Translations under genes and position numbers: made by a program
From: Negativicutes bacterium
GTDB lineage: Bacteria; Bacillota; Negativicutes; UBA1444
Direction of reading: 5' to 3'
Assembly (NCBI GenBank): GCA_963665275.2
Contig: CAXXIN010000013.1
Location: 283,703-347,702 of the forward strand
DNA length: 64,000 nt
In this document: positions 1 to 64,000 of the stretch, piece after piece
Position numbering within the stretch: position 1 is the stretch's first letter
Layout: each line of letters begins with the position of its first letter
The notes under the pieces: generated by a model
Database searches by the model: none
What the model was told of the DNA's origin: nothing
Seen by the model: the letters and a program-made list of their open reading frames with translations, nothing else

Positions 1-2
1 TC

Positions 3-548
3 GTCAATTTTACGAACCACGCTTTTTGGAATCTGGCCGGGGAAGGATGCGGCGATATTTTAAACCATATTCTTACGCTCAACGCCGACGCTTTTACACC
101 AGTGGACGATACATTGATCGCTACTGGAGAAATCCGTCCTGTGGCTGGAACTCCGCTTGATTTCACCTCGCCACATGCAATGGGCGCTAGGATCAATAGT
201 GATTATGAGCAGATGCAATATGGGCAGGGTTATGATTTCAATTGGGTCCTCAACAAGGGCGCTGCCCAAGAAATGAGTTTTGCCGCCAGGGTATGCGAGA
301 AAACTTCTGGAAGAGTCATGGAAGTCTACACCACTGAGCCGGGTATGCAATTTTATTCCGGCAATTTCCTTACCGGGAAAACGCCGACAGATATCGGCAA
401 AGGCGGCAAACCATACGTCCACCGAAGTGGATTCTGTTTAGAAACGCAACATTTCCCGGATTCTCCGAACAAACCGCAGTTCCCTACCACTGTTTTAAAT
501 CCTGGCGAAGGGTTTTCAAGCACCTCGATTTATAAATTTTCCATATGA
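3..548 (+). CDS. galM: Aldose 1-epimerase (galactose mutarotase), 5'-truncated by window edge
   Basis: Frame is open from nt 3: [49 protein letters not shown] are typical mutarotase motifs. Confidence 0.93.
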
Positions 549-610
549 CCTTCGCCAGCAGTAAGTTCGTCGACAAAAAGCCAGGTAGGACGCTTCATTT
601 TTTACAAGCC

Positions 611-666
611 CGAAAATGGATCAAGGCTCTTCGAATAATTATTCGAAGAGCCTTGATCCATTTTCG
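611..666. terminator. Perfect 56-bp palindrome between convergent genes; probable bidirectional terminator
   Basis: CGAAAATGGATCAAGGCTCTTCGAATAA followed directly by its exact reverse complement. Confidence 0.75.
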
Positions 667-670
667 CCGC

Positions 671-1897
671 TTATTCAGCTGGGACTTTTTTTACCAGCGG
701 CCATTTGTCGAAGAAAGTATTCATTAACAGGTAAACCATCATAAAGGCAAACTGGCCGGCCAGCGGCCCCATGACCGGGAACATCCCGCCCAAACTGTTT
801 CCGCCGAAAGTCAGCAACGGGAATGTTTTGAGCCAAACCACACCGAGAACCGAGCCCAACCCGATCCAGATCGCAAGCCGCGTGAACAGGCGTGTTTTGA
901 GATCCGGCACCATCTGGGCCGTCGGATAGTCGTCAAACATGTGATGCCAGAGCAGCAACGTGAAAACGACCGAAAGCTCGAGTGATGCAATAACGAGATC
1001 CACAGGGGCGCCGGGCAATAAATTCAGGGGGCCCACTATGGGACGAAGGATCATCGGAGTGATGATTCCCATCGGCAATGCGATGGCCAGGCCGACCAGT
1101 CCCATGTATGGCTGTTTTTTTGCAAAAAGTTTCATCGGGTAGTGTTCCAGCCCTTCGGCCGGGAGCAGGAAAAAGAAGATGAAGGCTTGCGCAAAAGCCA
1201 GGAAGCCGGTCCACGAGCCGAAAGGCTTGACGACAACCACGTGTCCGTCCAGTGATAAATTCATCAGGCTGGGAAAGAACATGGCGATCCATACGATTAA
1301 TGTAAAAACCGTACTTGTCATCATGACGGCGACACCATCCAGCGGCGCGGGGACTTTGCCGGCAAAGGGCCATTTGTGAAAGCAGGCCACATAGACGATC
1401 TGGACCATGATGACCGCGAGGCAGTAAAAATTGCCAACTTCCCAGCCTTCTATAGACATCTGTACTTCCGCGGCTGTGCTGGGCATGAACAAAATGCCCA
1501 TGCTGAAAGGTTTCCACCAAATGCCGATAAAACCAACCAAGATCAAGAATCCGATAATCCCTGACAAAAAGCCAATCAAAGTGTATCGGACGCCTGCTGT
1601 CGGTTGAAGCTCAGACACGGCATACTTGTTGTAGTTGCCAAAAATCAGGGTCTGCCAGATCCAGGGGTTGATGACCAACCAAAAGAACGTTCCCTCAGCC
1701 AGAACCGAAAGATACTTGGTCACGACCTTTGCATCCACCAGCTTCAGCCCTTCACCCGCGAGTGTCATGCCAACGGATTTCACGATGAGTCCCCAGATCG
1801 GCCAATAAATCAGGGCTACGACGAAACAGATGGTAGTAGCGACGACTCCTGTGGTGAAGATGCTCGGGAACTGTCTTTTTACTAAATATTGGCTCAT
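671..1897 (-). CDS. Polytopic membrane protein (about 10 TM helices), putative transporter of unassigned family
   Basis: Very hydrophobic 408-aa ORF; AGGAGG 7 nt before ATG 1897; last gene of the caiB-acd-fix operon; recurring F-x-x-[WY]-P motif. Confidence 0.8.
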   Translation of the reverse strand: MSQYLVKRQFPSIFTTGVVATTICFVVALIYWPIWGLIVKSVGMTLAGEGLKLVDAKVVTKYLSVLAEGTFFWLVINPWIWQTLIFGNYNKYAVSELQPTAGVRYTLIGFLSGIIGFLILVGFIGIWWKPFSMGILFMPSTAAEVQMSIEGWEVGNFYCLAVIMVQIVYVACFHKWPFAGKVPAPLDGVAVMMTSTVFTLIVWIAMFFPSLMNLSLDGHVVVVKPFGSWTGFLAFAQAFIFFFLLPAEGLEHYPMKLFAKKQPYMGLVGLAIALPMGIITPMILRPIVGPLNLLPGAPVDLVIASLELSVVFTLLLWHHMFDDYPTAQMVPDLKTRLFTRLAIWIGLGSVLGVVWLKTFPLLTFGGNSLGGMFPVMGPLAGQFAFMMVYLLMNTFFDKWPLVKKVPAE

Positions 1898-1926
1898 ATG
1901 CACCCCTCCTGTTTTTTAGGCCCGCC

Positions 1927-2217
1927 TCAACCGTAGCGGTACGAAATCCCGAAAGTCCCGCGCGGATACTCCCATTTGGTGATCCCCTTATCCTTGCACA
2001 TCACGCGGCAGGTGCCGCATTCGAGACAACCGGCATAATCAAAATGAACTTCGCCGTCCTGCAAGGTGTACAGAACCGCCGGGCAAACGACCAGGCAGGC
2101 TTTGTCCGCGCACGTCGCGCAGATGGCTTTATCGATGGTAATATGAGCCTCTTCCTCGTCCACCTCGAATTTGTCGAGGCCAAGGAGTTCTTCGGGAGTC
2201 ATGCTTCGAATCGTCAC
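1927..2217 (-). CDS. fixX: FixX-type ferredoxin-like protein
   Basis: CxxCxxxxCxxxCPA and CLECGTCRVMC..WEYPRGTFGISYRYG; GTGA overlap with fixC stop. Confidence 0.92.
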   Translation of the reverse strand: MTIRSMTPEELLGLDKFEVDEEEAHITIDKAICATCADKACLVVCPAVLYTLQDGEVHFDYAGCLECGTCRVMCKDKGITKWEYPRGTFGISYRYG

Positions 2218-3497
2218 AGTGACCGCCACCCTTTCCACGCATCCGCCAGCAATCTTCCCACGCCGCCGTGAGCTCCAATCGCTTGCCGGATAACGTCCGT
2301 GATCTTGTCCGGCACCCGTCCGTCAACAGTGAAGGCCCCCTTGAAGACAGCCCGCCCCAGTGCCGGATATTCGGTGAACATGCGAGGGTTCGCCAGCAGG
2401 TCCGGATAGCCTGCAAAACGTTTCATCGTTCCAATCAGGCCTATTTTCTCCAGCTCCGCCATGTAAGCCGGACCCGTCGTCGCTGCGTCTTTGGCGGCCA
2501 AAATCCCTTCTGCCGCCGCAATACCGCTGGCAATCGCCAAATCGATCCCGCGCACCACAAAGCCGCCGTTGATGGCGAATCCAGCTGCGTCCCCGATGAT
2601 GAGCAATCCCTCGCGGTAAAGCTTGGACGGAACTCCCCGCCAACCGGCTTCCGGAATCAGATGGGCGCTGTACTCGGCCGTCTCGCCGCCGTCGATGAGA
2701 GGGCGTACTGCCGGATGCAGTTTAAACTCCTGGATGATTTCCTGAACTTTTTTTCCGTGTCGGGCCGCCTCTTCCGGTGAAAAGACCAGCCCGAGCGAAA
2801 TGGAATCCTTGTTGGTGTAAAGAAAGCCACCGCCCTGAATTCCTTCGGTGCAGCCGAGGAACAGGCGCGTTGCCCCCTGCCCGCCTCCTACTTGGAAACG
2901 GGCTTCGATAGCCGCTGCGTCCAGCCGGATCACTTCTTTCACGCCAACCGCAACGGAATGCGGGGTAAGCTCACCGCACAGACCGGCTTTTTGTGCAATA
3001 AGAGAATTGACTCCGTCAGCAGCAATAACCACATCGGCCAGAATTCGGTCTTCACCGGCCTGCACCCCGATGATCCGTCCCCCTTCCTCAACGAGGCCGT
3101 CCACACGAATTCCGGCCGCCAGCATCGCTCCGGCGGACTCGGCCTGCCCGGCCAGCCACTCGTCGAAAGTCGCCCGGAGAATTGTGTAAGAATGGGGCAC
3201 TTCCCCGTCAAAGGCGGGTTCGAAATAGTCTACGGTCGTTGCCGAACCGCCGCTCATCAGTGTGATCTGTTCCCGAATCACTTTTCTTTCCAGCGGAGCT
3301 GCAGCATGCAGACCCGCTTCCAGACGCTCCAGCGCCCAGGTATAGACCCGGCCGCCGGTGACATTTTTCGTCCCGGCCGATGCCCCGCGTTCCACCAGCA
3401 GCACACTCCGGCCGGCCCGGGCCAGCACCAGGGCACAGGCGGAACCTGCCGGTCCCGCCCCGATCACGATAGCATCAAATCTTTCTTCTTCTGCCAT
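2214..3497 (-). CDS. fixC: FixC-type FAD-dependent ETF:quinone oxidoreductase
   Basis: DAIVIGAGPAGS, GTKNVTGGR, GGGFLYTNKDSISLG, GDAAG..RGIDLA; lies between etf genes and fixX. Confidence 0.93.
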   Translation of the reverse strand: MAEEERFDAIVIGAGPAGSACALVLARAGRSVLLVERGASAGTKNVTGGRVYTWALERLEAGLHAAAPLERKVIREQITLMSGGSATTVDYFEPAFDGEVPHSYTILRATFDEWLAGQAESAGAMLAAGIRVDGLVEEGGRIIGVQAGEDRILADVVIAADGVNSLIAQKAGLCGELTPHSVAVGVKEVIRLDAAAIEARFQVGGGQGATRLFLGCTEGIQGGGFLYTNKDSISLGLVFSPEEAARHGKKVQEIIQEFKLHPAVRPLIDGGETAEYSAHLIPEAGWRGVPSKLYREGLLIIGDAAGFAINGGFVVRGIDLAIASGIAAAEGILAAKDAATTGPAYMAELEKIGLIGTMKRFAGYPDLLANPRMFTEYPALGRAVFKGAFTVDGRVPDKITDVIRQAIGAHGGVGRLLADAWKGWRSL

Positions 3498-3508
3498 GTC
3501 CGCCTCCC

Positions 3509-4457
3509 TCAGCCTATCCGGGCCTTCAGTGCGGCCGTCAGCAAAGGCGCCGCTTCGTTGAGATCGCCCACGATTCCGTAATCTGCTGCGGCAAAAATAG
3601 GCGCATTTTCGTTGGTGTCAACCCCAACGATGATCTTGGAATCCCGAATTCCGGCCACATGCTGGACCTGCCCGGAGACGCCAAGTGAAATGTACAGTTT
3701 GGGCCTGATTTTACGACCCGACAAGCCAATGTAGGTTTCTTCCGGCATCCAGCCGTAGTCTTCTGCAATGGACCGAGTGCAGCCGACTGCACCGCCGAGA
3801 AACCGACGCCAGGTCTTCTGCCAGCTTTAAGTCTTCCTGTTTCCCCATGCCGCGTCCCACGCAGACCACGCGTTTCCGCCTCTGCAATATCGGCGCCGCC
3901 GCGCTCTACGGGACACACTTCACCGACGACGGCGCGGCTGGCTGTGTCCGCCTGAACTGTAACCACCTGGGCCGTGCGGGACTGATCCGGCGCAGGCGAC
4001 TCATAGTTTGCCGCCGGCACAGTTACGAGGGTCATTTCGTTCAGTGTCTCAGTGCAGACAGCCAGTCCGTCCGTACATCAGCCGTTCGGTATCTCGAACC
4101 CGGTTGCGCCGCGGCGAACCGAGAAAGCCTCCGATACCAGGCCTGCCCGAAGATGTGCCGCAACCGTCGCGGCGATCTCCTTGCCCCGCAGCGTTGCCGC
4201 TACGAGAAAAAGTTCCGGGGTATGTTCTGAACAAAGTTTAGCCATTGCCGGTGCGTAACTTTTCCGGCCAAGAACTGGCGCCGGTCAGCACATAGACCGT
4301 ATCTGCGCCCGCCGCAGTCAATGCCGGAGTTGAAGCCGAATCCAGCGTCAGCACTCCTACCGTAAAAGGCATTCCATCCGCCAGGTTTCGCGCCAACCCG
4401 ATCAACCGGGCACTCAGCGGCAGCATCTTCGGAAAAAACCCATATACAGGCCATCAT
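3509..4457 (-). pseudogene. fixB: Electron transfer flavoprotein alpha subunit (FixB/EtfA), multiple frameshifts (probably sequence errors)
   Basis: Fragments in several frames: MMACIWVFSE, TERLMYG, GGADIAEAE, YIGLSG..PKLYISLGVSGQVQHVAG..APIFAAADYGIVGDL. Confidence 0.85.
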
Positions 4458-4469
4458 ATTCTCTCCTTC

Positions 4470-5259
4470 CTATGCAAGGACTCCTTCTTTGACCAGCGCA
4501 TCCGCGAGGATTTCCACCCGTTCCGCCATTGTCCCGTCTTTCAGTACGATATTTTTCCGGTTCATCACATAGCCCCGGATACCGGTAACGGTGGTTTTGG
4601 GCGTCAGAGTCAGAAGCTGCCAACCCTAATTCATCCAGTTTTATTTCGGTCTGCGGTTTTTTCGCCGCTGCAAGCACCTGTTTCAATCCGGGGATACGGG
4701 GTTTGTTCACTTCAGGCAATACCGTGACGAGGACCGAGAAAATCGGCCACAACTGTCTCGGTGCAATCACCCAAGCTTGCGTACTGCAGACACCTGGTTT
4801 CCTTCAATCGACAGTTCCTTTACGAACGTGATGACCGGAATTCCAAGCAACGCCGCCACTCGCGGCCCCACTTGCTGGGCATAGGTGTCGGTCGGCGCCT
4901 TCGCCGCACAGGATCAGGTCATAGTTGCCGCTTTTTTTTCAACATGGCCGCCAGCACATTGGCTGTAACAAACCCATCCGTTTTCGCCGCCGCCTCTTCA
5001 CCCGTCCAGAATACTTTATCCGGACCGCGTGAAAGCACGTCCTTGAGGGAGTTCTTCACTCGCCGCCCCGAAGGTCAGGGGCAGACACCTCGCAGCCGCC
5101 TGTCTTTTCGGCGATGAGTACCGCCTCCTCGAGTGCGTTGCGGTCGTAGTCACTGATCTTTGATTTCGCCCGACTGAAGTCGAGTGAGCGATCCGAAGCG
5201 TTGATACGAATATCCTGCTCATCAGGTACCCATTTATAGCATACGGCAATGTTCGCCAT
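4470..5259 (-). pseudogene. fixA: Electron transfer flavoprotein beta subunit (FixA/EtfB), multiple frameshifts
   Basis: MANIAVCYKWVPDEQDI..KISDYDRNALEEAV at the start; PRIPGLKQVLAAAKKP in another frame. Confidence 0.85.
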
Positions 5260-5343
5260 CGCGAATCTCCTTTCATTACGGCCGCCGCAGGACCTACCTC
5301 GGTCCTGCGGCAGCCTCGACATCACAGCTCAATGCCCGAAAAC

Positions 5344-6494
5344 TCAAGATAGTACTGTTCGGCTGATTACCACTTTGCAGATCTCCGAAGTTCCTTCGCC
5401 AATGGTCAGAAGCTTGGAGTCCCGGAGGAACCGTTCCACTTCGAAGTCCTGGCTGTAGCCGTTGCCGCCGTGAATCTGGACAGAACGGTCGCATACCCGG
5501 ACACACATTTCGGATGAGAATAGTTTTCAGCATCGCTGCCTCATGGGTAAACGGCACGCCCGCATCTCGCATGGCGGCAACCCGGTTAGAGCATCGTACG
5601 GGCCAGTTCGATCTCAGTCGCCATGTCTGCAATATAGAAAGCGATGGCTTGGTGGTTCCGCGATCGGCTATGCCGAACTGGATTCGTTCCTTCGCATATG
5701 TAACGGCCCGGTCAAGCGAACCCTGGGCCATGCCGACGGCCATAGCCGAGATAGCGATGCGCCCTTCGTCGAGTCCTTTCATGAACAGCGGGAAGCCCTT
5801 GTTCAGGGCCGCCCAGCAGGTTTCTCTTGAGGAACACGGTCAGTTGCGGAAAATGAGCTCGCCGGTGGCAGAGCTGTGCAGCCCCATCTTCTTTTCCAGT
5901 TTGCCGATTTCAAAACCCGACGTACCTTTTTCAATGATGAAGGCGCTGATGCCGCGCGGCCCCTTTGGAGGGATCGGTTTTGGCTGTGACAATGTAGATT
6001 TCGGCCACACCGACATTGGTAATCCAGCATTTGGACCCGTTGATGACCCATTCGTCGCCTTCGAGCACAGCCACCGTTTTCGAAGCGGCTGCGTCGGAAC
6101 CGGCGCCCGGTTCGGTGAGACCAAAGGACATCAATTTTTCGCCCTTGGCCGCCGGCACCAGATATTTTTTCTTTTGGGCTTCACTGCCCGCCAGGAAGAG
6201 CGGCATGCAGCCTAGCGAAGTGTGAGCGTCGATGATGAGCGCGAGTGAACCGTTTTCCTTGGCGATCTCTTCGATGATCAGGCACTCACTGATCGAATCC
6301 GCACCCGCTCCACCGTACTCTTCGGGAATGGGTATACCTAGAAAGTTGAGTTCGGCGCAGCGTTTCACCAGATCATGCGGGAATTCATGCGCCTGATCCA
6401 ACTTCTTGGTGACTGGCGCCACCTCATTTTTGGCGAATTCACGCGCAATGTTGCGCATTAGTTCATGCTCTTCCGTCAGTTGTATGTGTGACAT
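5344..6494 (-). pseudogene. Acyl-CoA dehydrogenase (second copy), frameshifted in its 3' half
   Basis: FGLTEPGAGSD, INGSKCWITN, RGISAFIIEKG..EKKMG, LDEGRIAI, ERIQFG, C-terminal LTIGEGTSE spread over several frames. Confidence 0.88.
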
Positions 6495-6530
6495 GGATAT
6501 GCCTCCCTGTTATATGAATCATGGGGTTTA

Positions 6531-7667
6531 TCAGCGCAGGGCAATCCCTGATATGACCATCCTCTGAACTTCGGAGGTCCCTTCGTAAATTTCCGTGATT
6601 TTGGCGTCCCGCATGAGGCGTTCGACTTTGGCGCCCCTCATGTAACCGTAGCCGCCTTGAATCTGAATGGCCTTGATCGAATGCTTCATGGCGGTTTCTG
6701 CAGCGAAAACTTTGCAGCAGGCTGCTTCCAACGAGAACGGCTTGCCCGCATCTTTCAGCGAAGCGGCGGTGTGCACCAGCTGGCGCGCTGCCAGGACATC
6801 CATTTGCATGTCGGCGATCATCCACTGGATTGCCTGGTTTGCTGCCAGGGGCTTGCCGAATTGTTTGCGCTCCTTGGCATAGAGGATTGATTCGTCCAGA
6901 CACGCCTGGGCAATGCCCACAGCCTGGGCTCCGATGCCGATGCGTCCGCCATCAAGTGTGCCCATTGCGACTTTGAAGCCATCGCCTTCTTTGCCAATCA
7001 GGTTTGCTTTTGGAACACGGCAATCTTTGAAGAAAATCTCTGTGGTATGGGAGCCGCGTACGCCCATCTTGTCCTCATGCTTGCCTACTGTCCACGGCGA
7101 TACGGCCTTTTCCACGACGAAGGCGCTGATGCCTTTGGTCCCGATGCCCTGAGTGGTCTTTGCCATCACGATCATCAGCCCGCAGCCATCGCCGTTGGTG
7201 ATGAAAGTTTTGGTTCCGTTGAGCACATAATAATCGCCCTCCAGAGTCGCCGTCGTTGCGAGCGCCCCTGCGTCCGAACCGGCGCTGGCCTCTGTCAGAG
7301 CAAACCCGCCGAGGGTTTTGTAGTCGGTAATCATGGGAAGGAACTGGGCTTTTTGTTCGGGCGTTCCGAACATGTAAATCGGCACGCCAGCGAGAAGATG
7401 GCAGGCCAGAATAACTCCGGTGGATGCGCAGGAACGGGACAACTCTTCAATGACCAGCGCGTAGCTCATATAGTCTGCGCCGGCTCCGCCGTATTCGGCC
7501 GGAAACTGGATTCCTGTCATGCCCAATCCAGCCAGCTTCTGCATGGCTTCCGCAGGGAAAATGCCGTCCAAGTCTGTCTTGGATGCTACGGGTTCCAGCT
7601 CCGTCAGTGCGAATTCACGAGCTGCCGCTCGGATGAGTTCTTGTTCCTCTGACAATTCAAATCCCAT
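6531..7667 (-). CDS. Acyl-CoA dehydrogenase (butyryl-CoA dehydrogenase-like)
   Basis: FALTEASAGSD, LNGTKTFITNG, LDGGRIGIGAQAVG, ERKQFGK, QIQGGYGY, KITEIYEGTSE (catalytic Glu). Confidence 0.95.
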   Translation of the reverse strand: MGFELSEEQELIRAAAREFALTELEPVASKTDLDGIFPAEAMQKLAGLGMTGIQFPAEYGGAGADYMSYALVIEELSRSCASTGVILACHLLAGVPIYMFGTPEQKAQFLPMITDYKTLGGFALTEASAGSDAGALATTATLEGDYYVLNGTKTFITNGDGCGLMIVMAKTTQGIGTKGISAFVVEKAVSPWTVGKHEDKMGVRGSHTTEIFFKDCRVPKANLIGKEGDGFKVAMGTLDGGRIGIGAQAVGIAQACLDESILYAKERKQFGKPLAANQAIQWMIADMQMDVLAARQLVHTAASLKDAGKPFSLEAACCKVFAAETAMKHSIKAIQIQGGYGYMRGAKVERLMRDAKITEIYEGTSEVQRMVISGIALR

Positions 7668-7685
7668 TTCGATTCAACCTCCCAG

Positions 7686-8945
7686 TTAAATATTTCCTTT
7701 TTCTTTAAGCGCCTGAATTTTTTCTGGTGAAAAACCTAATATTTTGCTCAAAATCGCTTCCGTATCTTGTCCCACGGTGGGAGCTCCGCGCCAGACCTTT
7801 CCCGGAGTTTCGCTGAATTTCGGCACGATGCCGAAAGCCTTGATTTGCTTCAACAGGGTCTGGTCTTCGTATTCGATGAAGTCGTCTCGGCCGATCCAGT
7901 GTGGGTCAGCTACCGCGTCAGCTGCATTGTATACCTTGTTACAGCCAACTTTGGCCTTGCAAAGGATTGCTTCGATTTCCTGCCAAGTGTGCTGTGCGGC
8001 CCATTCAACCGTTTTATTGTGCAACTCCTGCCCTTTTTCTGACGATACTGCCTGGGGCGAAGAGGCACAGTCCTTGAAATTGAAGTATTCGAGATCAAAT
8101 CCGACAGTCTTGACGAAACGGTTGTATACTCCGGGACCGAAGGCGCCGATGACAACATATTCGCCATTCTTGTCCTGGAACAGCCCGTAAGGCTGGAATG
8201 CGTCGGCCTTCGACGATTGCGTTCTTGCCCGTGTAACATTCGCTTCGGTGAAAGAAACAAAAGTATCAGCCATGATGCGTGCGGCCGCTTCAAACTGTGC
8301 TACATCTATGGCCTGGCCCTTGCCAGTCTTCTGCGCGGAGATGTAGCCTGTCAGCGCCGCGAACGCTGCGGTAAGCGCTGCCTGATAGTCATTGGCCCAA
8401 GGTTTGGTAATCGAAGGCGGACGGTCTTTGTCGCCGTTCAGGAACATCAAACCGCTGGCGGCCTGGCCGATCATGTCGTAGGAAGCGCGGTCGCATTTTT
8501 CGGGATCTCCACCGAACTGGGGACGCCCGTAACCGCTTACGTGTACGATAACCAATTTGGGATTTGTTTCGAGCAGCAGTTCATCCGTGATGCCGTATTT
8601 ATCGAGCCATACCAAGTTTTCCATGAAAATGTCCGATTCTTTAATCAAACCCAGGAACACTTCTTTCACTTCGGGAATGTCGAGATCGAGTTCAAGCGAA
8701 AGGCTCATGCGATTGCGAGCATCCTGTGCCCAGCTGGTGCTGACCTTTTTTCCCTCGTGGACAGCGAAAGGGCCCAGTACGCGAAAGGTATCTCCTACTC
8801 CCGGCCTTTCGATGTGAATGACTTCAGCACCGAAATCCGCCAACATGTTCGCTCCATGCGGCATAGCAACGATAGAGCCTGCGGTTAACGCGCGGACACC
8901 CGCGAGTGGGCCGAACTCGGGAACGAGAAATTGTCGTTTACTCAT
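7686..8945 (-). CDS. Family III CoA-transferase (CaiB/BaiF type)
   Basis: PEFGPLAGVR, ADFGAEVIHIERP, NPKLVIVHVSGYG, RASYDMIGQAASG, PKFSETPGKVWRGAP; GGAGG before ATG 8945. Confidence 0.93.
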   Translation of the reverse strand: MSKRQFLVPEFGPLAGVRALTAGSIVAMPHGANMLADFGAEVIHIERPGVGDTFRVLGPFAVHEGKKVSTSWAQDARNRMSLSLELDLDIPEVKEVFLGLIKESDIFMENLVWLDKYGITDELLLETNPKLVIVHVSGYGRPQFGGDPEKCDRASYDMIGQAASGLMFLNGDKDRPPSITKPWANDYQAALTAAFAALTGYISAQKTGKGQAIDVAQFEAAARIMADTFVSFTEANVTRARTQSSKADAFQPYGLFQDKNGEYVVIGAFGPGVYNRFVKTVGFDLEYFNFKDCASSPQAVSSEKGQELHNKTVEWAAQHTWQEIEAILCKAKVGCNKVYNAADAVADPHWIGRDDFIEYEDQTLLKQIKAFGIVPKFSETPGKVWRGAPTVGQDTEAILSKILGFSPEKIQALKEKGNI

Positions 8946-8987
8946 GTCCATTCCTCCATTTTCTGAATTATTCTTTAATTTACATGT

Positions 8988-9004
8988 TGCAAGAATAATG
9001 CCAA
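8988..9004 (-). promoter_or_regulatory. Sigma-54 (-24/-12) promoter of the caiB-acd-fix operon
   Basis: TTGGCATTATTCTTGCA = GG-N10-GC, about 43 nt upstream of the CoA-transferase start. Confidence 0.85.
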
Positions 9005-9005
9005 G

Positions 9006-9040
9006 AAAAAAGCCGCCGCTCCCAAGCAGGAGCGACGGCA
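9006..9040 (-). terminator. Intrinsic terminator after the activator gene
   Basis: GCCGTCGCTCC / GGAGCGGCGGC stem followed by T6 on the minus strand. Confidence 0.75.
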
Positions 9041-9115
9041 TTTCAGACTATGCAGTTCTGGGCATTAGCGTTTTATAGCTTATGGCGCATGGTTTTTCTT
9101 CGCCCTCACCAATTT

Positions 9116-9232
9116 TATGCGATATTGCACATTACACCAACCATAGGTTATGCAATCCGTCACAAAGCAAGCATTTGTTTGCTATCTATCTTCCATGTGC
9201 AATTCTGCACTAGAGTTATGCGAATTTGCACT
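9116..9232. promoter_or_regulatory. Four candidate enhancer (UAS) sites T(A/G)TGC(A/G)-N4-TGCAC
   Basis: 9116 TATGCGATATTGCACA; 9149 TATGCAATCCGTCACA; 9196 TGTGCAATTCTGCACT; 9217 TATGCGAATTTGCACT; 110-230 nt upstream of the sigma-54 promoter. Confidence 0.6.
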
Positions 9233-10642
9233 TTTCTTAAATATTCCGTATTTTTGTTTCTTGCGTGTTAGTGTCGACATATCGATTCCCAATTGTCCGG
9301 CCGCATCCAGAAGCGTGTCCGTGTTCTGCATCGCCTTCAAAATCAGAGCTTTTTCCACTTTTTCGACGACGGTTTTCAGGGACATCGCATCAGATAGGCG
9401 TATCGCTTCCGCCGTAAATAAATTCTCCGAGAATTGCTCTGGCAGATGATCGATCCGAATGACATCTTCTTGGCAAAGCACCATTGCCCGCTCAATCGTG
9501 TGTTCCAATTCACGCACATTGCCTGGCCAATCATAACTCATCAGCGCTTCACATACTTCATTGCTCATCGCTTTGTTCTGATGGTACTTCTCATTGCATC
9601 GTTTCACAAAATAGGTCATAAGAGGCGGGATATCATCTTTTCTCTCCCTGAGGCTCGCAATGGTTATTTTGAACATGTTAAGACGATAGTAAAGATCCCG
9701 CCGGAATTTCCCAGCCGCCACCAACGCTTCAACATCCTTGTTCGTCGCGGCGATAATCTTAACGTCAACTGGAATTTCCTTCGTATCGCCGAGGCGCATA
9801 ATGGTTTTCTCCTGCAATACTTTCAAAAGTTTTGCCTGCATCAATAGGGGGAGTTCGGCAACTTCATCCAAAAACAGTGTTCCTTTGTCGGCGATTTCGA
9901 GCAAACCAGGTTTGCCACCTTTGTTCGCGCCAGTAAAAGCGCCGGCGACGTAACCGAATAACTCCGATTCGAACAGTGCTTCTGGAATCGCGCCGCAGTT
10001 GACGTGAACCAAAGTGCCTTCGCTAACTCGGGAACTGTGTTTATGCATAAATCGGGCAAGTACGTCTTTTCCTACCCCCGATTCTCCAAGAATCAGCGCT
10101 GTTGAATCCACCTTTGCGATGCGTGCGGCCATCTGCAGCATCGTTCTGGATCGGCGGTCCTTAGCGATAAAATCGCTGTCTTCCAATTGTTGCAAATGCA
10201 AATTATCAAGCTGCTGCTTGTATCGCTCGGACTTCTGTTTGACGGAGTTGAGTTCCCGATATACTTCGGTCAACCGGTTCCAGTCCCTCATGGTGCAAAC
10301 GATCAGGCTCAGTTCTCCTTGGGAGTTAAATACCGGTTTGCCGGTGACGATAACGTCTTTTTCCTCTTTGCCCATATAATTCAGGATACAGGTAACCGGC
10401 TGCAAAGCTCGCATCACTTTCTGGCAGACGGAGTCATTGAGGTACCCCTTGTCTAGCATATACTGAACATTTTTGCCGAGCAGTTCTTCCCGGGACAAGG
10501 TGGTGATTTTTTCAAAATTAGTGTTGACCGCTACGATCAAGCCGTTTTTATCTGCGATAAAAACGCCCGCGTCGATTGCCTCAATAATCTTGGCAACAAA
10601 TTTATTGGTTGCCAGAGAGTAGTCAATATTCAAATGCCGCAC
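9182..10642 (-). CDS. PAS-domain sigma-54-dependent transcriptional activator
   Basis: N-terminal PAS, GESGVGKD, ESELFGY..GAFTGA, LFLDEV, WPGNVREL, C-terminal HTH; start may be TTG 10633. Confidence 0.95.
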   Translation of the reverse strand: MRHLNIDYSLATNKFVAKIIEAIDAGVFIADKNGLIVAVNTNFEKITTLSREELLGKNVQYMLDKGYLNDSVCQKVMRALQPVTCILNYMGKEEKDVIVTGKPVFNSQGELSLIVCTMRDWNRLTEVYRELNSVKQKSERYKQQLDNLHLQQLEDSDFIAKDRRSRTMLQMAARIAKVDSTALILGESGVGKDVLARFMHKHSSRVSEGTLVHVNCGAIPEALFESELFGYVAGAFTGANKGGKPGLLEIADKGTLFLDEVAELPLLMQAKLLKVLQEKTIMRLGDTKEIPVDVKIIAATNKDVEALVAAGKFRRDLYYRLNMFKITIASLRERKDDIPPLMTYFVKRCNEKYHQNKAMSNEVCEALMSYDWPGNVRELEHTIERAMVLCQEDVIRIDHLPEQFSENLFTAEAIRLSDAMSLKTVVEKVEKALILKAMQNTDTLLDAAGQLGIDMSTLTRKKQKYGIFKKSANSHNSSAELHMEDR

Positions 10643-10876
10643 CCCTCATAATACGATCCAGCTAAGATTCCTTGTTGGAAGGCTTCGCCGCACAACAGGA
10701 AACTCCTGCACGTAGCCAAGGAGTTGTGGCAGCACCTATTTCACACTATATTCAATTGCATTATTTTTCTTTTCTCAACTGGATCCCCAGTCTCTGCCAC
10801 TCCCTGGCCATAAGCCAGCTCAGTTTTTCAGCCGATCTGTCCCCTCTTTGCCCAAACTATTATTCTTGCTTCCACT

Positions 10877-11827
10877 TCAGAAGGTATTTTTAAGCGTTAC
10901 TTCCATTTTGGTATTTTTGGTGTTGTCCGCCAGGGCGACCTGATCTTTGTAGACCACTTCCAAAGATAGCTTGTCATTGAAGGAATGAGTTATTCCGTAG
11001 TAAAATCCTCGATTGTTGTTGTCATACTCACTTTGTTGCCCCATGTCGCCATTGGCCTCCACGCGAAAATTGGTCACATACAGGGCTGTTTTATCAGTGA
11101 ACTGATAATTCCAGGTTATTGCGTACGCTTTGTTTTCATCACTCTTATTCGACTGGGTGTATTCTGCCGTCAGACTATTTTTGCCAGAAGTAACGGTTCC
11201 ATCCACAGCCCAGTGATTGCTGTTCTCTGCATTGTAATATTGATATTGAGCCAGCGTGAGCCCCACATTTGCATTCTTTGACAGGCTGTACCCGGCTCTC
11301 ATTGCATACAAGCTGTTGTTGGGCAGCCATATACTGTTTTCGCGGGCCACGATTCCCGATAAGTCGATAACGCCGATGCTGCCAGTGATGGAAAGCCCGT
11401 CTACGAAGGCATTGTTGCCGACATTCGTTTCCGGTCGGTTGTACAGCAGTTCAGTGACGCCCACGGCGATATCCTGCCGCCCCAATTTGTAGACGAGTTT
11501 ATTGGACTTGTAGATCAGGCCGAACTGATCAATGGTTGCAATTGCTTTGGTATCTTGCCCATACACCGACAAGTCATAGTCTCCCAAGATCGGATTACTG
11601 GCATATTGGGCGCCAAGTCGTCCATACAGGGACAGCCCTTTGCCTATTTTTTTCTCGCCCTTTAGTGTCAATGTGTACATCATGCCGGACTCTGCTGCAG
11701 TATTTTCAGCCGTGTCGGCTTCATATTTGACCGAGACGTCCCCGCTGATTTCCACCGGTGCGGCAGCTCCAACCGGCATCATGGCGAACATCAACCCAGT
11801 CATGATCGTTGCAATATAGGTTTTCAC
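10877..11827 (-). CDS. Porin-like outer-membrane beta-barrel protein
   Basis: Signal peptide, alternating amphipathic beta-strands rich in Y/G/N/T, C-terminal Phe. Confidence 0.65.
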   Translation of the reverse strand: MKTYIATIMTGLMFAMMPVGAAAPVEISGDVSVKYEADTAENTAAESGMMYTLTLKGEKKIGKGLSLYGRLGAQYASNPILGDYDLSVYGQDTKAIATIDQFGLIYKSNKLVYKLGRQDIAVGVTELLYNRPETNVGNNAFVDGLSITGSIGVIDLSGIVARENSIWLPNNSLYAMRAGYSLSKNANVGLTLAQYQYYNAENSNHWAVDGTVTSGKNSLTAEYTQSNKSDENKAYAITWNYQFTDKTALYVTNFRVEANGDMGQQSEYDNNNRGFYYGITHSFNDKLSLEVVYKDQVALADNTKNTKMEVTLKNTF

Positions 11828-11991
11828 ATGTCACTTCCTTTCCCGTTGATGTTGTTGATTATACACTAAATGATTTATTTTCTCAACTAGCAAATTTATC
11901 CGCTTATTTCGCTGCCATTTTTCCAGTCCTTTCGTGGAAGAAACCGGGATATAAAAAAATCCCGGCAAAAATTGCCGGGAAGAAGTATGCG

Positions 11992-13131
11992 TTAGATGGA
12001 TACAGGAACGACCAAGTCCACGAAGGCATCCCCGCGTCTCACCTTGATCTTGCTGACCGGAGTGGATGCAGAGAGAACTTCTTGCAAGTGCGCAACATTT
12101 TTCAGAGAAACCCCGTTAACCTCCACGATAATGTCGTTCACCATCAAATTCATACGCTGAGCCGTGCTATTGTTGTCTACACCGGTAACCACCACTCCTG
12201 CGGCAGAAGGAAGGTTCAAGGTTTTGACATCCTCGTCGGTAAGAGCGCGGATGGTTGCCCCCAACTTCGGTTTATCCGGCGGCGGTTGCGCCGGAGCGAG
12301 CGGTTGATCGATCAACTTGCGGATTTCAGCGGCTTTGACATTGGGATTTTGATAGGTGACTTCCTTCTCCAGAATTTCTCCGCGCCGAAACACTTTGACA
12401 ACCACTTTGATGTCATATGAATTGACAGAGGCGAAGCCTTGCTGGATTTTCCAAAGCATCGCCGCATCGGCGATCTCCTGTCCGCCGAAGGTCACCACAA
12501 TATCTTCGTTCTGGATCCCCGCCCGATCGAACGGTCCTCCGGCCAAGACAGTTTTGAGTACGGCGCCAGTTTTATTTTTCCAACCGAGTTTGCTGCGAAA
12601 CCAGTCTTCACTGGTAGGAATCGTATAGCCGCCGCTAATCACCCACTTGGCGCCGGAAGCTGCGGCCAGAGTGGCTACCGCGTCCGCGAACCGCCGCGCT
12701 GTCGCCTCATTTTTGACGCAGAAAGTCGTCGCCACAGAGTTATCCTGAGTCACACACCAAGGATTGACCGCAGCGGATTCGGTATTCGAGTTAGGGCCGA
12801 TCGTCAGCGACGAAACAGTCTTAAAGACGAGAGTGGCGTTTTCGGAGCGCAGGTCCGGCACTGTCATATAATACATATCCCAGGTATTCCAGACCTTCTT
12901 GGTGCCGAGGTATTCCGAAAACAGCCGCAAGCCGTACTTATCAATTTCAGCCGTTTGCTTGGGATAATTTGACCAGCCGAAGAAGGAACCCTTGAGACTC
13001 TGCAGCACTTCCAACGCTTCTTTATCCGAGACGAAGAAGGACGGAGCGTACCACGTTTCGCAATGTCCTACAGCAAGGGAACCCGTCATGATAAATACGG
13101 CAATCAGGAATGCGGCCCAATATCGTTTCAT
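11992..13131 (-). CDS. Secreted protein with two PDZ domains
   Basis: Signal peptide; GGPFDRAGIQNEDIVVTFGG and KLGATIR..GVVVTGVDNNSTAQRMNLMVNDIIVEVNG; no protease triad seen. Confidence 0.75.
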   Translation of the reverse strand: MKRYWAAFLIAVFIMTGSLAVGHCETWYAPSFFVSDKEALEVLQSLKGSFFGWSNYPKQTAEIDKYGLRLFSEYLGTKKVWNTWDMYYMTVPDLRSENATLVFKTVSSLTIGPNSNTESAAVNPWCVTQDNSVATTFCVKNEATARRFADAVATLAAASGAKWVISGGYTIPTSEDWFRSKLGWKNKTGAVLKTVLAGGPFDRAGIQNEDIVVTFGGQEIADAAMLWKIQQGFASVNSYDIKVVVKVFRRGEILEKEVTYQNPNVKAAEIRKLIDQPLAPAQPPPDKPKLGATIRALTDEDVKTLNLPSAAGVVVTGVDNNSTAQRMNLMVNDIIVEVNGVSLKNVAHLQEVLSASTPVSKIKVRRGDAFVDLVVPVSI

Positions 13132-13152
13132 TCAATTAGCCTCCTTGCCAGA

Positions 13153-13629
13153 TTATCGGCTAATGGCGCCTTTTTCATGCAGATCCTTGATCATGGCCCA
13201 AACAACTTCCGCGCCCGTTCCGGGAGTAATTGCCTTGTATTCCGCATTCTTTGACTCATCCGTGCTGAGGATCCGTCCCTGGACGTCATAAAGAACTCCA
13301 TAAATCACGGCCGCCTTCTTGTTATTGAGGTCCACTTTATATTTGAGTTCGACGGCAGTGGTGTCCGGCGGACATCCAATACTTAACAGCTTGGCATAAT
13401 CCGGATCGCCTTTGCCATCGAAGACTGTTTTCCCCCAGAACACGACGAGGGGATTTTTGCTGGAGCTCCCCTCCGCGTAACTCATTTTCGTATCATAGTA
13501 ATATTTTGTTCCATATGCACTTTCATGTAGCTTGCTCTCCAGCAGCTTCCATTCCGCACTGCAACTCGTCGGTATCCATAGCACCAATAGCAGAATAAAC
13601 AGCAACACCGCCCTGTTTTTCACAAGCAC
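13153..13629 (-). CDS. Hypothetical exported protein
   Basis: 158-aa ORF with signal peptide, GCAGGGGAG before GTG, co-oriented with the PDZ gene. Confidence 0.7.
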   Translation of the reverse strand: MLVKNRAVLLFILLLVLWIPTSCSAEWKLLESKLHESAYGTKYYYDTKMSYAEGSSSKNPLVVFWGKTVFDGKGDPDYAKLLSIGCPPDTTAVELKYKVDLNNKKAAVIYGVLYDVQGRILSTDESKNAEYKAITPGTGAEVVWAMIKDLHEKGAISR

Positions 13630-13735
13630 GTCTCCCCTGCATTGAAATCCGCCGGAACGATTTTGGGTGTAAAGACTTTTTCGTCATCTTCATCCAAAAT
13701 CCTCTATGGTCGACGGATATCGAACCAAAATAAGC

Positions 13736-13772
13736 AAAGGCGGCGTTGACGTTTGGCATCAACACCGCCTTT
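13736..13772 (-). terminator. Terminator ending the nicotinate operon
   Basis: Minus-strand GGCGGUGUUGAUG/CGUCAACGCCGCC stem (mismatches resolve as G:U only on this strand) followed by UUUGCUU. Confidence 0.7.
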
Positions 13773-13800
13773 CCTATTCATTCAGGAATGGAATACAGAC

Positions 13801-15195
13801 TTATGCTTTGGGTGCGCAAGCATCCGGGTTCGTCGCACTGCAATCTTCCAGGTTCTTGCCTTTGGTCTCGGTCCCCAGAATCCCGACGGCCGCAGCCGCC
13901 AGAATAAAGCCAACCGCGACGACCGACAAGGTCATGTACAAGCCGATAAGCGGATACAGATAACCGACAACCGTCGGCGCCAGCACGCCGCCAATACGAC
14001 CCCAGGACATGGCGGTTCCCGTACCGGTTCCACGCACTTCCGTCGGGTAGTTCTCCGGTGTGTAAGCGTATACGACAGAGTATGCTCCAGCCAGGAACAG
14101 CACTGACAGCGATCCAAACGCCAGCATGATTTCCACCGGCAGTTTTTGCGACAGCGCCCAGCCATACATCACACTGGTAATGCCGGCCAGGGTCAGATAA
14201 ACCACGATAGGCATTTTCCGGCCGACTTTATCCGCCAGATATGATCCGAAAATTCCGCTGGGAATCCAAACCAAGTTCATGATCAATACATAGCCGATGG
14301 ACGCAACCATGGAATAACCCGAGTTTTTCAACAACGTCGGCAGCCAGGTGTTCAGGCCCCAATAGCCGAACATCAGGCAAAACCATAGAATCCAGAGCAT
14401 CATCGTGCGCCGGGAGTAGTTTGGTTTGAAGAGAACGGCCATTTTATTGCCGGTTTCGGCAAAGACTTTGGGTACAGGCACAGCCACAGGCAATGTTTTG
14501 CCTGTTTCGGCTTCAATGTCTCTTTCCAGTTGGCTTAAATGTTCTTCAGCTTCCGCCGGGCTTCCTTTTACCATGTACCAACGGGGAGATTCAGGAATCC
14601 CTTTACGCAGGAACCAGACCAACAGTGCCGGGAAAACTCCGGCAAAGAACGCACTCCGCCAGCCATATGTCGGCACCAGCAAGAGAGCAACAGCAGCAGC
14701 AGTCAAAACTCCGCCGCCCCAAAGTGCTTCCGTTAGGCCATTCAGGCGTCCACGATATTCACTGGGCATCATTTCACTGTTATAAGTAAACACAACAGGC
14801 TGTTCCGCTCCCAGCCCCAAGCCGGTGAGAAAGCGCAATACCAAGAGCATCTCATAACTATTTACAAAGCCGGTAAAGAATGTCGCAATAGAAAATGTCA
14901 GCAATGTCACTTTAAAAATCTTCAACCGACCAAATAAGTCGGCGAGGATTCCGCCCGACAGTGCTCCGCAGAACATCCCCAGGAACGAAATGCTGAAAGA
15001 AAGACCGATTTGAACAGGCGAAAGGCCGAGATCTTTTGCCAATGCCGGCATGACGAAACTCAGCAGCATGATATCGAATGCGTCAAATAGGTATCCCGCC
15101 GCCGTCAAGGAGTAGATCTTTTTGTGCACCTTGGAAAATGGCAATCGTTCCATTCGTCCAACCAGTTCTTCCATGGTCAATGTGTTTGTTGACAT
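13801..15195 (-). CDS. MFS transporter, NiaP/aromatic acid:H+ symporter-like (copy 1); candidate nicotinate importer
   Basis: GYLFDAFD, GILADLFGR, RFLTGLGLG, PESPRW, YTPENYPTEVRGTG; last gene of the nicotinate operon. Confidence 0.9.
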   Translation of the reverse strand: MSTNTLTMEELVGRMERLPFSKVHKKIYSLTAAGYLFDAFDIMLLSFVMPALAKDLGLSPVQIGLSFSISFLGMFCGALSGGILADLFGRLKIFKVTLLTFSIATFFTGFVNSYEMLLVLRFLTGLGLGAEQPVVFTYNSEMMPSEYRGRLNGLTEALWGGGVLTAAAVALLLVPTYGWRSAFFAGVFPALLVWFLRKGIPESPRWYMVKGSPAEAEEHLSQLERDIEAETGKTLPVAVPVPKVFAETGNKMAVLFKPNYSRRTMMLWILWFCLMFGYWGLNTWLPTLLKNSGYSMVASIGYVLIMNLVWIPSGIFGSYLADKVGRKMPIVVYLTLAGITSVMYGWALSQKLPVEIMLAFGSLSVLFLAGAYSVVYAYTPENYPTEVRGTGTGTAMSWGRIGGVLAPTVVGYLYPLIGLYMTLSVVAVGFILAAAAVGILGTETKGKNLEDCSATNPDACAPKA

Positions 15196-15341
15196 CCTAG
15201 ATAGCCTCCTTATTTACATTATGATGCAATGAGTCCTTTCAGCTGGTCCCTGTACCCCGTTCTGCTTTGCACGGATCACTCCTCTCAACGTCGTAGCAAT
15301 TGCGAAGGCGGTTTTACGACTATAGTGCTATATCTTGATGG

Positions 15342-16223
15342 CTAGAGAACTTGTTCCCAGCCGCCAAAAACTTGTCCCAGCGCGGAATCGACAGCACGGC
15401 GGATAATGGCGGGACCGGCCTGCTTTTTGTACACAGCCGAAGCGCGTTCCCCGAGCGTCGCACTGATCTCTTTTAAGGCCGCTTTGACGCAGTTGTCACG
15501 GTTGCTATGCGTCAGGCTGCAGTTCTGCCAGATGTTTTCCGCCGTTCTGACCCGAAACGGGTTTTTCGCCACGGAACCCACGGCAATCCGGCAGTCGGTG
15601 CAGGTCATGTCCGCTTCGTCGTAGCCAACGATAGCGGCCACGCTCACCCGTGAAATGGCCAGAGATTTTCTGCGGCCCAGTTTGACGAAGGCGCTCCCGG
15701 TCTTCGGCGCCAGCGCCTTGAATGAAATCCCTGCCAATACCTCGCCAGGGGCGATATCCGTCTTGCAGATACCGAGCAAGAACTCTTCGAGTCCCAGTTC
15801 TCTTTCACCCGCTTGGGAAACAAGACGCAGTCTGGCATCCAGCGCCATCAAGGCTGGTACCGAATCGGCGGCAGGCGAACCTTTGACAATGTTGCCCCCG
15901 ACAGTGCCGCGATTTCGGATCTGGGGCGATCCGACGGATTGTGCGGCCTGCGCCAGCACAAAGGCATTCTCGCGAATGATTTGCGACTCCACAATTTCGG
16001 TGAAGGTCGTGGCCGGTCCGAGGTGAATCGTGTCCCCCTCAAGTCGGACCCCCTTCATTTCAGAGAGTTTGGTAATATCCACGAGACATTCCGTCTGGTG
16101 TCCGGCGCGAATTTCCACCATCACGTCGGTCCCACCGGCTATGATCATGGCCCCGTCTTTCTTTTCGGCCAGAATGTCCAGCAGTTCAGGCATCGTCCTC
16201 GGTGCGTAATACAAGTAACTCAT
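15342..16223 (-). CDS. ndhF: Nicotinate dehydrogenase FAD subunit (XdhB/CoxM family)
   Basis: IIAGGTD, VGSPQIRNRGTVGGNI, FVKLGRRKSLAIS; AAGGAGG before ATG 16223; only FAD subunit gene in the cluster. Confidence 0.85.
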   Translation of the reverse strand: MSYLYYAPRTMPELLDILAEKKDGAMIIAGGTDVMVEIRAGHQTECLVDITKLSEMKGVRLEGDTIHLGPATTFTEIVESQIIRENAFVLAQAAQSVGSPQIRNRGTVGGNIVKGSPAADSVPALMALDARLRLVSQAGERELGLEEFLLGICKTDIAPGEVLAGISFKALAPKTGSAFVKLGRRKSLAISRVSVAAIVGYDEADMTCTDCRIAVGSVAKNPFRVRTAENIWQNCSLTHSNRDNCVKAALKEISATLGERASAVYKKQAGPAIIRRAVDSALGQVFGGWEQVL

Positions 16224-16242
16224 AAGCAGCCTCCTTATCGGC

Positions 16243-17115
16243 CTATTTGGAAGGCAGCAGGAATTTGTCTTCGATCTCGCGTACTGCCGGCAATCCGACC
16301 AGTTCATTGAACTGCTGGAACGGGATCATCTCGCCCATCATCGCCTGAGTTGTGCCAGTGGTCTTCAGTTCCTGCATGACGCGGGTCACTGCCTGCGCCG
16401 TAATATAGGTCGAGGATGTGGGGAAAATGACCAGAGCGTAGCCCAGTTCCTGCAGTTCCTGCGCAGTCATGAGCGGCGTGCGTCCCCCTTCGACCATGTT
16501 CGCCAACACCGGGATATTGAAGCTGGAAGTGATCAGTTTCATTTCTTCCAGGCTTTCCGGCGACTCAATGAATAGAACATCCGCTCCCGCTTCGGCAAAA
16601 GCCTTCCCACGGCGAAGCGCTTCTTCAATCCCCAGATTCGTCCGAGCATCGGTCCGGGCAATGATCACAAAATCGGGATCCTGTCGGGCTGAGACCGCCG
16701 CTTTGATTTTGCTGACCATTTCTTCCAGAGGCACTACTTGGCGACCGGTCATGTGACCGCATTTTTTCGGCGCCACTTGGTCTTCCAACTGAATGGCAGC
16801 TACTCCGGCTGCTTCATATTCCTGCACGGTACGCATTACGTTGATCACGTTGCCGAATCCGGTGTCGCCGTCGGCAATTACCGGGACATCGACCGCAGCT
16901 GCGAAATTGCGGGCCCGCATGACCATTTCGGTCATCGTCATCAGTCCGACGTCAGGGCCGCCCAGATGACTGGCCGCCTGCCCGTATCCCGTGAAATAGA
17001 CCGCATCGAAACCAGCTTTGGCGACAATTTTCGCCGACAGGGCATCATGAGCACCAGGAGCTACTAGTATTTGCGGCTGAGCGAGCAGCTCTCGCAATCT
17101 TGTTGTTTTTTTCAT
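16243..17115 (-). CDS. dml: 2,3-dimethylmalate lyase (isocitrate lyase/PEP mutase family)
   Basis: PGAHDALSA, ADGDTGFG, EDQVAPKKCGH, IIARTDA; context with mii/dmdAB. Confidence 0.9.
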   Translation of the reverse strand: MKKTTRLRELLAQPQILVAPGAHDALSAKIVAKAGFDAVYFTGYGQAASHLGGPDVGLMTMTEMVMRARNFAAAVDVPVIADGDTGFGNVINVMRTVQEYEAAGVAAIQLEDQVAPKKCGHMTGRQVVPLEEMVSKIKAAVSARQDPDFVIIARTDARTNLGIEEALRRGKAFAEAGADVLFIESPESLEEMKLITSSFNIPVLANMVEGGRTPLMTAQELQELGYALVIFPTSSTYITAQAVTRVMQELKTTGTTQAMMGEMIPFQQFNELVGLPAVREIEDKFLLPSK

Positions 17116-17133
17116 AGGTTCCACCTCTCTCGG

Positions 17134-18579
17134 CTACTTAACGCCGAAATGTTTTTTGGCAAATCGCAGGGCTGCTGTCGGATGATATTGCGCCAACACC
17201 CCGATCGCGTAAGTCAGATAATTTCCATCCACAATAATCCTGGCATGTTTCGGCAACAGCGATATTCCCGGCCGGTTCAGCGCTGCTGCAACAATCGCTT
17301 GGGCCTCCTCCTCGGAGGAATGGGCGAAGACTCCGCCCACAGCCAGTACCACTTCGACCTGCCGCAAATCCCGTCCGATCGGAGTTCCCGGGATCACGCC
17401 CATCACCGGATCGAAATGTTCGGCGATGTAGCCGGCATGACGTTTGAGCGCCACTTCGACCGCCACTTCCGCCATTACGCGGTCCAGCTTCACTTCTATT
17501 TCATTTTCTGCCAGATGCTCCGGGCTCGCTTCCAGCTGCGCGGCATAATCAACGACAGCCTTCTCCCCTGCCTCGCCTTCAAGTCCAGCCCGCAGGGCAA
17601 TCGCTTTTTCACCGACCGCTTCCACGATGCCCCGCGCGCTGACACGCAGGCCCAAATTCCCTTCGACCGTCCGATAAGCCGGCTGCTTCTCATTGGTAAG
17701 AACCAGCCCCTTTTCTTCGATCGACAGTTCTTCCAGGTGCGGCAGTACGGAGTGGATATCTGTCGTCGCACCGCCGAGATCGACCACTACCAGCCCGCCG
17801 ATCCCGTCTTCTTCCTTCGTGCCGCGTGCGATGAGCTCCGCTGCCATCAGGATGGCCCCTGGGGTGGGGACCACTTTTTTCACGCTCAATCGGTCCAGTA
17901 GTTTCGAAAGGCCCTTGGCTTTCGTGATCTGGTCGATGAAGTGTTCGTGGATTGCCTCACGCGCCGGTTTGACTTTCAATTCGTGAATCGTCGGCATGAC
18001 GTTGGGTACCCTGACTGTCTGAAATCCGGCCTCCCGCAGCAACCCGTCCACCCTCGGTTGGGCCGCCTGATTGCCTGCGACCACTACCGCCGCCTTCACT
18101 TTGCTATCAACGATGATTTTCGCATCCGCGATCAATGCATCCGTTTCACCGCCGTCGGTCCCGCCTGCGAGCAAAATGATATCCGGGCGGATCTCGCGCA
18201 GCATCTCCAGCTTCTGTTCGGGGTGATCGTCGTAGGACATCACCTCGAGCACGCGGGCGCCGGCGCTCATGGCAACTTCTTTGGCCGCTTTGGCCGTCAC
18301 TCTGGGCATATAGCCCATCGCCACCATGCGCAGGCCCCCTGCGGCGCTGGATGCCGCATAGGTACTGTCGGCAACCAATCTTTCTCTGCCGATGCCGGCA
18401 GCAATCGCCGTCGAAGCATTCGCGAGACCGATCTCAATGTCTTCGACGGTCGTCGGCGCCTGGGCTCTGCCCAGCCAGGACAGTTCCTGTCTGTTCATCT
18501 CGAACGCACTCGCTTTGGTAAAGGTGCTGCCCACGTCAAATACCAATAGGGTTTTCGGCTTTTCGTCCAATGTTTGCAT
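17134..18579 (-). CDS. MutL/GlmL-like ASKHA ATPase, putative reactivase/chaperone of the B12 mutase
   Basis: DVGSTFTK, SSAAGGLRM, LAGGTDGG, DLGGATTDIHS, RTVEGNLGLR. Confidence 0.88.
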   Translation of the reverse strand: MQTLDEKPKTLLVFDVGSTFTKASAFEMNRQELSWLGRAQAPTTVEDIEIGLANASTAIAAGIGRERLVADSTYAASSAAGGLRMVAMGYMPRVTAKAAKEVAMSAGARVLEVMSYDDHPEQKLEMLREIRPDIILLAGGTDGGETDALIADAKIIVDSKVKAAVVVAGNQAAQPRVDGLLREAGFQTVRVPNVMPTIHELKVKPAREAIHEHFIDQITKAKGLSKLLDRLSVKKVVPTPGAILMAAELIARGTKEEDGIGGLVVVDLGGATTDIHSVLPHLEELSIEEKGLVLTNEKQPAYRTVEGNLGLRVSARGIVEAVGEKAIALRAGLEGEAGEKAVVDYAAQLEASPEHLAENEIEVKLDRVMAEVAVEVALKRHAGYIAEHFDPVMGVIPGTPIGRDLRQVEVVLAVGGVFAHSSEEEAQAIVAAALNRPGISLLPKHARIIVDGNYLTYAIGVLAQYHPTAALRFAKKHFGVK

Positions 18580-18590
18580 GAAAACGTCCC

Positions 18591-19745
18591 CTACTTTTTC
18601 TCAGGGATCACATACACCGATCCGTCCATGATCCGCCGCGCCGTGCGGGAAATCGCGGCCCGCGTGATGGCCACTTTGCCGTCAGCAAGATCCGAAGCCA
18701 TTTCGATATCGATCACGCCTGCCGGATGTCCAATGCGCAACAATTTTTTCTCGCGCGGTTTGTTGATCTGTTCATACACCACCGTACCGGGGATCACCGC
18801 CGCAGAACCTGTGCACACCGTGCCGGTTCCCGCATACGTCTTGTGGATGACCTGCATGAACATCAGCCGGGAAACCACGTCGACGTCGCTGGCTTTGATG
18901 GGATTGCCTGTGGTGAAGTCGGTATAATCCTGGGGCGGACTGACGAAAGCGATCATCGGGAAAGCCGGTACAAGTTCCAGCGCCTCAGCCGGATCTTTGG
19001 CCATTCCCATAATCACCGCGGCAGCACCGCGGATGCTCTCGAGCGTCTTCAGCAGTTCGGGGTTGGAGTTGACCTGCTGCGGTGTTTCGATCCCGGTCAG
19101 GCCGAGATCTTTGGCCCGCACGAATACCATCGGATTGGCCACATCAACCAAGCTGGCTTCAATTTTGCCAAAGCCGGGGATTTCCAGAACATCGACCGGG
19201 TTTCCGGTCGGCAGCAGCTTCTTGGTTACAGCGCCAGTCGTATCCGAATAATCCAGCATGATCATCGCGCCGGTACCCGGAACTCCGTCGCACACGCAAT
19301 CCCCCAGAACCGCAGCTTTGCCGTCGACTGTCGGCACATCGGCGATAATGAGTTTTCCGGTGTTCGTGTTATGGATGCGTACGGTGGTGATGCCTTCCTG
19401 ACACCGCACCAGTCCTTCATCAATCGCGAAAGGTCCGACTGCGGAGGAAATGTTGCCGCAGTTGCCGCTGTAATCGATGTATGGTTTATTGATGCTGACC
19501 TGACCGAAGGTATAGTCGACATCGGCATCCGGGCGGGATGAAGGGCCGATGATGGCCAGTTTGCTTGTCAGAGGGTCGGCCCCGCCCAGCCCGTCGATCT
19601 GACGGACATCCGGGCTGCCGAATACTTTCAGGATCACTTTGTCGCGTGCAGCGTGATCGCGCGGCAGATCGTTTTCCATGAGAAACATTGCCTTACTCGT
19701 ACCGCCGCGCAGAATCGCGCAGCGAATTTTTTCCATTTGGGCCAT
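18591..19745 (-). CDS. mii: 3-methylitaconate isomerase (PrpF family)
   Basis: RGGTSKA, QIDGLGGADPLTSK, GNCGNI, HKTYAGTGTVC, RTARRIMDG; directly after mgm. Confidence 0.92.
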   Translation of the reverse strand: MAQMEKIRCAILRGGTSKAMFLMENDLPRDHAARDKVILKVFGSPDVRQIDGLGGADPLTSKLAIIGPSSRPDADVDYTFGQVSINKPYIDYSGNCGNISSAVGPFAIDEGLVRCQEGITTVRIHNTNTGKLIIADVPTVDGKAAVLGDCVCDGVPGTGAMIMLDYSDTTGAVTKKLLPTGNPVDVLEIPGFGKIEASLVDVANPMVFVRAKDLGLTGIETPQQVNSNPELLKTLESIRGAAAVIMGMAKDPAEALELVPAFPMIAFVSPPQDYTDFTTGNPIKASDVDVVSRLMFMQVIHKTYAGTGTVCTGSAAVIPGTVVYEQINKPREKKLLRIGHPAGVIDIEMASDLADGKVAITRAAISRTARRIMDGSVYVIPEKK

Positions 19746-19746
19746 C

Positions 19747-21588
19747 TTATTTCCCCTCCTCGACGTTCTTCTGAATCCACTCGATCACTTTTTCCGGCGG
19801 TGTGCCCGGGCCAAAGAACGCATCCACACCCAGGAACCCAGTCCCCTGGGTTTTGATTTTTTCTTCCATTGCTGCATGTTCTTCTTCCTTTTCCGCGGCG
19901 CGGCCCCCGGCAATGACCTTGATCTTGTCGCGCTGACCCAGTTGAGACAGACGGGCGCTGATACGGGGGAACAGGATCGTACCCATGCCGAGCAGATTCC
20001 CGGCGCCGATGACGTCCGCCTTGGCTTCAGCGGCAATTTCCGCAACGGTTTCCGGCAAATTCATCCCCCGCAGGAAGATGACTTCGTATCCGGCCTGCGA
20101 CATCGCTTCCTTGATGGTGTTGATCCCGACCACATGAGCGTCGGCGCCCACTGTGGCCAGCACAATCTTCGTCTTTTTGCTGACTGGTTTCGCCGAATCA
20201 ACATGTACATCTTCGGTCGTGAAGGAAACCTTTTCCTGCGGCACCTCAGCCGGTCCATAACCGACCACATACCGCTTGATTCCGTCTTTGCCGCGATGCG
20301 TCCGCACGCCGCGTTTCAGATCCCATCCACCGGCCTGCGGCGCATCCAGAACGCCTTTTTTGCCTGCCGAAACAATGTTTTCGACGAGGTCATCCAGCCC
20401 ATAGGACTGCCAGAAGGCCGGGTTGATCTCGCCGGGCGCCAGCTCTCGCCGGCCGAGCACCGAGCAGAGCACCGCCATGGCCTCGGTCAGAATTTCATTC
20501 TTTCGATAATCGATGGCCGGATCATTGATCGTCAAAGGCACAATGCTTTCAAATACGTTTTGCGACGCCCAGATGGCCTTGGCCATGGAAGCGCCGGTTG
20601 GAATGCCGACCGACTCCGCGGCTTTCGGGCGATAGAAATCCGCGCCACCGAGTTTCGCGCTCATCGCCATGCGGGCAAAATGCGCCGATTCCACTATCAG
20701 ATCAGGCGGCGGGTTTTGGAAGGTCTCAGGCACGACAATCAGCGATCCGCTCCACATGGTCTCCCGGAACGCCCGCATGGCGGCGATATCCGCGAGCAGA
20801 TTGATGCCGGCAACATTCATTTGTAACGCGCTGAGTTCGGGTGGCAATTTGGCATGTACTGCCAAACCTTCAGCCAACAGACACATGGCCAGAGCCATGC
20901 CGTCCGTGCCGCCGATGTTGTTCAGATGCTTATGCGATTCGATCTGAGCCGAGACTTTGTTTTCGGCGCAGATTTCCATCGTTTTAAAGCCATTTTTGAC
21001 TTTTGTCTTGTAGTCATGAATCCCGCGTCCACCAAAATGCACATGGATGACCGGGCCGATATCGGTGCCGTCAAAACCCGCGATCATGGCATTGATGACC
21101 GAAAGGTGAGGCGTGTCGCCGGTGGCGTTGATTCGCATGGGATGTTTGGCGCCGCCGCCCATGGCGACATATTCGCGTTCACCTGCCGGTGTGATGCCGC
21201 CTTTGCCTCGCGACTGCTCGATCAGCTCCGCTCCGTCCTTCGGGTCGATGTGACGGGTGGCTTCGGAGTGCACGAAGTGGAACAGGGTGATTCCCAGCTC
21301 TTCCGCCACCTTATACATCTCGATCGATTCTTTCATGGTCTCTTCTGCTGAGTTGCGTCCCAAGATCGGGTTCTGCACCGGTATCTTCGTACGCTTCGCC
21401 TGTTGGGACAGTTCCCAGATGCGGTGACCGCCGCGTTCGACGCCATGAACCATTCTCGGATATGGCGCGGGCAGGCCGTCCACATCGCCGTCCGGCGTTA
21501 CTTTTGGCATGGGCACGTTAAAGACCCGTTCATAGGCCTGAACTCGTTCATAATCGTCGACGATAATCTGCTTTGTGCGTTCCTGCAT
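19747..21588 (-). CDS. mgm: 2-methyleneglutarate mutase (adenosylcobalamin-dependent)
   Basis: 613 aa with C-terminal B12-binding domain ([11 protein letters not shown], DxHxxG); N-terminus MQERTKQII resembles E. barkeri Mgm as recalled; pathway context. Confidence 0.9.
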
Positions 21589-21592
21589 CTTT

Positions 21593-22102
21593 CTATATCT
21601 CCTTTGTTGCCAGCTGTCGGCGCACTTTGGCGATCAGACCGCCTGCCGCCAGGATGGCGATTACATTTTCTCCCGGTACGGTTCCCGTCAGGGTTTCCCC
21701 TGTCGGCAATTGAATTTGCGCGCTGCGGATATCCGCCGTGACAGACTCGCCATCTTTCACTTTGCCGACCAGGTCGGCCTGCAACACCGGCAGCCCGATA
21801 TTGATCGCATTACGGCGGAATATCCGCGCGAAGGATGTTGCGATGATCAGACCGACTCCGGCGTCCTTGAGCGCGAGCGGCGCCTGTTCGCGGCTTGAAC
21901 CGCAGCCGAAATTCGCTCCTGCGATGATAACATCCCCGGCTTTCACCTGCTTGGAAAAGTCGGCAATCTTGCTGCCGGCCATTGCATGATCTTTCAGCGC
22001 CTCACGCGGATAGACCATGGCATAGCCGGGTAAAATCTGGTCGGTGTCAATATTGTCTTCAAAATTCCAGACGCGGCCTGTGCATTTCAATTCATCAACC
22101 AT
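21593..22102 (-). CDS. dmdB: 2,3-dimethylmalate dehydratase small subunit (LeuD-like)
   Basis: [37 protein letters not shown]. Confidence 0.88.
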
Positions 22103-23318
22103 GGGCCTTCACCCCTTCCAGCGGCGCAGAGGTTCCCGGTACGACGATCTTCCCGGCGACTGCGGCTTCCGCCGCCGACCGGGCCGATGCGAGGTAGATC
22201 TGCGCGGTTTTGGCGCCCATTCGTCCTGCGAAATTGCGATTGGTTGTGGATACAACGACATCGTCTGCCGTAGACAGCCCCATATGTCCGCCATAGCAGG
22301 GACCGCAGCCGGGACTGGTCACCGTGGCTCCGGCCTGGTTGAAGATGCGGGTCAGCCCCTCTTCTTCCATTTGCATCGCTACCTGACGTGAAGCAGGTAA
22401 GATGACGCAGTTGACGTCTTCATTCACCGGCGCGTGTTTGAACACGGAGGCGGCGTCACGCATATCACTGATCCGGCCATTGGTGCAGGAACCGATAATC
22501 ACCTGACTCACCGGTTTCCCGGCAAGCTCGGAGATCGGTTTCACATTTGCGGGGAAAGGCGGCGCCGCCATCAACGCCGGAATCTGCCCGACATCGATGT
22601 GATGGCTTCTGGCCACCGGCCCGACCGCGTCGGCATCTGCCAAAACGGAAAAATAACTCAGCATTGCTCCCATCTCGATGGTCATATTGCTGATCGTCAT
22701 CCTCTCGTCCTGCGAGGCTTCTCGCACCCAGCTGCCTGCGAACAGCACGGCCTGGTCGGTCAAGCCGCCGCCGCCGAACTTCCCGATTAAATATAGAATC
22801 ACATCTTTGGCGCATACGCCGGGGGCCAGCTTTCCGTCCAAAAAGACTGCCTGCACTTCGGGAACCTCAATATCGAGAGTTCCTGTAGCCATGGCCGCTG
22901 CTGCTTCTGTCGAGCCGACCCCGAAAGCCAACGCTCCATAAGCGCCTGCCGTACAAGTGTGCGAGTCCGCACCAACGACAATCGCTCCCCGCGGCAGCTG
23001 GTATCGTTCCGAAATGACCTGATGACAAACGCCTTCCCCTTCGAGGATGGGGAACCCGAATTCATGGGCAAAGGCCCGCATGTCCCGGTGGCTCTGCCTC
23101 GCCTGCACCGAAGGCGCCGGATAGACATGGTCGATGACAAAGAGAACCTTCTTCGGGTCGAACACCTTGTCGACACCGATTTCACGGTAAGGCGCCAAGG
23201 CCAGAGGGGCCGTCACATCATGTGCCATGACCAGATCTACATTGACAGTGATATCCTGCCCCGCTCCGACATTCTGCAAGCCTGCAGCAGCAGCCAGATA
23301 GCGTTCGATTTCGTTCAA
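22095..23318 (-). CDS. dmdA: 2,3-dimethylmalate dehydratase large subunit (LeuC-like)
   Basis: GVCHQ, GADSHTCT, IGSCTNGR, PGCGPCYG, STTNRNFAGRMG. Confidence 0.88.
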   Translation of the reverse strand: MNEIERYLAAAAGLQNVGAGQDITVNVDLVMAHDVTAPLALAPYREIGVDKVFDPKKVLFVIDHVYPAPSVQARQSHRDMRAFAHEFGFPILEGEGVCHQVISERYQLPRGAIVVGADSHTCTAGAYGALAFGVGSTEAAAAMATGTLDIEVPEVQAVFLDGKLAPGVCAKDVILYLIGKFGGGGLTDQAVLFAGSWVREASQDERMTISNMTIEMGAMLSYFSVLADADAVGPVARSHHIDVGQIPALMAAPPFPANVKPISELAGKPVSQVIIGSCTNGRISDMRDAASVFKHAPVNEDVNCVILPASRQVAMQMEEEGLTRIFNQAGATVTSPGCGPCYGGHMGLSTADDVVVSTTNRNFAGRMGAKTAQIYLASARSAAEAAVAGKIVVPGTSAPLEGVKAHG

Positions 23319-23330
23319 CGCTGTTTCCCC

Positions 23331-24743
23331 CTATCCGACAACTTCGATATTCAGTTTACGGGCGACCTGCAGCGCTTCTTCCAGAGACGGCGATGCACTG
23401 CGCAGCGCCAACCGGGCTCCACCACGGTTGAAGCTCTCCACCATCGAATTTTGTTCTTTGGCGTACACGGTGATGCGCTGCAGTTGTGATTCATCCACTT
23501 CCAGCATCTCGACGCTCACACCGGCGGCTTTCACCTTGTCCATAATTTCCCGGTACAACTGGGCATTGTCGGTAGATGCGCCATATACCGCAGCCATCAG
23601 AATTCCCGGAACGTTGATCCCGCGTCTGGCAAAGAGTTCCGGGTACAATTCGATTTTCACGCCGGTGACTTCGCCTTTGGCCAGGAAGTGGGCAATGCGG
23701 GCGGCGTTGGTCGGTGAACCGACGGCCTGGCTGCTGCCGCCCACCACTGCATCGCCGAACGGCTTGATGATGGAGTTGGCCTTGGCAGACAGCGCTCTGG
23801 CTTCCTGCCGGGCTGACGACTTGGTTTCGCTGATGCGGGTCGCTTCACGATCCTTGACATCGGGCGGAACGTATTCCTCCACTCCGGTATGCGTCTTGAA
23901 AAACGGCTCCATATAATGAATGACGACCGGCACGATGTATTTGGCCGAAACCGGATGCACCGCCGCTGCCATGGCAATCATTACATCAGGCGGAACGGTT
24001 ACAGGGATGGAAGTCTTGACCGCCAGATTGGCCGACTGGCAACCGATGGTCACACCGCCGCCGAGGTGGGTCGAGCATAACCCCGACACCATGACTCTTG
24101 GCGTGCAGGGATTACCGATCGTGGGTGACAAGGCCAGGACTATGGCTTTGCCGACCTGCTCCGGAGTGCCGCCAAGCATTTCGGCGACAACAGCCGCCGT
24201 AGCCGCCGCTCCTGCTCCGAAGCCTTCCATGTTGCAGCCGGTGGTCGTCTTGCCCACCCGGAAGATCGTACCGATTTTCAGCATTGATGCAACCAGCCGC
24301 GCCAGTTGTTCCTTGTCTTCGACCGTTTCTGTCAGTGCGCGCGTAAGACCGGTGAACGTGCAGGCATCGCCTGTCCCGGCGCACGGCTGCAGACCGACCG
24401 AATGGTTGCCGACCTGAGCGGCTAAGGTATAACGAAGAACTTTATCGACGAAAGGATCGCCGGAAAGCGTGATTCCGCTGGCCAGTTCCCGGCCGAGCTG
24501 CCCCATGAGGAAGCTGGCGCCGGAACTAAGTCCGATATCCAAAGCGTATAGGTTGTGACAGAATGAGTCCATCACCGCCGAGGTGACTTCTTCCCGGCTC
24601 ATTTTATTGGCGATCATCGCTTCCGCAATCGCAGTTTCACCAAAAGACCATCCCATGTCGGTTGCAACATCGATGCATTCGCCTACCGTCAGGGCTCCGA
24701 TCTCGTAGCCGCGTTCTTCCGCCAGTTTGATAAATTTATCCAT
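23331..24743 (-). CDS. hmd: 2-(hydroxymethyl)glutarate dehydratase ([4Fe-4S] serine-dehydratase-like)
   Basis: Alpha-like domain (PCAGTG, TTGC, PC..GLC) fused before beta-like domain (VVGGSSQAVGSP); between hgd and dmdA. Confidence 0.82.
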   Translation of the reverse strand: MDKFIKLAEERGYEIGALTVGECIDVATDMGWSFGETAIAEAMIANKMSREEVTSAVMDSFCHNLYALDIGLSSGASFLMGQLGRELASGITLSGDPFVDKVLRYTLAAQVGNHSVGLQPCAGTGDACTFTGLTRALTETVEDKEQLARLVASMLKIGTIFRVGKTTTGCNMEGFGAGAAATAAVVAEMLGGTPEQVGKAIVLALSPTIGNPCTPRVMVSGLCSTHLGGGVTIGCQSANLAVKTSIPVTVPPDVMIAMAAAVHPVSAKYIVPVVIHYMEPFFKTHTGVEEYVPPDVKDREATRISETKSSARQEARALSAKANSIIKPFGDAVVGGSSQAVGSPTNAARIAHFLAKGEVTGVKIELYPELFARRGINVPGILMAAVYGASTDNAQLYREIMDKVKAAGVSVEMLEVDESQLQRITVYAKEQNSMVESFNRGGARLALRSASPSLEEALQVARKLNIEVVG

Positions 24744-24779
24744 TGGTTTTCCCTCTCCCCCTGTTCGATTGGTTCTCCC

Positions 24780-25670
24780 CTACTCGCGGACTTTCACCCC
24801 TGCCAGCTCTTCCTGCATCGCCACGACGACCGAAATATCCTTACGGCCCAGGCCTTTGGCGCGCGCGGTTTCAAATACCTGCTCCGCCACATTGGTCAGC
24901 ATCAGCGGCACACCCAGTTCTTTGCCTGTCTGGGTCGCCATTTCGAGATCCTTGTATTGAAGGTCCACCGCAAATCCCGGTTCGAAATTGCCTTTCAGCA
25001 CGAAACTGGGCATCTTGGCCTCCAGCGCATAGCTTCGGCCGGAACTGACCGAAATCACATCAAACAGCACTTTGGGGTCAATTCCCGCCTTCACGCCGAG
25101 GGTCATGGCTTCCGCCACCGCCGCCATGTTGACGCCAAGCAGCAGGTTATTCACCAATTTCACGGCATCTCCGGCGCCGACCGGACCCACATGATAGATT
25201 TTTTTACCGAGCACTTCCAGGATCGGCTTGCATTTTTCCAGTGTCGTCGCTTCCGCACCGACCATGATGGTCAGACTGCCTGCGGTAGCCCCGGCGACAC
25301 CGCCGCTGACCGGCGCATCCATATACTCTACGCCGAACTTGGCTGCAGCAGCCGCGGTCTTGCGGGTGTGCTGCGGGGTAACGCTCGACATGTCGATGAT
25401 GGCCATGCCGGGCCGGCTACCTGCCAGCAGACCGGTTTCGCCGCAGACAACCGCTTCCACGATTGCTGCGTTCGGCAGCATTGTGATCACCACATCGCAG
25501 ACTGCGGCCAGGTCCTTGGGGGTAGAGGCCTGCGTCGCACCCTTGGCCGTCATTTCGGCAACGGCGGCTGCCGCTACGTCATTGACGGCAACCGGGTATC
25601 CGGCAGTCAGTAGGTTGGCCGCCATGGGTTTCCCCATGGCGCCAAGTCCGATAAATCCAATACGCAACAT
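24780..25670 (-). CDS. hgd: 2-(hydroxymethyl)glutarate dehydrogenase (beta-hydroxyacid dehydrogenase family)
   Basis: IGFIGLGAMGKPMA, DAPVSGG, GAGDAVKLVNNLLLG, FAVDLQYKDL. Confidence 0.9.
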   Translation of the reverse strand: MLRIGFIGLGAMGKPMAANLLTAGYPVAVNDVAAAAVAEMTAKGATQASTPKDLAAVCDVVITMLPNAAIVEAVVCGETGLLAGSRPGMAIIDMSSVTPQHTRKTAAAAAKFGVEYMDAPVSGGVAGATAGSLTIMVGAEATTLEKCKPILEVLGKKIYHVGPVGAGDAVKLVNNLLLGVNMAAVAEAMTLGVKAGIDPKVLFDVISVSSGRSYALEAKMPSFVLKGNFEPGFAVDLQYKDLEMATQTGKELGVPLMLTNVAEQVFETARAKGLGRKDISVVVAMQEELAGVKVRE

Positions 25671-25679
25671 AGTATCCTC

Positions 25680-26258
25680 CTACCGCAATCCGTCTTCGCC
25701 TTTGGCCTCTTCCATAGTCAATCCACCGATACGCGGCAGAGGACGTCCGGAATCAGTCACGGCGACGATCAACACGACTTCGTTGTCTCGGGGAGCATCG
25801 GCGATTCTCACTTCCATGGAATCAAAATGGGTCCGCACATAGGCGGCGTTTTTATATCCGAGGGGTACATCGAGCGCCGTTCCAGGTCCGCCGACCTTGT
25901 TGGAGGAAGGCAACAGCGCCTTGCCGCCGCCGACGTTGGCGCGAATCGGGGTGCCAAGCTTGGGATGCATCATGGCCGCAGCATGTTCAATCTCGCCATT
26001 AATGCCCACAATAGCAGCCTTGCCGTAGCTTTCCACTTTCTCCGGCGCGATTCCCAGCGCTTCCACTGCGCGTTTTGTCAGCAATTCGCCAAGCTCCACG
26101 CTTGCGTCGATGAGCGGCGTCAAATCTTCCACATATTTCCCTGCGAACGGATTGGTGATTACAGCCATTGCCGCTGCTTTCCGGGTCGGATTGGCCAGTT
26201 GGCGGCCTGCCTCCTGCCGGGTTTCTTCCACAACTGTTACTATTTTACGAATTTCCAT
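25680..26258 (-). CDS. AA_synth (DUF1185-like) family protein of unknown function
   Basis: AVITNPFAGKYVEDL, ESYGKAAIVG..GEIEH, YVRTHFDSMEV..DAPRDNE, GRPLPRIGGL. Confidence 0.82.
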   Translation of the reverse strand: MEIRKIVTVVEETRQEAGRQLANPTRKAAAMAVITNPFAGKYVEDLTPLIDASVELGELLTKRAVEALGIAPEKVESYGKAAIVGINGEIEHAAAMMHPKLGTPIRANVGGGKALLPSSNKVGGPGTALDVPLGYKNAAYVRTHFDSMEVRIADAPRDNEVVLIVAVTDSGRPLPRIGGLTMEEAKGEDGLR

Positions 26259-26282
26259 GATAAGCCCTCCTCTAAATTTTTA

Positions 26283-27116
26283 TTATGGCAAGGGAGTTAC
26301 CAGCCCTTCCGGCAGCATCACTCCCGCTTGTCCGATGAAGAGTACGCAGCCTCTGATAAGGCCCTTATCCTGCAACATTTTCGCATGTCGCCACCCATTT
26401 TCGAGCGCCGCTTGAATTGTTTCCGGCGGCAATTCACCCACATCCCGCACGACCCAGTGTCCGGCCAGATCAGTCAGAGGATCAAGCTCTTCCGCCCTTG
26501 CCATGCGAATGGATGGGTGAAGGGAGAAAGTGGCATTCCCGATGCTGGTGGCGCAGGCGTCGGCAATCGAGGCGGTTTGCGCTACTACTGTCGCCGCAGT
26601 GGCAATTCCTTTGGTGAAGCTGCGCCCACCCGACCCGCTGGTTGTCACCCCGCCGATCCCATCGGCGGAGGTGATGCGAAGCACGTGTGTCGGCGGCATC
26701 CCCAGAGTCGGTGCGATTCCTACGGTGGCAAGCTGGTCTCCCGACAGCCGTATGGCAATATCCCCGCCGTTGTTGACGATGATTTTGGCAATGCCTCTGG
26801 CAAATAGCCAGTCCGCCGTCATATCCGACACGGTCCCGGCCACCGCCGCCATCGGCGTGAGGTCTGTATCGCCCGAATTCCTGACCGCTTCGATCATCTT
26901 CTGCAAGATGACAGGGTAAGTGTCCACCGATCCGATCTCACTTTGCGGCAGCGCCGCAATCTTTTTGAATTCGGCCAGTTCGGTTACCAGCCGGGCAGCG
27001 AACATTGCCGCTTCCGTGGCGATAGCAGTATTGGCATTCTCGCCGGACACATGTATATTCATCTGGGTGGGGCCAAAATCAAGCGCCACCTTGCCCGGCC
27101 CCAATTCCCTGATCAT
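26283..27116 (-). CDS. Cytoplasmic ApbE-like (UPF0280) protein, putative flavin transferase
   Basis: TPMAAVAG, VNNGGDIA, GVTTSGSGGRSFTKGIA, ADACAT; no signal peptide; 3 nt after hnr. Confidence 0.85.
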   Translation of the reverse strand: MIRELGPGKVALDFGPTQMNIHVSGENANTAIATEAAMFAARLVTELAEFKKIAALPQSEIGSVDTYPVILQKMIEAVRNSGDTDLTPMAAVAGTVSDMTADWLFARGIAKIIVNNGGDIAIRLSGDQLATVGIAPTLGMPPTHVLRITSADGIGGVTTSGSGGRSFTKGIATAATVVAQTASIADACATSIGNATFSLHPSIRMARAEELDPLTDLAGHWVVRDVGELPPETIQAALENGWRHAKMLQDKGLIRGCVLFIGQAGVMLPEGLVTPLP

Positions 27117-27119
27117 GAG

Positions 27120-28622
27120 TTACTCGCCTTTCTTTAACGTCGAAAGGGGTTTGATGGATTCGATGTGGCCGCCAATTTCTTCATATTTCTGACGGGTCAT
27201 TGTATATTCCACCGGCGCCACCGTCGCGGGCGTCGGCACCCAAGTAAAGGCTTTGGGAGCTACTTTTTCAACATCCACCAGGAAGTTGATTCCTCCGCCA
27301 GGGAGAATATAGGTCTGCGCGCCGCCAATCGTCAGCTTCGCCTCGCCTGCATGCACTGCTCGTGAAAGCTTGATCGGATAGGTCGTCACACCGGCCCTGG
27401 CGCTGCCTCCGGTCCCGCCGACATAGACGGCCGAAACCCGAGCTTCCTCGCAATTATCAGAGATTAAATCGACAGCGGCCTGCACTTCTTTGGTCATCGG
27501 CAATTCAACGACACTGCCGTCAGCCTGCACTTCCAGCAACGCGCCTTTTTGGCCGGTGGTTTCGGTAACCAGAATTTTCATGCCCGCTTTGGCGATTTGC
27601 ATATCCACCGACTTGACGGCATCCAGCGGCTGTTCGATATGCGTGCCGCCCCAGCCATGCCCGTGTTCGCCAAAATAGCGCCCACGCGTACTTTTTCTGC
27701 CGTTGGGCACGACGCCGCTCCAAGTCATCCCGACTTCTTCCCCTGCTCGATGTTCGGACAAGAGTCCGATGACATGGTGATCGAGCACGATGGCTTCATC
27801 TACAACTTGGCACATGGTTCGTGCGAACATTCCAACGGTCGCGCTACCACAGCCGACGCGCATTTTCTTTTCCGCCACCCCGTCGATAAGGGGCGCATAG
27901 CCAACCTGCAGTTCCAACTTGCTGCCTTTTTCGACTTGCAGCGTTACCCGCTCCTCGTTCGCCAGCTCGACAATGGTTCGCGCAGCGGCAAATCCGTTCT
28001 TGCCGCTCAGAATATTGGCGCCACCGATGTAGATCATCTTCGATCCATATTCTTCGGTGTCCACCATGCCGACCAGTGCGCCGTCGCGGAATATCTTCGC
28101 GCCTTCTTCGCCGATATGATGATTGGCGTCGATCTTGACTTTGATACCGCTGTAACTAAGCGGCGCTTCGGTTACGACAGTCACCACATCGATGCCGTCG
28201 ATGGTTTCGCCGACGATATGCGGGGCCGGACGGCAACAGGGATATGCCGTCCCGGCGCCGACAGCAGTGATCAGCGGCGTATCCGGAATCGTTCGGTCCG
28301 GAGCCGTAGCCCGGGTGTTCTCCAGTACAAGTTCCCGGTTGCGCACCAATTTGCCGTTGATATTGCTATACCGCTTGCATGCGCCCTCGAATCCGGCTTT
28401 GATTTCACACTGGACCGGGCATGAACGGCAGGAAACCGCCCCGGCGGCGACTTCCGGCTCGCGGGAGATCGCCTGGAATGGGCATACCCTGACGCAAACG
28501 CCGCAACTGACGCAATTCGCCTGCACCACGGCCAGTTTGTCAATCACTTTGATGGCGCCGGCCGGGCAGCTTTTCACGCACAGAGTACAGGCTTTACATG
28601 ATTCTTTTTTGACAACGATCAT
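27120..28622 (-). CDS. hnr: 6-hydroxynicotinate reductase
   Basis: N-terminal 2x[4Fe-4S] plus CxxCPxxC..C motif, VTVVTEAPLSYSG, MRVGCGSAT, GGTGGSARAG, PGGGINF; 500 aa. Confidence 0.92.
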   Translation of the reverse strand: MIVVKKESCKACTLCVKSCPAGAIKVIDKLAVVQANCVSCGVCVRVCPFQAISREPEVAAGAVSCRSCPVQCEIKAGFEGACKRYSNINGKLVRNRELVLENTRATAPDRTIPDTPLITAVGAGTAYPCCRPAPHIVGETIDGIDVVTVVTEAPLSYSGIKVKIDANHHIGEEGAKIFRDGALVGMVDTEEYGSKMIYIGGANILSGKNGFAAARTIVELANEERVTLQVEKGSKLELQVGYAPLIDGVAEKKMRVGCGSATVGMFARTMCQVVDEAIVLDHHVIGLLSEHRAGEEVGMTWSGVVPNGRKSTRGRYFGEHGHGWGGTHIEQPLDAVKSVDMQIAKAGMKILVTETTGQKGALLEVQADGSVVELPMTKEVQAAVDLISDNCEEARVSAVYVGGTGGSARAGVTTYPIKLSRAVHAGEAKLTIGGAQTYILPGGGINFLVDVEKVAPKAFTWVPTPATVAPVEYTMTRQKYEEIGGHIESIKPLSTLKKGE

Positions 28623-28644
28623 AGATTCTTAACCTCCCGCTCGC

Positions 28645-29817
28645 CTAAGCGATCGTAACTTTTCCCACTGCAGGCGGAGTGTTGCGGCTCTTGTTCACCT
28701 TGACCACTCCATCGACAAGCACCAACGCGACACCAGGGATGTCGCCGGCCTCGATCGCTTCGAGCGCGTTCTTGCCGACCGAACCCATTGGCGTATCCAT
28801 GATGACAATATCCGCCTCTTTACCCGGAGCGATCACACCCGTATTCAGACCATATACGCGAGCCGTGTTTCCAGTCGCCATGGCCACCGCCACCGCCGCC
28901 GGAACCTCCGACATGCTGGCAATCTGGCAGATATTCCGCAGAATTCCGAGGGGAATCACGCCGGTGCCCGAAGGTGCATCATTACCGAAAATAAGCCGGC
29001 TCAATTGTTTTTTGGCAGTTGCCTGACGGGCCACATAATCAGCCACTTTCGGATTCCCGCATTGTACGATCTCCAGTGCGATCTGCGTCTCATCTATCAG
29101 CCGGTCGACTTCCTTCAGGGAAACCGCCGTCGGTCCGCCGTTGATATGGGATACCACGTCCGGGTCGGTTTTGATCACGTCGTCCGCCGAAACGGTCGAG
29201 CTGCCCGGAATCGAAGTTCCGCCTGTATGCATCATGACTTTCATGTTGTGTTTTTTCGCCCAGGCTACCATCGGCGCCGCATCTTCTGGTTTTTTAATGG
29301 ATCCGAGACCCACTTCCCCGACGACTGTGACTCCAGCTGCCGCCATTTCGGCAAAATCAGCTTCGGTCAGGCCTTTTTCCAAAATGACCGAACCGGCATG
29401 AACTTTCACTCCGCCCGGTTTCAAAAGCGCAAACGATTTGTGCGCCAAGATGGCCAACGCCTTCACCCCTGCCGGATCTGTCGGGCGACCCGGCGTATGG
29501 CATTCACCGGCGGAAATCATGGAAGTGACACCACCATGAATGGAACTGTCAATGAAATCCGACATTTTTTGACGCGGCGTGTAGTCGCCGATCACCGGAT
29601 GAACGTGTGAATCAATCAGACCGGGGGTCACTGTCATGCCGCCCGCATCAATGGTTTTAAATTCTACCGAATCCTTTTTGAGAGAATCCACTAACGCCAT
29701 AGTGCCGACTGCGTCAATCTTACCGTCTTTTATGACGATAACGTCCCCTGCGATGATGGGTTGTTCCACCAGCCCTGAAACGATAGTTCCGATGTTTGTG
29801 ATAACTGTTACTGCCAT
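28645..29817 (-). CDS. ena: Enamidase (amidohydrolase superfamily)
   Basis: NIGTIVSG, PGLIDSHVH, ISAGE.H.PGRP, MHTGGTSIPGSS, SHINGGPTA, GNDAPSGTGVIPLGILR. Confidence 0.93.
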   Translation of the reverse strand: MAVTVITNIGTIVSGLVEQPIIAGDVIVIKDGKIDAVGTMALVDSLKKDSVEFKTIDAGGMTVTPGLIDSHVHPVIGDYTPRQKMSDFIDSSIHGGVTSMISAGECHTPGRPTDPAGVKALAILAHKSFALLKPGGVKVHAGSVILEKGLTEADFAEMAAAGVTVVGEVGLGSIKKPEDAAPMVAWAKKHNMKVMMHTGGTSIPGSSTVSADDVIKTDPDVVSHINGGPTAVSLKEVDRLIDETQIALEIVQCGNPKVADYVARQATAKKQLSRLIFGNDAPSGTGVIPLGILRNICQIASMSEVPAAVAVAMATGNTARVYGLNTGVIAPGKEADIVIMDTPMGSVGKNALEAIEAGDIPGVALVLVDGVVKVNKSRNTPPAVGKVTIA

Positions 29818-29841
29818 ACTGATCCACTCTCCATTCTCACT

Positions 29842-30837
29842 TTAGTTTTTTGCCGCAGCAGAATCCTTATTGGCAAGCGCTTGCAGCACTCGCTCCGGCG
29901 TAATCGGCAGGGAATAGATCCTCACGCCGATCGCGTCATACACAGCGTTGGCGATGGCCGCCGCCGTAGGTATCAAAGCGGGCTCGCCGACTCCTTTTGC
30001 GCCAAAAGGCCCGGTGGGCTCAGGGTCCTCAACAATGAACGAATATATTTCAGGCGTATCAAGAGACATGGGCAACAGATAACCATCGAAATTCGGATTG
30101 GAAATCCGGCCCTTGGACACGTTGATTTCTTCGAGCAAAGCATACCCGCTGCCCATGACTGCACCGCCCTCGATCTGCGCTTCAACCAATTTGGGATTGA
30201 TAGCCCTGCCGACATCATGGGAAGCCACGATTCGCAGCACTTCGACCTTGCCTGTTTCCGTATCCACTTCCACTTCCGCCACCTGGGTGGCAAAAGCGTA
30301 CGTTCCATAGGGAGATCCCTCGCCAGTAGAGGCATCCAATCCGGTTGTCGCCGGATTGAACCAGCCGTGTCCGAGCGTGAGCTTGCCCTTCATACGGCAA
30401 CTCCCGAGTACTTCCTTCACCGTCATGGTCCCTGGTTTGTCGTCGACCACCACCACGCCATCGGCAAAATCAACTTCCCCGTTGGTTTTCAGCATTTCCC
30501 TGGCCTCGGCAATCGCTACCTGCTTGGCTTCTTTTGCTGCCAGGCGAGCCGCGTTGCCTGAAATGTAAGTCTGTCGGCTGGCGCTGGTCGCACCGCCTTC
30601 CGGCGTAATCATCGTGTCCGCCGAAGTGACCATCACATTCTCCGCTCCGATGCCCAGTTCTTCTGCCACAATCTGGGCGAGAACGGTATCAGACCCTTGT
30701 CCGATGTCGGCGCACCCAGCCAACAAATTGGCGGTCCCGTCATCCAGCCATTCCACGAAAGCCGCCGCCGGGTTCGGCAATCCGGTGTTGCCGACGCCAT
30801 ACCACATGCAGCCGATTCCTGTGCCACGTTTCTTCAT
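29842..30837 (-). CDS. ndhM: Nicotinate dehydrogenase medium molybdopterin subunit
   Basis: MKKRGTGIGCMWYGVGNTGLPNPAAAFVE, DIGQGS, TSASRQTY, GPFGAKGVGEP; split L/M architecture. Confidence 0.93.
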   Translation of the reverse strand: MKKRGTGIGCMWYGVGNTGLPNPAAAFVEWLDDGTANLLAGCADIGQGSDTVLAQIVAEELGIGAENVMVTSADTMITPEGGATSASRQTYISGNAARLAAKEAKQVAIAEAREMLKTNGEVDFADGVVVVDDKPGTMTVKEVLGSCRMKGKLTLGHGWFNPATTGLDASTGEGSPYGTYAFATQVAEVEVDTETGKVEVLRIVASHDVGRAINPKLVEAQIEGGAVMGSGYALLEEINVSKGRISNPNFDGYLLPMSLDTPEIYSFIVEDPEPTGPFGAKGVGEPALIPTAAAIANAVYDAIGVRIYSLPITPERVLQALANKDSAAAKN

Positions 30838-32109
30838 TTACAATACCCCCGTGCGGAACATTTTTTGAGCTTCCGCGCACGCCTGTTCCAGCGTCATTCC
30901 AATCCCCACACTATGCTCCAGGACTTGGCCGGTCGCGGTTACGCTCCCCGGACGCAAAACATTCAGCCGCCGGATTTCCAATGGTGACATGCCCAATTCT
31001 TCGGCCAATATATTCATCTGCGTCTCATGTGCGAACGCCATCTGAGGCACGCCGAATCCGCGCATGGCTCCTGCCTGCGGATTGTTCGTATAGACGGCAT
31101 AGGCATCAACAAAGACATTTGGTACTTCATAGGGACCGGTCGCATGAACTGCCGCCCGGGTCAGCACCGCCGGCCCGTAGGATGCGTAAGCGCCGCTATC
31201 GCCAACGATGTTCGCTTTCACCGCCAGCAATTTCCCCTCTGCGCTAACCCCGGTCTTATAATCAATCACATAGGGATGCCGCTTGGCTGAGGCGATCATG
31301 GATTCTTCCCTTTGCCAGACCATCTTTACCGGACGGCCTGTCTTATAAGCCGCCAGCGCCAGGTAACATTGCACCGAAATATCCAGCTTGCCGCCGAATC
31401 CGCCACCGGTTACCGCCTGCACAATCCGAACCTGGTTGACACCCAGCCCCAGAGTCCGCGCGACTTCTTTGCGGTCAAAGTGCACATTCTGGGTGGAAAC
31501 CCAAACCGTCACCATTTTTCCGTCATACTCGGCCAACCCGGCTTCCGGCTCTATGTAGGCATGCTCTGCGCATTGGGTGAAATATTGCCGTTCGACGATG
31601 AACTTCGAAGCGGCGAATCCCGCCTCCACATCGCCTTTACGCAACTTGCGCAACGTCAGTATATTGGAGGACCCGTGGATTTTAACCGCACCGGCTGCCA
31701 TGGCCGATTGGGTATCAAAATACGCCGGCAATTCCCGTAGCGTCACCTTCAGGTTTTTTCCCGCCGCGATCGCTATTTCTTCGGTTTCAGCCACGACCAG
31801 CGCCAACGCGTCGCCGTGACGCCGAACTTTTTCCCCTGCGAGTACCGGTTCGTCCTTTAAAATAATACCAACGCCATTGGGTCCCGGAATGTCTTTCGCG
31901 GTAAATACCGCCACTACCCCTGGAACTGCCGCCACTGCCGACACATCGATGTTTTCGATCACGGCATGCGCCAATCCGCTTTCATTACGAATCACCTTGC
32001 AGAACAGCATCCCCGGGCGCTTCATATCAGCGGCGAATAGCGCCTGCCCCGTCACTTTCGCGATCGCGTCATGCTTCAAAATCGAGCTGCCAACGCCGGT
32101 ATGCGTCAT
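30838..32109 (-). CDS. ndhL: Nicotinate dehydrogenase large molybdopterin subunit
   Basis: AKVTG, EHAYIEPE, TGGGFGGKLD, SAKRHP, GAMRGFGVPQ; ATG 32109 overlaps ndhS stop. Confidence 0.92.
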   Translation of the reverse strand: MTHTGVGSSILKHDAIAKVTGQALFAADMKRPGMLFCKVIRNESGLAHAVIENIDVSAVAAVPGVVAVFTAKDIPGPNGVGIILKDEPVLAGEKVRRHGDALALVVAETEEIAIAAGKNLKVTLRELPAYFDTQSAMAAGAVKIHGSSNILTLRKLRKGDVEAGFAASKFIVERQYFTQCAEHAYIEPEAGLAEYDGKMVTVWVSTQNVHFDRKEVARTLGLGVNQVRIVQAVTGGGFGGKLDISVQCYLALAAYKTGRPVKMVWQREESMIASAKRHPYVIDYKTGVSAEGKLLAVKANIVGDSGAYASYGPAVLTRAAVHATGPYEVPNVFVDAYAVYTNNPQAGAMRGFGVPQMAFAHETQMNILAEELGMSPLEIRRLNVLRPGSVTATGQVLEHSVGIGMTLEQACAEAQKMFRTGVL

Positions 32110-32582
32110 ACGACTTCGCCTCCCTGCTTCGCGACAGCTTCCACAGCATCGACAATTTTGGAATAGCCGGTGCAACGGCAGGCGTTGCCGGAAATGGCCA
32201 CCCGGATCTCTTCCCGCGACGGGGTCGGGTTTTTATCCAATAAAGCCTTCGCTGACAGCAGCATCCCCGGTGTGCAAAAACCGCATTGCACGGCGCCATG
32301 ATCTATAAAAGCCCGTTGCAGCACATGAAGTTTCTCTCCCTCAGACAAACCCTCAACCGTTAAAATGTCCGAACCGTCGATTGAAGCAGCCGGCACGATG
32401 CACGATGCTACAGTCCGTCCATCCAGAATGACTGTGCAGGCGCCACATTCACCGATGCCACAGCCGCGTTTCGTGCCTGTCAAGCCGAGGTCGTCCCGCA
32501 GAAAATCCACCAACAGAAGCTCTGGCCGAACAGCGGTTTTAACTTCCTTCCCATTGATCATACAGGTTATTTCGACATTCAA
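32106..32582 (-). CDS. ndhS: Nicotinate dehydrogenase 2x[2Fe-2S] subunit
   Basis: GCGIGECGACTV..C, QCGFCTPG, GNACRCTGY. Confidence 0.92.
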   Translation of the reverse strand: MNVEITCMINGKEVKTAVRPELLLVDFLRDDLGLTGTKRGCGIGECGACTVILDGRTVASCIVPAASIDGSDILTVEGLSEGEKLHVLQRAFIDHGAVQCGFCTPGMLLSAKALLDKNPTPSREEIRVAISGNACRCTGYSKIVDAVEAVAKQGGEVV

Positions 32583-32609
32583 TGCTCACACCCCCATTTT
32601 ATATACCAA

Positions 32610-32626
32610 TGCAAGAGCCGTGCCAA
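32610..32626 (-). promoter_or_regulatory. Sigma-54 promoter of the nicotinate operon
   Basis: TTGGCACGGCTCTTGCA, near-perfect -24/-12 consensus, about 28 nt before ndhS. Confidence 0.92.
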
Positions 32627-32709
32627 AGTTCCGATTAAACAAAAGAAGCCCGCAAAATCAACTTGCCGGGCTCCATTGCCATTCTCATCGTTCTTTAATT
32701 GCACGAATT

Positions 32710-32800
32710 CATTGCATTATTGAAACAGTCAGTTACTTTTCTGCGATCTACGTCATCCTTTTCATTGCAAAAAAGAAACGCGCATTTCAATTTTGCAATA
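32710..32800. promoter_or_regulatory. Three candidate enhancer sites CATT(G/T)CA-N4-(T/A)G(A/C)AA
   Basis: 32710 CATTGCATTATTGAAACA; 32763 CATTGCAAAAAAGAAACG; 32783 CATTTCAATTTTGCAATA. Confidence 0.65.
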
Positions 32801-34385
32801 TGCCGTGTTCGACCATCTTTCGCCATAGAGTAGTTGTACTAATCCCTAATTTTTTCGCTGCCAACCCTCGATTTTCCTTCTCTTCCTGCAGAATTCTTAC
32901 AATCACAGACTTTTCCGTTTCCTTCAGAATAGAGTCCAAATTCAGTTCAGCCCTGCGACCCCCACCCGAAACCTTCTCGAACTGCGAAGGCAGATGACGT
33001 TTCTGCAGCAACCGTTCATGCGGCTCGACAATGTTCAGTGCACTTTCAATGCAGTTTTGCAATTCCCGCACGTTGCCCGGCCACTCGTGCCGAGAGAAAA
33101 CATCGAGAACATCAGTCGCCACATCCTCAACGATCCGACCCAGAACACGATTATATTTTTCGAGGAAACAGCGGGCCAATTGATGAATGTCGTCATACCG
33201 CTCCCGCAGGGCCGGCACTTTTAGCTCCACCACGTTGAGGCGATAGAAAAGGTCTTCCCGGAATTTTTTTTCTTCGACAAGCAGGCGCAAATTACGATTC
33301 GTCGATGAAATGATCCGAATGTTGACACGAATCGGCTTGCTGCTGCCCAAGCGGGTCACTTCCTGCTCCTGCAACACTCGCAGCAAGCGGGCCTGGAGGT
33401 CCCATTCCATCTCACTGATCTCATCCAAAAAAACCGTGCCCCCATTGGCTGATTCAAAGATTCCCGCATTGCCGCCTTTTTTTGCTCCGGTAAAGGAGCC
33501 TTCCACATACCCGAACAGTGTTCCTTCGATTAGGCTTGGAGGCACCGCGCCGCAATTAATGGCAATAAACGGTTTGTCGCAGCGGGGTGAGGCGTTGTGA
33601 ATCGCCTGCGCGAACAATTCCTTCCCGGTGCCGGTCTCCCCGAAAATCAAGACTGACGAAATGCCTTGCGAAACGTTGCGGGCCACCGCCTTGCAACGCT
33701 GAATGCTTTCGCTGACCCCAACAATATCGTCGAAATTATAGCGCGCATACTGAAACTTTTTGACTTCTTCAATCAGTTTATGTTTCTGCGAAACCATCAT
33801 TTCATTATTGAAACCCAAGCCGTATTGTTCTGTAATGGGAATGCGTACAGCCATGGCCCCTGGGACAGACATGGATTTCCCCACTACCGGTCGCTGCGTC
33901 TGCATGGCCTCCAAGGCCGCCTTGCTGACCTTGCCGATATATTCACCTTTTTGCACGCCAAAGGAATCGACACTCTGGAGCCTGCGCCCTTCCTGATCGA
34001 ACAGTACCGCTTCGCCGCCCGCCACACGAGCAATAATCGGCAATGCTTGCGATAACGAATCCCACAGCTTCCCTTCACGCTCGATCTTTTCCGTATTGGA
34101 TGCACTCAGGACATATTCGCCGATTGGCAACGCCCATGCTTCGGAGTTCGGCACAAAAGCCGAATACCCGAACGCTGGAGCGTTTTTTTCACTGGCGTCC
34201 CGCGCTAAATCGTACACCACTCCATGGTATTCCGCCAGTTCGTTGCCATGCGAATCAACCGTCCGCATGCGCTTTCCCGCTCTATCCGTCACGCTGGCAT
34301 ATCCGCCCGATATTCGCGCAATCAATGGCAACGCCTTGAAAAGTTGTTCCAACAATGTTCCGTTGCGAGAGTTTTCCGTCGCCAT
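32787..34385 (-). CDS. Sigma-54-dependent activator with tandemly duplicated N-terminal sensor domain; probable nicotinate operon regulator
   Basis: GETGTGKE, GSFTGA, FLDEI, WPGNVREL, Fis-type HTH; AGGAGG before ATG 34385. Confidence 0.93.
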   Translation of the reverse strand: MATENSRNGTLLEQLFKALPLIARISGGYASVTDRAGKRMRTVDSHGNELAEYHGVVYDLARDASEKNAPAFGYSAFVPNSEAWALPIGEYVLSASNTEKIEREGKLWDSLSQALPIIARVAGGEAVLFDQEGRRLQSVDSFGVQKGEYIGKVSKAALEAMQTQRPVVGKSMSVPGAMAVRIPITEQYGLGFNNEMMVSQKHKLIEEVKKFQYARYNFDDIVGVSESIQRCKAVARNVSQGISSVLIFGETGTGKELFAQAIHNASPRCDKPFIAINCGAVPPSLIEGTLFGYVEGSFTGAKKGGNAGIFESANGGTVFLDEISEMEWDLQARLLRVLQEQEVTRLGSSKPIRVNIRIISSTNRNLRLLVEEKKFREDLFYRLNVVELKVPALRERYDDIHQLARCFLEKYNRVLGRIVEDVATDVLDVFSRHEWPGNVRELQNCIESALNIVEPHERLLQKRHLPSQFEKVSGGGRRAELNLDSILKETEKSVIVRILQEEKENRGLAAKKLGISTTTLWRKMVEHGILQN

Positions 34386-34472
34386 TTTGCCCTCCTGTAG
34401 GTTGCCAACCATCTGAAATGGCTAGGCTTATAGAATCATTATAGCAAAATCCCTCATCCTACTCTATAACAA

Positions 34473-34490
34473 CATTTCAATATTGAAATG
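34473..34490. promoter_or_regulatory. Perfect palindrome matching the enhancer consensus; candidate autoregulatory operator
   Basis: CATTTCAATATTGAAATG upstream of an extended -10 (TGCTATAAT, about 34438-34446) of the activator gene. Confidence 0.6.
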
Positions 34491-34566
34491 CACCTCATTC
34501 ACTTTATGCCTATTCAACAGAAAAGCCCTCGCAGCTGCGAAGGCTCCGTCGCCAACACTTTCGATT

Positions 34567-35235
34567 TTATTTTATGCCATAAAATCCTGCCTGCAATCCT
34601 GACGCCCAAAGGATTTCCACAGCAGCGAACCCCGCTGCTCTGAGAAGCTCAAGATGGTCACTGATCGATATGGGCAGCAGTTCGACCCCGTATCGGGTTA
34701 TGTGCTTTTCGACCTCTTCAGCAGGTTTACCGCTGTCCAACTGATGGCGGCGCCATCGTTCCAATCCGATCTCAGTCCCTCGTTCGGAGAAAGGCCTGAT
34801 CGTTTCAAAAGTCACGTAAATCCCCCCCGACTTTAGGGCTGAAAAACATTTATCAGTCGCGATCTTGCGCATTTCAACACTTAAATAATGATGTGACATA
34901 ATGGCAGTTATCACATCAAACCGACCGTCGTACGACAAGGACTCGCTGCCAGCCTGCACATATTCCACGTCAAGGGCTGCCAACTTTTCTTTGGCGATAT
35001 CCAACATGGCCCCCGACGGATCAGCCGCCACAAAATGCAGATTGCCAAAATATTCACCGGCCTTCTCGATCAGCCTGCCGGTCCCGCAACCCGCATCAAG
35101 CCAATTGGCGGGACAGTCCTTGACCCCTTTGACAAGCGCCAGAGTTTCTTCATGAAAAGCAGTATATCTGGGAATGGTTTTTTGCACATTGGCATCGTAT
35201 TGCGACGCAGCCTGTGATGTTTTATTGTCGCGCAT
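34567..35235 (-). CDS. Class I SAM-dependent methyltransferase (CmoA-like)
   Basis: YD..VQKTIPRY, WLDAGCGTG, FDVITAIMSHHYL, LKSGGIYV. Confidence 0.85.
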   Translation of the reverse strand: MRDNKTSQAASQYDANVQKTIPRYTAFHEETLALVKGVKDCPANWLDAGCGTGRLIEKAGEYFGNLHFVAADPSGAMLDIAKEKLAALDVEYVQAGSESLSYDGRFDVITAIMSHHYLSVEMRKIATDKCFSALKSGGIYVTFETIRPFSERGTEIGLERWRRHQLDSGKPAEEVEKHITRYGVELLPISISDHLELLRAAGFAAVEILWASGLQAGFYGIK

Positions 35236-35266
35236 TATAGATCCCCCCCATAGCATTTTTCAGCTT

Positions 35267-36106
35267 CTATCCCTGCACATTCATGGTTTCGGCAATCCGG
35301 TCAAGCTCCGCGGCGTTTTGGTTAACCTGTTGTATTGTATCGGCGATTTGGTTGACCGCCACCGCGATTTGACCGATCGCTTTCTGCATATCATTCATCT
35401 GAGTATAAGTTGCATCGCTGTCTTTGCGAATTGCCGCTATGATCGAGCCAACTTCATTCGTCGACTGTGCACTGGTTCCAGCCAGCTTTCTGATCTCGGC
35501 AGCCACCACACCGAAGCCGCGTCCCTGCTCACCGACCCGCGCCGCTTCAATGGCCGCATTGAGCCCCAGCAGATTCGTCTGATTGGCGATGCCCCTGATC
35601 AGATCCAAGACCTGATCCGATTGTTTGGCCCGGGTTTGTGACTCGCGCGCCACATCGGTCAACATCCGGCTGGATGCCGCAATCTCCTGGGTCTGCGCTG
35701 AAATTTCCTCGCATGTTGCGGCCAGAGTACCGATATTATCCACCAGACTGGCTGACATGTTCTTGATATTCTCCTGCAACTCCACCGGCTGGGTAATCGC
35801 AATGGCGCCAATCACCTCATGATTCTCATCATAAACGGGTGTGGCCACCGAAGTGTAAGGCATTCCATACAAAGTCTTATCAAAGCGCAGCGCCACCCGC
35901 CGCTTCTCCTGCATAGCGCGGTGCACTCCACTGCCTGGCTTGACTTGGGCATTTAGCGGAACTTTGAGATCTAGTTTTTTCCCCGGCTTGTACAAAAGAA
36001 AATTCTCTCGATTGGTCAAAGTGACGCCGGTGTCTTCATGCAGGGAAAGTTGTACAAGGGGTAAGGCATAGATCAATTTATCCAGAATAGCTTCGGCGTT
36101 CGTCAT
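35267..36106 (-). CDS. Soluble (no TM) methyl-accepting chemotaxis protein
   Basis: [37 protein letters not shown]; about 105-aa cytoplasmic sensor domain. Confidence 0.92.
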
Positions 36107-36153
36107 AAGTATATTGCACCTCCGAATTATTTTAACCCGCCTTTACTTTCAGT

Positions 36154-36170
36154 TGCAAGAATTATGCCAA
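36154..36170 (-). promoter_or_regulatory. Sigma-54 promoter ahead of the soluble chemoreceptor
   Basis: TTGGCATAATTCTTGCA (GG-N10-GC), about 48 nt before ATG 36106. Confidence 0.78.
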
Positions 36171-36181
36171 CATTTAAGAAC

Positions 36182-36218
36182 ACGCAAGGTGTTGATGCCT
36201 GGCATCAACACCTTGCGT
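36182..36218. terminator. Perfect 18-bp inverted repeat after MFS copy 2
   Basis: ACGCAAGGTGTTGATGCC-T-GGCATCAACACCTTGCGT; shares TGGCATCAACACC with the hairpin at 13736-13772. Confidence 0.7.
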
Positions 36219-36247
36219 TACTGGCAAACTAAAGCAGAATAAGATTC

Positions 36248-37648
36248 TTATGCTTCGGAAGGTTGTGCGCAGTCCTCCGGGTTGGTCGTATTGCAAGACT
36301 CGAGGTTCTTGCCCTTGGTTTCTGTCCCCAACAATGCGACAGCCAAGCTCGCCAATACAAAACCCGATCCCACCACTGACAACGTCAGATACAGCCCAAT
36401 AACAGGGTACAGGAACCCGACGACGGTCGGCGCCAAAACCCCGCCGATACGGCCCCAGGCCATAGCGGTTCCCGTTCCCGTTCCCCGAACTTCCGTCGGA
36501 TAATTCTCAGGAGTGTAAGCATATATAACCGAATAAGCGCCAGCCAGAAACAACACGGACAACGACCCGCAAGTAAGCATGATTTCCACCGGCAGTTTTT
36601 GGGTGAGTGCCCAGCCATACAATATGCTGGTTACACCGGCTAGCACCAGATATACGACGATGGGTATTTTACGACCGACTTTATCCGCCAGATAGGATCC
36701 GAACAAACCGCTCGGAATCCAGACCAGATTCATGACCAGCACATAGCCGATCGATGCGAAGGTGGAATATCCGGACTGCTTCAGCAGCGTCGGCAGCCAC
36801 GTGTTCAATCCCCAGTAGCCGAACATCAGGCAAAACCACAGCATCCAAAGCATCATCGTGCGCCGTAGGTAACTCGGTTTAAAAATAACGGCCATCTTGT
36901 TGCCGGCTTCGGCGTGAATTTTATTCACTACAGAGGGTTCGGCCAATTCTTTGCCTGTTTCAAGCTTGATCGCATCTTCCAGTTGTGTTAGATGTTCTTC
37001 AGCTGATTTGGGGTCGCCTTTCACCATATACCAGCGCGGTGACTCCGGAATCCCCTTGCGCAAGAACCATACGAGCAGCGCCGGAACCACTCCGGCAAAA
37101 AAAGCGCTCCGCCAACCATAGGTCGGAACCAGCCAGAGAGCGACGGCAGCGGCCGTCAATACTCCGCCGCCCCACAAAGCCTCAGTCAGTCCGTTGAGAC
37201 GGCCCCGGTATTCACTCGGCATCATTTCACTGTTGTAAGTGAAGACGACCGGTTGCTCCGCACCCAACCCCAGGCCGGTGAGGAATCGCATAACCAACAG
37301 CGCTTCATAACTTGTAATAAAGCCTGTCGCGAAGGTGGCAATAGAGAACGTAAGCAACGTTACCTTGAAAACCTTCAACCGGCCAAAGTAGTCGGCAAGG
37401 ATTCCACCACTCAAGGCACCCACGAACATTCCGAGGAAAGAAATACTAAATGACAACCCAATTTGCACCGGAGTCAATCCGAGATCTTTAGCCAGCGCCG
37501 GCATAACGAAACTAAGCAGCATAATGTCGAAAGCATCAAACAGATACCCTGCTGCTGTTAGAGAGAAAATCTTTTTATGGACCCTGGAAAATGGCAGCCG
37601 TTCCATGCGGCCGACCAGTTCTTCCGCGGTCAAAGTTTTTGTTGACAT
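36248..37648 (-). CDS. MFS transporter, NiaP-like (copy 2)
   Basis: Collinear paralog of 13801-15195 with long identical peptide stretches. Confidence 0.9.
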   Translation of the reverse strand: MSTKTLTAEELVGRMERLPFSRVHKKIFSLTAAGYLFDAFDIMLLSFVMPALAKDLGLTPVQIGLSFSISFLGMFVGALSGGILADYFGRLKVFKVTLLTFSIATFATGFITSYEALLVMRFLTGLGLGAEQPVVFTYNSEMMPSEYRGRLNGLTEALWGGGVLTAAAVALWLVPTYGWRSAFFAGVVPALLVWFLRKGIPESPRWYMVKGDPKSAEEHLTQLEDAIKLETGKELAEPSVVNKIHAEAGNKMAVIFKPSYLRRTMMLWMLWFCLMFGYWGLNTWLPTLLKQSGYSTFASIGYVLVMNLVWIPSGLFGSYLADKVGRKIPIVVYLVLAGVTSILYGWALTQKLPVEIMLTCGSLSVLFLAGAYSVIYAYTPENYPTEVRGTGTGTAMAWGRIGGVLAPTVVGFLYPVIGLYLTLSVVGSGFVLASLAVALLGTETKGKNLESCNTTNPEDCAQPSEA

Positions 37649-37791
37649 CTCGGATCGCCTCCTTATTCTGCTATGAAATGATTGCTGTTGGATTTCCCCA
37701 TACTATTCGGTACCGCTTTGCTTTTAATCACTCCTTCCATTGGGTTGAAAGAACTGCGGAACAAGCGCCATTCTTCTGACTCGGCCTTAGA

Positions 37792-37823
37792 AGCAGAAAA
37801 AGCCATCGCATTTGCGACGGCTT
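37792..37823 (-). terminator. Intrinsic terminator inside the 5' leader of MFS copy 2 (attenuator candidate)
   Basis: AAGCCGUCGC-AAAU-GCGAUGGCUU-UUUC about 20 nt after the predicted transcription start. Confidence 0.65.
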
Positions 37824-37850
37824 CATTGCACAAGGTTATATTTTTTTATT

Positions 37851-37879
37851 AATTTATCATGCGTTTGAATATTTGTCAA
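37851..37879 (-). promoter_or_regulatory. Sigma-70/SigA promoter for MFS copy 2
   Basis: TTGACA-17 nt-TAAATT with TG extension. Confidence 0.7.
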
Positions 37880-38051
37880 TGAATGAAGTATGAAACAAAT
37901 TTAATTCCACGTCATCAGTATGTTTGTCCACAGATTTTGCACCCGAAGCCAAATACAGCTAAGCGCAAAATGACGCTGAGATCAATCGCCAAAAGGGACT
38001 GAATTCCCGTAGGTTCTCAAGCCTCGCGAACCAGTCCCCTAAACTGACTAT

Positions 38052-40094
38052 TTATACCCGGAACTTGACAACTGCAGTCTGCAAGTCCCCTGCTAAATTT
38101 GCCAGGCTCTGACTCGAAGAAGCTATCTCCTCAGTCGAAGCGGACTGTTCCTCTGTAGCAGCGGACACATTCTGCGCTTCCGCCGCTGTTTCACGACTGA
38201 TTTTTTCCACGCTCTTTATGGCAGTTATAATACGTTGGCTACCAGTGGATATTTCGGACAATGCCCGGGAAATATCCTTCGTTTTTGCAGCAACATCGCC
38301 AACCTGCCCTCCGATGCTGGAAAAACCCTGTCCTGCAGCATTTACAAGTTTTACTCCAGCTTCAATATCTTCAATCGCTGCTCCCACAGCTTCCACCACA
38401 TTATGAATATTGGAATTGTTTTTCCCAATAATGCTTTTGATTTGTTGAGCAGCATCTTCCGACTGCTCTGCCAGTTTCCGCACTTCTTCGGCCACCACGG
38501 CAAAGCCACGTCCGGCCTCTCCTGCACGGGCTGCTTCAATCGCAGCATTCAACGCCAGCAAATTGGTCTGCCCAGCAATATTGGAAATGAGCGCCACGAT
38601 TTCTTCGATCTGCCGCGATCCCGCTTCAAGTTCTCCGGCGGCAGAATGAGCTTTTTTCGCTCCGGTTCCTACTTTTGCCATCTGAGACACTGCATTGTCA
38701 ACGGCGATTTGCCCGTCACCAGTAGCCTCTACCGTCCGCGTAACCATCGTTGCCATTTCATTGGCGGTAGCGGAAACTTCCACAATGGTAGCCGTAATTT
38801 GTTGCACAACAGCCGAGGTCTCGTTGACTGCGCCAACCTGTTGCTCCGCCCCATTGGCCATCTGGGCGATAGATCCGGCGACCTGGTTGGATGCCTCTGC
38901 AGACTGCTGCGCGCTGGCTGTCAATTCTTCACTGGATGCAGCCAACTGGTGTGATTGGTTCTGAACCTGCTGAACCAATTGGCGTAAATTTTGGTTCATA
39001 ATCATGATATTGTCAGACAACTGACCGAACTCACTTTTATCACTAATCGTCTTTTGTAACGCCTGCAAATTACCAGCGGCAATATCCTGCGCAATTTTAC
39101 TAATGCGCACAATTGGCTTAACAAAAGAACCGCTTGCCCAAAAGGTAATGATCATGACCAGTACGAGACACCCCACCGCAAGTCCAATGAGGATCTTCGA
39201 TAACGCTGCTGTTTCGCTGGTCGCATCAGCAGTGCTTGTAGACAGGAGCAATATCCAGCGTTGCTCTCCCGGAAGTGGAATCACATTAAGCGAAGCAGTC
39301 TGTGACGTACCTGCAGTAGATAGGTATTGCAGCCGTGTACGCGTGTTCTTCTCTGTAACTTCCTTGAATGCACCCATCAGCTTCGGAGAGATTGAGGCAT
39401 TGGCTCCCAGTTTAGCTTTCATCTCCGGAGCAATTTCACCTGTTTTCAAATTCATCGTACCCGCCAGCTCTGGTCGCGTGGGATGGATCAGGTAGGAACC
39501 GCTGTCGTCCAAAATTGCGCCGTAGCCCTGCTGCTTGAATTTGATGGTTTTGACAAGCGGCATCAGCCTTTCCGGAGAATAGGTCCCCCATACTACACCG
39601 ATTATTTGCCCGGAGCGAATGACTGGAACAGCAACGGCAAAGGATTGCTTCTTGGTTGTCCGCGAAACAAACGGTTCGGAAACATAGGGTTTTTGAGTCT
39701 TTACTACTTTTTGAAAATATTCCCGATCCGAATTATTGATGGCATCTCCGGCTTCATTTATCGCTAAGCCATCAAGTGAAGCAAAAAAAGTATGATCAAA
39801 TTTCCCGATTTTCGTATGTGCCTCTTGTAACGCCGGTAAAACCTGAGTTTTATCTCCACTTTGTATCCGCGTGACATTAGCGAGGGCTTCCAACTGCGCT
39901 ATCGCCAGTTCCATTTCCGCCTTTATCTTGGCCGCAGCAGTCGATGCCACAGCCTGTTCTGTCTGATCCATGCTTTCCTCTAGATATTTTCCCGCAAAAT
40001 AATATCCGGCCCCAGACACCACCAACAAAGTTCCCACAAGCAAAACCGCAATAAGACTCATAAGTCGGAAACGAATACTGTGTGTGAATTTCAA
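38052..40094 (-). CDS. Transmembrane methyl-accepting chemotaxis protein (dCache-HAMP-MA)
   Basis: Two TM segments, [63 protein letters not shown]. Confidence 0.95.
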
Positions 40095-40295
40095 AATTAT
40101 TTTACAACTCCTCTTTCCAAATAAGATTCCGGATTTTACGGAAATTATACCATGCCTGCATCAGCATTTTGCGAGTCTATTGTAAATAAAATACAGTGTT
40201 CATGGCACTCTTCCCCAGTCAACGTTCGGGAATACGCTATGTCGGCGCAGCCTTACCGGCAACCGTATTCATATTGACCCTGGCAGCGACATATT

Positions 40296-41948
40296 TCACT
40301 CCGCTTTGACGACCGTGTTTCTCCCCTTGTTTTTGGCAAGATACATGGCTTCATCGGCTCGCGCCATAAATGTCGCCAGCTTTTCGTTGTTGGGTTTGCG
40401 TTCTGCCACACCGATGCTCACTCGCAACGGAACCGGAACTCCCTGCTCAGTACAGAAAGTGCAATCCTGAATGCTTTGGCGCAAACGCTCTGCAAACTGC
40501 TGTGCCTTGGTAATGCCTGTTTCAATCAGCACCAGTGCAAATTCCTCGCCGCCGATACGTCCCAGCAAATCCGTACTGCGCTTTGTCTCTGCGCAAAGCC
40601 CTGCAATTTTCAAAAGAGCAGAATCGCCCACCGCGTGGCCAAAACAATCATTCACCTTTTTGAAATGATCGATATCCAACATCAATAGCGAACAGTTTCC
40701 GTTGTAGCGGTCGATGCGTTGCAATTCTTCTTCGGCGCGCGCCAAAAAGTGGCGGCGGTTATAAATGCCAGTCAGTCCATCAACAGTCGCCTGGATCAGT
40801 AGCTCAGCTTCCATGCGTTTGCGTTCAACCGCCATGGATACCTGTGCGGCAATGATGGAAAGCACTTCACTATCCTCTGGCTGGAAAGCTTGTATCTCAT
40901 CCGCCAGAATCAACGACATCGTACCAAAGGGCTTCCCATGTGAATCAATTAGAGGCGCACCCAGGATATGCCGCGACTGAATGTTGCGTTCATTTTCCAA
41001 GTTATATTCGCCCAGTTCATCGATCTCGCTTAGTTGGATCATTTCTGCCGGAGCAATATGAACAGTCCGTCCCTGTCGCATAATATATTCTGTTATCCCT
41101 TTGCTGATCGAGCGGCGTTCCGGAATGAAGGTCTCATCTGCATGAAAGGGAATTAAAAGTTCTCCGGTCATTTCATCCAGGATCGTGATATAGAAAAATT
41201 TAGCCGGCAGTACTTTTTCCACTAGGATATGCACAGTCTGATAAAATTCAGTCAACGAACTCGTCAACATGGCGGCTACGGCAATTTCCCGCAATACCGA
41301 CTGTATAGTGGCACTGTGCCGCATTTTATGTTCTGCCTGCGTCAATTCTTCCACTTTGTTTTCCAGGCTGTCATTTGCCTCCTGCAAAGCCTTTCCCCAT
41401 AAATGGTTTTGCAGGACCACTGCGTAAAACACAGCCAATTTACTTAAAATATCAATATCGGATTGGGAGTAATCACGAGTCGAATTGGCTAGGGCTATCT
41501 GACCTAATAGAGATCCATGAAAAACAACCGGAACCGAGATGAAATTTTTCATGGGAACATGCCCGTCGGGCAACCCCTGCGATGCAGGATGCGACGACGG
41601 GGTGTTAGTAAAAAAGGCCTCCTTGGTATTCAGGCCATATCCCCATAAGCTGGAATATTTTTTGTGGGGTCCGCGCGGCAGCTCTCCTTCAGTCAACGGC
41701 GCCGCACACCCGTCCGCTTTCATTTTTGTCAACGTGTGGCTCACATGCGCACCGGATATTGGGTCTATGGAAGAAACAAAGCCATGGTCGCTGCTTGTCA
41801 GTGCCCGGGCTTGGTCCAGCACCATTTGATAGATATCATTACGGGAGAGAACAGGAGATATGATAGCCTTGGAAAGTTCAGTAAAAGAGGCGTTGACTCG
41901 TCGCTCGGCTTCTAATTGCCGCTCGAGCTCCTGCAGCTTTTCATTCAT
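40296..41948 (-). CDS. GAF-GAF-GGDEF diguanylate cyclase
   Basis: Two GAF-like domains, DGLTGIYNRR, DIDHFKKVND, RSTD I-site, GGEEF; true start MNEKLQ (the longer ORF runs through the tRNA). Confidence 0.9.
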   Translation of the reverse strand: MNEKLQELERQLEAERRVNASFTELSKAIISPVLSRNDIYQMVLDQARALTSSDHGFVSSIDPISGAHVSHTLTKMKADGCAAPLTEGELPRGPHKKYSSLWGYGLNTKEAFFTNTPSSHPASQGLPDGHVPMKNFISVPVVFHGSLLGQIALANSTRDYSQSDIDILSKLAVFYAVVLQNHLWGKALQEANDSLENKVEELTQAEHKMRHSATIQSVLREIAVAAMLTSSLTEFYQTVHILVEKVLPAKFFYITILDEMTGELLIPFHADETFIPERRSISKGITEYIMRQGRTVHIAPAEMIQLSEIDELGEYNLENERNIQSRHILGAPLIDSHGKPFGTMSLILADEIQAFQPEDSEVLSIIAAQVSMAVERKRMEAELLIQATVDGLTGIYNRRHFLARAEEELQRIDRYNGNCSLLMLDIDHFKKVNDCFGHAVGDSALLKIAGLCAETKRSTDLLGRIGGEEFALVLIETGITKAQQFAERLRQSIQDCTFCTEQGVPVPLRVSIGVAERKPNNEKLATFMARADEAMYLAKNKGRNTVVKAE

Positions 41949-42087
41949 GCGAATGTCACATCCTTTACCGTCCCGGCATATGGCCAAGCACCAGCCTGTT
42001 AGGAGTGCTTGCTCCCGGATTCCACGTGAAAAGCGCTCCATTGGATACCGAAAAAGATCGATCCGTGTGTCTATCTGTGTGTTTTTC

Positions 42088-42122
42088 AAAAAGGGCTTCC
42101 GACGAAATCGTCGGAAGCCCTT
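42088..42122 (-). terminator. Intrinsic terminator after tRNA-Ala
   Basis: AAGGGCTTCCGACG/CGTCGGAAGCCCTT perfect stem plus T-run. Confidence 0.85.
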
Positions 42123-42132
42123 ATATTTTTCG

Positions 42133-42208
42133 TGGTGGAGACGAGGGGGATCGAACCCCTGACCTCTAAAATGCGAATCTAGCGCTCTCCCAGCTGAGCT
42201 ACGCCCCC
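42133..42208 (-). tRNA. tRNA-Ala (anticodon CGC)
   Basis: GGGGGCGTAGCTCAGCTGGGAGAGCGCTAGATTCGCATTTTAGAGGTCAGGGGTTCGATCCCCCTCGTCTCCACCA; 76 nt, G3:U70, encoded CCA. Confidence 0.97.
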
Positions 42209-42292
42209 ACGGATAAAGAAGCGGGATCATCTCGCCCGTGAATTTTATGATACTAAACTATTGTCTTCCTGTCAAACCCTACCGTGAAAAAA

Positions 42293-42727
42293 TCAGCTAA
42301 TCAGTGCGGCGAGGATAAGGCCGGTGGCAAAACTGAGACGCGCGGAGAAAAGGCCTACGGCGATGTTCCCTTTCACGACCTCTGCCGATATTTTGAAGGG
42401 CGTCAATTTCTCGAATACATAATAGACCAAAACCTGGAAGATGATACCAACGACGCCCCAAATAACCAGATCGCCTACGCTCACCGAATGAAAAATAGCA
42501 GATGCCAGGACGAGAGCCTGTCCGACCACTTTGCCACCCAGGCTATGCGCCACCGCGATGCCTGCTTCATCCTTGATCGTGTCACTATTGGCCGCGTCGC
42601 GTATCATTGACATCTCATCATAAGGAGTCTGCCACATGAAAATCTTGATCCCAATGAGCAATAAAGGAATCGAAACCACCAGATAAATTAAAAAATTAAC
42701 AAAGCTGGACCACTGTTGCAAAACCAT
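42293..42727 (-). CDS. DUF350 family membrane protein
   Basis: 4 TM, TPYDE, GKVVG, GNIAVG; next to GspS-like gene. Confidence 0.88.
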   Translation of the reverse strand: MVLQQWSSFVNFLIYLVVSIPLLLIGIKIFMWQTPYDEMSMIRDAANSDTIKDEAGIAVAHSLGGKVVGQALVLASAIFHSVSVGDLVIWGVVGIIFQVLVYYVFEKLTPFKISAEVVKGNIAVGLFSARLSFATGLILAALIS

Positions 42728-42730
42728 AGT

Positions 42731-44002
42731 TCATTCTCCTTTCGGCGCATCGGCTGATACGCATAACGGCTGATAATAAGCCATGTTTCCGGTGATACGG
42801 CTGCCAACTCGGGCCACAACTGCTGACCCCAGACCGTTAATGAGAAACGATCCGAAGATCATCCGGCCACAATACAGCCCGTTCAGAGTTTCGACCGTAA
42901 TCTGCGGCAGTTCTGCGTACTGCTGGTAAATTACCGGTTGGTCCCAATATTCCAGTTCCTCATCACGCACCCACGGCGCCCCATCGGGGCCGAACACCGT
43001 CACCGCGCCGCCTTCGCGGCCATAAATGGGCTTGGTTACATACGAACAAAGGCCTGAAAACCGATTTTCAAAAAAAGTGGGAAGTAAGTAATTCTGAATT
43101 GTTGCTTGTTCAGCCGGCGAAAAAAACTCGTTGTTTTCATGCAGGTTCCAGACTAGCGCCTGCAGAGCTTTGGACTGGGCAATCAGCGCAGCTGGCGGAT
43201 TGATCAGGGCCAATTTGCCACGGGCGACGATATCGAGCACATGAGGCCCTGTGGGATAACCGTCAGGGTCGTGCTCCTCCGCCAGTTTTTCCAAAGGGTG
43301 CAGCCTGTACATCAGATCAACTGGCGCATGTGCGAGCCCGTCCCACACCTGTACCCGATCATTATACACCCGCAGCCGTGAGAGCGGAACAAACTCAGCC
43401 GACAGGCCAGACTGCCCCAGCAGGAACTTCGTGGTGCCGGCGTCTTCTTCGTGCCAGTCCACCGAGCTGAACACGATGTGATCCGCAGCGAATCCCTGCT
43501 CTCGATAGGTGTCTACAGCCCTCTGAAATGCCTGCTTCAGATCGGCCGCCATCCCTGCATTTGGATTTTGGACGCCGAAGTAGTCGCACACTTTTCCATT
43601 GACATAAAATGCTTCCACGATGTCTGTCGGCGTTTCCGCATTGAACTCCAGCATTTTGAGACCGCCAAGCGTAGCCGCGAAATCGAAACGGCCGATCAAC
43701 GTAGGCAGCATTTCCGGCAAGGACGCCCGTATCGCGGCCCAGGAAGCCTCCGGCAATCCGAGCTCTGCAAGCAGTTCATCCCCCGCCTGCATCACCACCT
43801 CGGCCGTCCGGGAGAACACGCCGCCCAACGCTTCGGATGCGTGAGCCAACTCTGATCTCAATTCTTCAGATATCGGGAATACGGATGCCAGCGCGTATTC
43901 CTCTCCATACATGGAGTCCCAGGTAAAGACCCCTTCGCGACGAAGCGCACCATACAATTTCTCGCGCCGCTCGGCATAAGGCAAACGCGAAAACTCAGCC
44001 AC
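42731..44002 (-). CDS. Glutathionylspermidine synthase-like ATP-grasp ligase (YgiC/YjfC type)
   Basis: GRFDF, KMLEFNAETPT, YRLHPLE, QSKALQA, YVTKPIYGREG, IYQQY; GTG 44002 overlaps upstream stop. Confidence 0.9.
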   Translation of the reverse strand: MAEFSRLPYAERREKLYGALRREGVFTWDSMYGEEYALASVFPISEELRSELAHASEALGGVFSRTAEVVMQAGDELLAELGLPEASWAAIRASLPEMLPTLIGRFDFAATLGGLKMLEFNAETPTDIVEAFYVNGKVCDYFGVQNPNAGMAADLKQAFQRAVDTYREQGFAADHIVFSSVDWHEEDAGTTKFLLGQSGLSAEFVPLSRLRVYNDRVQVWDGLAHAPVDLMYRLHPLEKLAEEHDPDGYPTGPHVLDIVARGKLALINPPAALIAQSKALQALVWNLHENNEFFSPAEQATIQNYLLPTFFENRFSGLCSYVTKPIYGREGGAVTVFGPDGAPWVRDEELEYWDQPVIYQQYAELPQITVETLNGLYCGRMIFGSFLINGLGSAVVARVGSRITGNMAYYQPLCVSADAPKGE

Positions 44003-44366
44003 CGCTTGAACCGCCGCTAGATCCGCCAGAACGGGAAGAACTGCCGATTCCGCTTTTAGAACCGGAGGAAACGCCGCGCGAACCCGAACCATCCTTCGAT
44101 ACGCCGGTGTTCGTTCCCGAACTGCCACCGCCTCCCCAGTAATGCCCGAGTCCCCACCAGCCGCCGCTCCGATAGGATCGATTGTTGCTGCCTGTCACCG
44201 GACGTCCGTCCTGATCACAGTACCCGTCGTTATTCTCATCCGCACAGAAAGAGTCACTTCTCCCTGAGTTAAAAGGATTCATCGAACAGCCGGGAGTCAG
44301 CGTCAACGTCGCGGCAAGAAACAGTCCAACTACCTTGTGACTACGGCTCGAATTGTCGGGGTTCAT
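43995..44366 (-). CDS. Small lipoprotein with Gly/Ser-rich tail
   Basis: Lipobox-like LTPGC, CADENNDGYCD, tail SSGSKSGIGSSSRSGGSSGGSSGG. Confidence 0.8.
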   Translation of the reverse strand: MNPDNSSRSHKVVGLFLAATLTLTPGCSMNPFNSGRSDSFCADENNDGYCDQDGRPVTGSNNRSYRSGGWWGLGHYWGGGGSSGTNTGVSKDGSGSRGVSSGSKSGIGSSSRSGGSSGGSSGG

Positions 44367-44370
44367 CAAC

Positions 44371-44823
44371 TCACCCCCCCGTCTTCTTGCAATAATAGAC
44401 ATACGCCTGCCGGTCTTCATCAATTTCCGTGGAGGTTTTTTCCCACTCCTGTCCAAACAGCATCATCGTATCCGCCAGCAGATACGCAAGCGCCTGGGCC
44501 TGCGTATCAAAGCCGAACTGATGAATCAGGGGATACTCGGCGGCGCCTCCACGGTATTCCCGCACTTCGACGGCAACACTGCCAGGCAGCACCGGTTGTG
44601 TCGTGTTTCCTGTTTCGGCAGCATCTTCCTCCACTTTTTCAACGTACATCACGAACTGTGCCGCATCGATAGCCGATGCCGTCTTAAGCCAGGTTTTTCC
44701 TTCCTTGACAAAATAATCGCAGACGAACCGCATTGCAGCTTCAACATCGTTCATATTTTCGTAGTAATAAAGGAGGGGGTAATCGTGAGCTGCATTATTA
44801 ATACGATATTCAAAACGAGGCAT
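44371..44823 (-). CDS. Hypothetical protein of two tandem about 65-aa repeats
   Basis: AAGGAGGTGA RBS; EYR..YPL..D..G..W.KT..ID occurs twice. Confidence 0.75.
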   Translation of the reverse strand: MPRFEYRINNAAHDYPLLYYYENMNDVEAAMRFVCDYFVKEGKTWLKTASAIDAAQFVMYVEKVEEDAAETGNTTQPVLPGSVAVEVREYRGGAAEYPLIHQFGFDTQAQALAYLLADTMMLFGQEWEKTSTEIDEDRQAYVYYCKKTGG

Positions 44824-44843
44824 AGCCCTCACCTCCTTCTTTT

Positions 44844-46400
44844 CTATGCGGCAGGTTTCAGTGCGGCGCCCCGGAGATCCCGCAGACGCCCGTCATGTTT
44901 GACATTCAGTGTTCCGGCTTTCTTCACCGCATCGGCCAGCGCATCCCTCAGCGGAACAAAAGTATCCGTCACATTTCGCCCTTGTTTGAGCATGGTAAAT
45001 TCATCGCCACCGGCTGCCATGAAATCATTAGTCACGATTCGATAGGTCGCTGCCTCGTCCAGCAACTTGCCATCGGATAGTCGCACTTCCAAGACTTGGT
45101 TGCCATAGGGGCGACTGGAATCGATTATCAGCTGCAGCCCGGAGAACTGAACAGTGCCCGCTTTTCCATTGATACCGTGGTTGAGGACCTGCATCACCTG
45201 TTCTCCTGTAAGATCCATCGTAACCAGCGTATTGTCGAATGGCATCACTTCATATAGATTCCCCATGGTGATCGGCCCCGCCGGGATGCTGGTCCGCAGA
45301 CCGCCGCCGTTCTGGAAGGCGATGTCGGCCTTGGCCGTTTGGCGCAACACATCACTCGACCACTCGCCCAACACTGACAGCCCATAGCGGTCATGGGATA
45401 AATCTACCGCTGTGTTCCCTAGCGGCACATTTTTGACCGGTGCAATTTCTGACTGGGAGCGAGCCACGATGGCACCAATTTCCGAATCAGCCTTAACGTC
45501 TTTGATTGGAGTTTCGATCGCTTGCACGGAGCTCACGAGGATCTTCTGTTCCCGCCGCGAGTATACCAGGCTGATTTTACCCAGCGCCCGACCGTTATAA
45601 TAAGCCTGAACCACTGGAATTCCGTCAACTTTTCCCGCCACGCTCTGATGGGAGTGGCCGCTGACTACCGCATCAACACCCGCTGCCAAACGGGCCAGAT
45701 TCGCCGCATCACCCGTGACTTCGCCGGTAGCCGCATCCTGATACGAGGCTAGGTGCGACAAAACCACGATCATATCGGCTCCTTGCTGACGGACCAGTGG
45801 CAAAATTTCCTTCACGACAGCGACCGGATCTCGGAACTCAAAAGGCTCCACGATCTTCGGCCCGGTGGTATAAGCGGTTTCCGGTGTCACGATGCCTATG
45901 ACGGCTATCTTCAGACCCAATCGTTCCAATATCACATAGGGATGAACGAACTTCAAGCGCCCCTGGGAATCCTTTTCCCTCACGTTCGCCGAGACATAGG
46001 GGAAGTTCGATTCGGCAACCCGCGCCCGCAGTTTGTCGATTCCCCAGTCGAATTCATGATTGCCCAGTGTCATCGCATCCATCTGCAACGCATTCAGCAC
46101 CTCAACGACAGTTTTCCCATACAGCAGGTTGGAATCAGGACTCCCCTGAAACATATCTCCGGCGCTGAGGAAAATGCTACCCTGAGGATTCTTCGCCCAC
46201 TCTCTGCGCAATAGAGCGCCCAATTTGGCGGCGCCTGGATTACGGCCCGATTCAATCAGGGCCCCGTGAAAATCGTTGACCGACAGGATATCGATGCCGA
46301 CGATCCCAGGCATTTCGGCGGCCAGAGCGATTCCAGACCACGCGGAAAAGCATAGTGTAACAGCCAGCAAAAGGGCCACGGCTCCACGACTTGTCTTCAA
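44844..46400 (-). CDS. Secreted 5'-nucleotidase / 2',3'-cyclic-nucleotide phosphodiesterase
   Basis: Signal peptide, NDFHG, AGDMFQG, LGNHEFD, GHSH, NGGGLR, PFDN. Confidence 0.93.
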   Translation of the reverse strand: MKTSRGAVALLLAVTLCFSAWSGIALAAEMPGIVGIDILSVNDFHGALIESGRNPGAAKLGALLRREWAKNPQGSIFLSAGDMFQGSPDSNLLYGKTVVEVLNALQMDAMTLGNHEFDWGIDKLRARVAESNFPYVSANVREKDSQGRLKFVHPYVILERLGLKIAVIGIVTPETAYTTGPKIVEPFEFRDPVAVVKEILPLVRQQGADMIVVLSHLASYQDAATGEVTGDAANLARLAAGVDAVVSGHSHQSVAGKVDGIPVVQAYYNGRALGKISLVYSRREQKILVSSVQAIETPIKDVKADSEIGAIVARSQSEIAPVKNVPLGNTAVDLSHDRYGLSVLGEWSSDVLRQTAKADIAFQNGGGLRTSIPAGPITMGNLYEVMPFDNTLVTMDLTGEQVMQVLNHGINGKAGTVQFSGLQLIIDSSRPYGNQVLEVRLSDGKLLDEAATYRIVTNDFMAAGGDEFTMLKQGRNVTDTFVPLRDALADAVKKAGTLNVKHDGRLRDLRGAALKPAA

Positions 46401-46598
46401 TTGATTCCCTCCCCGGTTTGTCCGCGCTATAATTAGCTATACACGCATGATACACGCATGATGAACGTTTCCACGAGTGTGCTTTTTTTTCCTGCCTGCA
46501 GGGGACGAGGACGGCGATTTTTTCGCCATTGCCCATCGTGCAAGTCGGAAGACAGGTCTTATTTAATTGAATGAATTCGTTTATCGGGAGGTTTTTTC

Positions 46599-48263
46599 AT
46601 GTCCAGCAATGCCCCTTCCAGCTTGGTGATTCTCAACGCCAACATCTATACGCTTGATCCTGAGATGCCGCATGCCCAAGCACTGGCTGCCGCGAACGGA
46701 CGTATTGTCGCCATCGGGTCGGATGCCGATATCTTGGCGATTGCGGCGCGCAAAATACCCGATGCGCCTGTTCTCGATCTGGACGGCAAGACGGTCCTGC
46801 CCGGCTTCATTGATTGCCATACGCATTTTCTTGCCGGCGGTTTTTCGCTGCAGGCTGTAAAACTGTCCGGCATCAGCGGTCCTGGCGAATTCGTCAGCCG
46901 TATCGCCGAACAGGCCAGACATACCGAACCGGGGCGCTGGATTACTGGCGGCGGCTGGGATCAGGAAACTTGGCCTGGCGCCCCGCTTCCCTGTAAAGAA
47001 TGGATCGATGCTGTCACCGGCGACATTCCTGTTTTCGTCACCCGCATCGACTTGCATATCGGTTTGGCCAACAGCGCGGCTCTGCGCTCTGCCGGCATCT
47101 GTGCCACAACTGCTGATCCCTGCGGCGGCGAAATCTACCGGGACCCGGCCACCGGCGAACCGACCGGAATTCTGAAAGACGCCGCCATTCGCCTGCTGGA
47201 AGCGGTCATGCCGAAGCCGACAATTGAAGAACAAGCGGCTGCGCTGCGTTTGGCCCTCAAACAGGCGGCCTCGCACGGCGTCACCTCGGTCCACGACGTC
47301 ACCGACTGGGGCAACCCGACTTGGAGCGAATGGGCATTGTTTCAGGAATTTCGTCGGCGTGATGAATTGACTTGCCGAATTTACGCCCGGCTGCCGCTTC
47401 TGGACTGGGATCGCAAGCGCAATGATTTTCCCCGTTTTCAGACCGGACCAGAGGCCGACCCCTGGTTGCGTTTCGGTGGTTTAAAGGGCTTCACCGATGG
47501 TTCGCTCGGCGGACATACGGCCTACTTCTTTGAGCCGTATACCGACGCTCCCGACTACTGCGGCCTGCTCATTGAAGACATGTTTCCCGCAGGCGCGATG
47601 GAGCGGCGGATACAAGAAGCGGATCAGGCTGGGTTCCCTGTGTCATTGCATGCGATTGGGGACCGCGCCAATTCCATCCTGCTTGACATCTTCGAGCAGA
47701 TCGCCGCCGTCAATGGCAGCCGTGACCGCCGGCCCCGTATCGAGCACGCGCAGCATCTCCGTGCGTCCGATATTCCAAGAATGGCGCAACTGGGAGTGGT
47801 CGCATCCATTCAGCCGGCGCACCTCATCGACGACGGGGGGTGGGCTGAGCGGTGTATCGGCCCGGAGCGGTGCGCCATGACCTACGCCTTCCGATCGCTG
47901 TTGAACGCCGGCGTTCGTCTCGCCGGTGGCTCTGATTGGCCGGTTGCGCCTATCGACCCGCTCTTGGGAATCCATGCCGCAGTCAACCGCTGCACCTCTG
48001 ATGGAGGTTTCCCCGCCGGCTGGCATCCAGAGCAAAAACTTACAGTCGCACAAGCTATCGAAGCGTTCACGATCAATGCAGCATACGCTGAATTCGCCGA
48101 GACCGAAAAAGGGTCCCTCGCACCCGGCAAATTTGCCGACCTTGTGATCCTGTCGGACGACCCTTACCACATCGAATCTGGACTTCTAAAAGACATCCAG
48201 GTTCTCCGAACCATCGTCGGCGGACGCATCATCTACGAAAATTTAAAGGAAATTCCAAATTAA
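46599..48263 (+). CDS. YtcJ-like amidohydrolase (amidohydro_3)
   Basis: PGFIDCHTH, KGFTDGSLG, HAIGDRA, RIEHAQ, GSDWPV, KGSLAPGKFAD. Confidence 0.92.
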   Translation: MSSNAPSSLVILNANIYTLDPEMPHAQALAAANGRIVAIGSDADILAIAARKIPDAPVLDLDGKTVLPGFIDCHTHFLAGGFSLQAVKLSGISGPGEFVSRIAEQARHTEPGRWITGGGWDQETWPGAPLPCKEWIDAVTGDIPVFVTRIDLHIGLANSAALRSAGICATTADPCGGEIYRDPATGEPTGILKDAAIRLLEAVMPKPTIEEQAAALRLALKQAASHGVTSVHDVTDWGNPTWSEWALFQEFRRRDELTCRIYARLPLLDWDRKRNDFPRFQTGPEADPWLRFGGLKGFTDGSLGGHTAYFFEPYTDAPDYCGLLIEDMFPAGAMERRIQEADQAGFPVSLHAIGDRANSILLDIFEQIAAVNGSRDRRPRIEHAQHLRASDIPRMAQLGVVASIQPAHLIDDGGWAERCIGPERCAMTYAFRSLLNAGVRLAGGSDWPVAPIDPLLGIHAAVNRCTSDGGFPAGWHPEQKLTVAQAIEAFTINAAYAEFAETEKGSLAPGKFADLVILSDDPYHIESGLLKDIQVLRTIVGGRIIYENLKEIPN

Positions 48264-48314
48264 TAGCGTATAGATATCATTGGGATTATTATTTTTTGTC
48301 AGGAGGTTAACTAT

Positions 48315-48869
48315 ATGCCGAACTGCGCCCGGTGCGGAACCGACAATGATTCTTCAGCCAAATTCTGCAAAAATTGTGGTTCTCCAATGGTTTCTCAGGG
48401 TTATGCACCTCCGCCTCCCCCGCCTCCCGGTCAAGGCTACTCCTCCCCACCACCTCCGCCCGGACAGGGTTATCCGCCACCACCACCCCAACCCGGTTAC
48501 TATCAACAGCAGCCCGGTTATGGACAACAGGCGGATTCGGGCCTGCAGCAGAATATTGCCGCACTGTTGTGCTACGTACTAGGTTGGCTCACCGGTTTAG
48601 TATTTTACTTTATCGACAAACGCCCCTTTGTGCGTTTCCATGCGATGCAGTCCATCCTCGTTTTTGGCGGCATCCACATTTTGCATTTGCTGCTCTCCAT
48701 CCTGTTTCCTTTTTTGCACCTATGGTCGTTATTGTTCGCCCTCTCGGGCTTGATTTCGTTGGTTTCGCTCATTCTATGGGTTCTGCTGATGGTCAAGGCC
48801 TATCAGAACGAATGGTATAAGGTCCCGGTTGTCGGCGACATCGCCATGCAAAAATCTCAACAGCCATAA
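48315..48869 (+). CDS. Zinc-ribbon / Pro-rich / DUF4870-type membrane protein
   Basis: CARCG..FCKNCG, three (Q)GY.PPPPP repeats, AALLCY..FVRFHAMQS. Confidence 0.85.
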   Translation: MPNCARCGTDNDSSAKFCKNCGSPMVSQGYAPPPPPPPGQGYSSPPPPPGQGYPPPPPQPGYYQQQPGYGQQADSGLQQNIAALLCYVLGWLTGLVFYFIDKRPFVRFHAMQSILVFGGIHILHLLLSILFPFLHLWSLLFALSGLISLVSLILWVLLMVKAYQNEWYKVPVVGDIAMQKSQQP

Positions 48870-48903
48870 AAATTTTGGCTAATTCGTATCTGCGGAATTG
48901 TTT

Positions 48904-48941
48904 GAATCCCCGGCGTCTCGACAGAGATACGCCGGGGATTC
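48904..48941. terminator. Hairpin between convergent genes
   Basis: GAATCCCCGGCGT..ACGCCGGGGATTC. Confidence 0.7.
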
Positions 48942-49117
48942 TTCATCGTGACCGAACAGCATCGGTGGTGATCAAGTATCTTGCTGATTTTTCGGCCTAT
49001 TTCGTGTCTAGAATCGAGGGAGTTCATCTTAGCCAAGCGGCATTACCTACATTTTTGTCACCAGAAGTCCTTTAGCCGCCAAACCGTGGATCTGTCCGCT
49101 TCCCGACCGAGGTGTCG

Positions 49118-50089
49118 TTATACTTCCCGGCCCGCGTCGCCTGCTCCAGAATCTCCTGATCCTCTTTCAGCACAGCCTACCTTTTTTTCCAGAGTCCTTA
49201 TCAGCAGCGTCAGGGTCCGGTTCACCGGCGTCAGCACACCGACCCGCTCGCCTTCCCGGACCAATGCGCCGTTGATGGCATCAATTTCGGTATGACGCCC
49301 GTTCAGAATATCCTGCAGCATGGAAGACTGATTACCGCCTGTTGCCCTGGCTGTGGACAGAACTTTCGACACCGCATCTTCATAGGGCAGCCAAATGCCT
49401 GCGGCGGCGGCCACCTGTACCGCTTCTCCCACCGCCATCTCCACCAATTCCCTGGTTTCGTAGAAATCAGACAGTTGCCCGTTACGCAGCTTCAACAGCG
49501 CCGTCAGCGCATTGATCCCAATGTTGATGACAAGCTTACCCCAAATCAGTGACTGAACCTCATCATCTGCCGTGGCCGGAAGCCCTGCCTGTGAAAACAC
49601 CCGGGCAGTCTCATGGCAAAACTCATCCGCAGGACCGGCAAGTCGCCCGATATGCGTATCGCCGGTTCCTCCCAAACGGACCCGCCCTACCCCCAATAAG
49701 GTAGCCCCCATGGCGGTCGTTCCGGCCAGAACTCGCTCTTTTCCGACAATCTCTGCAATAGTTTCCGCATTGCCCAACCCGTTCTGCAGTGTAAGAACCC
49801 GAGTTGACGGGCCCAATATCTCCCGGGCGCTTTTTGCCGCCGCACCGGTCATGTAAGATTTGACAAAAATAATGATCAGGTCGGCGGGGGGCAGGTCTTC
49901 CACCCGTGTAACAGCCGCCGGGTGTGACACGAAGGTTCCGGCTTCATCTTCCAGAATCAGTCCCTGTTGTCTGATCCTTTCGATATGCTCCTGCCAGACA
50001 TCCATGACGGTCACCGTCTCTCCTGCCGCGCTAAGGCGGGAAGCGAACAGGCCACCCATCGCACCTGCGCCGATGATGACAATCTGCAT
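49118..50089 (-). CDS. panE: 2-dehydropantoate 2-reductase
   Basis: GAGAMGG, LQNGLGN, WGKLVINIGIN, SSMLQD, TEIDAING. Confidence 0.94.
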   Translation of the reverse strand: MQIVIIGAGAMGGLFASRLSAAGETVTVMDVWQEHIERIRQQGLILEDEAGTFVSHPAAVTRVEDLPPADLIIIFVKSYMTGAAAKSAREILGPSTRVLTLQNGLGNAETIAEIVGKERVLAGTTAMGATLLGVGRVRLGGTGDTHIGRLAGPADEFCHETARVFSQAGLPATADDEVQSLIWGKLVINIGINALTALLKLRNGQLSDFYETRELVEMAVGEAVQVAAAAGIWLPYEDAVSKVLSTARATGGNQSSMLQDILNGRHTEIDAINGALVREGERVGVLTPVNRTLTLLIRTLEKKVGCAERGSGDSGAGDAGREV

Positions 50090-50106
50090 GGCTCTCCTTT
50101 CGCGCC

Positions 50107-50943
50107 TCAGTACAGGCGCTTCAGCACTTCTTCCTTCATAGTGAAGCTGTGCTCAGGTCCCGGGAAAGCGCCGGACTCGACTTCCTGCGCATAGCTGTTC
50201 AAAGCTGTTAAAATGTCATCGCTGACATTAGCATATTTCTTTACGAATTTTGGCACGAATCGGTCGAATAAACCGATCATGTCGTGGAGCACCAGCACCT
50301 GTCCGTCACAGTCGACTCCGGCGCCGATACCGATCGTGGGTATGCTGATTTTCGCCGTGATCAGTTTCGCCAACGGCGCTGGAATCGCTTCCAATACGAT
50401 CGCAAACGCGCCGGCCTCTTCGAGTTTCTCTGCTTCCGCCAGCATCCGCTGCGCCGCCGCCCCATCTTTGCCCTGGACTTTGAATCCACCCAACTGCGAA
50501 GCGGTCTGTGGCGTCAGCCCGATATGCGCCATCACCGGAATCCCAGCATCAACTAGCGCCCGCACAACAGGAACGACCGGCAGTCCTCCCTCAAGTTTGA
50601 CGCAATCGGCGCCGCCCTCTTTCAACAGGCGGCCCGCATTCTCGATCGCCTTCTCGATGCTCACATTATACGACATGAAGGGCATGTCGCCGACAATCAA
50701 GGTATTGCGCGCGCCTCTCACAACCGGTTTGATGTGATGCACCATTTCATCCATGGTCACAGGCACTGTCCCATCATAGCCAAGTACCACCATGCCGAGA
50801 GAATCCCCTACCAAGATCATTTCGATCTCCGAGCGATCCACCAGCAAAGCGGTCGGATAGTCATATGCCGTAACCATCCGGATTTTCTTGCCGTTTTCTT
50901 TCCATTCCTTTAACTGGGGAATTGTCACTTTCTGTTTTGCCAT
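50107..50943 (-). CDS. panB: 3-methyl-2-oxobutanoate hydroxymethyltransferase
   Basis: TAYDY, LVGDSLGM, VKLEGG, HIGLTPQ, IGIGAG..CDGQVLV. Confidence 0.97.
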   Translation of the reverse strand: MAKQKVTIPQLKEWKENGKKIRMVTAYDYPTALLVDRSEIEMILVGDSLGMVVLGYDGTVPVTMDEMVHHIKPVVRGARNTLIVGDMPFMSYNVSIEKAIENAGRLLKEGGADCVKLEGGLPVVPVVRALVDAGIPVMAHIGLTPQTASQLGGFKVQGKDGAAAQRMLAEAEKLEEAGAFAIVLEAIPAPLAKLITAKISIPTIGIGAGVDCDGQVLVLHDMIGLFDRFVPKFVKKYANVSDDILTALNSYAQEVESGAFPGPEHSFTMKEEVLKRLY

Positions 50944-51039
50944 TAGCTTTTGCCTCCTATTTTCTCAGAAGTTTCATAGTTATTTTTCTTATTTCCCCTC
51001 GCGGCCGTATTTCCCTGCAAAAAATTCACATAAATTCTC

Positions 51040-51077
51040 TTGACATTATTTCGGTATTATAGTACCTTAATACTATA
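51040..51077 (+). promoter_or_regulatory. SigA promoter overlapped by an inverted repeat (candidate Rrf2 operator)
   Basis: TTGACA-17-TACCTT; TATAGTA-N6-TACTATA at 51058-51077. Confidence 0.55.
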
Positions 51078-51091
51078 AAAGAGGTGAAGAC

Positions 51092-51526
51092 ATGGTTGCA
51101 TCATCGATCATACAAGTTTCCGAAGCTGCTTCTCTGGCATTGCACAGCATGGTAATCTTGGCCGCGTCACCAGACAAATCGTTGACAGTAAAGGAAATCA
51201 CCGCCCGCACAGGAGTATCTGAAGCTCATCTGTCAAAAGTTATGCAGCGCCTCGCGAAAGCAGGCCTGGTCAAATCAACCCGCGGCCCCAAAGGGGGATT
51301 TCTGGTCGGTGACAGTGGTCTCTCGACTTCCCTGCTGTCCATTTTCGAGGCGATTGAAGGCCCCGTACCCAATAGCACTTGCCTGTTGCCTGTCACCGAG
51401 TGTCCCTTTCGCGAATGCCTTTTCGGCGGATTACTCGGACGCATGACGTCAGAGTTCAAAGAATATATGAAAAATAAAACGCTGGGAGAAATGGTCTCCT
51501 GCAAGAAAGAGGAGAAAGCAACATGA
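51092..51526 (+). CDS. Rrf2 family transcriptional regulator (three Cys)
   Basis: HLSKVMQRLAKAGLVKSTRGPKGGF, AIEG, CLL..C..C. Confidence 0.93.
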   Translation: MVASSIIQVSEAASLALHSMVILAASPDKSLTVKEITARTGVSEAHLSKVMQRLAKAGLVKSTRGPKGGFLVGDSGLSTSLLSIFEAIEGPVPNSTCLLPVTECPFRECLFGGLLGRMTSEFKEYMKNKTLGEMVSCKKEEKAT

Positions 51527-52299
51527 AAAGAAAGATTATCCGCATTGATGAAGAAAAGTGCAATGGCTGCGGCCAGTGTGTCATCGGTTGCGCCGAAGGC
51601 GCTATCCAGCTGCTTGACGGCAAGGCAAAACTGGTGAGTGAAGTCTATTGTGACGGCTTGGGCGCCTGCATCGGCGAATGTCCGGTGGGAGCACTGACTC
51701 TCGAAGAAAAAGAAGCCCCAGAATATGACCAGGCCTTGGTCGACAAACATCTTTTGGCTTCAGGACGGGCGCCGCATTCCCCTATCTCTCCCAACTCCCC
51801 ATCAGCGGTTCCGGTTTTCCAAGGCTGCCCCGGTTCGATGGCCCGTTCTCTCCATCAAAACGTGAACACTTCCGCCCCGGAAGCCTGTCCCGGCTCCATA
51901 TCGTCCGCCCCGACGCCTCATTCGGCTCTCGGCAACTGGCCGGTGCAGTTCTCACTTCTTCCGATAAACGCGCCCTATCTGGAACGCGCCTCGCTTCTGA
52001 TGGCAGCTGATTGCACAGCTTTTGCCTACCCTGATTTTCACCGGCGTTTCATGAAAGGCAAAGTCGCGATCATCGGCTGCCCCAAACTCGACGACGCCGG
52101 AATGTACCGGGAAAAACTCGCCAATGTCATTCAAGCTAACGATATCGAGTTCATCCATGTTGTATATATGGAAGTTCCTTGCTGCGGCGGGCTGGTCAGA
52201 CTCGTACAGGGTGCAGTGTCGGACTCCGGTCACAAAGTTCCGGTCAAACTCACCAAGATCAGCATCGGCGGCGAAATCCTCGATGAAGCTGTCCTTTAA
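51523..52299 (+). CDS. 4Fe-4S dicluster protein (hcp-associated type)
   Basis: CNGCGQCVIGC, CDGLGACIGECP, WPVQ, AADC, GCPKLD, MEVPCC. Confidence 0.9.
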   Translation: MKRKIIRIDEEKCNGCGQCVIGCAEGAIQLLDGKAKLVSEVYCDGLGACIGECPVGALTLEEKEAPEYDQALVDKHLLASGRAPHSPISPNSPSAVPVFQGCPGSMARSLHQNVNTSAPEACPGSISSAPTPHSALGNWPVQFSLLPINAPYLERASLLMAADCTAFAYPDFHRRFMKGKVAIIGCPKLDDAGMYREKLANVIQANDIEFIHVVYMEVPCCGGLVRLVQGAVSDSGHKVPVKLTKISIGGEILDEAVL

Positions 52300-52362
52300 A
52301 AGTATTTTGATCTTAAATCCAACACAATACGTATGAATCAATAAAAACAGGAGTGAATCAAC

Positions 52363-52695
52363 ATGAACGAAACAGTTAAGAATATCCCCATGTCCCAAGC
52401 CATCTCCCTTGCCGGATTGGTTGACGTCGAGGCCGGAAAAGTCATCAGTCGGACTTTCGTGCAGCGTCCAGACCTGTCGATAACCCTGTTTGCTTTCGCA
52501 GCCGGTGAAGGAGTTAGTACCCACTCCGCTCCTGGCGACGCCATGGTCTATATCCTCGACGGCGAAGCAAAAATTACCCTTGGTGGCGTCCCAATGACTG
52601 CAAAAACTGGCGAAATGGTCGTAATGCCTGCGAACATCCCGCACGCGGTTGATGCAGAAAAAGACTTCAAAATGCTCTTAACCGTCGTTAAGTAA
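52363..52695 (+). CDS. Cupin domain protein
   Basis: TLFAF..GEGVSTHSAPGDA, MPANIPHAV. Confidence 0.88.
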   Translation: MNETVKNIPMSQAISLAGLVDVEAGKVISRTFVQRPDLSITLFAFAAGEGVSTHSAPGDAMVYILDGEAKITLGGVPMTAKTGEMVVMPANIPHAVDAEKDFKMLLTVVK

Positions 52696-52794
52696 AAGTC
52701 TTTTGGTCGTGCGTCTGTCAGTGAGCTTTTCAGCGTGGCCAATTTCTGATAGACTGTAAATAGACAAAAAATTCTGAAACGGAGATGAAGTAGA

Positions 52795-54442
52795 ATGTTT
52801 TGTTACCAATGTGAACAAACTGCCAAAGGAACTGGTTGCGATGTGTTCGGCGTCTGTGGAAAGGACCCGAAAACGGCGGCCCTTCAGGACCTGCTGCTCC
52901 ACGTAGCCAAGGGAATCTCGATGTACGCTCATCGGGCTGCCGTGCTCGGCGCACAAGATCCTGCAGTCAACAAATATGTCATCGAGGCCCTGTTCACCAC
53001 GATCACGAATGTAAACTTCGACCCCCTGCGTCTAGAGGGAATTCTGCGGCAAGGCGCCGTAGTCAAGGCGAAAGCCAAAGTTCTTTATGATGCCGCTGCA
53101 TTGAAAGCCGGCAAAGTGCCCGAAACATTGTCCGGACCCGCAGCCTGGACTCCGGCAGCCGATCTCGCAGGTCTCGCTGCTCAGGGTGAAGAGCTCGTGA
53201 TCAGCAAAGAAATTGCGGCACGCGGCGCAGATCTTACCGGCCTTGAATATCTCATCATTTTCGGACTCAAGGGAATGGCGGCCTATGCCGATCACGCGGA
53301 AGTCCTTGGCAAGGTTGATCCCAAAGTCAACGCCTTCTTCCATGAAGCACTCGACTTCCTGACCCAGCCGGATCTCGGCGTCGACGCTTTGCTGGGCATG
53401 GCTCTGCGTTGCGGTGAGGTCAACATCCGGGTCATGGAACTGCTGGATGAAGCAAACACCAGCACCTACGGCCATCCCGTGCCGACCCCTGTGCGCATTA
53501 CCGCAGTCAAAGGCAAGGCGATCCTGGTCTCCGGCCACGACTTGAAAGATCTCGAAGAATTGCTCAAACAAACCGAGGGAACCGGCATCAACATCTACAC
53601 CCATGGCGAGATGCTGCCCTGCCACGGTTATCCCGGCCTCAAAAAGTACAGCCACTTCGTCGGCAACTACGGCGGCGCCTGGCAGGACCAGCAGAAGGAG
53701 TTCGATGCATTCCCCGGCTCCATCCTGATGACCACCAACTGCATCCAGAAGCCAGCCGAGTCCTATAAAGGACGTATTTTCACCTGCGGCCTCGTAGCGT
53801 GGCCCGGGGTTCTCCATATTACCGATCGCAATTTCAAGCCAGTCATTGATGCCGCACTGGCAGCCCCCGGTTTCCCTGAAGACGAACCGGAGAAAAACAT
53901 CCTCGTCGGCTTCGGACGCAACGCTGTCCTCGGTGCTGCCCCCAAAGTCATCGAACTGGTCCAGGCCGGCAAAATCAAACATTTCTTTCTCATCGGCGGT
54001 TGCGACGGCGCCAAGAGTGGCCGCAACTACTATACAGATCTTGCGACCCAAGTGCCCAAAGACTGCGTCATCCTGACGCTGGCCTGCGGCAAATACCGCT
54101 TCAACAAACTTGAATTTGGCGATATTGAAGGAATCCCCCGCCTGCTCGACGTCGGGCAGTGCAACGATGCTTACTCTGCGGTCCGAATTGCTATGGCTCT
54201 CGCCGACGCCTTCAAGACCGATGTCAACGGACTGCCGTTGTCGCTGGTGTTTGTCCTGGTATGAGCAGAAAGCTGTTTGCATCCTGCTCTCCCTGCTCTT
54301 CCTCGGCGTCCGCAACATCCGCATCGGCCCAACAGCCCCGGCGTTCCTAACCCCGGCGGTTTTCCAGGTTCTCCATGACAAACTCAACCTCATGCCCATC
54401 ACAACCCCGGAAGCAGACCTCAAGGCAATGCTGGGACAATAA
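52795..54442 (+). pseudogene. hcp: Hybrid cluster protein (hydroxylamine/NO reductase) with a single +1 frameshift at about 54250-54252
   Basis: MFCYQCEQT..CGK, YTHGEMLP, TTNC, GGCDG, GQCNDAYS; removing one T restores LSWYEQKAV. Confidence 0.93.
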
Positions 54443-54458
54443 AACGATCTCAAGACAG

Positions 54459-54503
54459 AGACAGAAAAAGGACTCGGCGTTGTGTCGAGTCCTTTTTCTG
54501 TCT
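54459..54503. terminator. Bidirectional terminator
   Basis: AGACAGAAAAAGGACTCGGC..GTCGAGTCCTTTTTCTGTCT. Confidence 0.8.
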
Positions 54504-54556
54504 GCTACGATTACAAACCCTATATTCGATTGCCGCGTCGCTTTGCTTTTTCCTGA

Positions 54557-56319
54557 TTACATCCGGTTGTCCGCTTTTTTAAACAAATCAACCGAACACT
54601 CCCCCGGTTCAGCTGCAAAAGCATAACCAACCGAAAGACTCACCGGAATATCAGAGTCAGTTTGTTGTGCTTGTTCCTCCATCGTTTGAAGCAACCGGCC
54701 AAAAATTTCTTCCACTGCGACTTCGGCGGCATTGCGCAAGATAATGGCAAATTCATCTCCGCCAATCCTCGCCACTACATCCTCCTGCCGAACGCTCCGG
54801 CTCAACAACCCCGCAGCACGGCTCAGCATTTCATCGCCTTTGGAATGACCCCAGGTATCATTCACCAGCTTCATGCCATCGACATCAGCGACAGCAATGG
54901 CCACCGACCCACTGTGACGGCCATCGAGACGCCGCAACTCCTCTTCGAAGTAAGCACGGTTATAGACTCCGGTCAGAGCATCATGGAAGCTGATGAAGCG
55001 CAACCGCTCCTCCGACTCCCGTCGGGCCGTAATTTCGAAGAAGGTAACGACAACCTGTTCGATGTGCCCCGTGTCGCTAAAGTCAGGAAATGCGTCTACT
55101 TGAAACCATCTGGTCACGTTGTTCTGTCTGATTCCCATCGTATAGTCGCGTAAGGCTTCGCCCTTCGCCAACACCAAGCGGGCCGGAAAATCCGTTGCAG
55201 GCAGTCTGTCTCCTTGGTTTGAAATATATTCCCAACCGGTTGGAAAATGAGCTTTCCCGGTAAGTTGCCCGTCCGTCAGGCAAGCAAGATCCAAAGCTGC
55301 CGTATTCCAAAATGTTGGATTTCCAACATCATCATGAACGATGACGCCAATGGCAAGATTCATTAGCAAATCCCGAAATTTTCGTTCACTCTCGGCCAAA
55401 GCCCTAGTTTTACGGTTCACGGTCCGGCGCAGCAACCAGTTCCAAAGCAGCAGCAAAACGGATATCAGTAGAATTGAACCGATAATCGCGATTCGCAACC
55501 GATAATCAATGGCAGAAACCGGTGCGGTATCCCCGAACCATTTTCGATCGATGTTCCCGTATTCAGCTTCACTTATTTGCGCAAAGCCAGACTCCACCAG
55601 TTTCAGTGTATCGGAGTCCCCCTTGCGCACGGCCCGGTGAAACTCGCCGAAATAGATCGGCTGCGAAAACCGGATTTCATCTCGCAAACCGTTTTTAAGC
55701 AGGTAATACAGTCCCGGTTGTTTTTCCATGATGAAAATCAACAGACTGTTGTCGCGCGCCGCCATAATTAAGGCTTCATAGCTCTTATACTCAACGATGC
55801 CGGAAATCCCAGCTCTTTTTAGAACCGCCGTCGAATGGCCGCCGCCTTTTACCCCGACGTTGAATCCTCGGAGAGATTCTATGCCCGTAATTCCTGGCAA
55901 GTTTTTGTTGAAAAAGATAACGGTATCCAGGCGCGTATAAGGTCTGGAGAAATCATAAATCTGTTCGCGCTCCGGATTTATAAAGATCGTGTCGATAACG
56001 TCGTGACGTCCGGCTTGCATCTCCGACTGGGCTTTTGCCCAGTCCATTCGCCGCAACTTCAACTGTAATCCCGGTTTTCTTTTCCCACAGCGCCCACTGA
56101 TCAATCAATAGGCCGGTTAACTTTCCTTCCCCGTCGCGAAAGACATAGGGTGGACAAGTTGTCGTCCATCACGACTTTCAAAACCCGTGGTTCGGTTGCT
56201 AAGCTTTGTGACATAGACAAGAAACCCAGTACCAGAACCAGGATTCCCGTCGCCAATATCAGGAAGGTTTTATGTCCGGAACACTTCTTGTCCATTGCCA
56301 TTTTTATGTAATTCGGCAT
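54557..56319 (-). pseudogene. Periplasmic-binding domain-TM-PAS-GGDEF diguanylate cyclase, frameshifted near both ends
   Basis: Signal peptide plus LKVVMDDN in one frame; PBP, TM, HDALTGVYNR, RQED, GGDEF in another. Confidence 0.85.
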
Positions 56320-56405
56320 GGCGTTTTTTTATTCCTGTTTTTTCTTATTTTGCTTATGAATCATTTGCCTTTCCATTGGTCCTTTTCCTTACGTCGCAAT
56401 GTTTA

Positions 56406-57440
56406 TTAGCGCTGCACCCGGCCTGAACCGTCACCCTTCATCAAGCCTTCGACTTCGATAACACTTACGAGATTGAAATCACCAGGAATAGTATGCTTCA
56501 GACAGGATGCAGCCACCGCAAACTCGATGGCCTGCTGGTTGTCCAGTCCCTGCAGCATTCCGTAAAGCAGACCGCCGCCGAAGGAATCACCCCCACCGAC
56601 ACGGTCCACAATGTGGATGTCGTACTTTTTCGATTGGAAAAACTCGCCCATGGACGAATCATACAAAATGGCAGACCAGCCGTTGTCGGAAGCCGAATAG
56701 CTTTCCCCGCAGAGTAATCGCAACTTTTTTGAATCCGAACCGAGCCACCAGCTTGCGGCAAACCTCTTTGTAGCCGGCATCATCAATCTTTCCCGACTGC
56801 ACTTCCGTGTTTTCAGCCTTGATCCCAAATACCTTCTCCGCATCTTCTTCATTGGCGATGGCGACATCTACAAAGGGCATCAGCGTGCTCATGACCTCGT
56901 TGGCTTTGGCTGAACTCCACAGGTTTTTCCGGAAGTTCAGGTCGCAAGTCACCGTCAAGCCGGCCCTTTTTTGCCGCCTGAACCGCTTCGAGGCTCACAG
57001 CCGCAGCGCTGTCGCTCAGGGCAGGCGTGATCCCTGTTATGTGAAATATTTCTGCTCCCGCAAATATCGCCGCCCAGTCGAATTCGCCGGGCTGAACCTT
57101 CGCGATGGCCGAATCCTTGCGGTCATAAATCACTTTGGAAGCCCGCTGCGAAGCGCCGGTTTCCAGATAGTAAATTCCCAACCGGCTGCCCTTCCATCTT
57201 GATGTAGTCCGGTCTTGATACCGTATTTTTGCAGAAAGCAGCGGCAAGCCTGGCCGATCTCATGAGGCGGCAGTTTAGTGACAAGTAAGCGTCATAGCCA
57301 TATTGCGCCAACGAAGCCGCAACATTGGCCTCTTCCGCCGGCATAGGTCGCATCAAAGGAATTTGCCTGCAAGAAGCGCTGATAACCGGGAGGCGCCAAT
57401 CGCATCATAACTTCCCCGAAGGTGACGACTTTTTGCTCAT
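56406..57440 (-). pseudogene. kdgK: PfkB-family 2-keto-3-deoxy sugar acid kinase, frameshifted
   Basis: AEEANVAASLA, LGIYYLETGASQR, DLNFRKNLW, DRVGGGDSF..LKHTIPGD in different frames. Confidence 0.87.
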
Positions 57441-57453
57441 CGTTATTCCCTCC

Positions 57454-58095
57454 TTACTTGCTTCTGGCAGCCTTGATATTATCCACAAATAGACGGGCAG
57501 CAGCCGTGACTGCGGCATAATCGCCGGTCTTGGCGCCAGCCGTCAGCGATCCCCCTACACCGAGCGCTACGCGCCCGCATCAAACCATTCCTTGACGTTG
57601 CCGGCAGTTACGCCGCCGGTCGGCATGAGTGGCGCCTGCGGGATCGGTCCATGCACAGCCTTGATGAATTGCGGCCCCAATAGCTCGCCGGAAATACCTT
57701 CACGATATCGGCGCCCGCTTCCATGGCTTCCACAACTTCCCTGACGCTCATTGCACCCGGCATGCTAGGTACTTGATAGCGGTTGCAAAGCTTGATGACA
57801 TCGGTATTGAGGCAGGGAGTAACTACGTACTCGGCCCCGGCAAGAATCGCCGCCCGCGCGGTCTCGGGATCAAGCACCGAACCCACGCCCAGCGTGATTC
57901 CTTCGACATTGCAGAAAACAGATAATTCCCTGATCACTTCGAGCGCGCCCGGAACCGACATCGTTACTTCGATGACCTTGATACCGCCAGCACTGATTGC
58001 ATCCACAATCTTTTCGCTTTTTCGGCGTCATCGGTCCTTACGATCGCTACAATTCCGCTTTGTAGCACTTTCCCCAAAATATCCAGCTTTTTCAT
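57454..58095 (-). pseudogene. eda: KDPG/KDPGal aldolase, frameshifted
   Basis: GIVAIVR, IEVTM, GVGSVLDPETARAAILAGA, GADIVKVFP. Confidence 0.87.
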
Positions 58096-58152
58096 TTCAT
58101 CCGCTCCTTTCTGTGTCTCTGGCGTCTCCCTTGTCCCCCCGGGTTTATCAGT

Positions 58153-59300
58153 CTACCATTCCGCAACGGTTCCATCCGCATGGCGCCACACCGGATTATG
58201 CCAATCGTGTCCGACTATAGCCATCTTCTTCACATGTTCTTCATTAATGACGATTCCCAGACCCGGCCCGCCGGGTATTTTCACCATGCCATTTTCATAG
58301 GCAAAGACGCTTCGATCGGCCAGATAGTCCAGAAGATCGGTGCCCTGATTATAATGGATACCCAAACTCTGCTCCTGGATAAACACATTGTGGGCCGTCG
58401 CGTCCACCTGCAAGCAGGCGGCCAGCGCAATCGGTCCGAGGGGGCAATGGGGAGCGATCGCCACATCATAAGCTTCCGCCATGGCAAATATTTTCTTGCA
58501 TTCAGTAATGCCGCCGGCGTGTGACAGATCCGGCTGCAGAATATCAGCATATCCATCGTTGAGAGCTTTTTTGAAATCCCAGCGGGAAAACATGCGCTCT
58601 CCAATCGCGATGGGAATGTTCGTGTGGTTGGCTATCTCCCGCAGCGCCTCATTGTTCTCCGGCAAGACCGGCTCTTCGATGAACATCGGACGATATGGTT
58701 CCAGCTCCTTCGCAAGCACTTTGGCCATCGGCTTATGCACGCGGCCGTGGAAATCGACTCCAATCCCCACGTCAGGACCAACCGCCGAGCGAACTTCCGC
58801 GATGCGGGCAACGCCGCATCAATCTCCCGGTAAGAATCAACATACTGCAATTCATTGGTACAATTCATTTTGACGGCGGTGAAGCCTCGCTGCACCATTT
58901 CTTTGGCTGCTTTTCCCACGTCACTTGGGTGGTCGCCGCCGATCCAGGAATACACTCGCACGGTATCCCGACAGGCCCCCCCCCAGCAGTTGATAAATCG
59001 GTGCATATATAAACTTACCCTTGATGTCCCACAGCGCCTGGTCAATACCGGCAATGGCACTCATCAGAATCGGACCGCCCCGGTAGAATCCGCCCCGGTA
59101 CATGACCTGCCAGTGGTCTTCGATGCGCATAGGATCCTTGCCAATTAGCCCTTGCGCCAACTCTTCGACCGCCGCCTTCACAGTTGCGGCTTTGCCTTCG
59201 ATCACCGGCTCTCCCCAACCATCGATCCCCTCATCGTGCTGATTTTGAGAAACAGCCAGCGTGGTGGCACCTGATAACAGGTAAAAGAGACTATTTTCAT
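58153..59300 (-). pseudogene. dgoD: Galactonate dehydratase, frameshifted
   Basis: [76 protein letters not shown]. Confidence 0.92.
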
Positions 59301-59304
59301 ACAG

Positions 59305-59481
59305 TCACCCCTTATTCTTATCAGCCGACGTAGCAGCAGATTCCTTCGCTTTGGCTTGTTCCAGTATTTCACGCACTGCATCCGGCATCTGTTCCGGGTC
59401 GAAAGCTGCTTCATGGCAGGCATTTCCGTCTTCCGGCTGCGGGAAAATCCTTCCGAGAACTTTACCGAGCAGTTTGTTCAT
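59305..59481 (-). CDS. Small hypothetical protein (58 aa), below ORF-track cutoff
   Basis: GGAGGGGAGG RBS; MNKLLGKVLGRIFPQPEDGNACHEAAFDPEQMPDAVREILEQAKAKESAATSADKNKG fills the gap between two genes. Confidence 0.55.
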   Translation of the reverse strand: MNKLLGKVLGRIFPQPEDGNACHEAAFDPEQMPDAVREILEQAKAKESAATSADKNKG

Positions 59482-59505
59482 CAGCTTGCCCTCCCCTCCA
59501 GAAAG

Positions 59506-60726
59506 TCATCGCGACATCAGTTCTTTGTCACCGCGTAGCCTTCGCACTGCAGCGCGGCCAAATTTCTCAGTGTGAGCCGTATCGCGGGTTTCCAGGCTGA
59601 CCTGCACCTTGGCCTGTCCGAGCGGCACATCATGTTGAATCCGGTCATGATGAACATATAATACGTTGCCGCGGCAGGCGGCTATGCTGGCCAGCAGTTT
59701 TTGCAACGCGCCAGGCCGGTCAATTACATAGGTAGTCAAGATAACCCGTCGGCCGGCCTTCACCAGCCCGCGCTCGATGATGCGGGCAATAAAGTTAACG
59801 TCAATATTACCGCCGGAAATCAGACAGGCCACTGGTCCGCTCGCCGCAATCTTGCCGTGCATCAGTGCGGCGAGTCCGATCGCTCCTGCACCTTCCGCCA
59901 ACAATTTCGCGCGTTCCAGCAGCATCAGGATAGCGGAGGCGATCGCTTCATCATCGATAGTAACAATATCATCCACATAGTTGCGCACCACTTCAAAGGT
60001 CGCATCACCCGGCACTTTGACTGCGATTCCATCGGCAATGGTTGTAGCCGCTGCCGTTTGGAGCAGCTTGCCTGCTTTTTGGGAAAGAGCCATGGCTGGG
60101 GCGCCTTCCGCCTGAACTCCATATACTTTGATATGCGGCGCCAGTTCTTTGATTGCTGTCGCCACCCCGCGATCAGACCGCCCCCGCCAACAGGCACGAC
60201 GACCGCTTCCACTCCCGGCAGCGCTTTCAATATCTCCAGTCCAAGGGTTCCCTGTCCGGCCATGACTGCCGGATCATTGAATGCGTGGACAAAACGTGAG
60301 GCCTTCTTCTGTTTCCAGTTGCTTCGCCCGTGCAAAGGCTTCGTCATAGGAAGATCCCGACAGCACCACTTCAGCGCATACCCGCGCGTTGCGCTCACTT
60401 TGGATAGCGGAGCCGTCTCCGGCATGACAATGACGGAACGAATTCCTGCGTGGCGGGCGGCATAGAGCGACCCCCTGCGCGTGGTTGCCGGCCGAGGCCG
60501 CAATTACGCCGCGCACCTTTTCTGTTGGCGACAACAAGCGAATCTTGTTATAGGCGCCACGCAGTTTGAAGGAGCCGGTCTTTTGCAAGTTTCCAGCTTC
60601 AGATAAACCGGAAATCCGGTTATGCCTGAAAAAGTGGAGCTCCCTTCGAGCGGAGTCTCATGCGCGACCCCAGCCAATGCTGTCGCCGCTGCCCGAATAT
60701 CATCCAAAGAATAGAAATGGTTTCAT
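59506..60726 (-). pseudogene. ilvA: Threonine ammonia-lyase with C-terminal ACT domain, frameshifted
   Basis: [56 protein letters not shown]. Confidence 0.9.
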
Positions 60727-61594
60727 TCTACAGCTTCCTCCCCCCGATGCAAAATAAAGAGCCCCGCGAGAATGATCGCGCCGCCGGCTGCCTGCGGCCA
60801 GCCGAAGCTTTCACCCAATAGCAGGACCGAAAGAACCACCGTCAACACGGGTTCCAGATTCATGACGATGGAAGCGTCCGACGGGCCCACCAGCCGCATA
60901 CCGACAAAGAACAGCACAATGCCGATAAAATTGGCGAAGAAGGCAGTTCCGAAGAGCGCAGCCCAGGCAACAGGCGGCAGCGTCAGCTGCAGCTCCCCAG
61001 ATATTGCTCCATAGACAATGAAAACAGCCGAAGTCGTCAGCGCAGACCATCCCACCGTCAAGAGCGGCGAAAGGGTGGTGACGATCGCATGACTCAACAA
61101 AACATGGCACGCCTGCCCAAAAGCCGCAGCGACACCGAATAACAGACCTGCTGTCGAAAACCGATCCAAAGATACCCCCCAACACCTGCAACAAGCCGGC
61201 AAAGCAGATCAACAGCGCTGCCAAACTTAAGCCGGTTCAGCGCCTCCCGACCGATGAGCACGGCCAGCCCCGTCACCATGGCCGGATACAGGTAAAAAAT
61301 CAATCCGGTGAGTGAAGCCGGCAACAATTGAACAGAGAGAGTATAGAGAATCGATACTGCAACATGGACCAAGCCGCCCAAGACCAAAATTCGTGGCCAA
61401 TACGCGCTTGGCAGAACAAGGCTCTGGCCTTTAAAACACAAGGCGCCAATGCACAGAGCCGCTGAAAACAGAAAGCGAAACGCCAACAGGGTGGTGAGAT
61501 TCACTCCTGCAGCAAAAGCCACCTTCATAAAGATTGCCAACGTAGAAAACGCCGTCGCGGCGACAAGCAATAACAGCAGGCCCTGCCTGTTCAA
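60723..61594 (-). pseudogene. EamA/DMT family transporter, one frameshift near 61215
   Basis: LLAFRF, IFYLYPAMV, VGPSDASIVMNLEPV; two halves in different frames. Confidence 0.87.
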
Positions 61595-61606
61595 TCCTTC
61601 GATTAC

Positions 61607-62192
61607 CTATTTTAGGGCCGCATCGATTATTTCGATAAACTTGGCCGGCGGATAAGCTCCGACCAGAACGGTCCCATTGATTATAAATACTGGCACTCCA
61701 TCAAACCCACTCTGTTCGAAGGATTTTTTATCCGCGGCAATTTTTCATAAACCTCGGGGCTGCGCACATCTTTTTCCAGTTGATCCATGTCAACGCCCAG
61801 TTCGGCAGCCACTTTTTTCAGCGCGGCTTCCCCTCGCTCAGCTGCTGAGGATTGGCGAACAGGGCATCGTAATATTGCCAGGCCTTCTCAGGGTTCTGGG
61901 CTGCTATCCCCTCGAAATAAAGAGCTGCAGGCAAAGCCGACTGATGAAACGGCAGGGGATAAGTGCCTGACAGTCAGGTTAACTTTACCAGCGTATTTTT
62001 CCATCATGGCGCTGACGGTTTTCGCTCCGTTAGAACAGTATGGACATTGAAAATCGGTGTATTCTACGATTGTAACCGGCGCGGGCAGAATTCCCCCGTA
62101 CGATCCGCCCTTCGGCGATTGGCTCTGCGAGTGCCGACGAACCCAACAGGAACACTACAAGTGTAGTCATCAGACTAAATGATTTGAAGCAT
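61607..62192 (-). pseudogene. DsbA/thioredoxin-fold exported oxidoreductase, frameshifted (absent from ORF track)
   Basis: Manual minus-strand translation: TIVEYTDFQCPYCS and GFDGVPVFIINGTVLVGAYP. Confidence 0.8.
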
Positions 62193-62321
62193 TTCAACAA
62201 AAATTAACCACTCCTTTATAGAGATAGTATTCCACGGAATCCCCCGAAAAACCTTTGTCCGGGTGCACTACCTCGTGAAAAAATCCGGCCACCTAGCCGG
62301 GATTCCAGATTTATTCGCTAT

Positions 62322-62933
62322 TCACTTTTCAAATTGGTTATTTTGTTTTTCCCCTTTGCCCATCCACGGCAAAAACCACTTCCCCCGGCTGCATCCGCTC
62401 AATTGCCGCCAGCGATCAACGCGCACCCCCCTGGCCCGGATAGCGTCACCGCCCTTTTGAAAGCGTTTTTCAATCACAATTCCGGCGCCAGCCAATTTTC
62501 CCCCTGCCTGCTCACGAGAGAAATCAGGCCATTCAGGGCTTCAGCCATGGGCCAGAAAATCATCGATGATCAGGACGACATCGTCGGCGGAAAGATAACA
62601 CTTGGTCACAGTAATCTCCATGGTGCTCCTTGCGGTGAATGAAAAAACTGGGGCGGAATAGACGTCACCCCTCTTGAGTGAGAGCCTGTTTCTTTTTGGC
62701 GAAAACAACGGGAACGCCCAGTGTCAGAGCAGCCGCCATGGCCACAGCAATCCCCGATGCTTCACCGTCAGAACCTTGGTCACACCTTCATTATTAAAAC
62801 GAGCCGCCAGCTCGGCCCCAATTTTCAGGATGAATTGCGGGTCGATCTGATGATTGAGGAAGGCATCGACTTTTAGAATATTGTTGCCGATGACCTGTCC
62901 ATCAGCAAGAATCCTGTCTTGTAGTTCTTTCAC
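62322..62933 (-). pseudogene. xpt: Xanthine phosphoribosyltransferase, frameshifted
   Basis: LQDRILADGQVIGNNILKVDAFLNHQIDPQ, VLIIDDFLA, IVIEK. Confidence 0.88.
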
Positions 62934-62949
62934 TTGCTTCTCCCATCTT

Positions 62950-63880
62950 TTATCTTTCTTCGCGGTCATAGGGCAGTCCCAGTGCTCCGGGGGCAGCAGA
63001 CGGCCTCCCCTCTTCGCCATGACAACCCGTCAGGACCGTAATGGTGAATATATACGGCAACATTTGCAGAAAGAAGTGCGAAAGATGAACCCCCGCCGCC
63101 TGCAAATGAAATCCCAGGGCATCAATCCCGCCAAACAGATATGCGCCGACCAGCGCCCGCCCCGGGCGCCAAAGGGCAAAAATAACCAGCGCTACCGCGA
63201 TCCAGCCCCGCCCGGCAGTCATGTTCTCCAGCCAGCTCGCGCAGAAGCCAGGGATAGATAAGCGCCGCCCACGCCGCACAGCATCCCTCCCACAATGACA
63301 TAGAGATAGCGCAAGCCAAACACGTGGATGCCCAGTGAGTCGGCAGCACCGGGATTTTCACCGATCGCCTGAAAGGAAAAGACCGGCCCGCGTCCGTTTC
63401 AGAAAGAACCACAGGGTCAGGACCAAACCCCAACTAAGATAAACCAATACATCATGCCGGAAAAGCACCGGTCCAAGAAAGGGGATATCACCAAGAACTG
63501 GTAAAGGCAGGCTCCGAAACGGTTCCGTCACCGGTATGCCGATGTAGGCTTTCCCCAGATAGCCGCTAAGTCCAGAGCCAAAAAGCGCCAGGGCCAGACC
63601 GCTAACAACCTGATTGGCCCGCAACGATACGGTAAGGATCGCATGAATGAGCCCCATCGCTCCTCCGGCAAGCATCGCCGCCAACAGCCCGATCAGCTAT
63701 TTCCTGTCACGATCGCGGCCATGAATCCGATACGGCGCCGATGAGCATCATCCCTTCAACACCGAGATTCGTCACGCCTGCCTTCTCCGTAATCAATTCG
63801 CCCAGCGCCGCATATAATATCGGCGTTCCGGCAATTACCGCCGAAGATAATATCGCGATGAAAAACGCCTGTTCGCCCAT
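62950..63880 (-). pseudogene. Nucleoside/simple-sugar ABC transporter permease, frameshifted
   Basis: [54 protein letters not shown]. Confidence 0.88.
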
Positions 63881-64000
63881 CACCACTACCTCCTTACGGC
63901 TGAGGACAATCCGATATTTCGTCAAAAATTCGCCGCCCACCACGAAGAACAATACCGCCCCTTGCAACATTGACGCCACGGACGCTGGAACACCAGTCGT
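63881..64000 (-). CDS. 3' end of the upstream ABC permease (truncated by window)
   Basis: [24 protein letters not shown]. Confidence 0.65.

Follow-up and report, generated by a model that had tools for sequence, protein, structure and literature searches.

The window is a stretch of 64,000 nucleotides from a Negativicutes bacterium (contig CAXXIN010000013.1), and the locus described here occupies positions 671 to 10642 on its minus strand. The gene for a PAS-domain sigma-54 activator is followed by an eight-gene unit encoding a CoA-transferase, two acyl-CoA dehydrogenases (ACADs; Acd1 and Acd2), FixA, FixB, FixC, FixX and a membrane protein. The gene set and order had been read in an earlier note on this DNA, and domains, models and coordinates agree with them; genome G001 carries an operon of the same gene order. 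The features are as follows.

9182..10642, minus strand: PAS-domain sigma-54 activator, 486 aa (PF00158, PF13426/PF00989, PF02954)
9002..9039 (hairpin 9012-9039), minus strand: intrinsic-terminator-like hairpin and T run between activator and operon (consensus match only)
8989..9003, minus strand: sigma-54 promoter (-24/-12) that overlaps the T run at its end (pattern match)
7686..8945, minus strand: class III CoA-transferase, 419 aa (PF02515, 311.8 bits)
6531..7667, minus strand: Acd1, butyryl-CoA-dehydrogenase-like ACAD, 378 aa, Tyr-Glu active-site pair (no NCBIfam cut-off reached)
5344..6494, minus strand: Acd2, 380 aa when intact, Gly-Glu pair and clade-specific pocket Asp89 (intact G001 orthologue, 87%)
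4470..5259, minus strand: FixA (ETF beta), E. coli FixA/YdiQ type (motifs, identities)
3509..4457, minus strand: FixB (ETF alpha; domain and identity)
2214..3497, minus strand: FixC, ETF:quinone oxidoreductase flavoprotein, 427 aa (PF21162 quinone-binding domain)
1927..2217, minus strand: FixX ferredoxin, GTG start overlapping the fixC stop (start placed from homologues)
671..1897, minus strand: polytopic membrane protein, 408 aa (no Pfam match)
611..666, no strand: perfect inverted repeat, 56 bp, closing the operon against a convergent upstream gene (read from sequence); probably a bidirectional terminator
3800..5960, no strand: assembly stretch with 23 spurious inserted bases (G001 orthologues and sample contigs)

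Neither a crotonase, ligase, thiolase nor BCCT gene was found within 671-10642, as the note had stated. The operon also holds no bai gene, the bile-acid CoA-transferase BaiF coming up in automatic names only. The term orphan fits the operon, not the cell: five thiolase-like, several Hbd-like and several crotonase-like genes lie elsewhere in the genome, so that their absence from the operon is no proof of a metabolic dead end.

In the window acd2, fixA and fixB are frameshifted, with 18 events found against the intact G001 orthologues, and the operon could accordingly be read as a decaying pseudogene cluster, the more so as none of the 11 genomes covered from its genus gave a match. The contigs of two samples (runs X1 and X2, one of which may be the window's own source) span positions 637-6267 and 637-10700, respectively, and in both the comparison gives 23 gap letters and 0 other letters; of 22 indel rows, the 12 listed are without exception bases left out, at positions 3800-5060. 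Because both contigs lack exactly these 23 bases and carry no substitution, the frameshifts are assembly insertions. The strain of a third study is likewise free of the extra bases at 4 of the 5 listed sites within its coverage, and protein identity to G001 is alike for broken and unbroken genes (87% and 88%). The operon is real and intact, the sample contigs showing the native frames; decay is rejected with near certainty, and the inactivation of fixA, fixB and acd2 that the note had envisaged did not occur. The case shows that even closely spaced frameshifts in a MAG may be nothing but assembly error. No RNA data set carrying this DNA was found among those listed, a result with no bearing on expression.

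The -24/-12 pattern alone is weak, with 10 matches in the 64-kb window against 4.78 expected. The site stands, however, before the CoA-transferase gene in 8/8 orthologous loci where an activator precedes it and in 1/7 distinct loci where none does, and rpoN is present in the genome; the sigma-54 promoter proposed earlier is upheld by this conservation. The hairpin upstream of it has 12 pairs, 9 of them GC. The activator is 67% identical to its counterpart in the orthologous operon of G001 and 61% to that of locus L032, and its PAS domain makes it likely to be the substrate sensor.

The class III CoA-transferase scores 264.6 bits with the CaiB model, below the cut-off of 413, and its best solved relative is CaiB (34% identity). 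The catalytic Asp (CaiB position 169) is kept, as in 120/120 homologues. At CaiB positions 23 and 249, whose acidic residues we take to have a role in carnitine binding, it has I and G, and Glu occurs at either site in 0/120 homologues. By sequence, the enzyme is placed on the CaiB-side branch of class III. In none of the 11 distinct loci with a transferase at least 57% identical does the cluster include thiolase or Hbd, and the one catabolic gene seen in the 11 is a crotonase fragment of 152 aa that lies upstream of the L032 activator. Transferases at 45-51% identity occur in full beta-oxidation clusters (L061-L063). Among cultured bacteria, Sporomusa sphaeroides DSM 2875 has a transferase homologue at 79% identity.

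Both dehydrogenases keep the catalytic Glu (IYEGT in Acd1, IGEGT in Acd2), as previously noticed, and CarC and Bcd are among their top solved relatives. They belong to two distinct clades of a quick tree and are 45% alike. In Acd2 homologues the acidic residue at the Asp89 site is present in 85/85, GEGT in 72/85 by pattern (the other 13 were unmatched by pattern), and site 243, the helix-G Glu of isovaleryl-CoA dehydrogenase (IVD), is Gly in 85/85; against IVD, Acd2 reaches a lower score than it does with Bcd. The acidic residue of Asp89 type together with the Gly before the catalytic Glu suggests a bulky, polar, C3-substituted substrate. Branched short-chain enoates are proposed tentatively as the substrate class, and a class other than those named here is equally conceivable; aryl or heteroaryl acrylates are a doubtful candidate, and amino- or hydroxy-ended C5 chains, for which the 5-hydroxyvalerate/valerate route of Clostridium viride was considered as a parallel (excerpt of PMC8473912), an unlikely one. 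Acd2 marks out a well-defined clade, open to testing, whose pocket signature is new.

The earlier note had left open whether the two dehydrogenases form a heteromer or act on two substrates. That they make up an obligate heteromer acting on a single bulky substrate would agree with the adjacency of the genes in the window and in 3/11 close loci, and the structure prediction of the pair lends weak support (0.59 against 0.01 for the best control, at least 97% contact agreement between runs, partner pLDDT at least 91). The pass mark was reached by 51/78 solved and 2/108 mismatched pairs; passing scores of 0.60 or below comprised only 5/78 solved pairs but all 4 mismatches that passed, and since ACAD homo-oligomers are solved, the pass probably shows likeness only. 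Both proteins retain the catalytic Glu, and each occurs singly, Acd1 without Acd2 at L043 and Acd2 without Acd1 at L032 and L143. With separate clades and solitary occurrence elsewhere, an obligate heteromer is very improbable; separate enzymes are preferred.

FixA, FixB and FixC are 38/34/48% identical to E. coli FixA/B/C and 36/36/49% to the Ydi counterparts (FixC 49% to YdiS). FixA has the motifs of E. coli FixA/YdiQ and, by alignment, lacks the motif of the bifurcating-type EtfB of L015, a comparison that stands as the test for the group-2 ETF beta motif. The bifurcating-type grouping was reportedly defined by Garcia Costas in 2017 (as cited in PMC6085437). FixAB is assigned on these motifs to the Cai/Ydi, non-bifurcating type. 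The genome encodes nuoA-D and H-N without adjacent EFG, that is, an 11-subunit Nuo, and no Rnf was found in it. Two MenA-like genes are present, one over cut-off; neither MenD nor MqnA was found in this 92.6% complete genome, so that menaquinone would depend on salvage. DmsABC-like and Mfr-like genes may serve as quinol sinks. A separate YdiO-family gene scores over cut-off, and the genome holds three FixC modules (six in G208).

The membrane protein is the newest part of the operon, without family model or fold match: no NCBIfam model was found in 27/27 family members, and only 3 near-full-length clusters were present among 43 matches, without distant relatives. Its structural model (pLDDT 85.5) has at least 8 hydrophobic segments. 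The best Foldseek match has E 0.02 and TM 0.16, the best VIA match (Z 8.0, rmsd 6.6, 225 aligned) is a designed helical barrel, and the ESM Atlas returned unnamed clusters only; no known transporter fold was found with Foldseek and VIA, which does not in itself establish a new fold. The best internal repeat has an HHalign probability of 24%. A cytochrome role was set aside, as the sole invariant His are two adjacent ones. In 18/25 loci a CoA-transferase/ligase, a FabK-like or old-yellow-enzyme-type reductase or an ACAD is encoded no more than 10 kb from the family member; many of these loci come from kin, and the count lacks a background control. In sister modules the same slot is taken by other permeases (SatP, MFS, GntP-like). 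The protein is probably a carboxylate permease of an undescribed small family, and as a compact family it is a good structural target. It is like AtoE/CaiT/SatP-type carboxylate permeases in role only, through its position in a CoA-transferase operon, and no likeness to them was found in sequence, profile or fold.

The layout of activator, CoA-transferase, ACAD and FixABCX recurs many times in these anaerobes. Sister modules are found in family f65, of which five related genomes (85-99% complete) were covered; their dehydrogenases lack Asp89 and are therefore sisters, not orthologues, of Acd2. Thiolase was found in 0/5 and HMG-CoA lyase in 0/4 of the f65 genomes, and G770 has no crotonase. NiFe-hydrogenase matches occur in 4/4 genomes tested, and both loci that were read encode small, large and cytochrome-b-like subunits; UbiA-family genes occur in 3/3 tested. 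In these genomes the donor side is present and downstream catabolism was not found.

Gene set, integrity, promoter conservation, ETF motif type, the two clades and the genome complement are direct observations, and a mechanism can be proposed from them. The most likely function of the operon is to bring in an unsaturated organic acid as electron sink for the membrane respiratory chain, and enoate reduction fed by menaquinol from the 11-subunit Nuo is moderately probable. The membrane protein would exchange the enoate for the saturated product, and the transferase would, by analogy with CaiB, hand the CoA of the saturated acyl-CoA on to each enoate that enters, so that no ligase would be needed once the cycle is primed. 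Acd1 and Acd2 would act as separate enzymes sharing one ETF, the former, judging from its residues, on a short straight or 2-branched chain and the latter on a bulkier C3-substituted chain whose polar end meets Asp89. Electrons would come from menaquinol through FixCX and the non-bifurcating FixAB, and the 11-subunit Nuo would make the quinol and pump protons. The result would be an ATP-free loop under sigma-54 control in which one or two alpha,beta-unsaturated acids serve as electron acceptors of respiration. The design of a CoA-cycling loop linked to quinone by FixABCX stands as anticipated, its reductive direction being our inference.

The same genes could run the other way, a possibility that we consider real though rather unlikely: a saturated acid would be activated and desaturated, its electrons passing through FixABCX and menaquinone to DMSO- or fumarate-type reductases, and crotonase, Hbd and thiolase from other parts of the genome would finish the enoyl-CoA. 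The beta-oxidation genes in trans, the two candidate quinol sinks and the distant transferase relatives in beta-oxidation clusters are consistent with such an entry module, as is G020, where a true Acd2 orthologue (75%, Asp89 kept) lies beside crotonase, thiolase and a FabG-like reductase. Precedents are the ETF-to-menaquinone flow in butyryl-CoA oxidation of Syntrophomonas wolfei (PMC3582634, in extract) and the oxidative class III transferase with two ACADs of Geobacter (PMC9795900, in extract). Potentials leave the direction undecided, enoyl/acyl-CoA being quoted at -125 or -10 mV and menaquinone at -74 mV (same extract of PMC3582634). Against oxidation stand the persistence of sister modules in f65 genomes in which no thiolase was found, the scarcity of catabolic genes at the 11 closest transferase loci, and the genome's single carboxyltransferase, which lies inside a methylmalonyl-CoA mutase cluster and so leaves no leucine-type, methylcrotonyl-CoA-like route for a beta-branched product. 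The reductive direction (enoate respiration) is the better supported of the two.

In a further reading, which we hold improbable, an enoate, or a branched acyl-CoA derived from Vor-type 2-oxoacid oxidation, is partly oxidised in trans and partly reduced here, the operon then being a redox-balancing arm of dismutation or amino-acid metabolism, not respiration. A 67% transferase orthologue does end a buk-ptb-vor cluster in G034 (one locus), VorB is over cut-off in 6/10 genomes tested, this one included, and permease homologues occur in thiolase-hbd-crt-atoDA-fabK clusters. G034, however, has no FixC match, VorB is over cut-off in 0/4 f65 genomes, and a non-bifurcating ETF with FixCX offers no obvious entry for NADH.

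Taking enoate respiration further, one may tentatively picture an Rnf-less anaerobe that pumps protons as electrons pass from ferredoxin through the 11-subunit Nuo, salvaged menaquinone and FixCX/FixAB to an undescribed ACAD clade, with a pocket Asp binding an N- or hydroxyl-bearing enoate and a carboxylate exchanger of undescribed fold, the whole being one of a series of plug-in modules for a wide menu of acceptors. Most of what is documented on organic acids as CoA-dependent, quinone-linked electron acceptors comes from carnitine metabolism in E. coli; if the module and its sisters run reductively, uncultured Negativicutes and their kin respire organic acids more widely than annotated.

No published account of the operon or its clades was found in a literature search that covered few subscription journals, and no characterised operon clusters tightly with it. 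Clostridial Fld/Had-AcdA/B-EtfAB systems carry out CoA-cycling enoate reduction with NADH and a bifurcating ETF, without FixCX. Enoate reduction by the Car system of Acetobacterium woodii likewise runs on NADH and a bifurcating ETF (PMC6085437, partial text). Both share CoA-cycling enoate reduction by Bcd-like ACADs with the present operon, whereas they are NADH-fed and lack FixCX; the window's ETF lacks the bifurcating motif and comes with FixCX, and no Rnf was found. In IVD, a Gly replaces the Tyr that precedes the catalytic-loop position and makes room for the beta branch (excerpt of PMC12369846). Acd2 shares this Gly, but IVD has its Glu on helix G and Ala in the loop, whereas Acd2 keeps the loop Glu and adds Asp89; no Liu-type carboxylase lies near the operon.

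A class III transferase has a role in the Geobacter cyclohexanecarboxylate pathway. In Geobacter metallireducens a CoA transferase and two ACADs act oxidatively (PMC9795900), one transferase and two ACADs without a hydratase between being the shared arrangement. The CHCoA-DH model gives 317 and 321 bits for the window ACADs (cut-off 650). Ch1DH has Asp91/Asn241/Thr363 and lacks the catalytic Glu (PMC9293079, partial text), which both window ACADs possess; Asp89 of Acd2 would correspond to Ch1DH Ala88, not Asp91, a mapping that rests on numbering because no Ch1DH-type protein was among the 10 ACAD loci fetched for it.

The E. coli ydiF-ydiO-ydiQRST-fadK operon shares the set of CoA-transferase, ACAD and FixABCX-like proteins. 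YdiF is, however, of class I, the window has neither ligase nor aroD/ydiB, and Acd1/2 are 31-32% identical to YdiO, with 223.9 and 239.8 bits against a cut-off of 537. Closest in design is E. coli caiTABCDE-fixABCX, with which a class III transferase, an ACAD-family reductase, the ETF subtype with FixCX and a permease are shared; there Fix passes electrons to crotonobetaine, proposed as an organic electron acceptor (PMC2131755, in extract). With this precedent and the recurrence of the layout, the earlier suggestion that the design might itself be undescribed is not supported. The window operon differs in having a sigma-54 activator and no BCCT antiporter, ligase, hydratase or CaiE; CaiT has no match in the genome at E 1e-15. 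Its ACADs are 28-30% identical to CaiA, have a C-terminal Glu, form separate clades and score 190.3 and 182.8 bits with the CaiA model (cut-off 540), and its transferase is non-acidic at positions 23 and 249, where CaiB has acidic residues. Crotonobetaine, one of the substrates suggested earlier, is unsupported because CaiT/C/D are absent and these two positions are non-acidic. By its sequences, the operon would work like E. coli Cai/Fix while standing outside that system.

The arrangement described by the earlier note was recovered in full on the minus strand. A PAS/sigma-54 activator is followed by a class III CoA-transferase, two acyl-CoA dehydrogenases (ACADs; Acd1 and Acd2), fixABCX and a 408-aa membrane protein; a terminator-like hairpin and then a -24/-12 site lie between activator and transferase, and a 56-bp inverted repeat closes the operon behind the last gene.

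Features of the window in and around the operon
671-10642, minus strand: operon
671-1897, minus strand: membrane-protein gene, probable permease
10877-11827, minus strand: gene upstream of the activator; its 316-aa product has no Pfam match and by eye resembles an outer-membrane beta-barrel protein
32611-32625 and 36155-36169, minus strand: two further good -24/-12 sites

The -24/-12 pattern is common when taken alone (10 matches in the window vs 4.78 expected). It precedes the transferase in 8/8 orthologous loci with an activator ahead of that gene and in one of the seven distinct loci without an activator. The operon's own genome encodes RpoN; about 20 sigma-54 activators were counted there by motif.

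The genes acd2, fixA and fixB are intact. Against the intact orthologous operon of a related genome (G001) they show 5, 7 and 6 frameshift events, respectively, all within about 3800-5960, and identity to G001 is equally high in broken and unbroken genes (Acd2 87%, Acd1 88%). Contigs from two samples of two studies cover part (X1, 637-6267) or all (X2, 637-10700) of the operon; each agrees with the window in every letter apart from 23 gap letters, and the 12 indel rows listed, of 22, are all bases left out. One of these samples may be the source of the window itself; a strain from a third study also lacks the extra bases at 4/5 listed places within its coverage. True inactivation of these genes, which the earlier note had named as counting against its reading, is contradicted by the X1 and X2 contigs. 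A second fragmented stretch occupies the contig end (56000-64000), with pieces named by eye as sugar-acid kinase, aldolase, dehydratase, threonine dehydratase and permease; the same assembly problem is probably responsible, and findings there need care.

The nearest solved structure to the transferase is CaiB, at just 34% identity and with a score under the CaiB cut-off. The catalytic Asp is kept in 120/120 homologues, and Glu never occurs in them at CaiB positions 23 and 249, two sites with a role in carnitine binding. FixA, FixB and FixC are 38%, 34% and 48% identical to E. coli FixABC and 36%, 36% and 49% to YdiQRS. By alignment, the FixA motifs are of the E. coli FixA/YdiQ kind, unlike the bifurcating-type EtfB of locus L015; the consulted part of PMC6085437 proposes bifurcation for group 2 ETFs only.

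Named matches of the transferase belong to Sporomusa and Sporomusaceae (64-79%), which makes a Negativicute the probable host. The transferase has no match in 11/11 same-genus genomes (73-100% complete), one in the family's other genus, and matches in 7/401 genomes of the class and 9/401 of the phylum, own genome included; three metagenome loci also match. Among the 11 distinct loci with a transferase at at least 57% (L033 and L041, the same DNA, counted once), three hold both ACADs, one Acd2 only and one Acd1 only; a sister ACAD lies directly behind in two and Fix genes in four, one transferase is the end of a buk-ptb-vor cluster, and thiolase or Hbd occurs in none. Loci at 45-54% include three full beta-oxidation clusters and one with crotonase and another ETF type. 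Acd2 matches 3/401 class genomes, including the newly found G020, where its neighbours are genes for a YdiF-like transferase, a crotonase and a thiolase, plus a FabG-like one. The layout of activator, transferase, ACAD, FixABCX and permease, in some cases joined by a crotonase, turns up again, built of different parts, in four other genomes (G047, G208, G657, G697) and at two more places in the own genome; it is therefore a common modular design and not a one-off. In a family of related genomes (f65, L055-L059), the transferase adjoins hypF/D/E hydrogenase maturation genes in 5/5 genomes, in three of them without ACAD or Fix genes there.

Acd1 and Acd2 are 45% alike and, in a quick tree, form separate supported clades far from CaiA and YdiO; the closest solved structures to both are butyryl-CoA dehydrogenases. 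The active-site pair is Tyr-Glu in Acd1 and Gly-Glu in Acd2. Homologues of Acd2 carry Asp at position 89 in 84/85 cases and Glu in 1/85, and Glu70 is kept in 63/85; Ser and Tyr stand at these two places in the five solved structures closest to Acd2. In the available portions of the sources, Gly gives space for a beta branch in isovaleryl-CoA dehydrogenase (PMC12369846) and Ala88 lines the substrate chamber of Ch1DH, a dehydrogenase of the Geobacter cyclohexanecarboxylate pathway (PMC9293079). By numbering, Asp89 of Acd2 would be the counterpart of this Ala88. The Gly-Glu pair and an acidic residue lining the pocket would make a bulkier, polar C3-substituted chain the probable substrate of Acd2. 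A heteromer, an option of the earlier note, is unlikely, at least as an obligate one: both dehydrogenases keep the catalytic Glu, and each also occurs alone. For the two G001 proteins, complex prediction scored 0.59, with 0.01 for the best control. This is weak support, since the range of 0.60 or less holds just 5/78 solved benchmark pairs plus all four mismatched pairs that passed; the score is most simply read as likeness to solved ACAD homo-oligomers. A heteromer candidate proper is found in a sister module with YdiF-like transferase and FixABCX (L121:7078-9394, G208:C93), whose second ACAD lacks the catalytic and C-terminal motifs.

The membrane protein has no Pfam match, and NCBIfam gave none for 27/27 family members. 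A profile search of 1.84 billion representatives returned 43 matches, three near full length and none a distant relative. Its model is confident (pLDDT 85.5); fold searches gave no convincing match to a solved fold, which does not prove the fold novel. Genes linked to carboxylate metabolism (CoA-transferase or ligase, FabK-like or old-yellow-enzyme-type reductase, ACAD) lie within 10 kb in 18/25 genome loci, a count without background rate in which many loci are kin. In L032 the gene stands behind Fix genes, and in the own-genome paralogue behind an ACAD; the G001 operon lacks it. The plainest reading is a putative carboxylate permease. Ahead of the paralogue (52%; L026, G000:C13:200406-205763) come a sigma-54 activator, a transferase of AtoDA type and an ACAD whose catalytic Glu is replaced by Val; an ACAD of that clade follows another fixABCX in L032, beside an AhlS-like lactonase gene.

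The gene set and the FixA/YdiQ-type ETF agree with the quinone-coupled loop of the earlier note. We lean modestly towards reduction of an enoate with electrons from quinone-linked Fix, for which the E. coli carnitine system (Cai/Fix) is a precedent in the part of PMC2131755 consulted. The f65 genomes argue for it: thiolase was found in none of five, HMG-CoA lyase in none of four tested, and three of the five gave no crotonase, while NiFe hydrogenases occur in 4/4 tested (with a cytochrome-b-like subunit in the two loci read) and UbiA-family genes in 3/3. So does the own genome: it encodes two MenA-like proteins and a Nuo of 11 subunits, no Rnf was found in it, and it lacks a carboxylase that could take on a beta-branched product. 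However, the potentials quoted for enoyl/acyl-CoA (-125 or -10 mV) straddle that of menaquinone (-74 mV, in an excerpt of PMC3582634), Asp89 is missing from the f65 dehydrogenases, G020 has its crotonase and thiolase, and the own genome holds genes for beta-oxidation and for quinol sinks of DmsABC-like and Mfr-like type, with neither MenD nor MqnA found. Oxidation of the acid by the operon is kept as a rather unlikely alternative, and dismutation as an improbable one.

The Nuo locus (G000:C19:63529-73238) has no adjoining EFG, and the quinone chain may rely on salvaged naphthoate, given MenA-like genes without a MenD or MqnA found beside them in the genome. Clusters of Vagococcus, Enterococcus and Erysipelothrix (L018, L019, L021, L023, L025) run thiolase-hbd-crotonase-atoDA-permease with a FabK-like gene replacing Bcd/ETF, a possible ETF-free butyrate or crotonate route.

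No description of the operon or its protein clades was found in the searched literature, whose coverage leaves out most subscription journals; the system can be called undescribed, as the earlier note proposed, in this respect and not in its layout, for which Cai/Fix is the precedent. What sets the operon apart is the Acd2 pocket signature and the probable permease without family. The operon belongs to none of the Ydi, Acetobacterium caffeate (Car) and cyclohexanecarboxylate systems; it is real and intact, and its predicted working mode is like that of Cai/Fix, although it is not a member of that system.

Follow-up and report, generated by a model that had tools for sequence, protein, structure and literature searches.

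The 64-kb window (the whole stretch of DNA analysed) carried on its minus strand 17 co-oriented and tightly packed ORFs in the order ndhS-ndhL-ndhM-ena-hnr-UPF0280/ApbE-like-AA_synth-hgd-hmd-dmdA-dmdB-mgm-mii-glmL-like-dml-ndhF-MFS (Table 1). The first-pass annotation had described this region as a mostly tightly coupled operon free of frameshifts and closed by a terminator, and each of these points was borne out. No broken reading frame was found among the 17 genes, and a tblastn comparison with 18 related loci showed that the best-matched relatives covered 96–100% of every protein. After refinement of the start codons, intergenic gaps ranged from -8 to +36 nt, with the sole exception of 146 nt located 5' of the MFS gene; the refined ndhL start is an ATG overlapping the ndhS stop as ATGA, and that of ndhF is an ATG 19 nt downstream of dml. 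A scan of 13500-33400 gave 25 terminator-like sites (21.1 expected, hence no excess in the total), of which the closing hairpin was the strongest; none lay inside the operon on its coding strand. In addition, contigs of two RNA-labelled libraries matched parts of the cluster at 90–99% identity, which is not proof of transcription.

Table 1. Features of the nicotinate locus and its upstream neighbours in the window.
Feature	Position	Strand	Basis
MFS transporter, aromatic acid:H+ symporter type, presumed nicotinate uptake	13801..15195	-	TIGR00895
ndhF, nicotinate dehydrogenase FAD subunit	15342..16223	-	3hrd_C
dml, predicted 2,3-dimethylmalate lyase (isocitrate lyase/PEP mutase family)	16243..17124	-	PEP_mutase, 192 bits
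glmL/mutL-like accessory, presumed mutase chaperone or reactivase	17134..18579	-	Pfam MutL, 456 bits
mii, 3-methylitaconate isomerase	18591..19745	-	3g7k
mgm, predicted single-chain B12-dependent 2-methyleneglutarate mutase	19747..21588	-	B12-binding domain 474-571
dmdB, small subunit (predicted dimethylmalate dehydratase)	21593..22102	-	TIGR02087
dmdA, aconitase-family large subunit (predicted dimethylmalate dehydratase)	22095..23318	-	NF001614
hmd, predicted serine-dehydratase-like 2-(hydroxymethyl)glutarate dehydratase	23331..24743	-	SDH_alpha
hgd, 2-(hydroxymethyl)glutarate dehydrogenase	24780..25670	-	3cky
AA_synth (PF06684/DUF1185), conserved pathway accessory	25680..26258	-	Pfam, 255 bits
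UPF0280/DUF375 protein, ApbE-like fold; proposed Hnr flavin transferase	26283..27116	-	structure prediction
hnr, predicted 6-hydroxynicotinate reductase	27120..28622	-	Fe-S motifs, named orthologues
ena, enamidase	28645..29817	-	2vun match
ndhM, medium molybdopterin subunit	29842..30837	-	C-terminal half of Mo subunit
ndhL, large molybdopterin subunit	30838..32109	-	N-terminal half of normally single Mo subunit
ndhS, 2x[2Fe-2S] nicotinate dehydrogenase subunit	32106..32582	-	Fer2 + Fer2_2
Intrinsic terminator hairpin, T-rich tail	13772-13736	-	16 pairs, 8 G-C
Sigma-54 -24/-12 promoter TGGCACGGCTCTTGCA	32625-32610	-	perfect match to consensus
Two one-mismatch palindrome copies	32712-32725, 32785-32798	.	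~90-170 nt 5' of promoter
Sigma-54 enhancer-binding activator: tandem PAS-like sensor (residues 1-228), AAA+ domain, HTH_8	32787..34412	-	Pfam
Exact palindrome TTTCAATATTGAAA, candidate activator-binding site	34475..34488	.	upstream of activator gene
Companion unit: class I methyltransferase	34567-35256	-	profile match
Companion unit: soluble MCP-signalling-domain protein	35267-36106	-	profile match
Companion unit: second sigma-54-like promoter	36169-36154	-	site search

As claimed at first pass, the protein families correspond to the route from nicotinate to propionate and pyruvate, and seven of the proteins lay nearest to solved enzymes of that pathway, presumably all from Eubacterium barkeri. 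Six of these ranked the pathway enzyme first: NdhL (3hrd_A, 417 bits; next match 204), NdhM (3hrd_B, 350; next 173), NdhF (3hrd_C, 147; next 117), enamidase (2vun, 556 bits over residues 1-384; next 30), Hgd (3cky, 324; next 237), and Mii (3g7k, 493; PrpF-type isomerases 289). For NdhS, 3hrd_D was a close second (168 against 170 bits). The molybdopterin subunit was encoded by two genes, ndhL and ndhM, a split shared with the E. barkeri enzyme, for which a review gives the four subunits NdhS/F/M/L (PMC10331938). Two genes that mark selenium-dependent Mo hydroxylases, yqeB and selD (the latter with a single in-frame TGA), were also present in the genome. The MFS transporter scored 297 bits against TIGR00895, below the cut-off of 418, and the clusters of G095 and G128 end with MFS orthologues of 77–85% identity.

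The identities of Mgm, Hnr, Hmd, DmdA/B and Dml, whose E. barkeri counterparts are without solved structure, are predicted from family membership, synteny and annotators' names. Hnr displayed two CxxCxxCxxxCP motifs together with C65/C68/C72/C82, invariant in all 22 sequences compared, a set of 12 cysteines consistent with two [4Fe-4S] clusters plus one [2Fe-2S] cluster; its Sporomusa orthologues (72–76% identity) are annotated as 6-hydroxynicotinate reductase. Hmd matched SDH_alpha weakly (29 bits), and its gene occupies a conserved position in related loci, between hgd and dmdA or mgm. DmdA scored 425 bits against NF001614 (cut-off 385) and DmdB 166 bits against the TIGR02087 'LeuD/DmdB family' (cut-off 109). 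Among solved proteins Dml was closest to petal death protein (254 bits), with the fungal 2,3-dimethylmalate lyase 3fa3 third (198 bits) behind a further match at 228. In Sporomusa acidovorans, orthologues bear the names enamidase, 2-(hydroxymethyl)glutarate dehydrogenase, 3-methylitaconate isomerase, 2,3-dimethylmalate dehydratase small subunit and 2,3-dimethylmalate lyase.

Mgm carries DAHVVG at residue 483, corresponding to the DxHxxG B12 motif, and full-length relatives of 69–73% identity are annotated as 2-methyleneglutarate mutase in several genomes, Sporomusa among them. A closer kinship with glutamate mutase was ruled out, as only the last ~140 residues matched any solved B12 protein (at most 46 bits), and the first ~470 found no match among solved proteins. 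Like the glutamate mutase system GlmS/GlmE/GlmL of Clostridium, Mgm would be an adenosylcobalamin-dependent carbon-skeleton mutase with a DxHxxG B12 domain and an accessory gene of the GlmL/MutL type; unlike it, Mgm is a single chain of 613 residues, and its predicted substrate is 2-methyleneglutarate instead of glutamate. The accessory protein scored 319 bits against the TIGR01319 GlmL family, above cut-off, and 415 bits against the GlmL equivalog, below the cut-off of 475; its gene follows mii (mgm in one locus) in 18/18 related loci.

Two further accessory genes lie between hnr and hgd. AA_synth, which matched the solved protein 2qtp at 274 bits, was found in 17 of the 18 related loci. The UPF0280 protein gave a confident predicted structure (AF2 pLDDT 93.4), and a Foldseek search with it returned DVU1097 (E 1e-10), followed by ApbE/Ftp/FmnB (E ~1e-5, TM ~0.5). 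It thus shares the fold of these FAD:protein FMN transferases, but is nearest to the uncharacterised DUF375 protein DVU1097, and its partial match to Pfam ApbE (24.0 bits) falls below the 25.6 cut-off. Hnr has been reported to contain covalent flavin, and the canonical flavinylation motif is SGAT; the Hnr encoded here instead has GSAT, within an invariant GCGSAT motif with its threonine. Because this ApbE-fold gene follows hnr in 16/16 related loci and GCGSAT is invariant in Hnr, the UPF0280 protein is suggested to be a dedicated Hnr flavin transferase.

The consensus sigma-54 promoter proposed at first pass was likewise upheld. The window contained a single exact match to TGGCAC-N5-TTGCW, the perfect -24/-12 element TGGCACGGCTCTTGCA; it sits 27 nt 5' of the ndhS start and downstream of the activator gene, the same 16-mer precedes ndhS in L020, L021 and L031, and rpoN is present in the genome. 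Since sites with at most one mismatch were at chance level (3 in 64 kb against 2.6 expected, with 48 of 100 shuffles reaching 3), the promoter call relies on where the site lies and on its conservation in relatives. The range given at first pass also takes in the activator gene (34412-32787). Its product matched Sigma54_activat (221 bits), AAA_lid_14 and HTH_8 and has a GSFTGA motif at residue 305. The N-terminal domain is an internal duplication (AF2 pLDDT 87.4) that matched tandem PAS/dCache sensors in Foldseek at E 2.5e-6 and up, and it is 55–86% conserved beside 11 related clusters and 37% beside one more. Transcription of the operon would proceed from the sigma-54 promoter in dependence on this activator, with nicotinate or 6-hydroxynicotinate as the presumed ligand of its tandem PAS-like sensor.

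Allowing up to one mismatch, a search of the window for the palindrome TTTCAATATTGAAA gave 8 sites, where 2.8 were expected. Exact copies were found in regulatory intergenic regions of related loci (11/62 loci), and just 10 were present in the 3.97 Mb genome. The MCP-like and methyltransferase genes also adjoin activator and cluster in G095 and G128; in G103 the MCP-like gene alone does so, and the methyltransferase is found in the loci of G164 and G109 as well. Just upstream lies the gene for a second MFS transporter (37648-36248), which is 37–41% identical to cluster transporters of other genera.

The pathway reading, built on the observed gene content, intactness, cofactor motifs, promoter element and conserved arrangement, is well supported at the level of sequence. 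As judged from the family assignments, the MFS symporter would import nicotinate, which the Mo/Se/FAD/Fe-S enzyme NdhFSLM would convert to 6-hydroxynicotinate and the Fe-S flavoprotein Hnr would then reduce to 1,4,5,6-tetrahydro-6-oxonicotinate. Ring opening and nitrogen removal by enamidase would yield 2-formylglutarate, and reduction by Hgd and dehydration by Hmd would lead through 2-(hydroxymethyl)glutarate to 2-methyleneglutarate. Adenosylcobalamin-dependent Mgm, kept active by the GlmL-like protein, would form 3-methylitaconate, which Mii would isomerize to dimethylmaleate; hydration by DmdAB would give 2,3-dimethylmalate, to be split by Dml into propionate and pyruvate. Substrate, flux, induction and growth are all what we infer from these assignments. 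Sequence does not reveal substrate specificity, and the operon might act on a related pyridine carboxylate (6-hydroxynicotinate supplied by neighbours, deamidated nicotinamide, or a substituted nicotinate) and would then serve mainly nitrogen or vitamin scavenging instead of energy-yielding fermentation. The second MFS transporter implies that more than one substrate may be imported, and the six sampled genomes with Hnr and no Mgm match show that the upper half runs with other downstream routes. However, the scores of NdhL and NdhM against the solved nicotinate dehydrogenase were roughly double those against any other Mo hydroxylase, a single unit holds all nine enzymes of the nicotinate route, and the cluster gives no sign of an extra substituent-removing step; we regard this alternative as highly improbable.

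The central hgd-glmL block and its flanks differ in history. Identity to G095 was 83–92% per gene in the flanks and fell to 55–72% exactly across hgd-glmL; in trees of Ena, Hnr and Dml the window grouped with G095 and G128, and in those of Mgm and Hmd with G109, G095 and G128 being placed elsewhere. The lineage of the central block thus differs from that of the closest relatives of the flanks. The G109 locus has the order activator-hmd-dmdAB-mgm-mii-glmL-dml, and its genome gave no Hnr match. These observations all favour two separable modules, an upper one from nicotinate to 2-formylglutarate and a lower one, built around the mutase, that processes C6 branched dicarboxylates and also serves other substrates, an idea to which we give tentative, minority credence: both modules lie in one promoter-to-terminator unit whose coding strand lacks an internal terminator, and such modularity would be compatible with nicotinate fermentation without replacing it. 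The supply of B12 raises a different possibility, namely that the genes are intact and the organism cannot make adenosylcobalamin, so that the mutase branch needs corrinoid from community members. In the assembly (92.6% complete, 20 contigs, 3.97 Mb), cbiD, cobQ and cobS were not found, pointing to either a missing contig or dependence on imported corrinoid. The genome encodes a PduO-type adenosyltransferase and has seven B12 riboswitches, behind which stand a BtuB-like TonB-dependent receptor, TonB and TolQ homologues and an ECF-type transporter ATPase. Nevertheless, the assembly does contain cbiK, cbiL, cbiMQO, cobT and genes for CobN-type chelatase; as cob genes mostly occur in clusters, the three absentees could all lie on a single missing contig. 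We consider this dependence rather unlikely, and imported B12 would leave the role of the operon unchanged.

Mgm orthologues were detected in 27 of the 401 genomes sampled from the same class and in 14 of 401 sampled from a second phylum, and Hnr matches in 32 of the 401 class genomes; both occurred in 26 of the 27 Mgm-bearing class genomes (in one, G041, the Hnr match being a 40% paralogue). The cluster is common to 18 related loci, with the same gene order in Negativicutes and Moorella. Annotated clusters in Sporomusa, Anaeroselena, Desulfosporosinus, Desulfitobacterium, Pelotomaculum, Thermanaeromonas, Moorella and Neomoorella have this gene set, down to the UPF0280, AA_synth and glmL-like accessories, and for the most part this order too, at 55–96% identity by gene and genome, and those of Negativicutes share the activator and -24/-12 promoters; in the nearest kin, G036 and G058, dml is not inside the operon, unlike in the window. 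The complete, sigma-54-controlled E. barkeri-type gene set in a Negativicute stood, but the novelty claimed for a single-operon version in a diderm Firmicute did not, since genomes and database names already show the same operon in this lineage; no published description of such operons in these relatives was found in the literature searched.

The nicotinate fermentation gene cluster of E. barkeri was reportedly described by Alhapel and colleagues in 2006 (PNAS 103:12341), and all its nine enzymes and 13 structural genes (ndhF/S/L/M, hnr, ena, hgd, hmd, mgm, mii, dmdA/B, dml) were matched here. Unlike E. barkeri, the present host is a diderm Negativicute. Its operon comes with a sigma-54 promoter and an activator that bears a PAS sensor, and ndhF is placed at the opposite end to ndhSLM. 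The operon is a further example of a known arrangement, not a discovery. It very probably represents a functional, inducible operon for E. barkeri-type anaerobic nicotinate fermentation, by which the organism would ferment niacin.

The 17 genes of the cluster were found to be co-oriented in the order claimed by the first-pass annotation, ndhS-ndhL-ndhM-ena-hnr-UPF0280-AA_synth-hgd-hmd-dmdA-dmdB-mgm-mii-glmL-dml-ndhF-MFS, exactly as the ORF list and the family scans give it. With refined starts, namely an ndhL ATG overlapping the ndhS stop (ATGA), an ndhM start immediately 3' of the ndhL stop, and an ndhF ATG 19 nt past dml, the intergenic gaps ranged from -8 to +36 nt, the exception being a spacer of 146 nt ahead of the transporter gene, in which the terminator scan detected no coding-strand terminator. 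The claimed intactness held as well, since all 17 genes were uninterrupted and the best-matched relatives in tblastn searches of 18 related loci spanned 96-100% of each protein. As shown in the table, the consensus sigma-54 promoter and the terminator read from the sequence alone were both recovered. Sigma-54 sites with at most one mismatch numbered 3 in the window against 2.6 expected, a count not above chance, and the weight given to the ndhS promoter comes from its position ahead of ndhS and behind the activator gene and from its conservation. A weaker hairpin at about 32672-32647, 3' of the activator gene, was seen by eye only and is absent from the terminator scan list, and Rfam identified no RNA family in 11000-40000. 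The features of a sigma-54 operon are present, namely the -24 GG/-12 GC element, rpoN in the genome (427 bits, above the cut-off), and an adjacent activator with a GAFTGA-type loop.

Features of the nicotinate locus and its surroundings, with the matches of pathway enzymes to solved proteins
Feature	Position in window	Strand	Best solved match	Next match (bits)	Remark
17-gene run	32582-13801	-			co-oriented
sigma-54 activator gene	34412-32787				upstream of the 17-gene run
sigma-54 -24/-12 promoter TGGCACGGCTCTTGCA	32625-32610	-			sole exact consensus match in the window; 27 nt 5' of the ndhS start
Terminator hairpin	13772-13736	-			strongest of the terminator-like sites in 13500-33400 (25 found, 21.1 expected)
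Central block hgd-glmL	25670-17134	-			
Exact TTTCA-N4-TGAAA copy	34475-34488				ahead of the activator gene
Second sigma-54-like promoter TGGCATAATTCTTGCA	36169-36154	-			behind a strong hairpin
Unit of promoter TGGCATAATTCTTGCA, MCP-like gene and methyltransferase gene	36169-34567	-			3' of TGGCATAATTCTTGCA
Second MFS transporter gene	37648-36248	-			just upstream of the regulatory unit
Third sigma-54-like site TGGCATTATTCTTGCA	9003-8988	-			
NdhL			3hrd_A, 417 bits	204	
NdhM			3hrd_B, 350 bits	173	
NdhF			3hrd_C, 147 bits	117	
Enamidase			2vun, 556 bits	30	full length
Hgd			3cky, 324 bits	237	next match: tartronate semialdehyde reductase
Mii			3g7k, 493 bits	289	next match: PrpF-type proteins

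Seven of the 13 structural proteins were compared with solved nicotinate-pathway enzymes in the PDB (3hrd, 2vun, 3cky, and 3g7k), which the analysis output gives by molecule name only and which we take to be the Eubacterium barkeri enzymes. Six proteins matched the pathway enzyme best by a wide margin, in line with the families named by the first reading, and NdhS was a close second, its 168 bits against 3hrd_D ranking behind 170 for another small subunit, as would be expected for a conserved Fe-S subunit. Nicotinate dehydrogenase was shown to be encoded by four separate genes, the molybdopterin protein being split into NdhL and NdhM in addition to NdhS and NdhF, and this two-gene molybdopterin protein agrees with the four-subunit NdhS/F/M/L make-up of the E. 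barkeri enzyme described in the accessible passages of PMC10331938. In Hnr, the ferredoxin-type motif CxxCxxCxxxCP was identified twice, along with an additional set of four cysteines, and the cysteines C9/12/15/19, C37/40/43/47, and C65/68/72/82 were invariant in all 22 aligned relatives. 6-Hydroxynicotinate reductase reportedly carries two clusters of the [4Fe-4S] type and one of the [2Fe-2S] type, a complement that the cysteine set fits.

Mgm is a single chain of 613 residues having a B12-binding domain at residues 474-571 with DAHVVG (DxHxxG) at residue 483. We considered whether it could be a disguised glutamate mutase, the case that the first-pass annotation had itself set against its reading, or a methylmalonyl-CoA mutase; both identifications were rejected, because matches to solved proteins were confined to the C-terminal B12 domain (≤46 bits), with no homology outside it. 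The orthology of Mgm to the E. barkeri protein is suggested by annotators' names together with synteny: full-length relatives with 69-76% identity in Sporomusa, Pelotomaculum, Thermanaeromonas, and others are named 2-methyleneglutarate mutase or 6-hydroxynicotinate reductase, and those bearing the former name lie at about 70-73% identity. Three further steps were placed by family. Hmd, the putative 2-(hydroxymethyl)glutarate dehydratase, showed a weak match to the serine dehydratase family SDH_alpha (29.3 bits against a cut-off of 26.4), a placement at the family level, and the position of hmd was kept in all 18 related loci. DmdA and DmdB scored above the NCBIfam cut-offs of NF001614 (aconitase/IPM-isomerase large subunit) and TIGR02087 ('LeuD/DmdB' small subunit), respectively, and Dml was assigned, again at the family level, to the PEP mutase/isocitrate lyase family, with petal death protein (254 bits) scoring higher than the fungal dimethylmalate lyase (198). 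The specific names of the dimethylmalate dehydratase and lyase come solely from the annotation of Sporomusa, where the S. acidovorans orthologues are named enamidase, 2-(hydroxymethyl)glutarate dehydrogenase, 3-methylitaconate isomerase, 2,3-dimethylmalate dehydratase small subunit, and 2,3-dimethylmalate lyase. The functional part of the earlier interpretation stands, in that the locus is very probably, by predicted function, a nicotinate fermentation operon of the E. barkeri type.

The genome carrying the window was assembled into 3.97 Mb on 20 contigs and is 92.6% complete. Its selD gene (G000:C14:37616-38536) has one in-frame TGA, which is consistent with a selenocysteine-containing SelD, and yqeB, a marker of selenium-dependent molybdenum hydroxylases, is also present. 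A PduO-type adenosyltransferase is encoded, and seven cobalamin riboswitches were found, some of them followed by genes for homologues of TonB and TolQ and a BtuB-like TonB-dependent receptor, which fits an outer membrane, and for an ECF-type transporter ATPase, and some by CobN-type chelatases, cbiK, cbiL, cbiMQO, and cobT. Meanwhile, cobQ, cobS, and cbiD were not found in the 92.6%-complete assembly; this absence, which could reflect either a missing contig or dependence on imported corrinoid (auxotrophy), is the chief caveat to the claim that the organism ferments niacin. A methylmalonyl-CoA mutase with MeaB is also encoded, the B12-related regions lying on contigs C17, C3, and C5, and the mutase region on C17 appears as a series of short ORFs, perhaps because of frameshifts or misassembly.

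The source was confirmed to be a Negativicute, as had been thought probable, the nearest contigs being titled 'uncultured Veillonellaceae bacterium'. The view that the operon represents a new instance of the pathway had to be abandoned, because full-length Mgm orthologues (69-96% identity) were found in 27 of the 401 genomes sampled from this GTDB class, belonging to 9 of 110 genera, the cluster occurs in 18 related loci (16 from Negativicutes, the others from Neomoorella and Moorella) in largely the same order with the three accessory genes included, and the proteins of Sporomusa and others already carry the pathway names. The locus is one member of a common, already name-annotated kind and is ordinary as a single locus. 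The genome survey was used for the distribution, the related-locus search with Mgm alone having confirmed 4 loci; a protein search that scored 8000 candidates returned at least 607 Mgm relatives at E ≤1e-20. An Mgm match was also present in 14 of 401 genomes from the phylum of Neomoorella, in 13 of them over the full length and in one as a fragment. A literature search, with most subscription journals outside its reach, found no paper on nicotinate fermentation in Negativicutes or Sporomusa, and a 2026 preprint, in the part accessible, cites E. barkeri alone for nicotinate fermentation.

Hnr was detected in 32 of the 401 class genomes. It accompanied Mgm in 26, among which the Hnr match of G041 is a 40% paralogue, and one class genome had Mgm without Hnr. 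Six genomes (G004, G040, G056, G063, G085, and G119) had Hnr at 66-70% identity with no Mgm match at E ≤1e-50, and in these the upper pathway may feed a different lower route. In the closest relatives (loci L020 and L021 of genomes G036 and G058, 83-96% identity), glmL is followed directly by ndhF in an operon lacking dml, and a 70%-identical Dml homologue is located on another contig. The cluster of locus L022 (G109:C58) consists of activator-hmd-dmdAB-mgm-mii-glmL-dml only. This genome, which is 99% complete, yielded no match to Hnr, and its mutase branch, standing alone, may act on a different substrate.

Comparison with the cluster of genome G095 gave identities of 83-92% from ndhS to AA_synth, of 85-92% in the dml, ndhF, and transporter genes, but of 55-72% from hgd to glmL. 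In unrooted IQ-TREE analyses of Ena and Hnr, the window was grouped with G036, G058, G095, and G128 (support 100/99 and 97/98, respectively); in that of Mgm, it was grouped with G036, G058, and G109 (100/99), and G095 and G128 fell in another clade (100/100). The divergent copy in G041 (locus L026) was excluded from all trees. FastTree phylogenies of Hmd and Dml agreed with this division between flanks and centre. The central block thus has a phylogenetic history other than that of its flanks, loci L031 and L032 being among those compared, and since the cluster relationships cut across families, the pattern points to horizontal transfer of the cluster.

With respect to regulation, the activator scored 221 bits for Sigma54_activat, accompanied by the lid and HTH_8, and has a GSFTGA loop. 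Its residues 1-228 constitute an internal duplication, and the sensor was modeled as two PAS-like modules (pLDDT 87.4). Foldseek matched this model to tandem PAS and dCache sensors at E 2.5e-6 to 1e-4 with TM scores of only 0.23-0.34, as would be expected when two domains sit in a different arrangement, and the ESM Atlas yielded no match to the sensor at ≥0.9. The sensor is conserved at 55-86% beside 11 other Negativicute clusters and at 37% beside one more; in Neomoorella, a sigma-54 activator gene with a different sensor lies 1.8 kb upstream of the cluster. A 16-mer identical to the ndhS promoter precedes the first cluster gene in loci L020, L021, and L031, with variants in L022, L026, and L027, and -24/-12 elements were recognized by eye in L025, L027, L028, and L032. 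Because 46 sigma-54-like sites were counted genome-wide, sigma-54 seems to be widely used by the organism.

The palindrome TTTCA-N4-TGAAA was found at 8 sites in the window with at most one mismatch, against 2.8 expected, a number reached in 1 of 100 shuffles. Two one-mismatch copies lie 90-170 nt 5' of the ndhS promoter, and exact palindromes occur in the regulatory intergenic regions of 11 of 62 related loci. A form with a 6-nt spacer was rejected in favor of the 4-nt form, having given 4 matches against 3.0 expected and none in regulatory regions. We propose TTTCA-N4-TGAAA as a candidate activator-binding site. Exact copies number only 10 genome-wide, and the 400 nt ahead of each of the 46 sigma-54-like sites contain none, so that the candidate site at the ndhS promoter rests on the two one-mismatch copies and on the related loci.

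Behind the second sigma-54-like promoter are encoded a 279-aa soluble protein with an MCP signalling domain only and then a class I SAM methyltransferase. In G095 and G128, both genes are likewise found next to the activator and the cluster, in G103 only the MCP-like gene is, and the methyltransferase gene was also found at the G164 and G109 loci; one possibility is that the pair ties chemotaxis or signalling to nicotinate. The second MFS transporter shares 37-41% identity with the in-cluster transporters of other genera, so the functional locus may extend to about 37.7 kb. Upstream of it (38052-42230, minus strand) are genes for a 680-aa chemoreceptor of the dCache-MCP type and a 644-aa diguanylate cyclase with the domains GAF-GAF-GGDEF.

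In five sequencing runs, almost every sampled word of the window was present (share 1.00 in four and 0.90 in one), and the contigs of one of these runs showed no difference across 13700-33000. Of 293 contigs placed on the stretch from a wastewater metagenome, 51 had ≥99% identity; other wastewater and freshwater metagenomes (besides the run X6) had shares of 0.23-0.43, from which we make no habitat claim. Two RNA-labelled metatranscriptome runs contained short contigs with 90-99% identity to parts of the cluster, which, being contigs, do not show transcription.

Two of the accessory genes bear on parts of the pathway that have never been explained. The UPF0280/DUF375 protein scored 24.0 bits against Pfam ApbE PF02424, under the cut-off of 25.6 and over profile positions 111-209 only, and its best NCBIfam match was the uncharacterised family PRK04334/UPF0280 (208.6 bits, under the cut-off of 290). 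In a Foldseek search, its model (pLDDT 93.4) matched DVU1097 (DUF375, 2o34) at E 1e-10, followed by ApbE, Ftp, and FmnB with a probability of 1.00, E 1e-5 to 1e-3, and TM about 0.5. The protein is accordingly modeled with the ApbE fold, which it shares with the ApbE flavin transferases although it misses the PF02424 gathering score; one orthologue has already been annotated 'FAD:protein FMN transferase'. Its gene lies directly 3' of hnr in all 16 hnr-bearing related loci (orthologues in 15, a 40% paralogue pair in the other), and an MR(V/I)GCGSAT segment was invariant in the aligned Hnr relatives. Substrates of ApbE carry a Ser/Thr flavinylation motif, which the GCGSAT segment resembles, and E. 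barkeri Hnr is said to contain a covalent flavin. Because of the ApbE-like fold, the invariable adjacency to hnr, the invariant GCGSAT, and the reported covalent flavin, we tentatively suggest, as a possibility falling somewhat short of an even chance, that the UPF0280 gene encodes a dedicated cytoplasmic ApbE-type flavin transferase flavinylating Hnr at T262 or C258 of GCGSAT. A search covering few subscription journals found no paper containing both 'ApbE' and 'hydroxynicotinate'. The AA_synth/DUF1185 protein matched 2qtp with 274 bits, and its gene was present in 17 of the 18 related loci; the structure paper on the DUF1185 family does not mention nicotinate in the passages found (PMC2954203).

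The value of the locus lies in such comparative details, namely the link to a flavin transferase, the sensor together with its candidate site, and the exchange of modules, which are offered as hypotheses. They give leads on Hnr covalent flavin acquisition, on the role of DUF1185, and on pathway switching, the lead for the last being the PAS-sensor sigma-54 activator together with the candidate palindromic site. If the proposed flavinylation is true, the uncharacterised UPF0280/DUF375 family would gain a function and the acquisition of the Hnr cofactor would be explained, and the DUF1185 protein, conserved to the same degree, would count as another pathway component not yet described. The nicotinate fermentation route is seen here as a widespread, horizontally shuffled trait of anaerobic Firmicutes, including the diderm Negativicutes, with a bearing on how vitamin B3 is turned over in anaerobic communities and on their B12-dependent cross-feeding.
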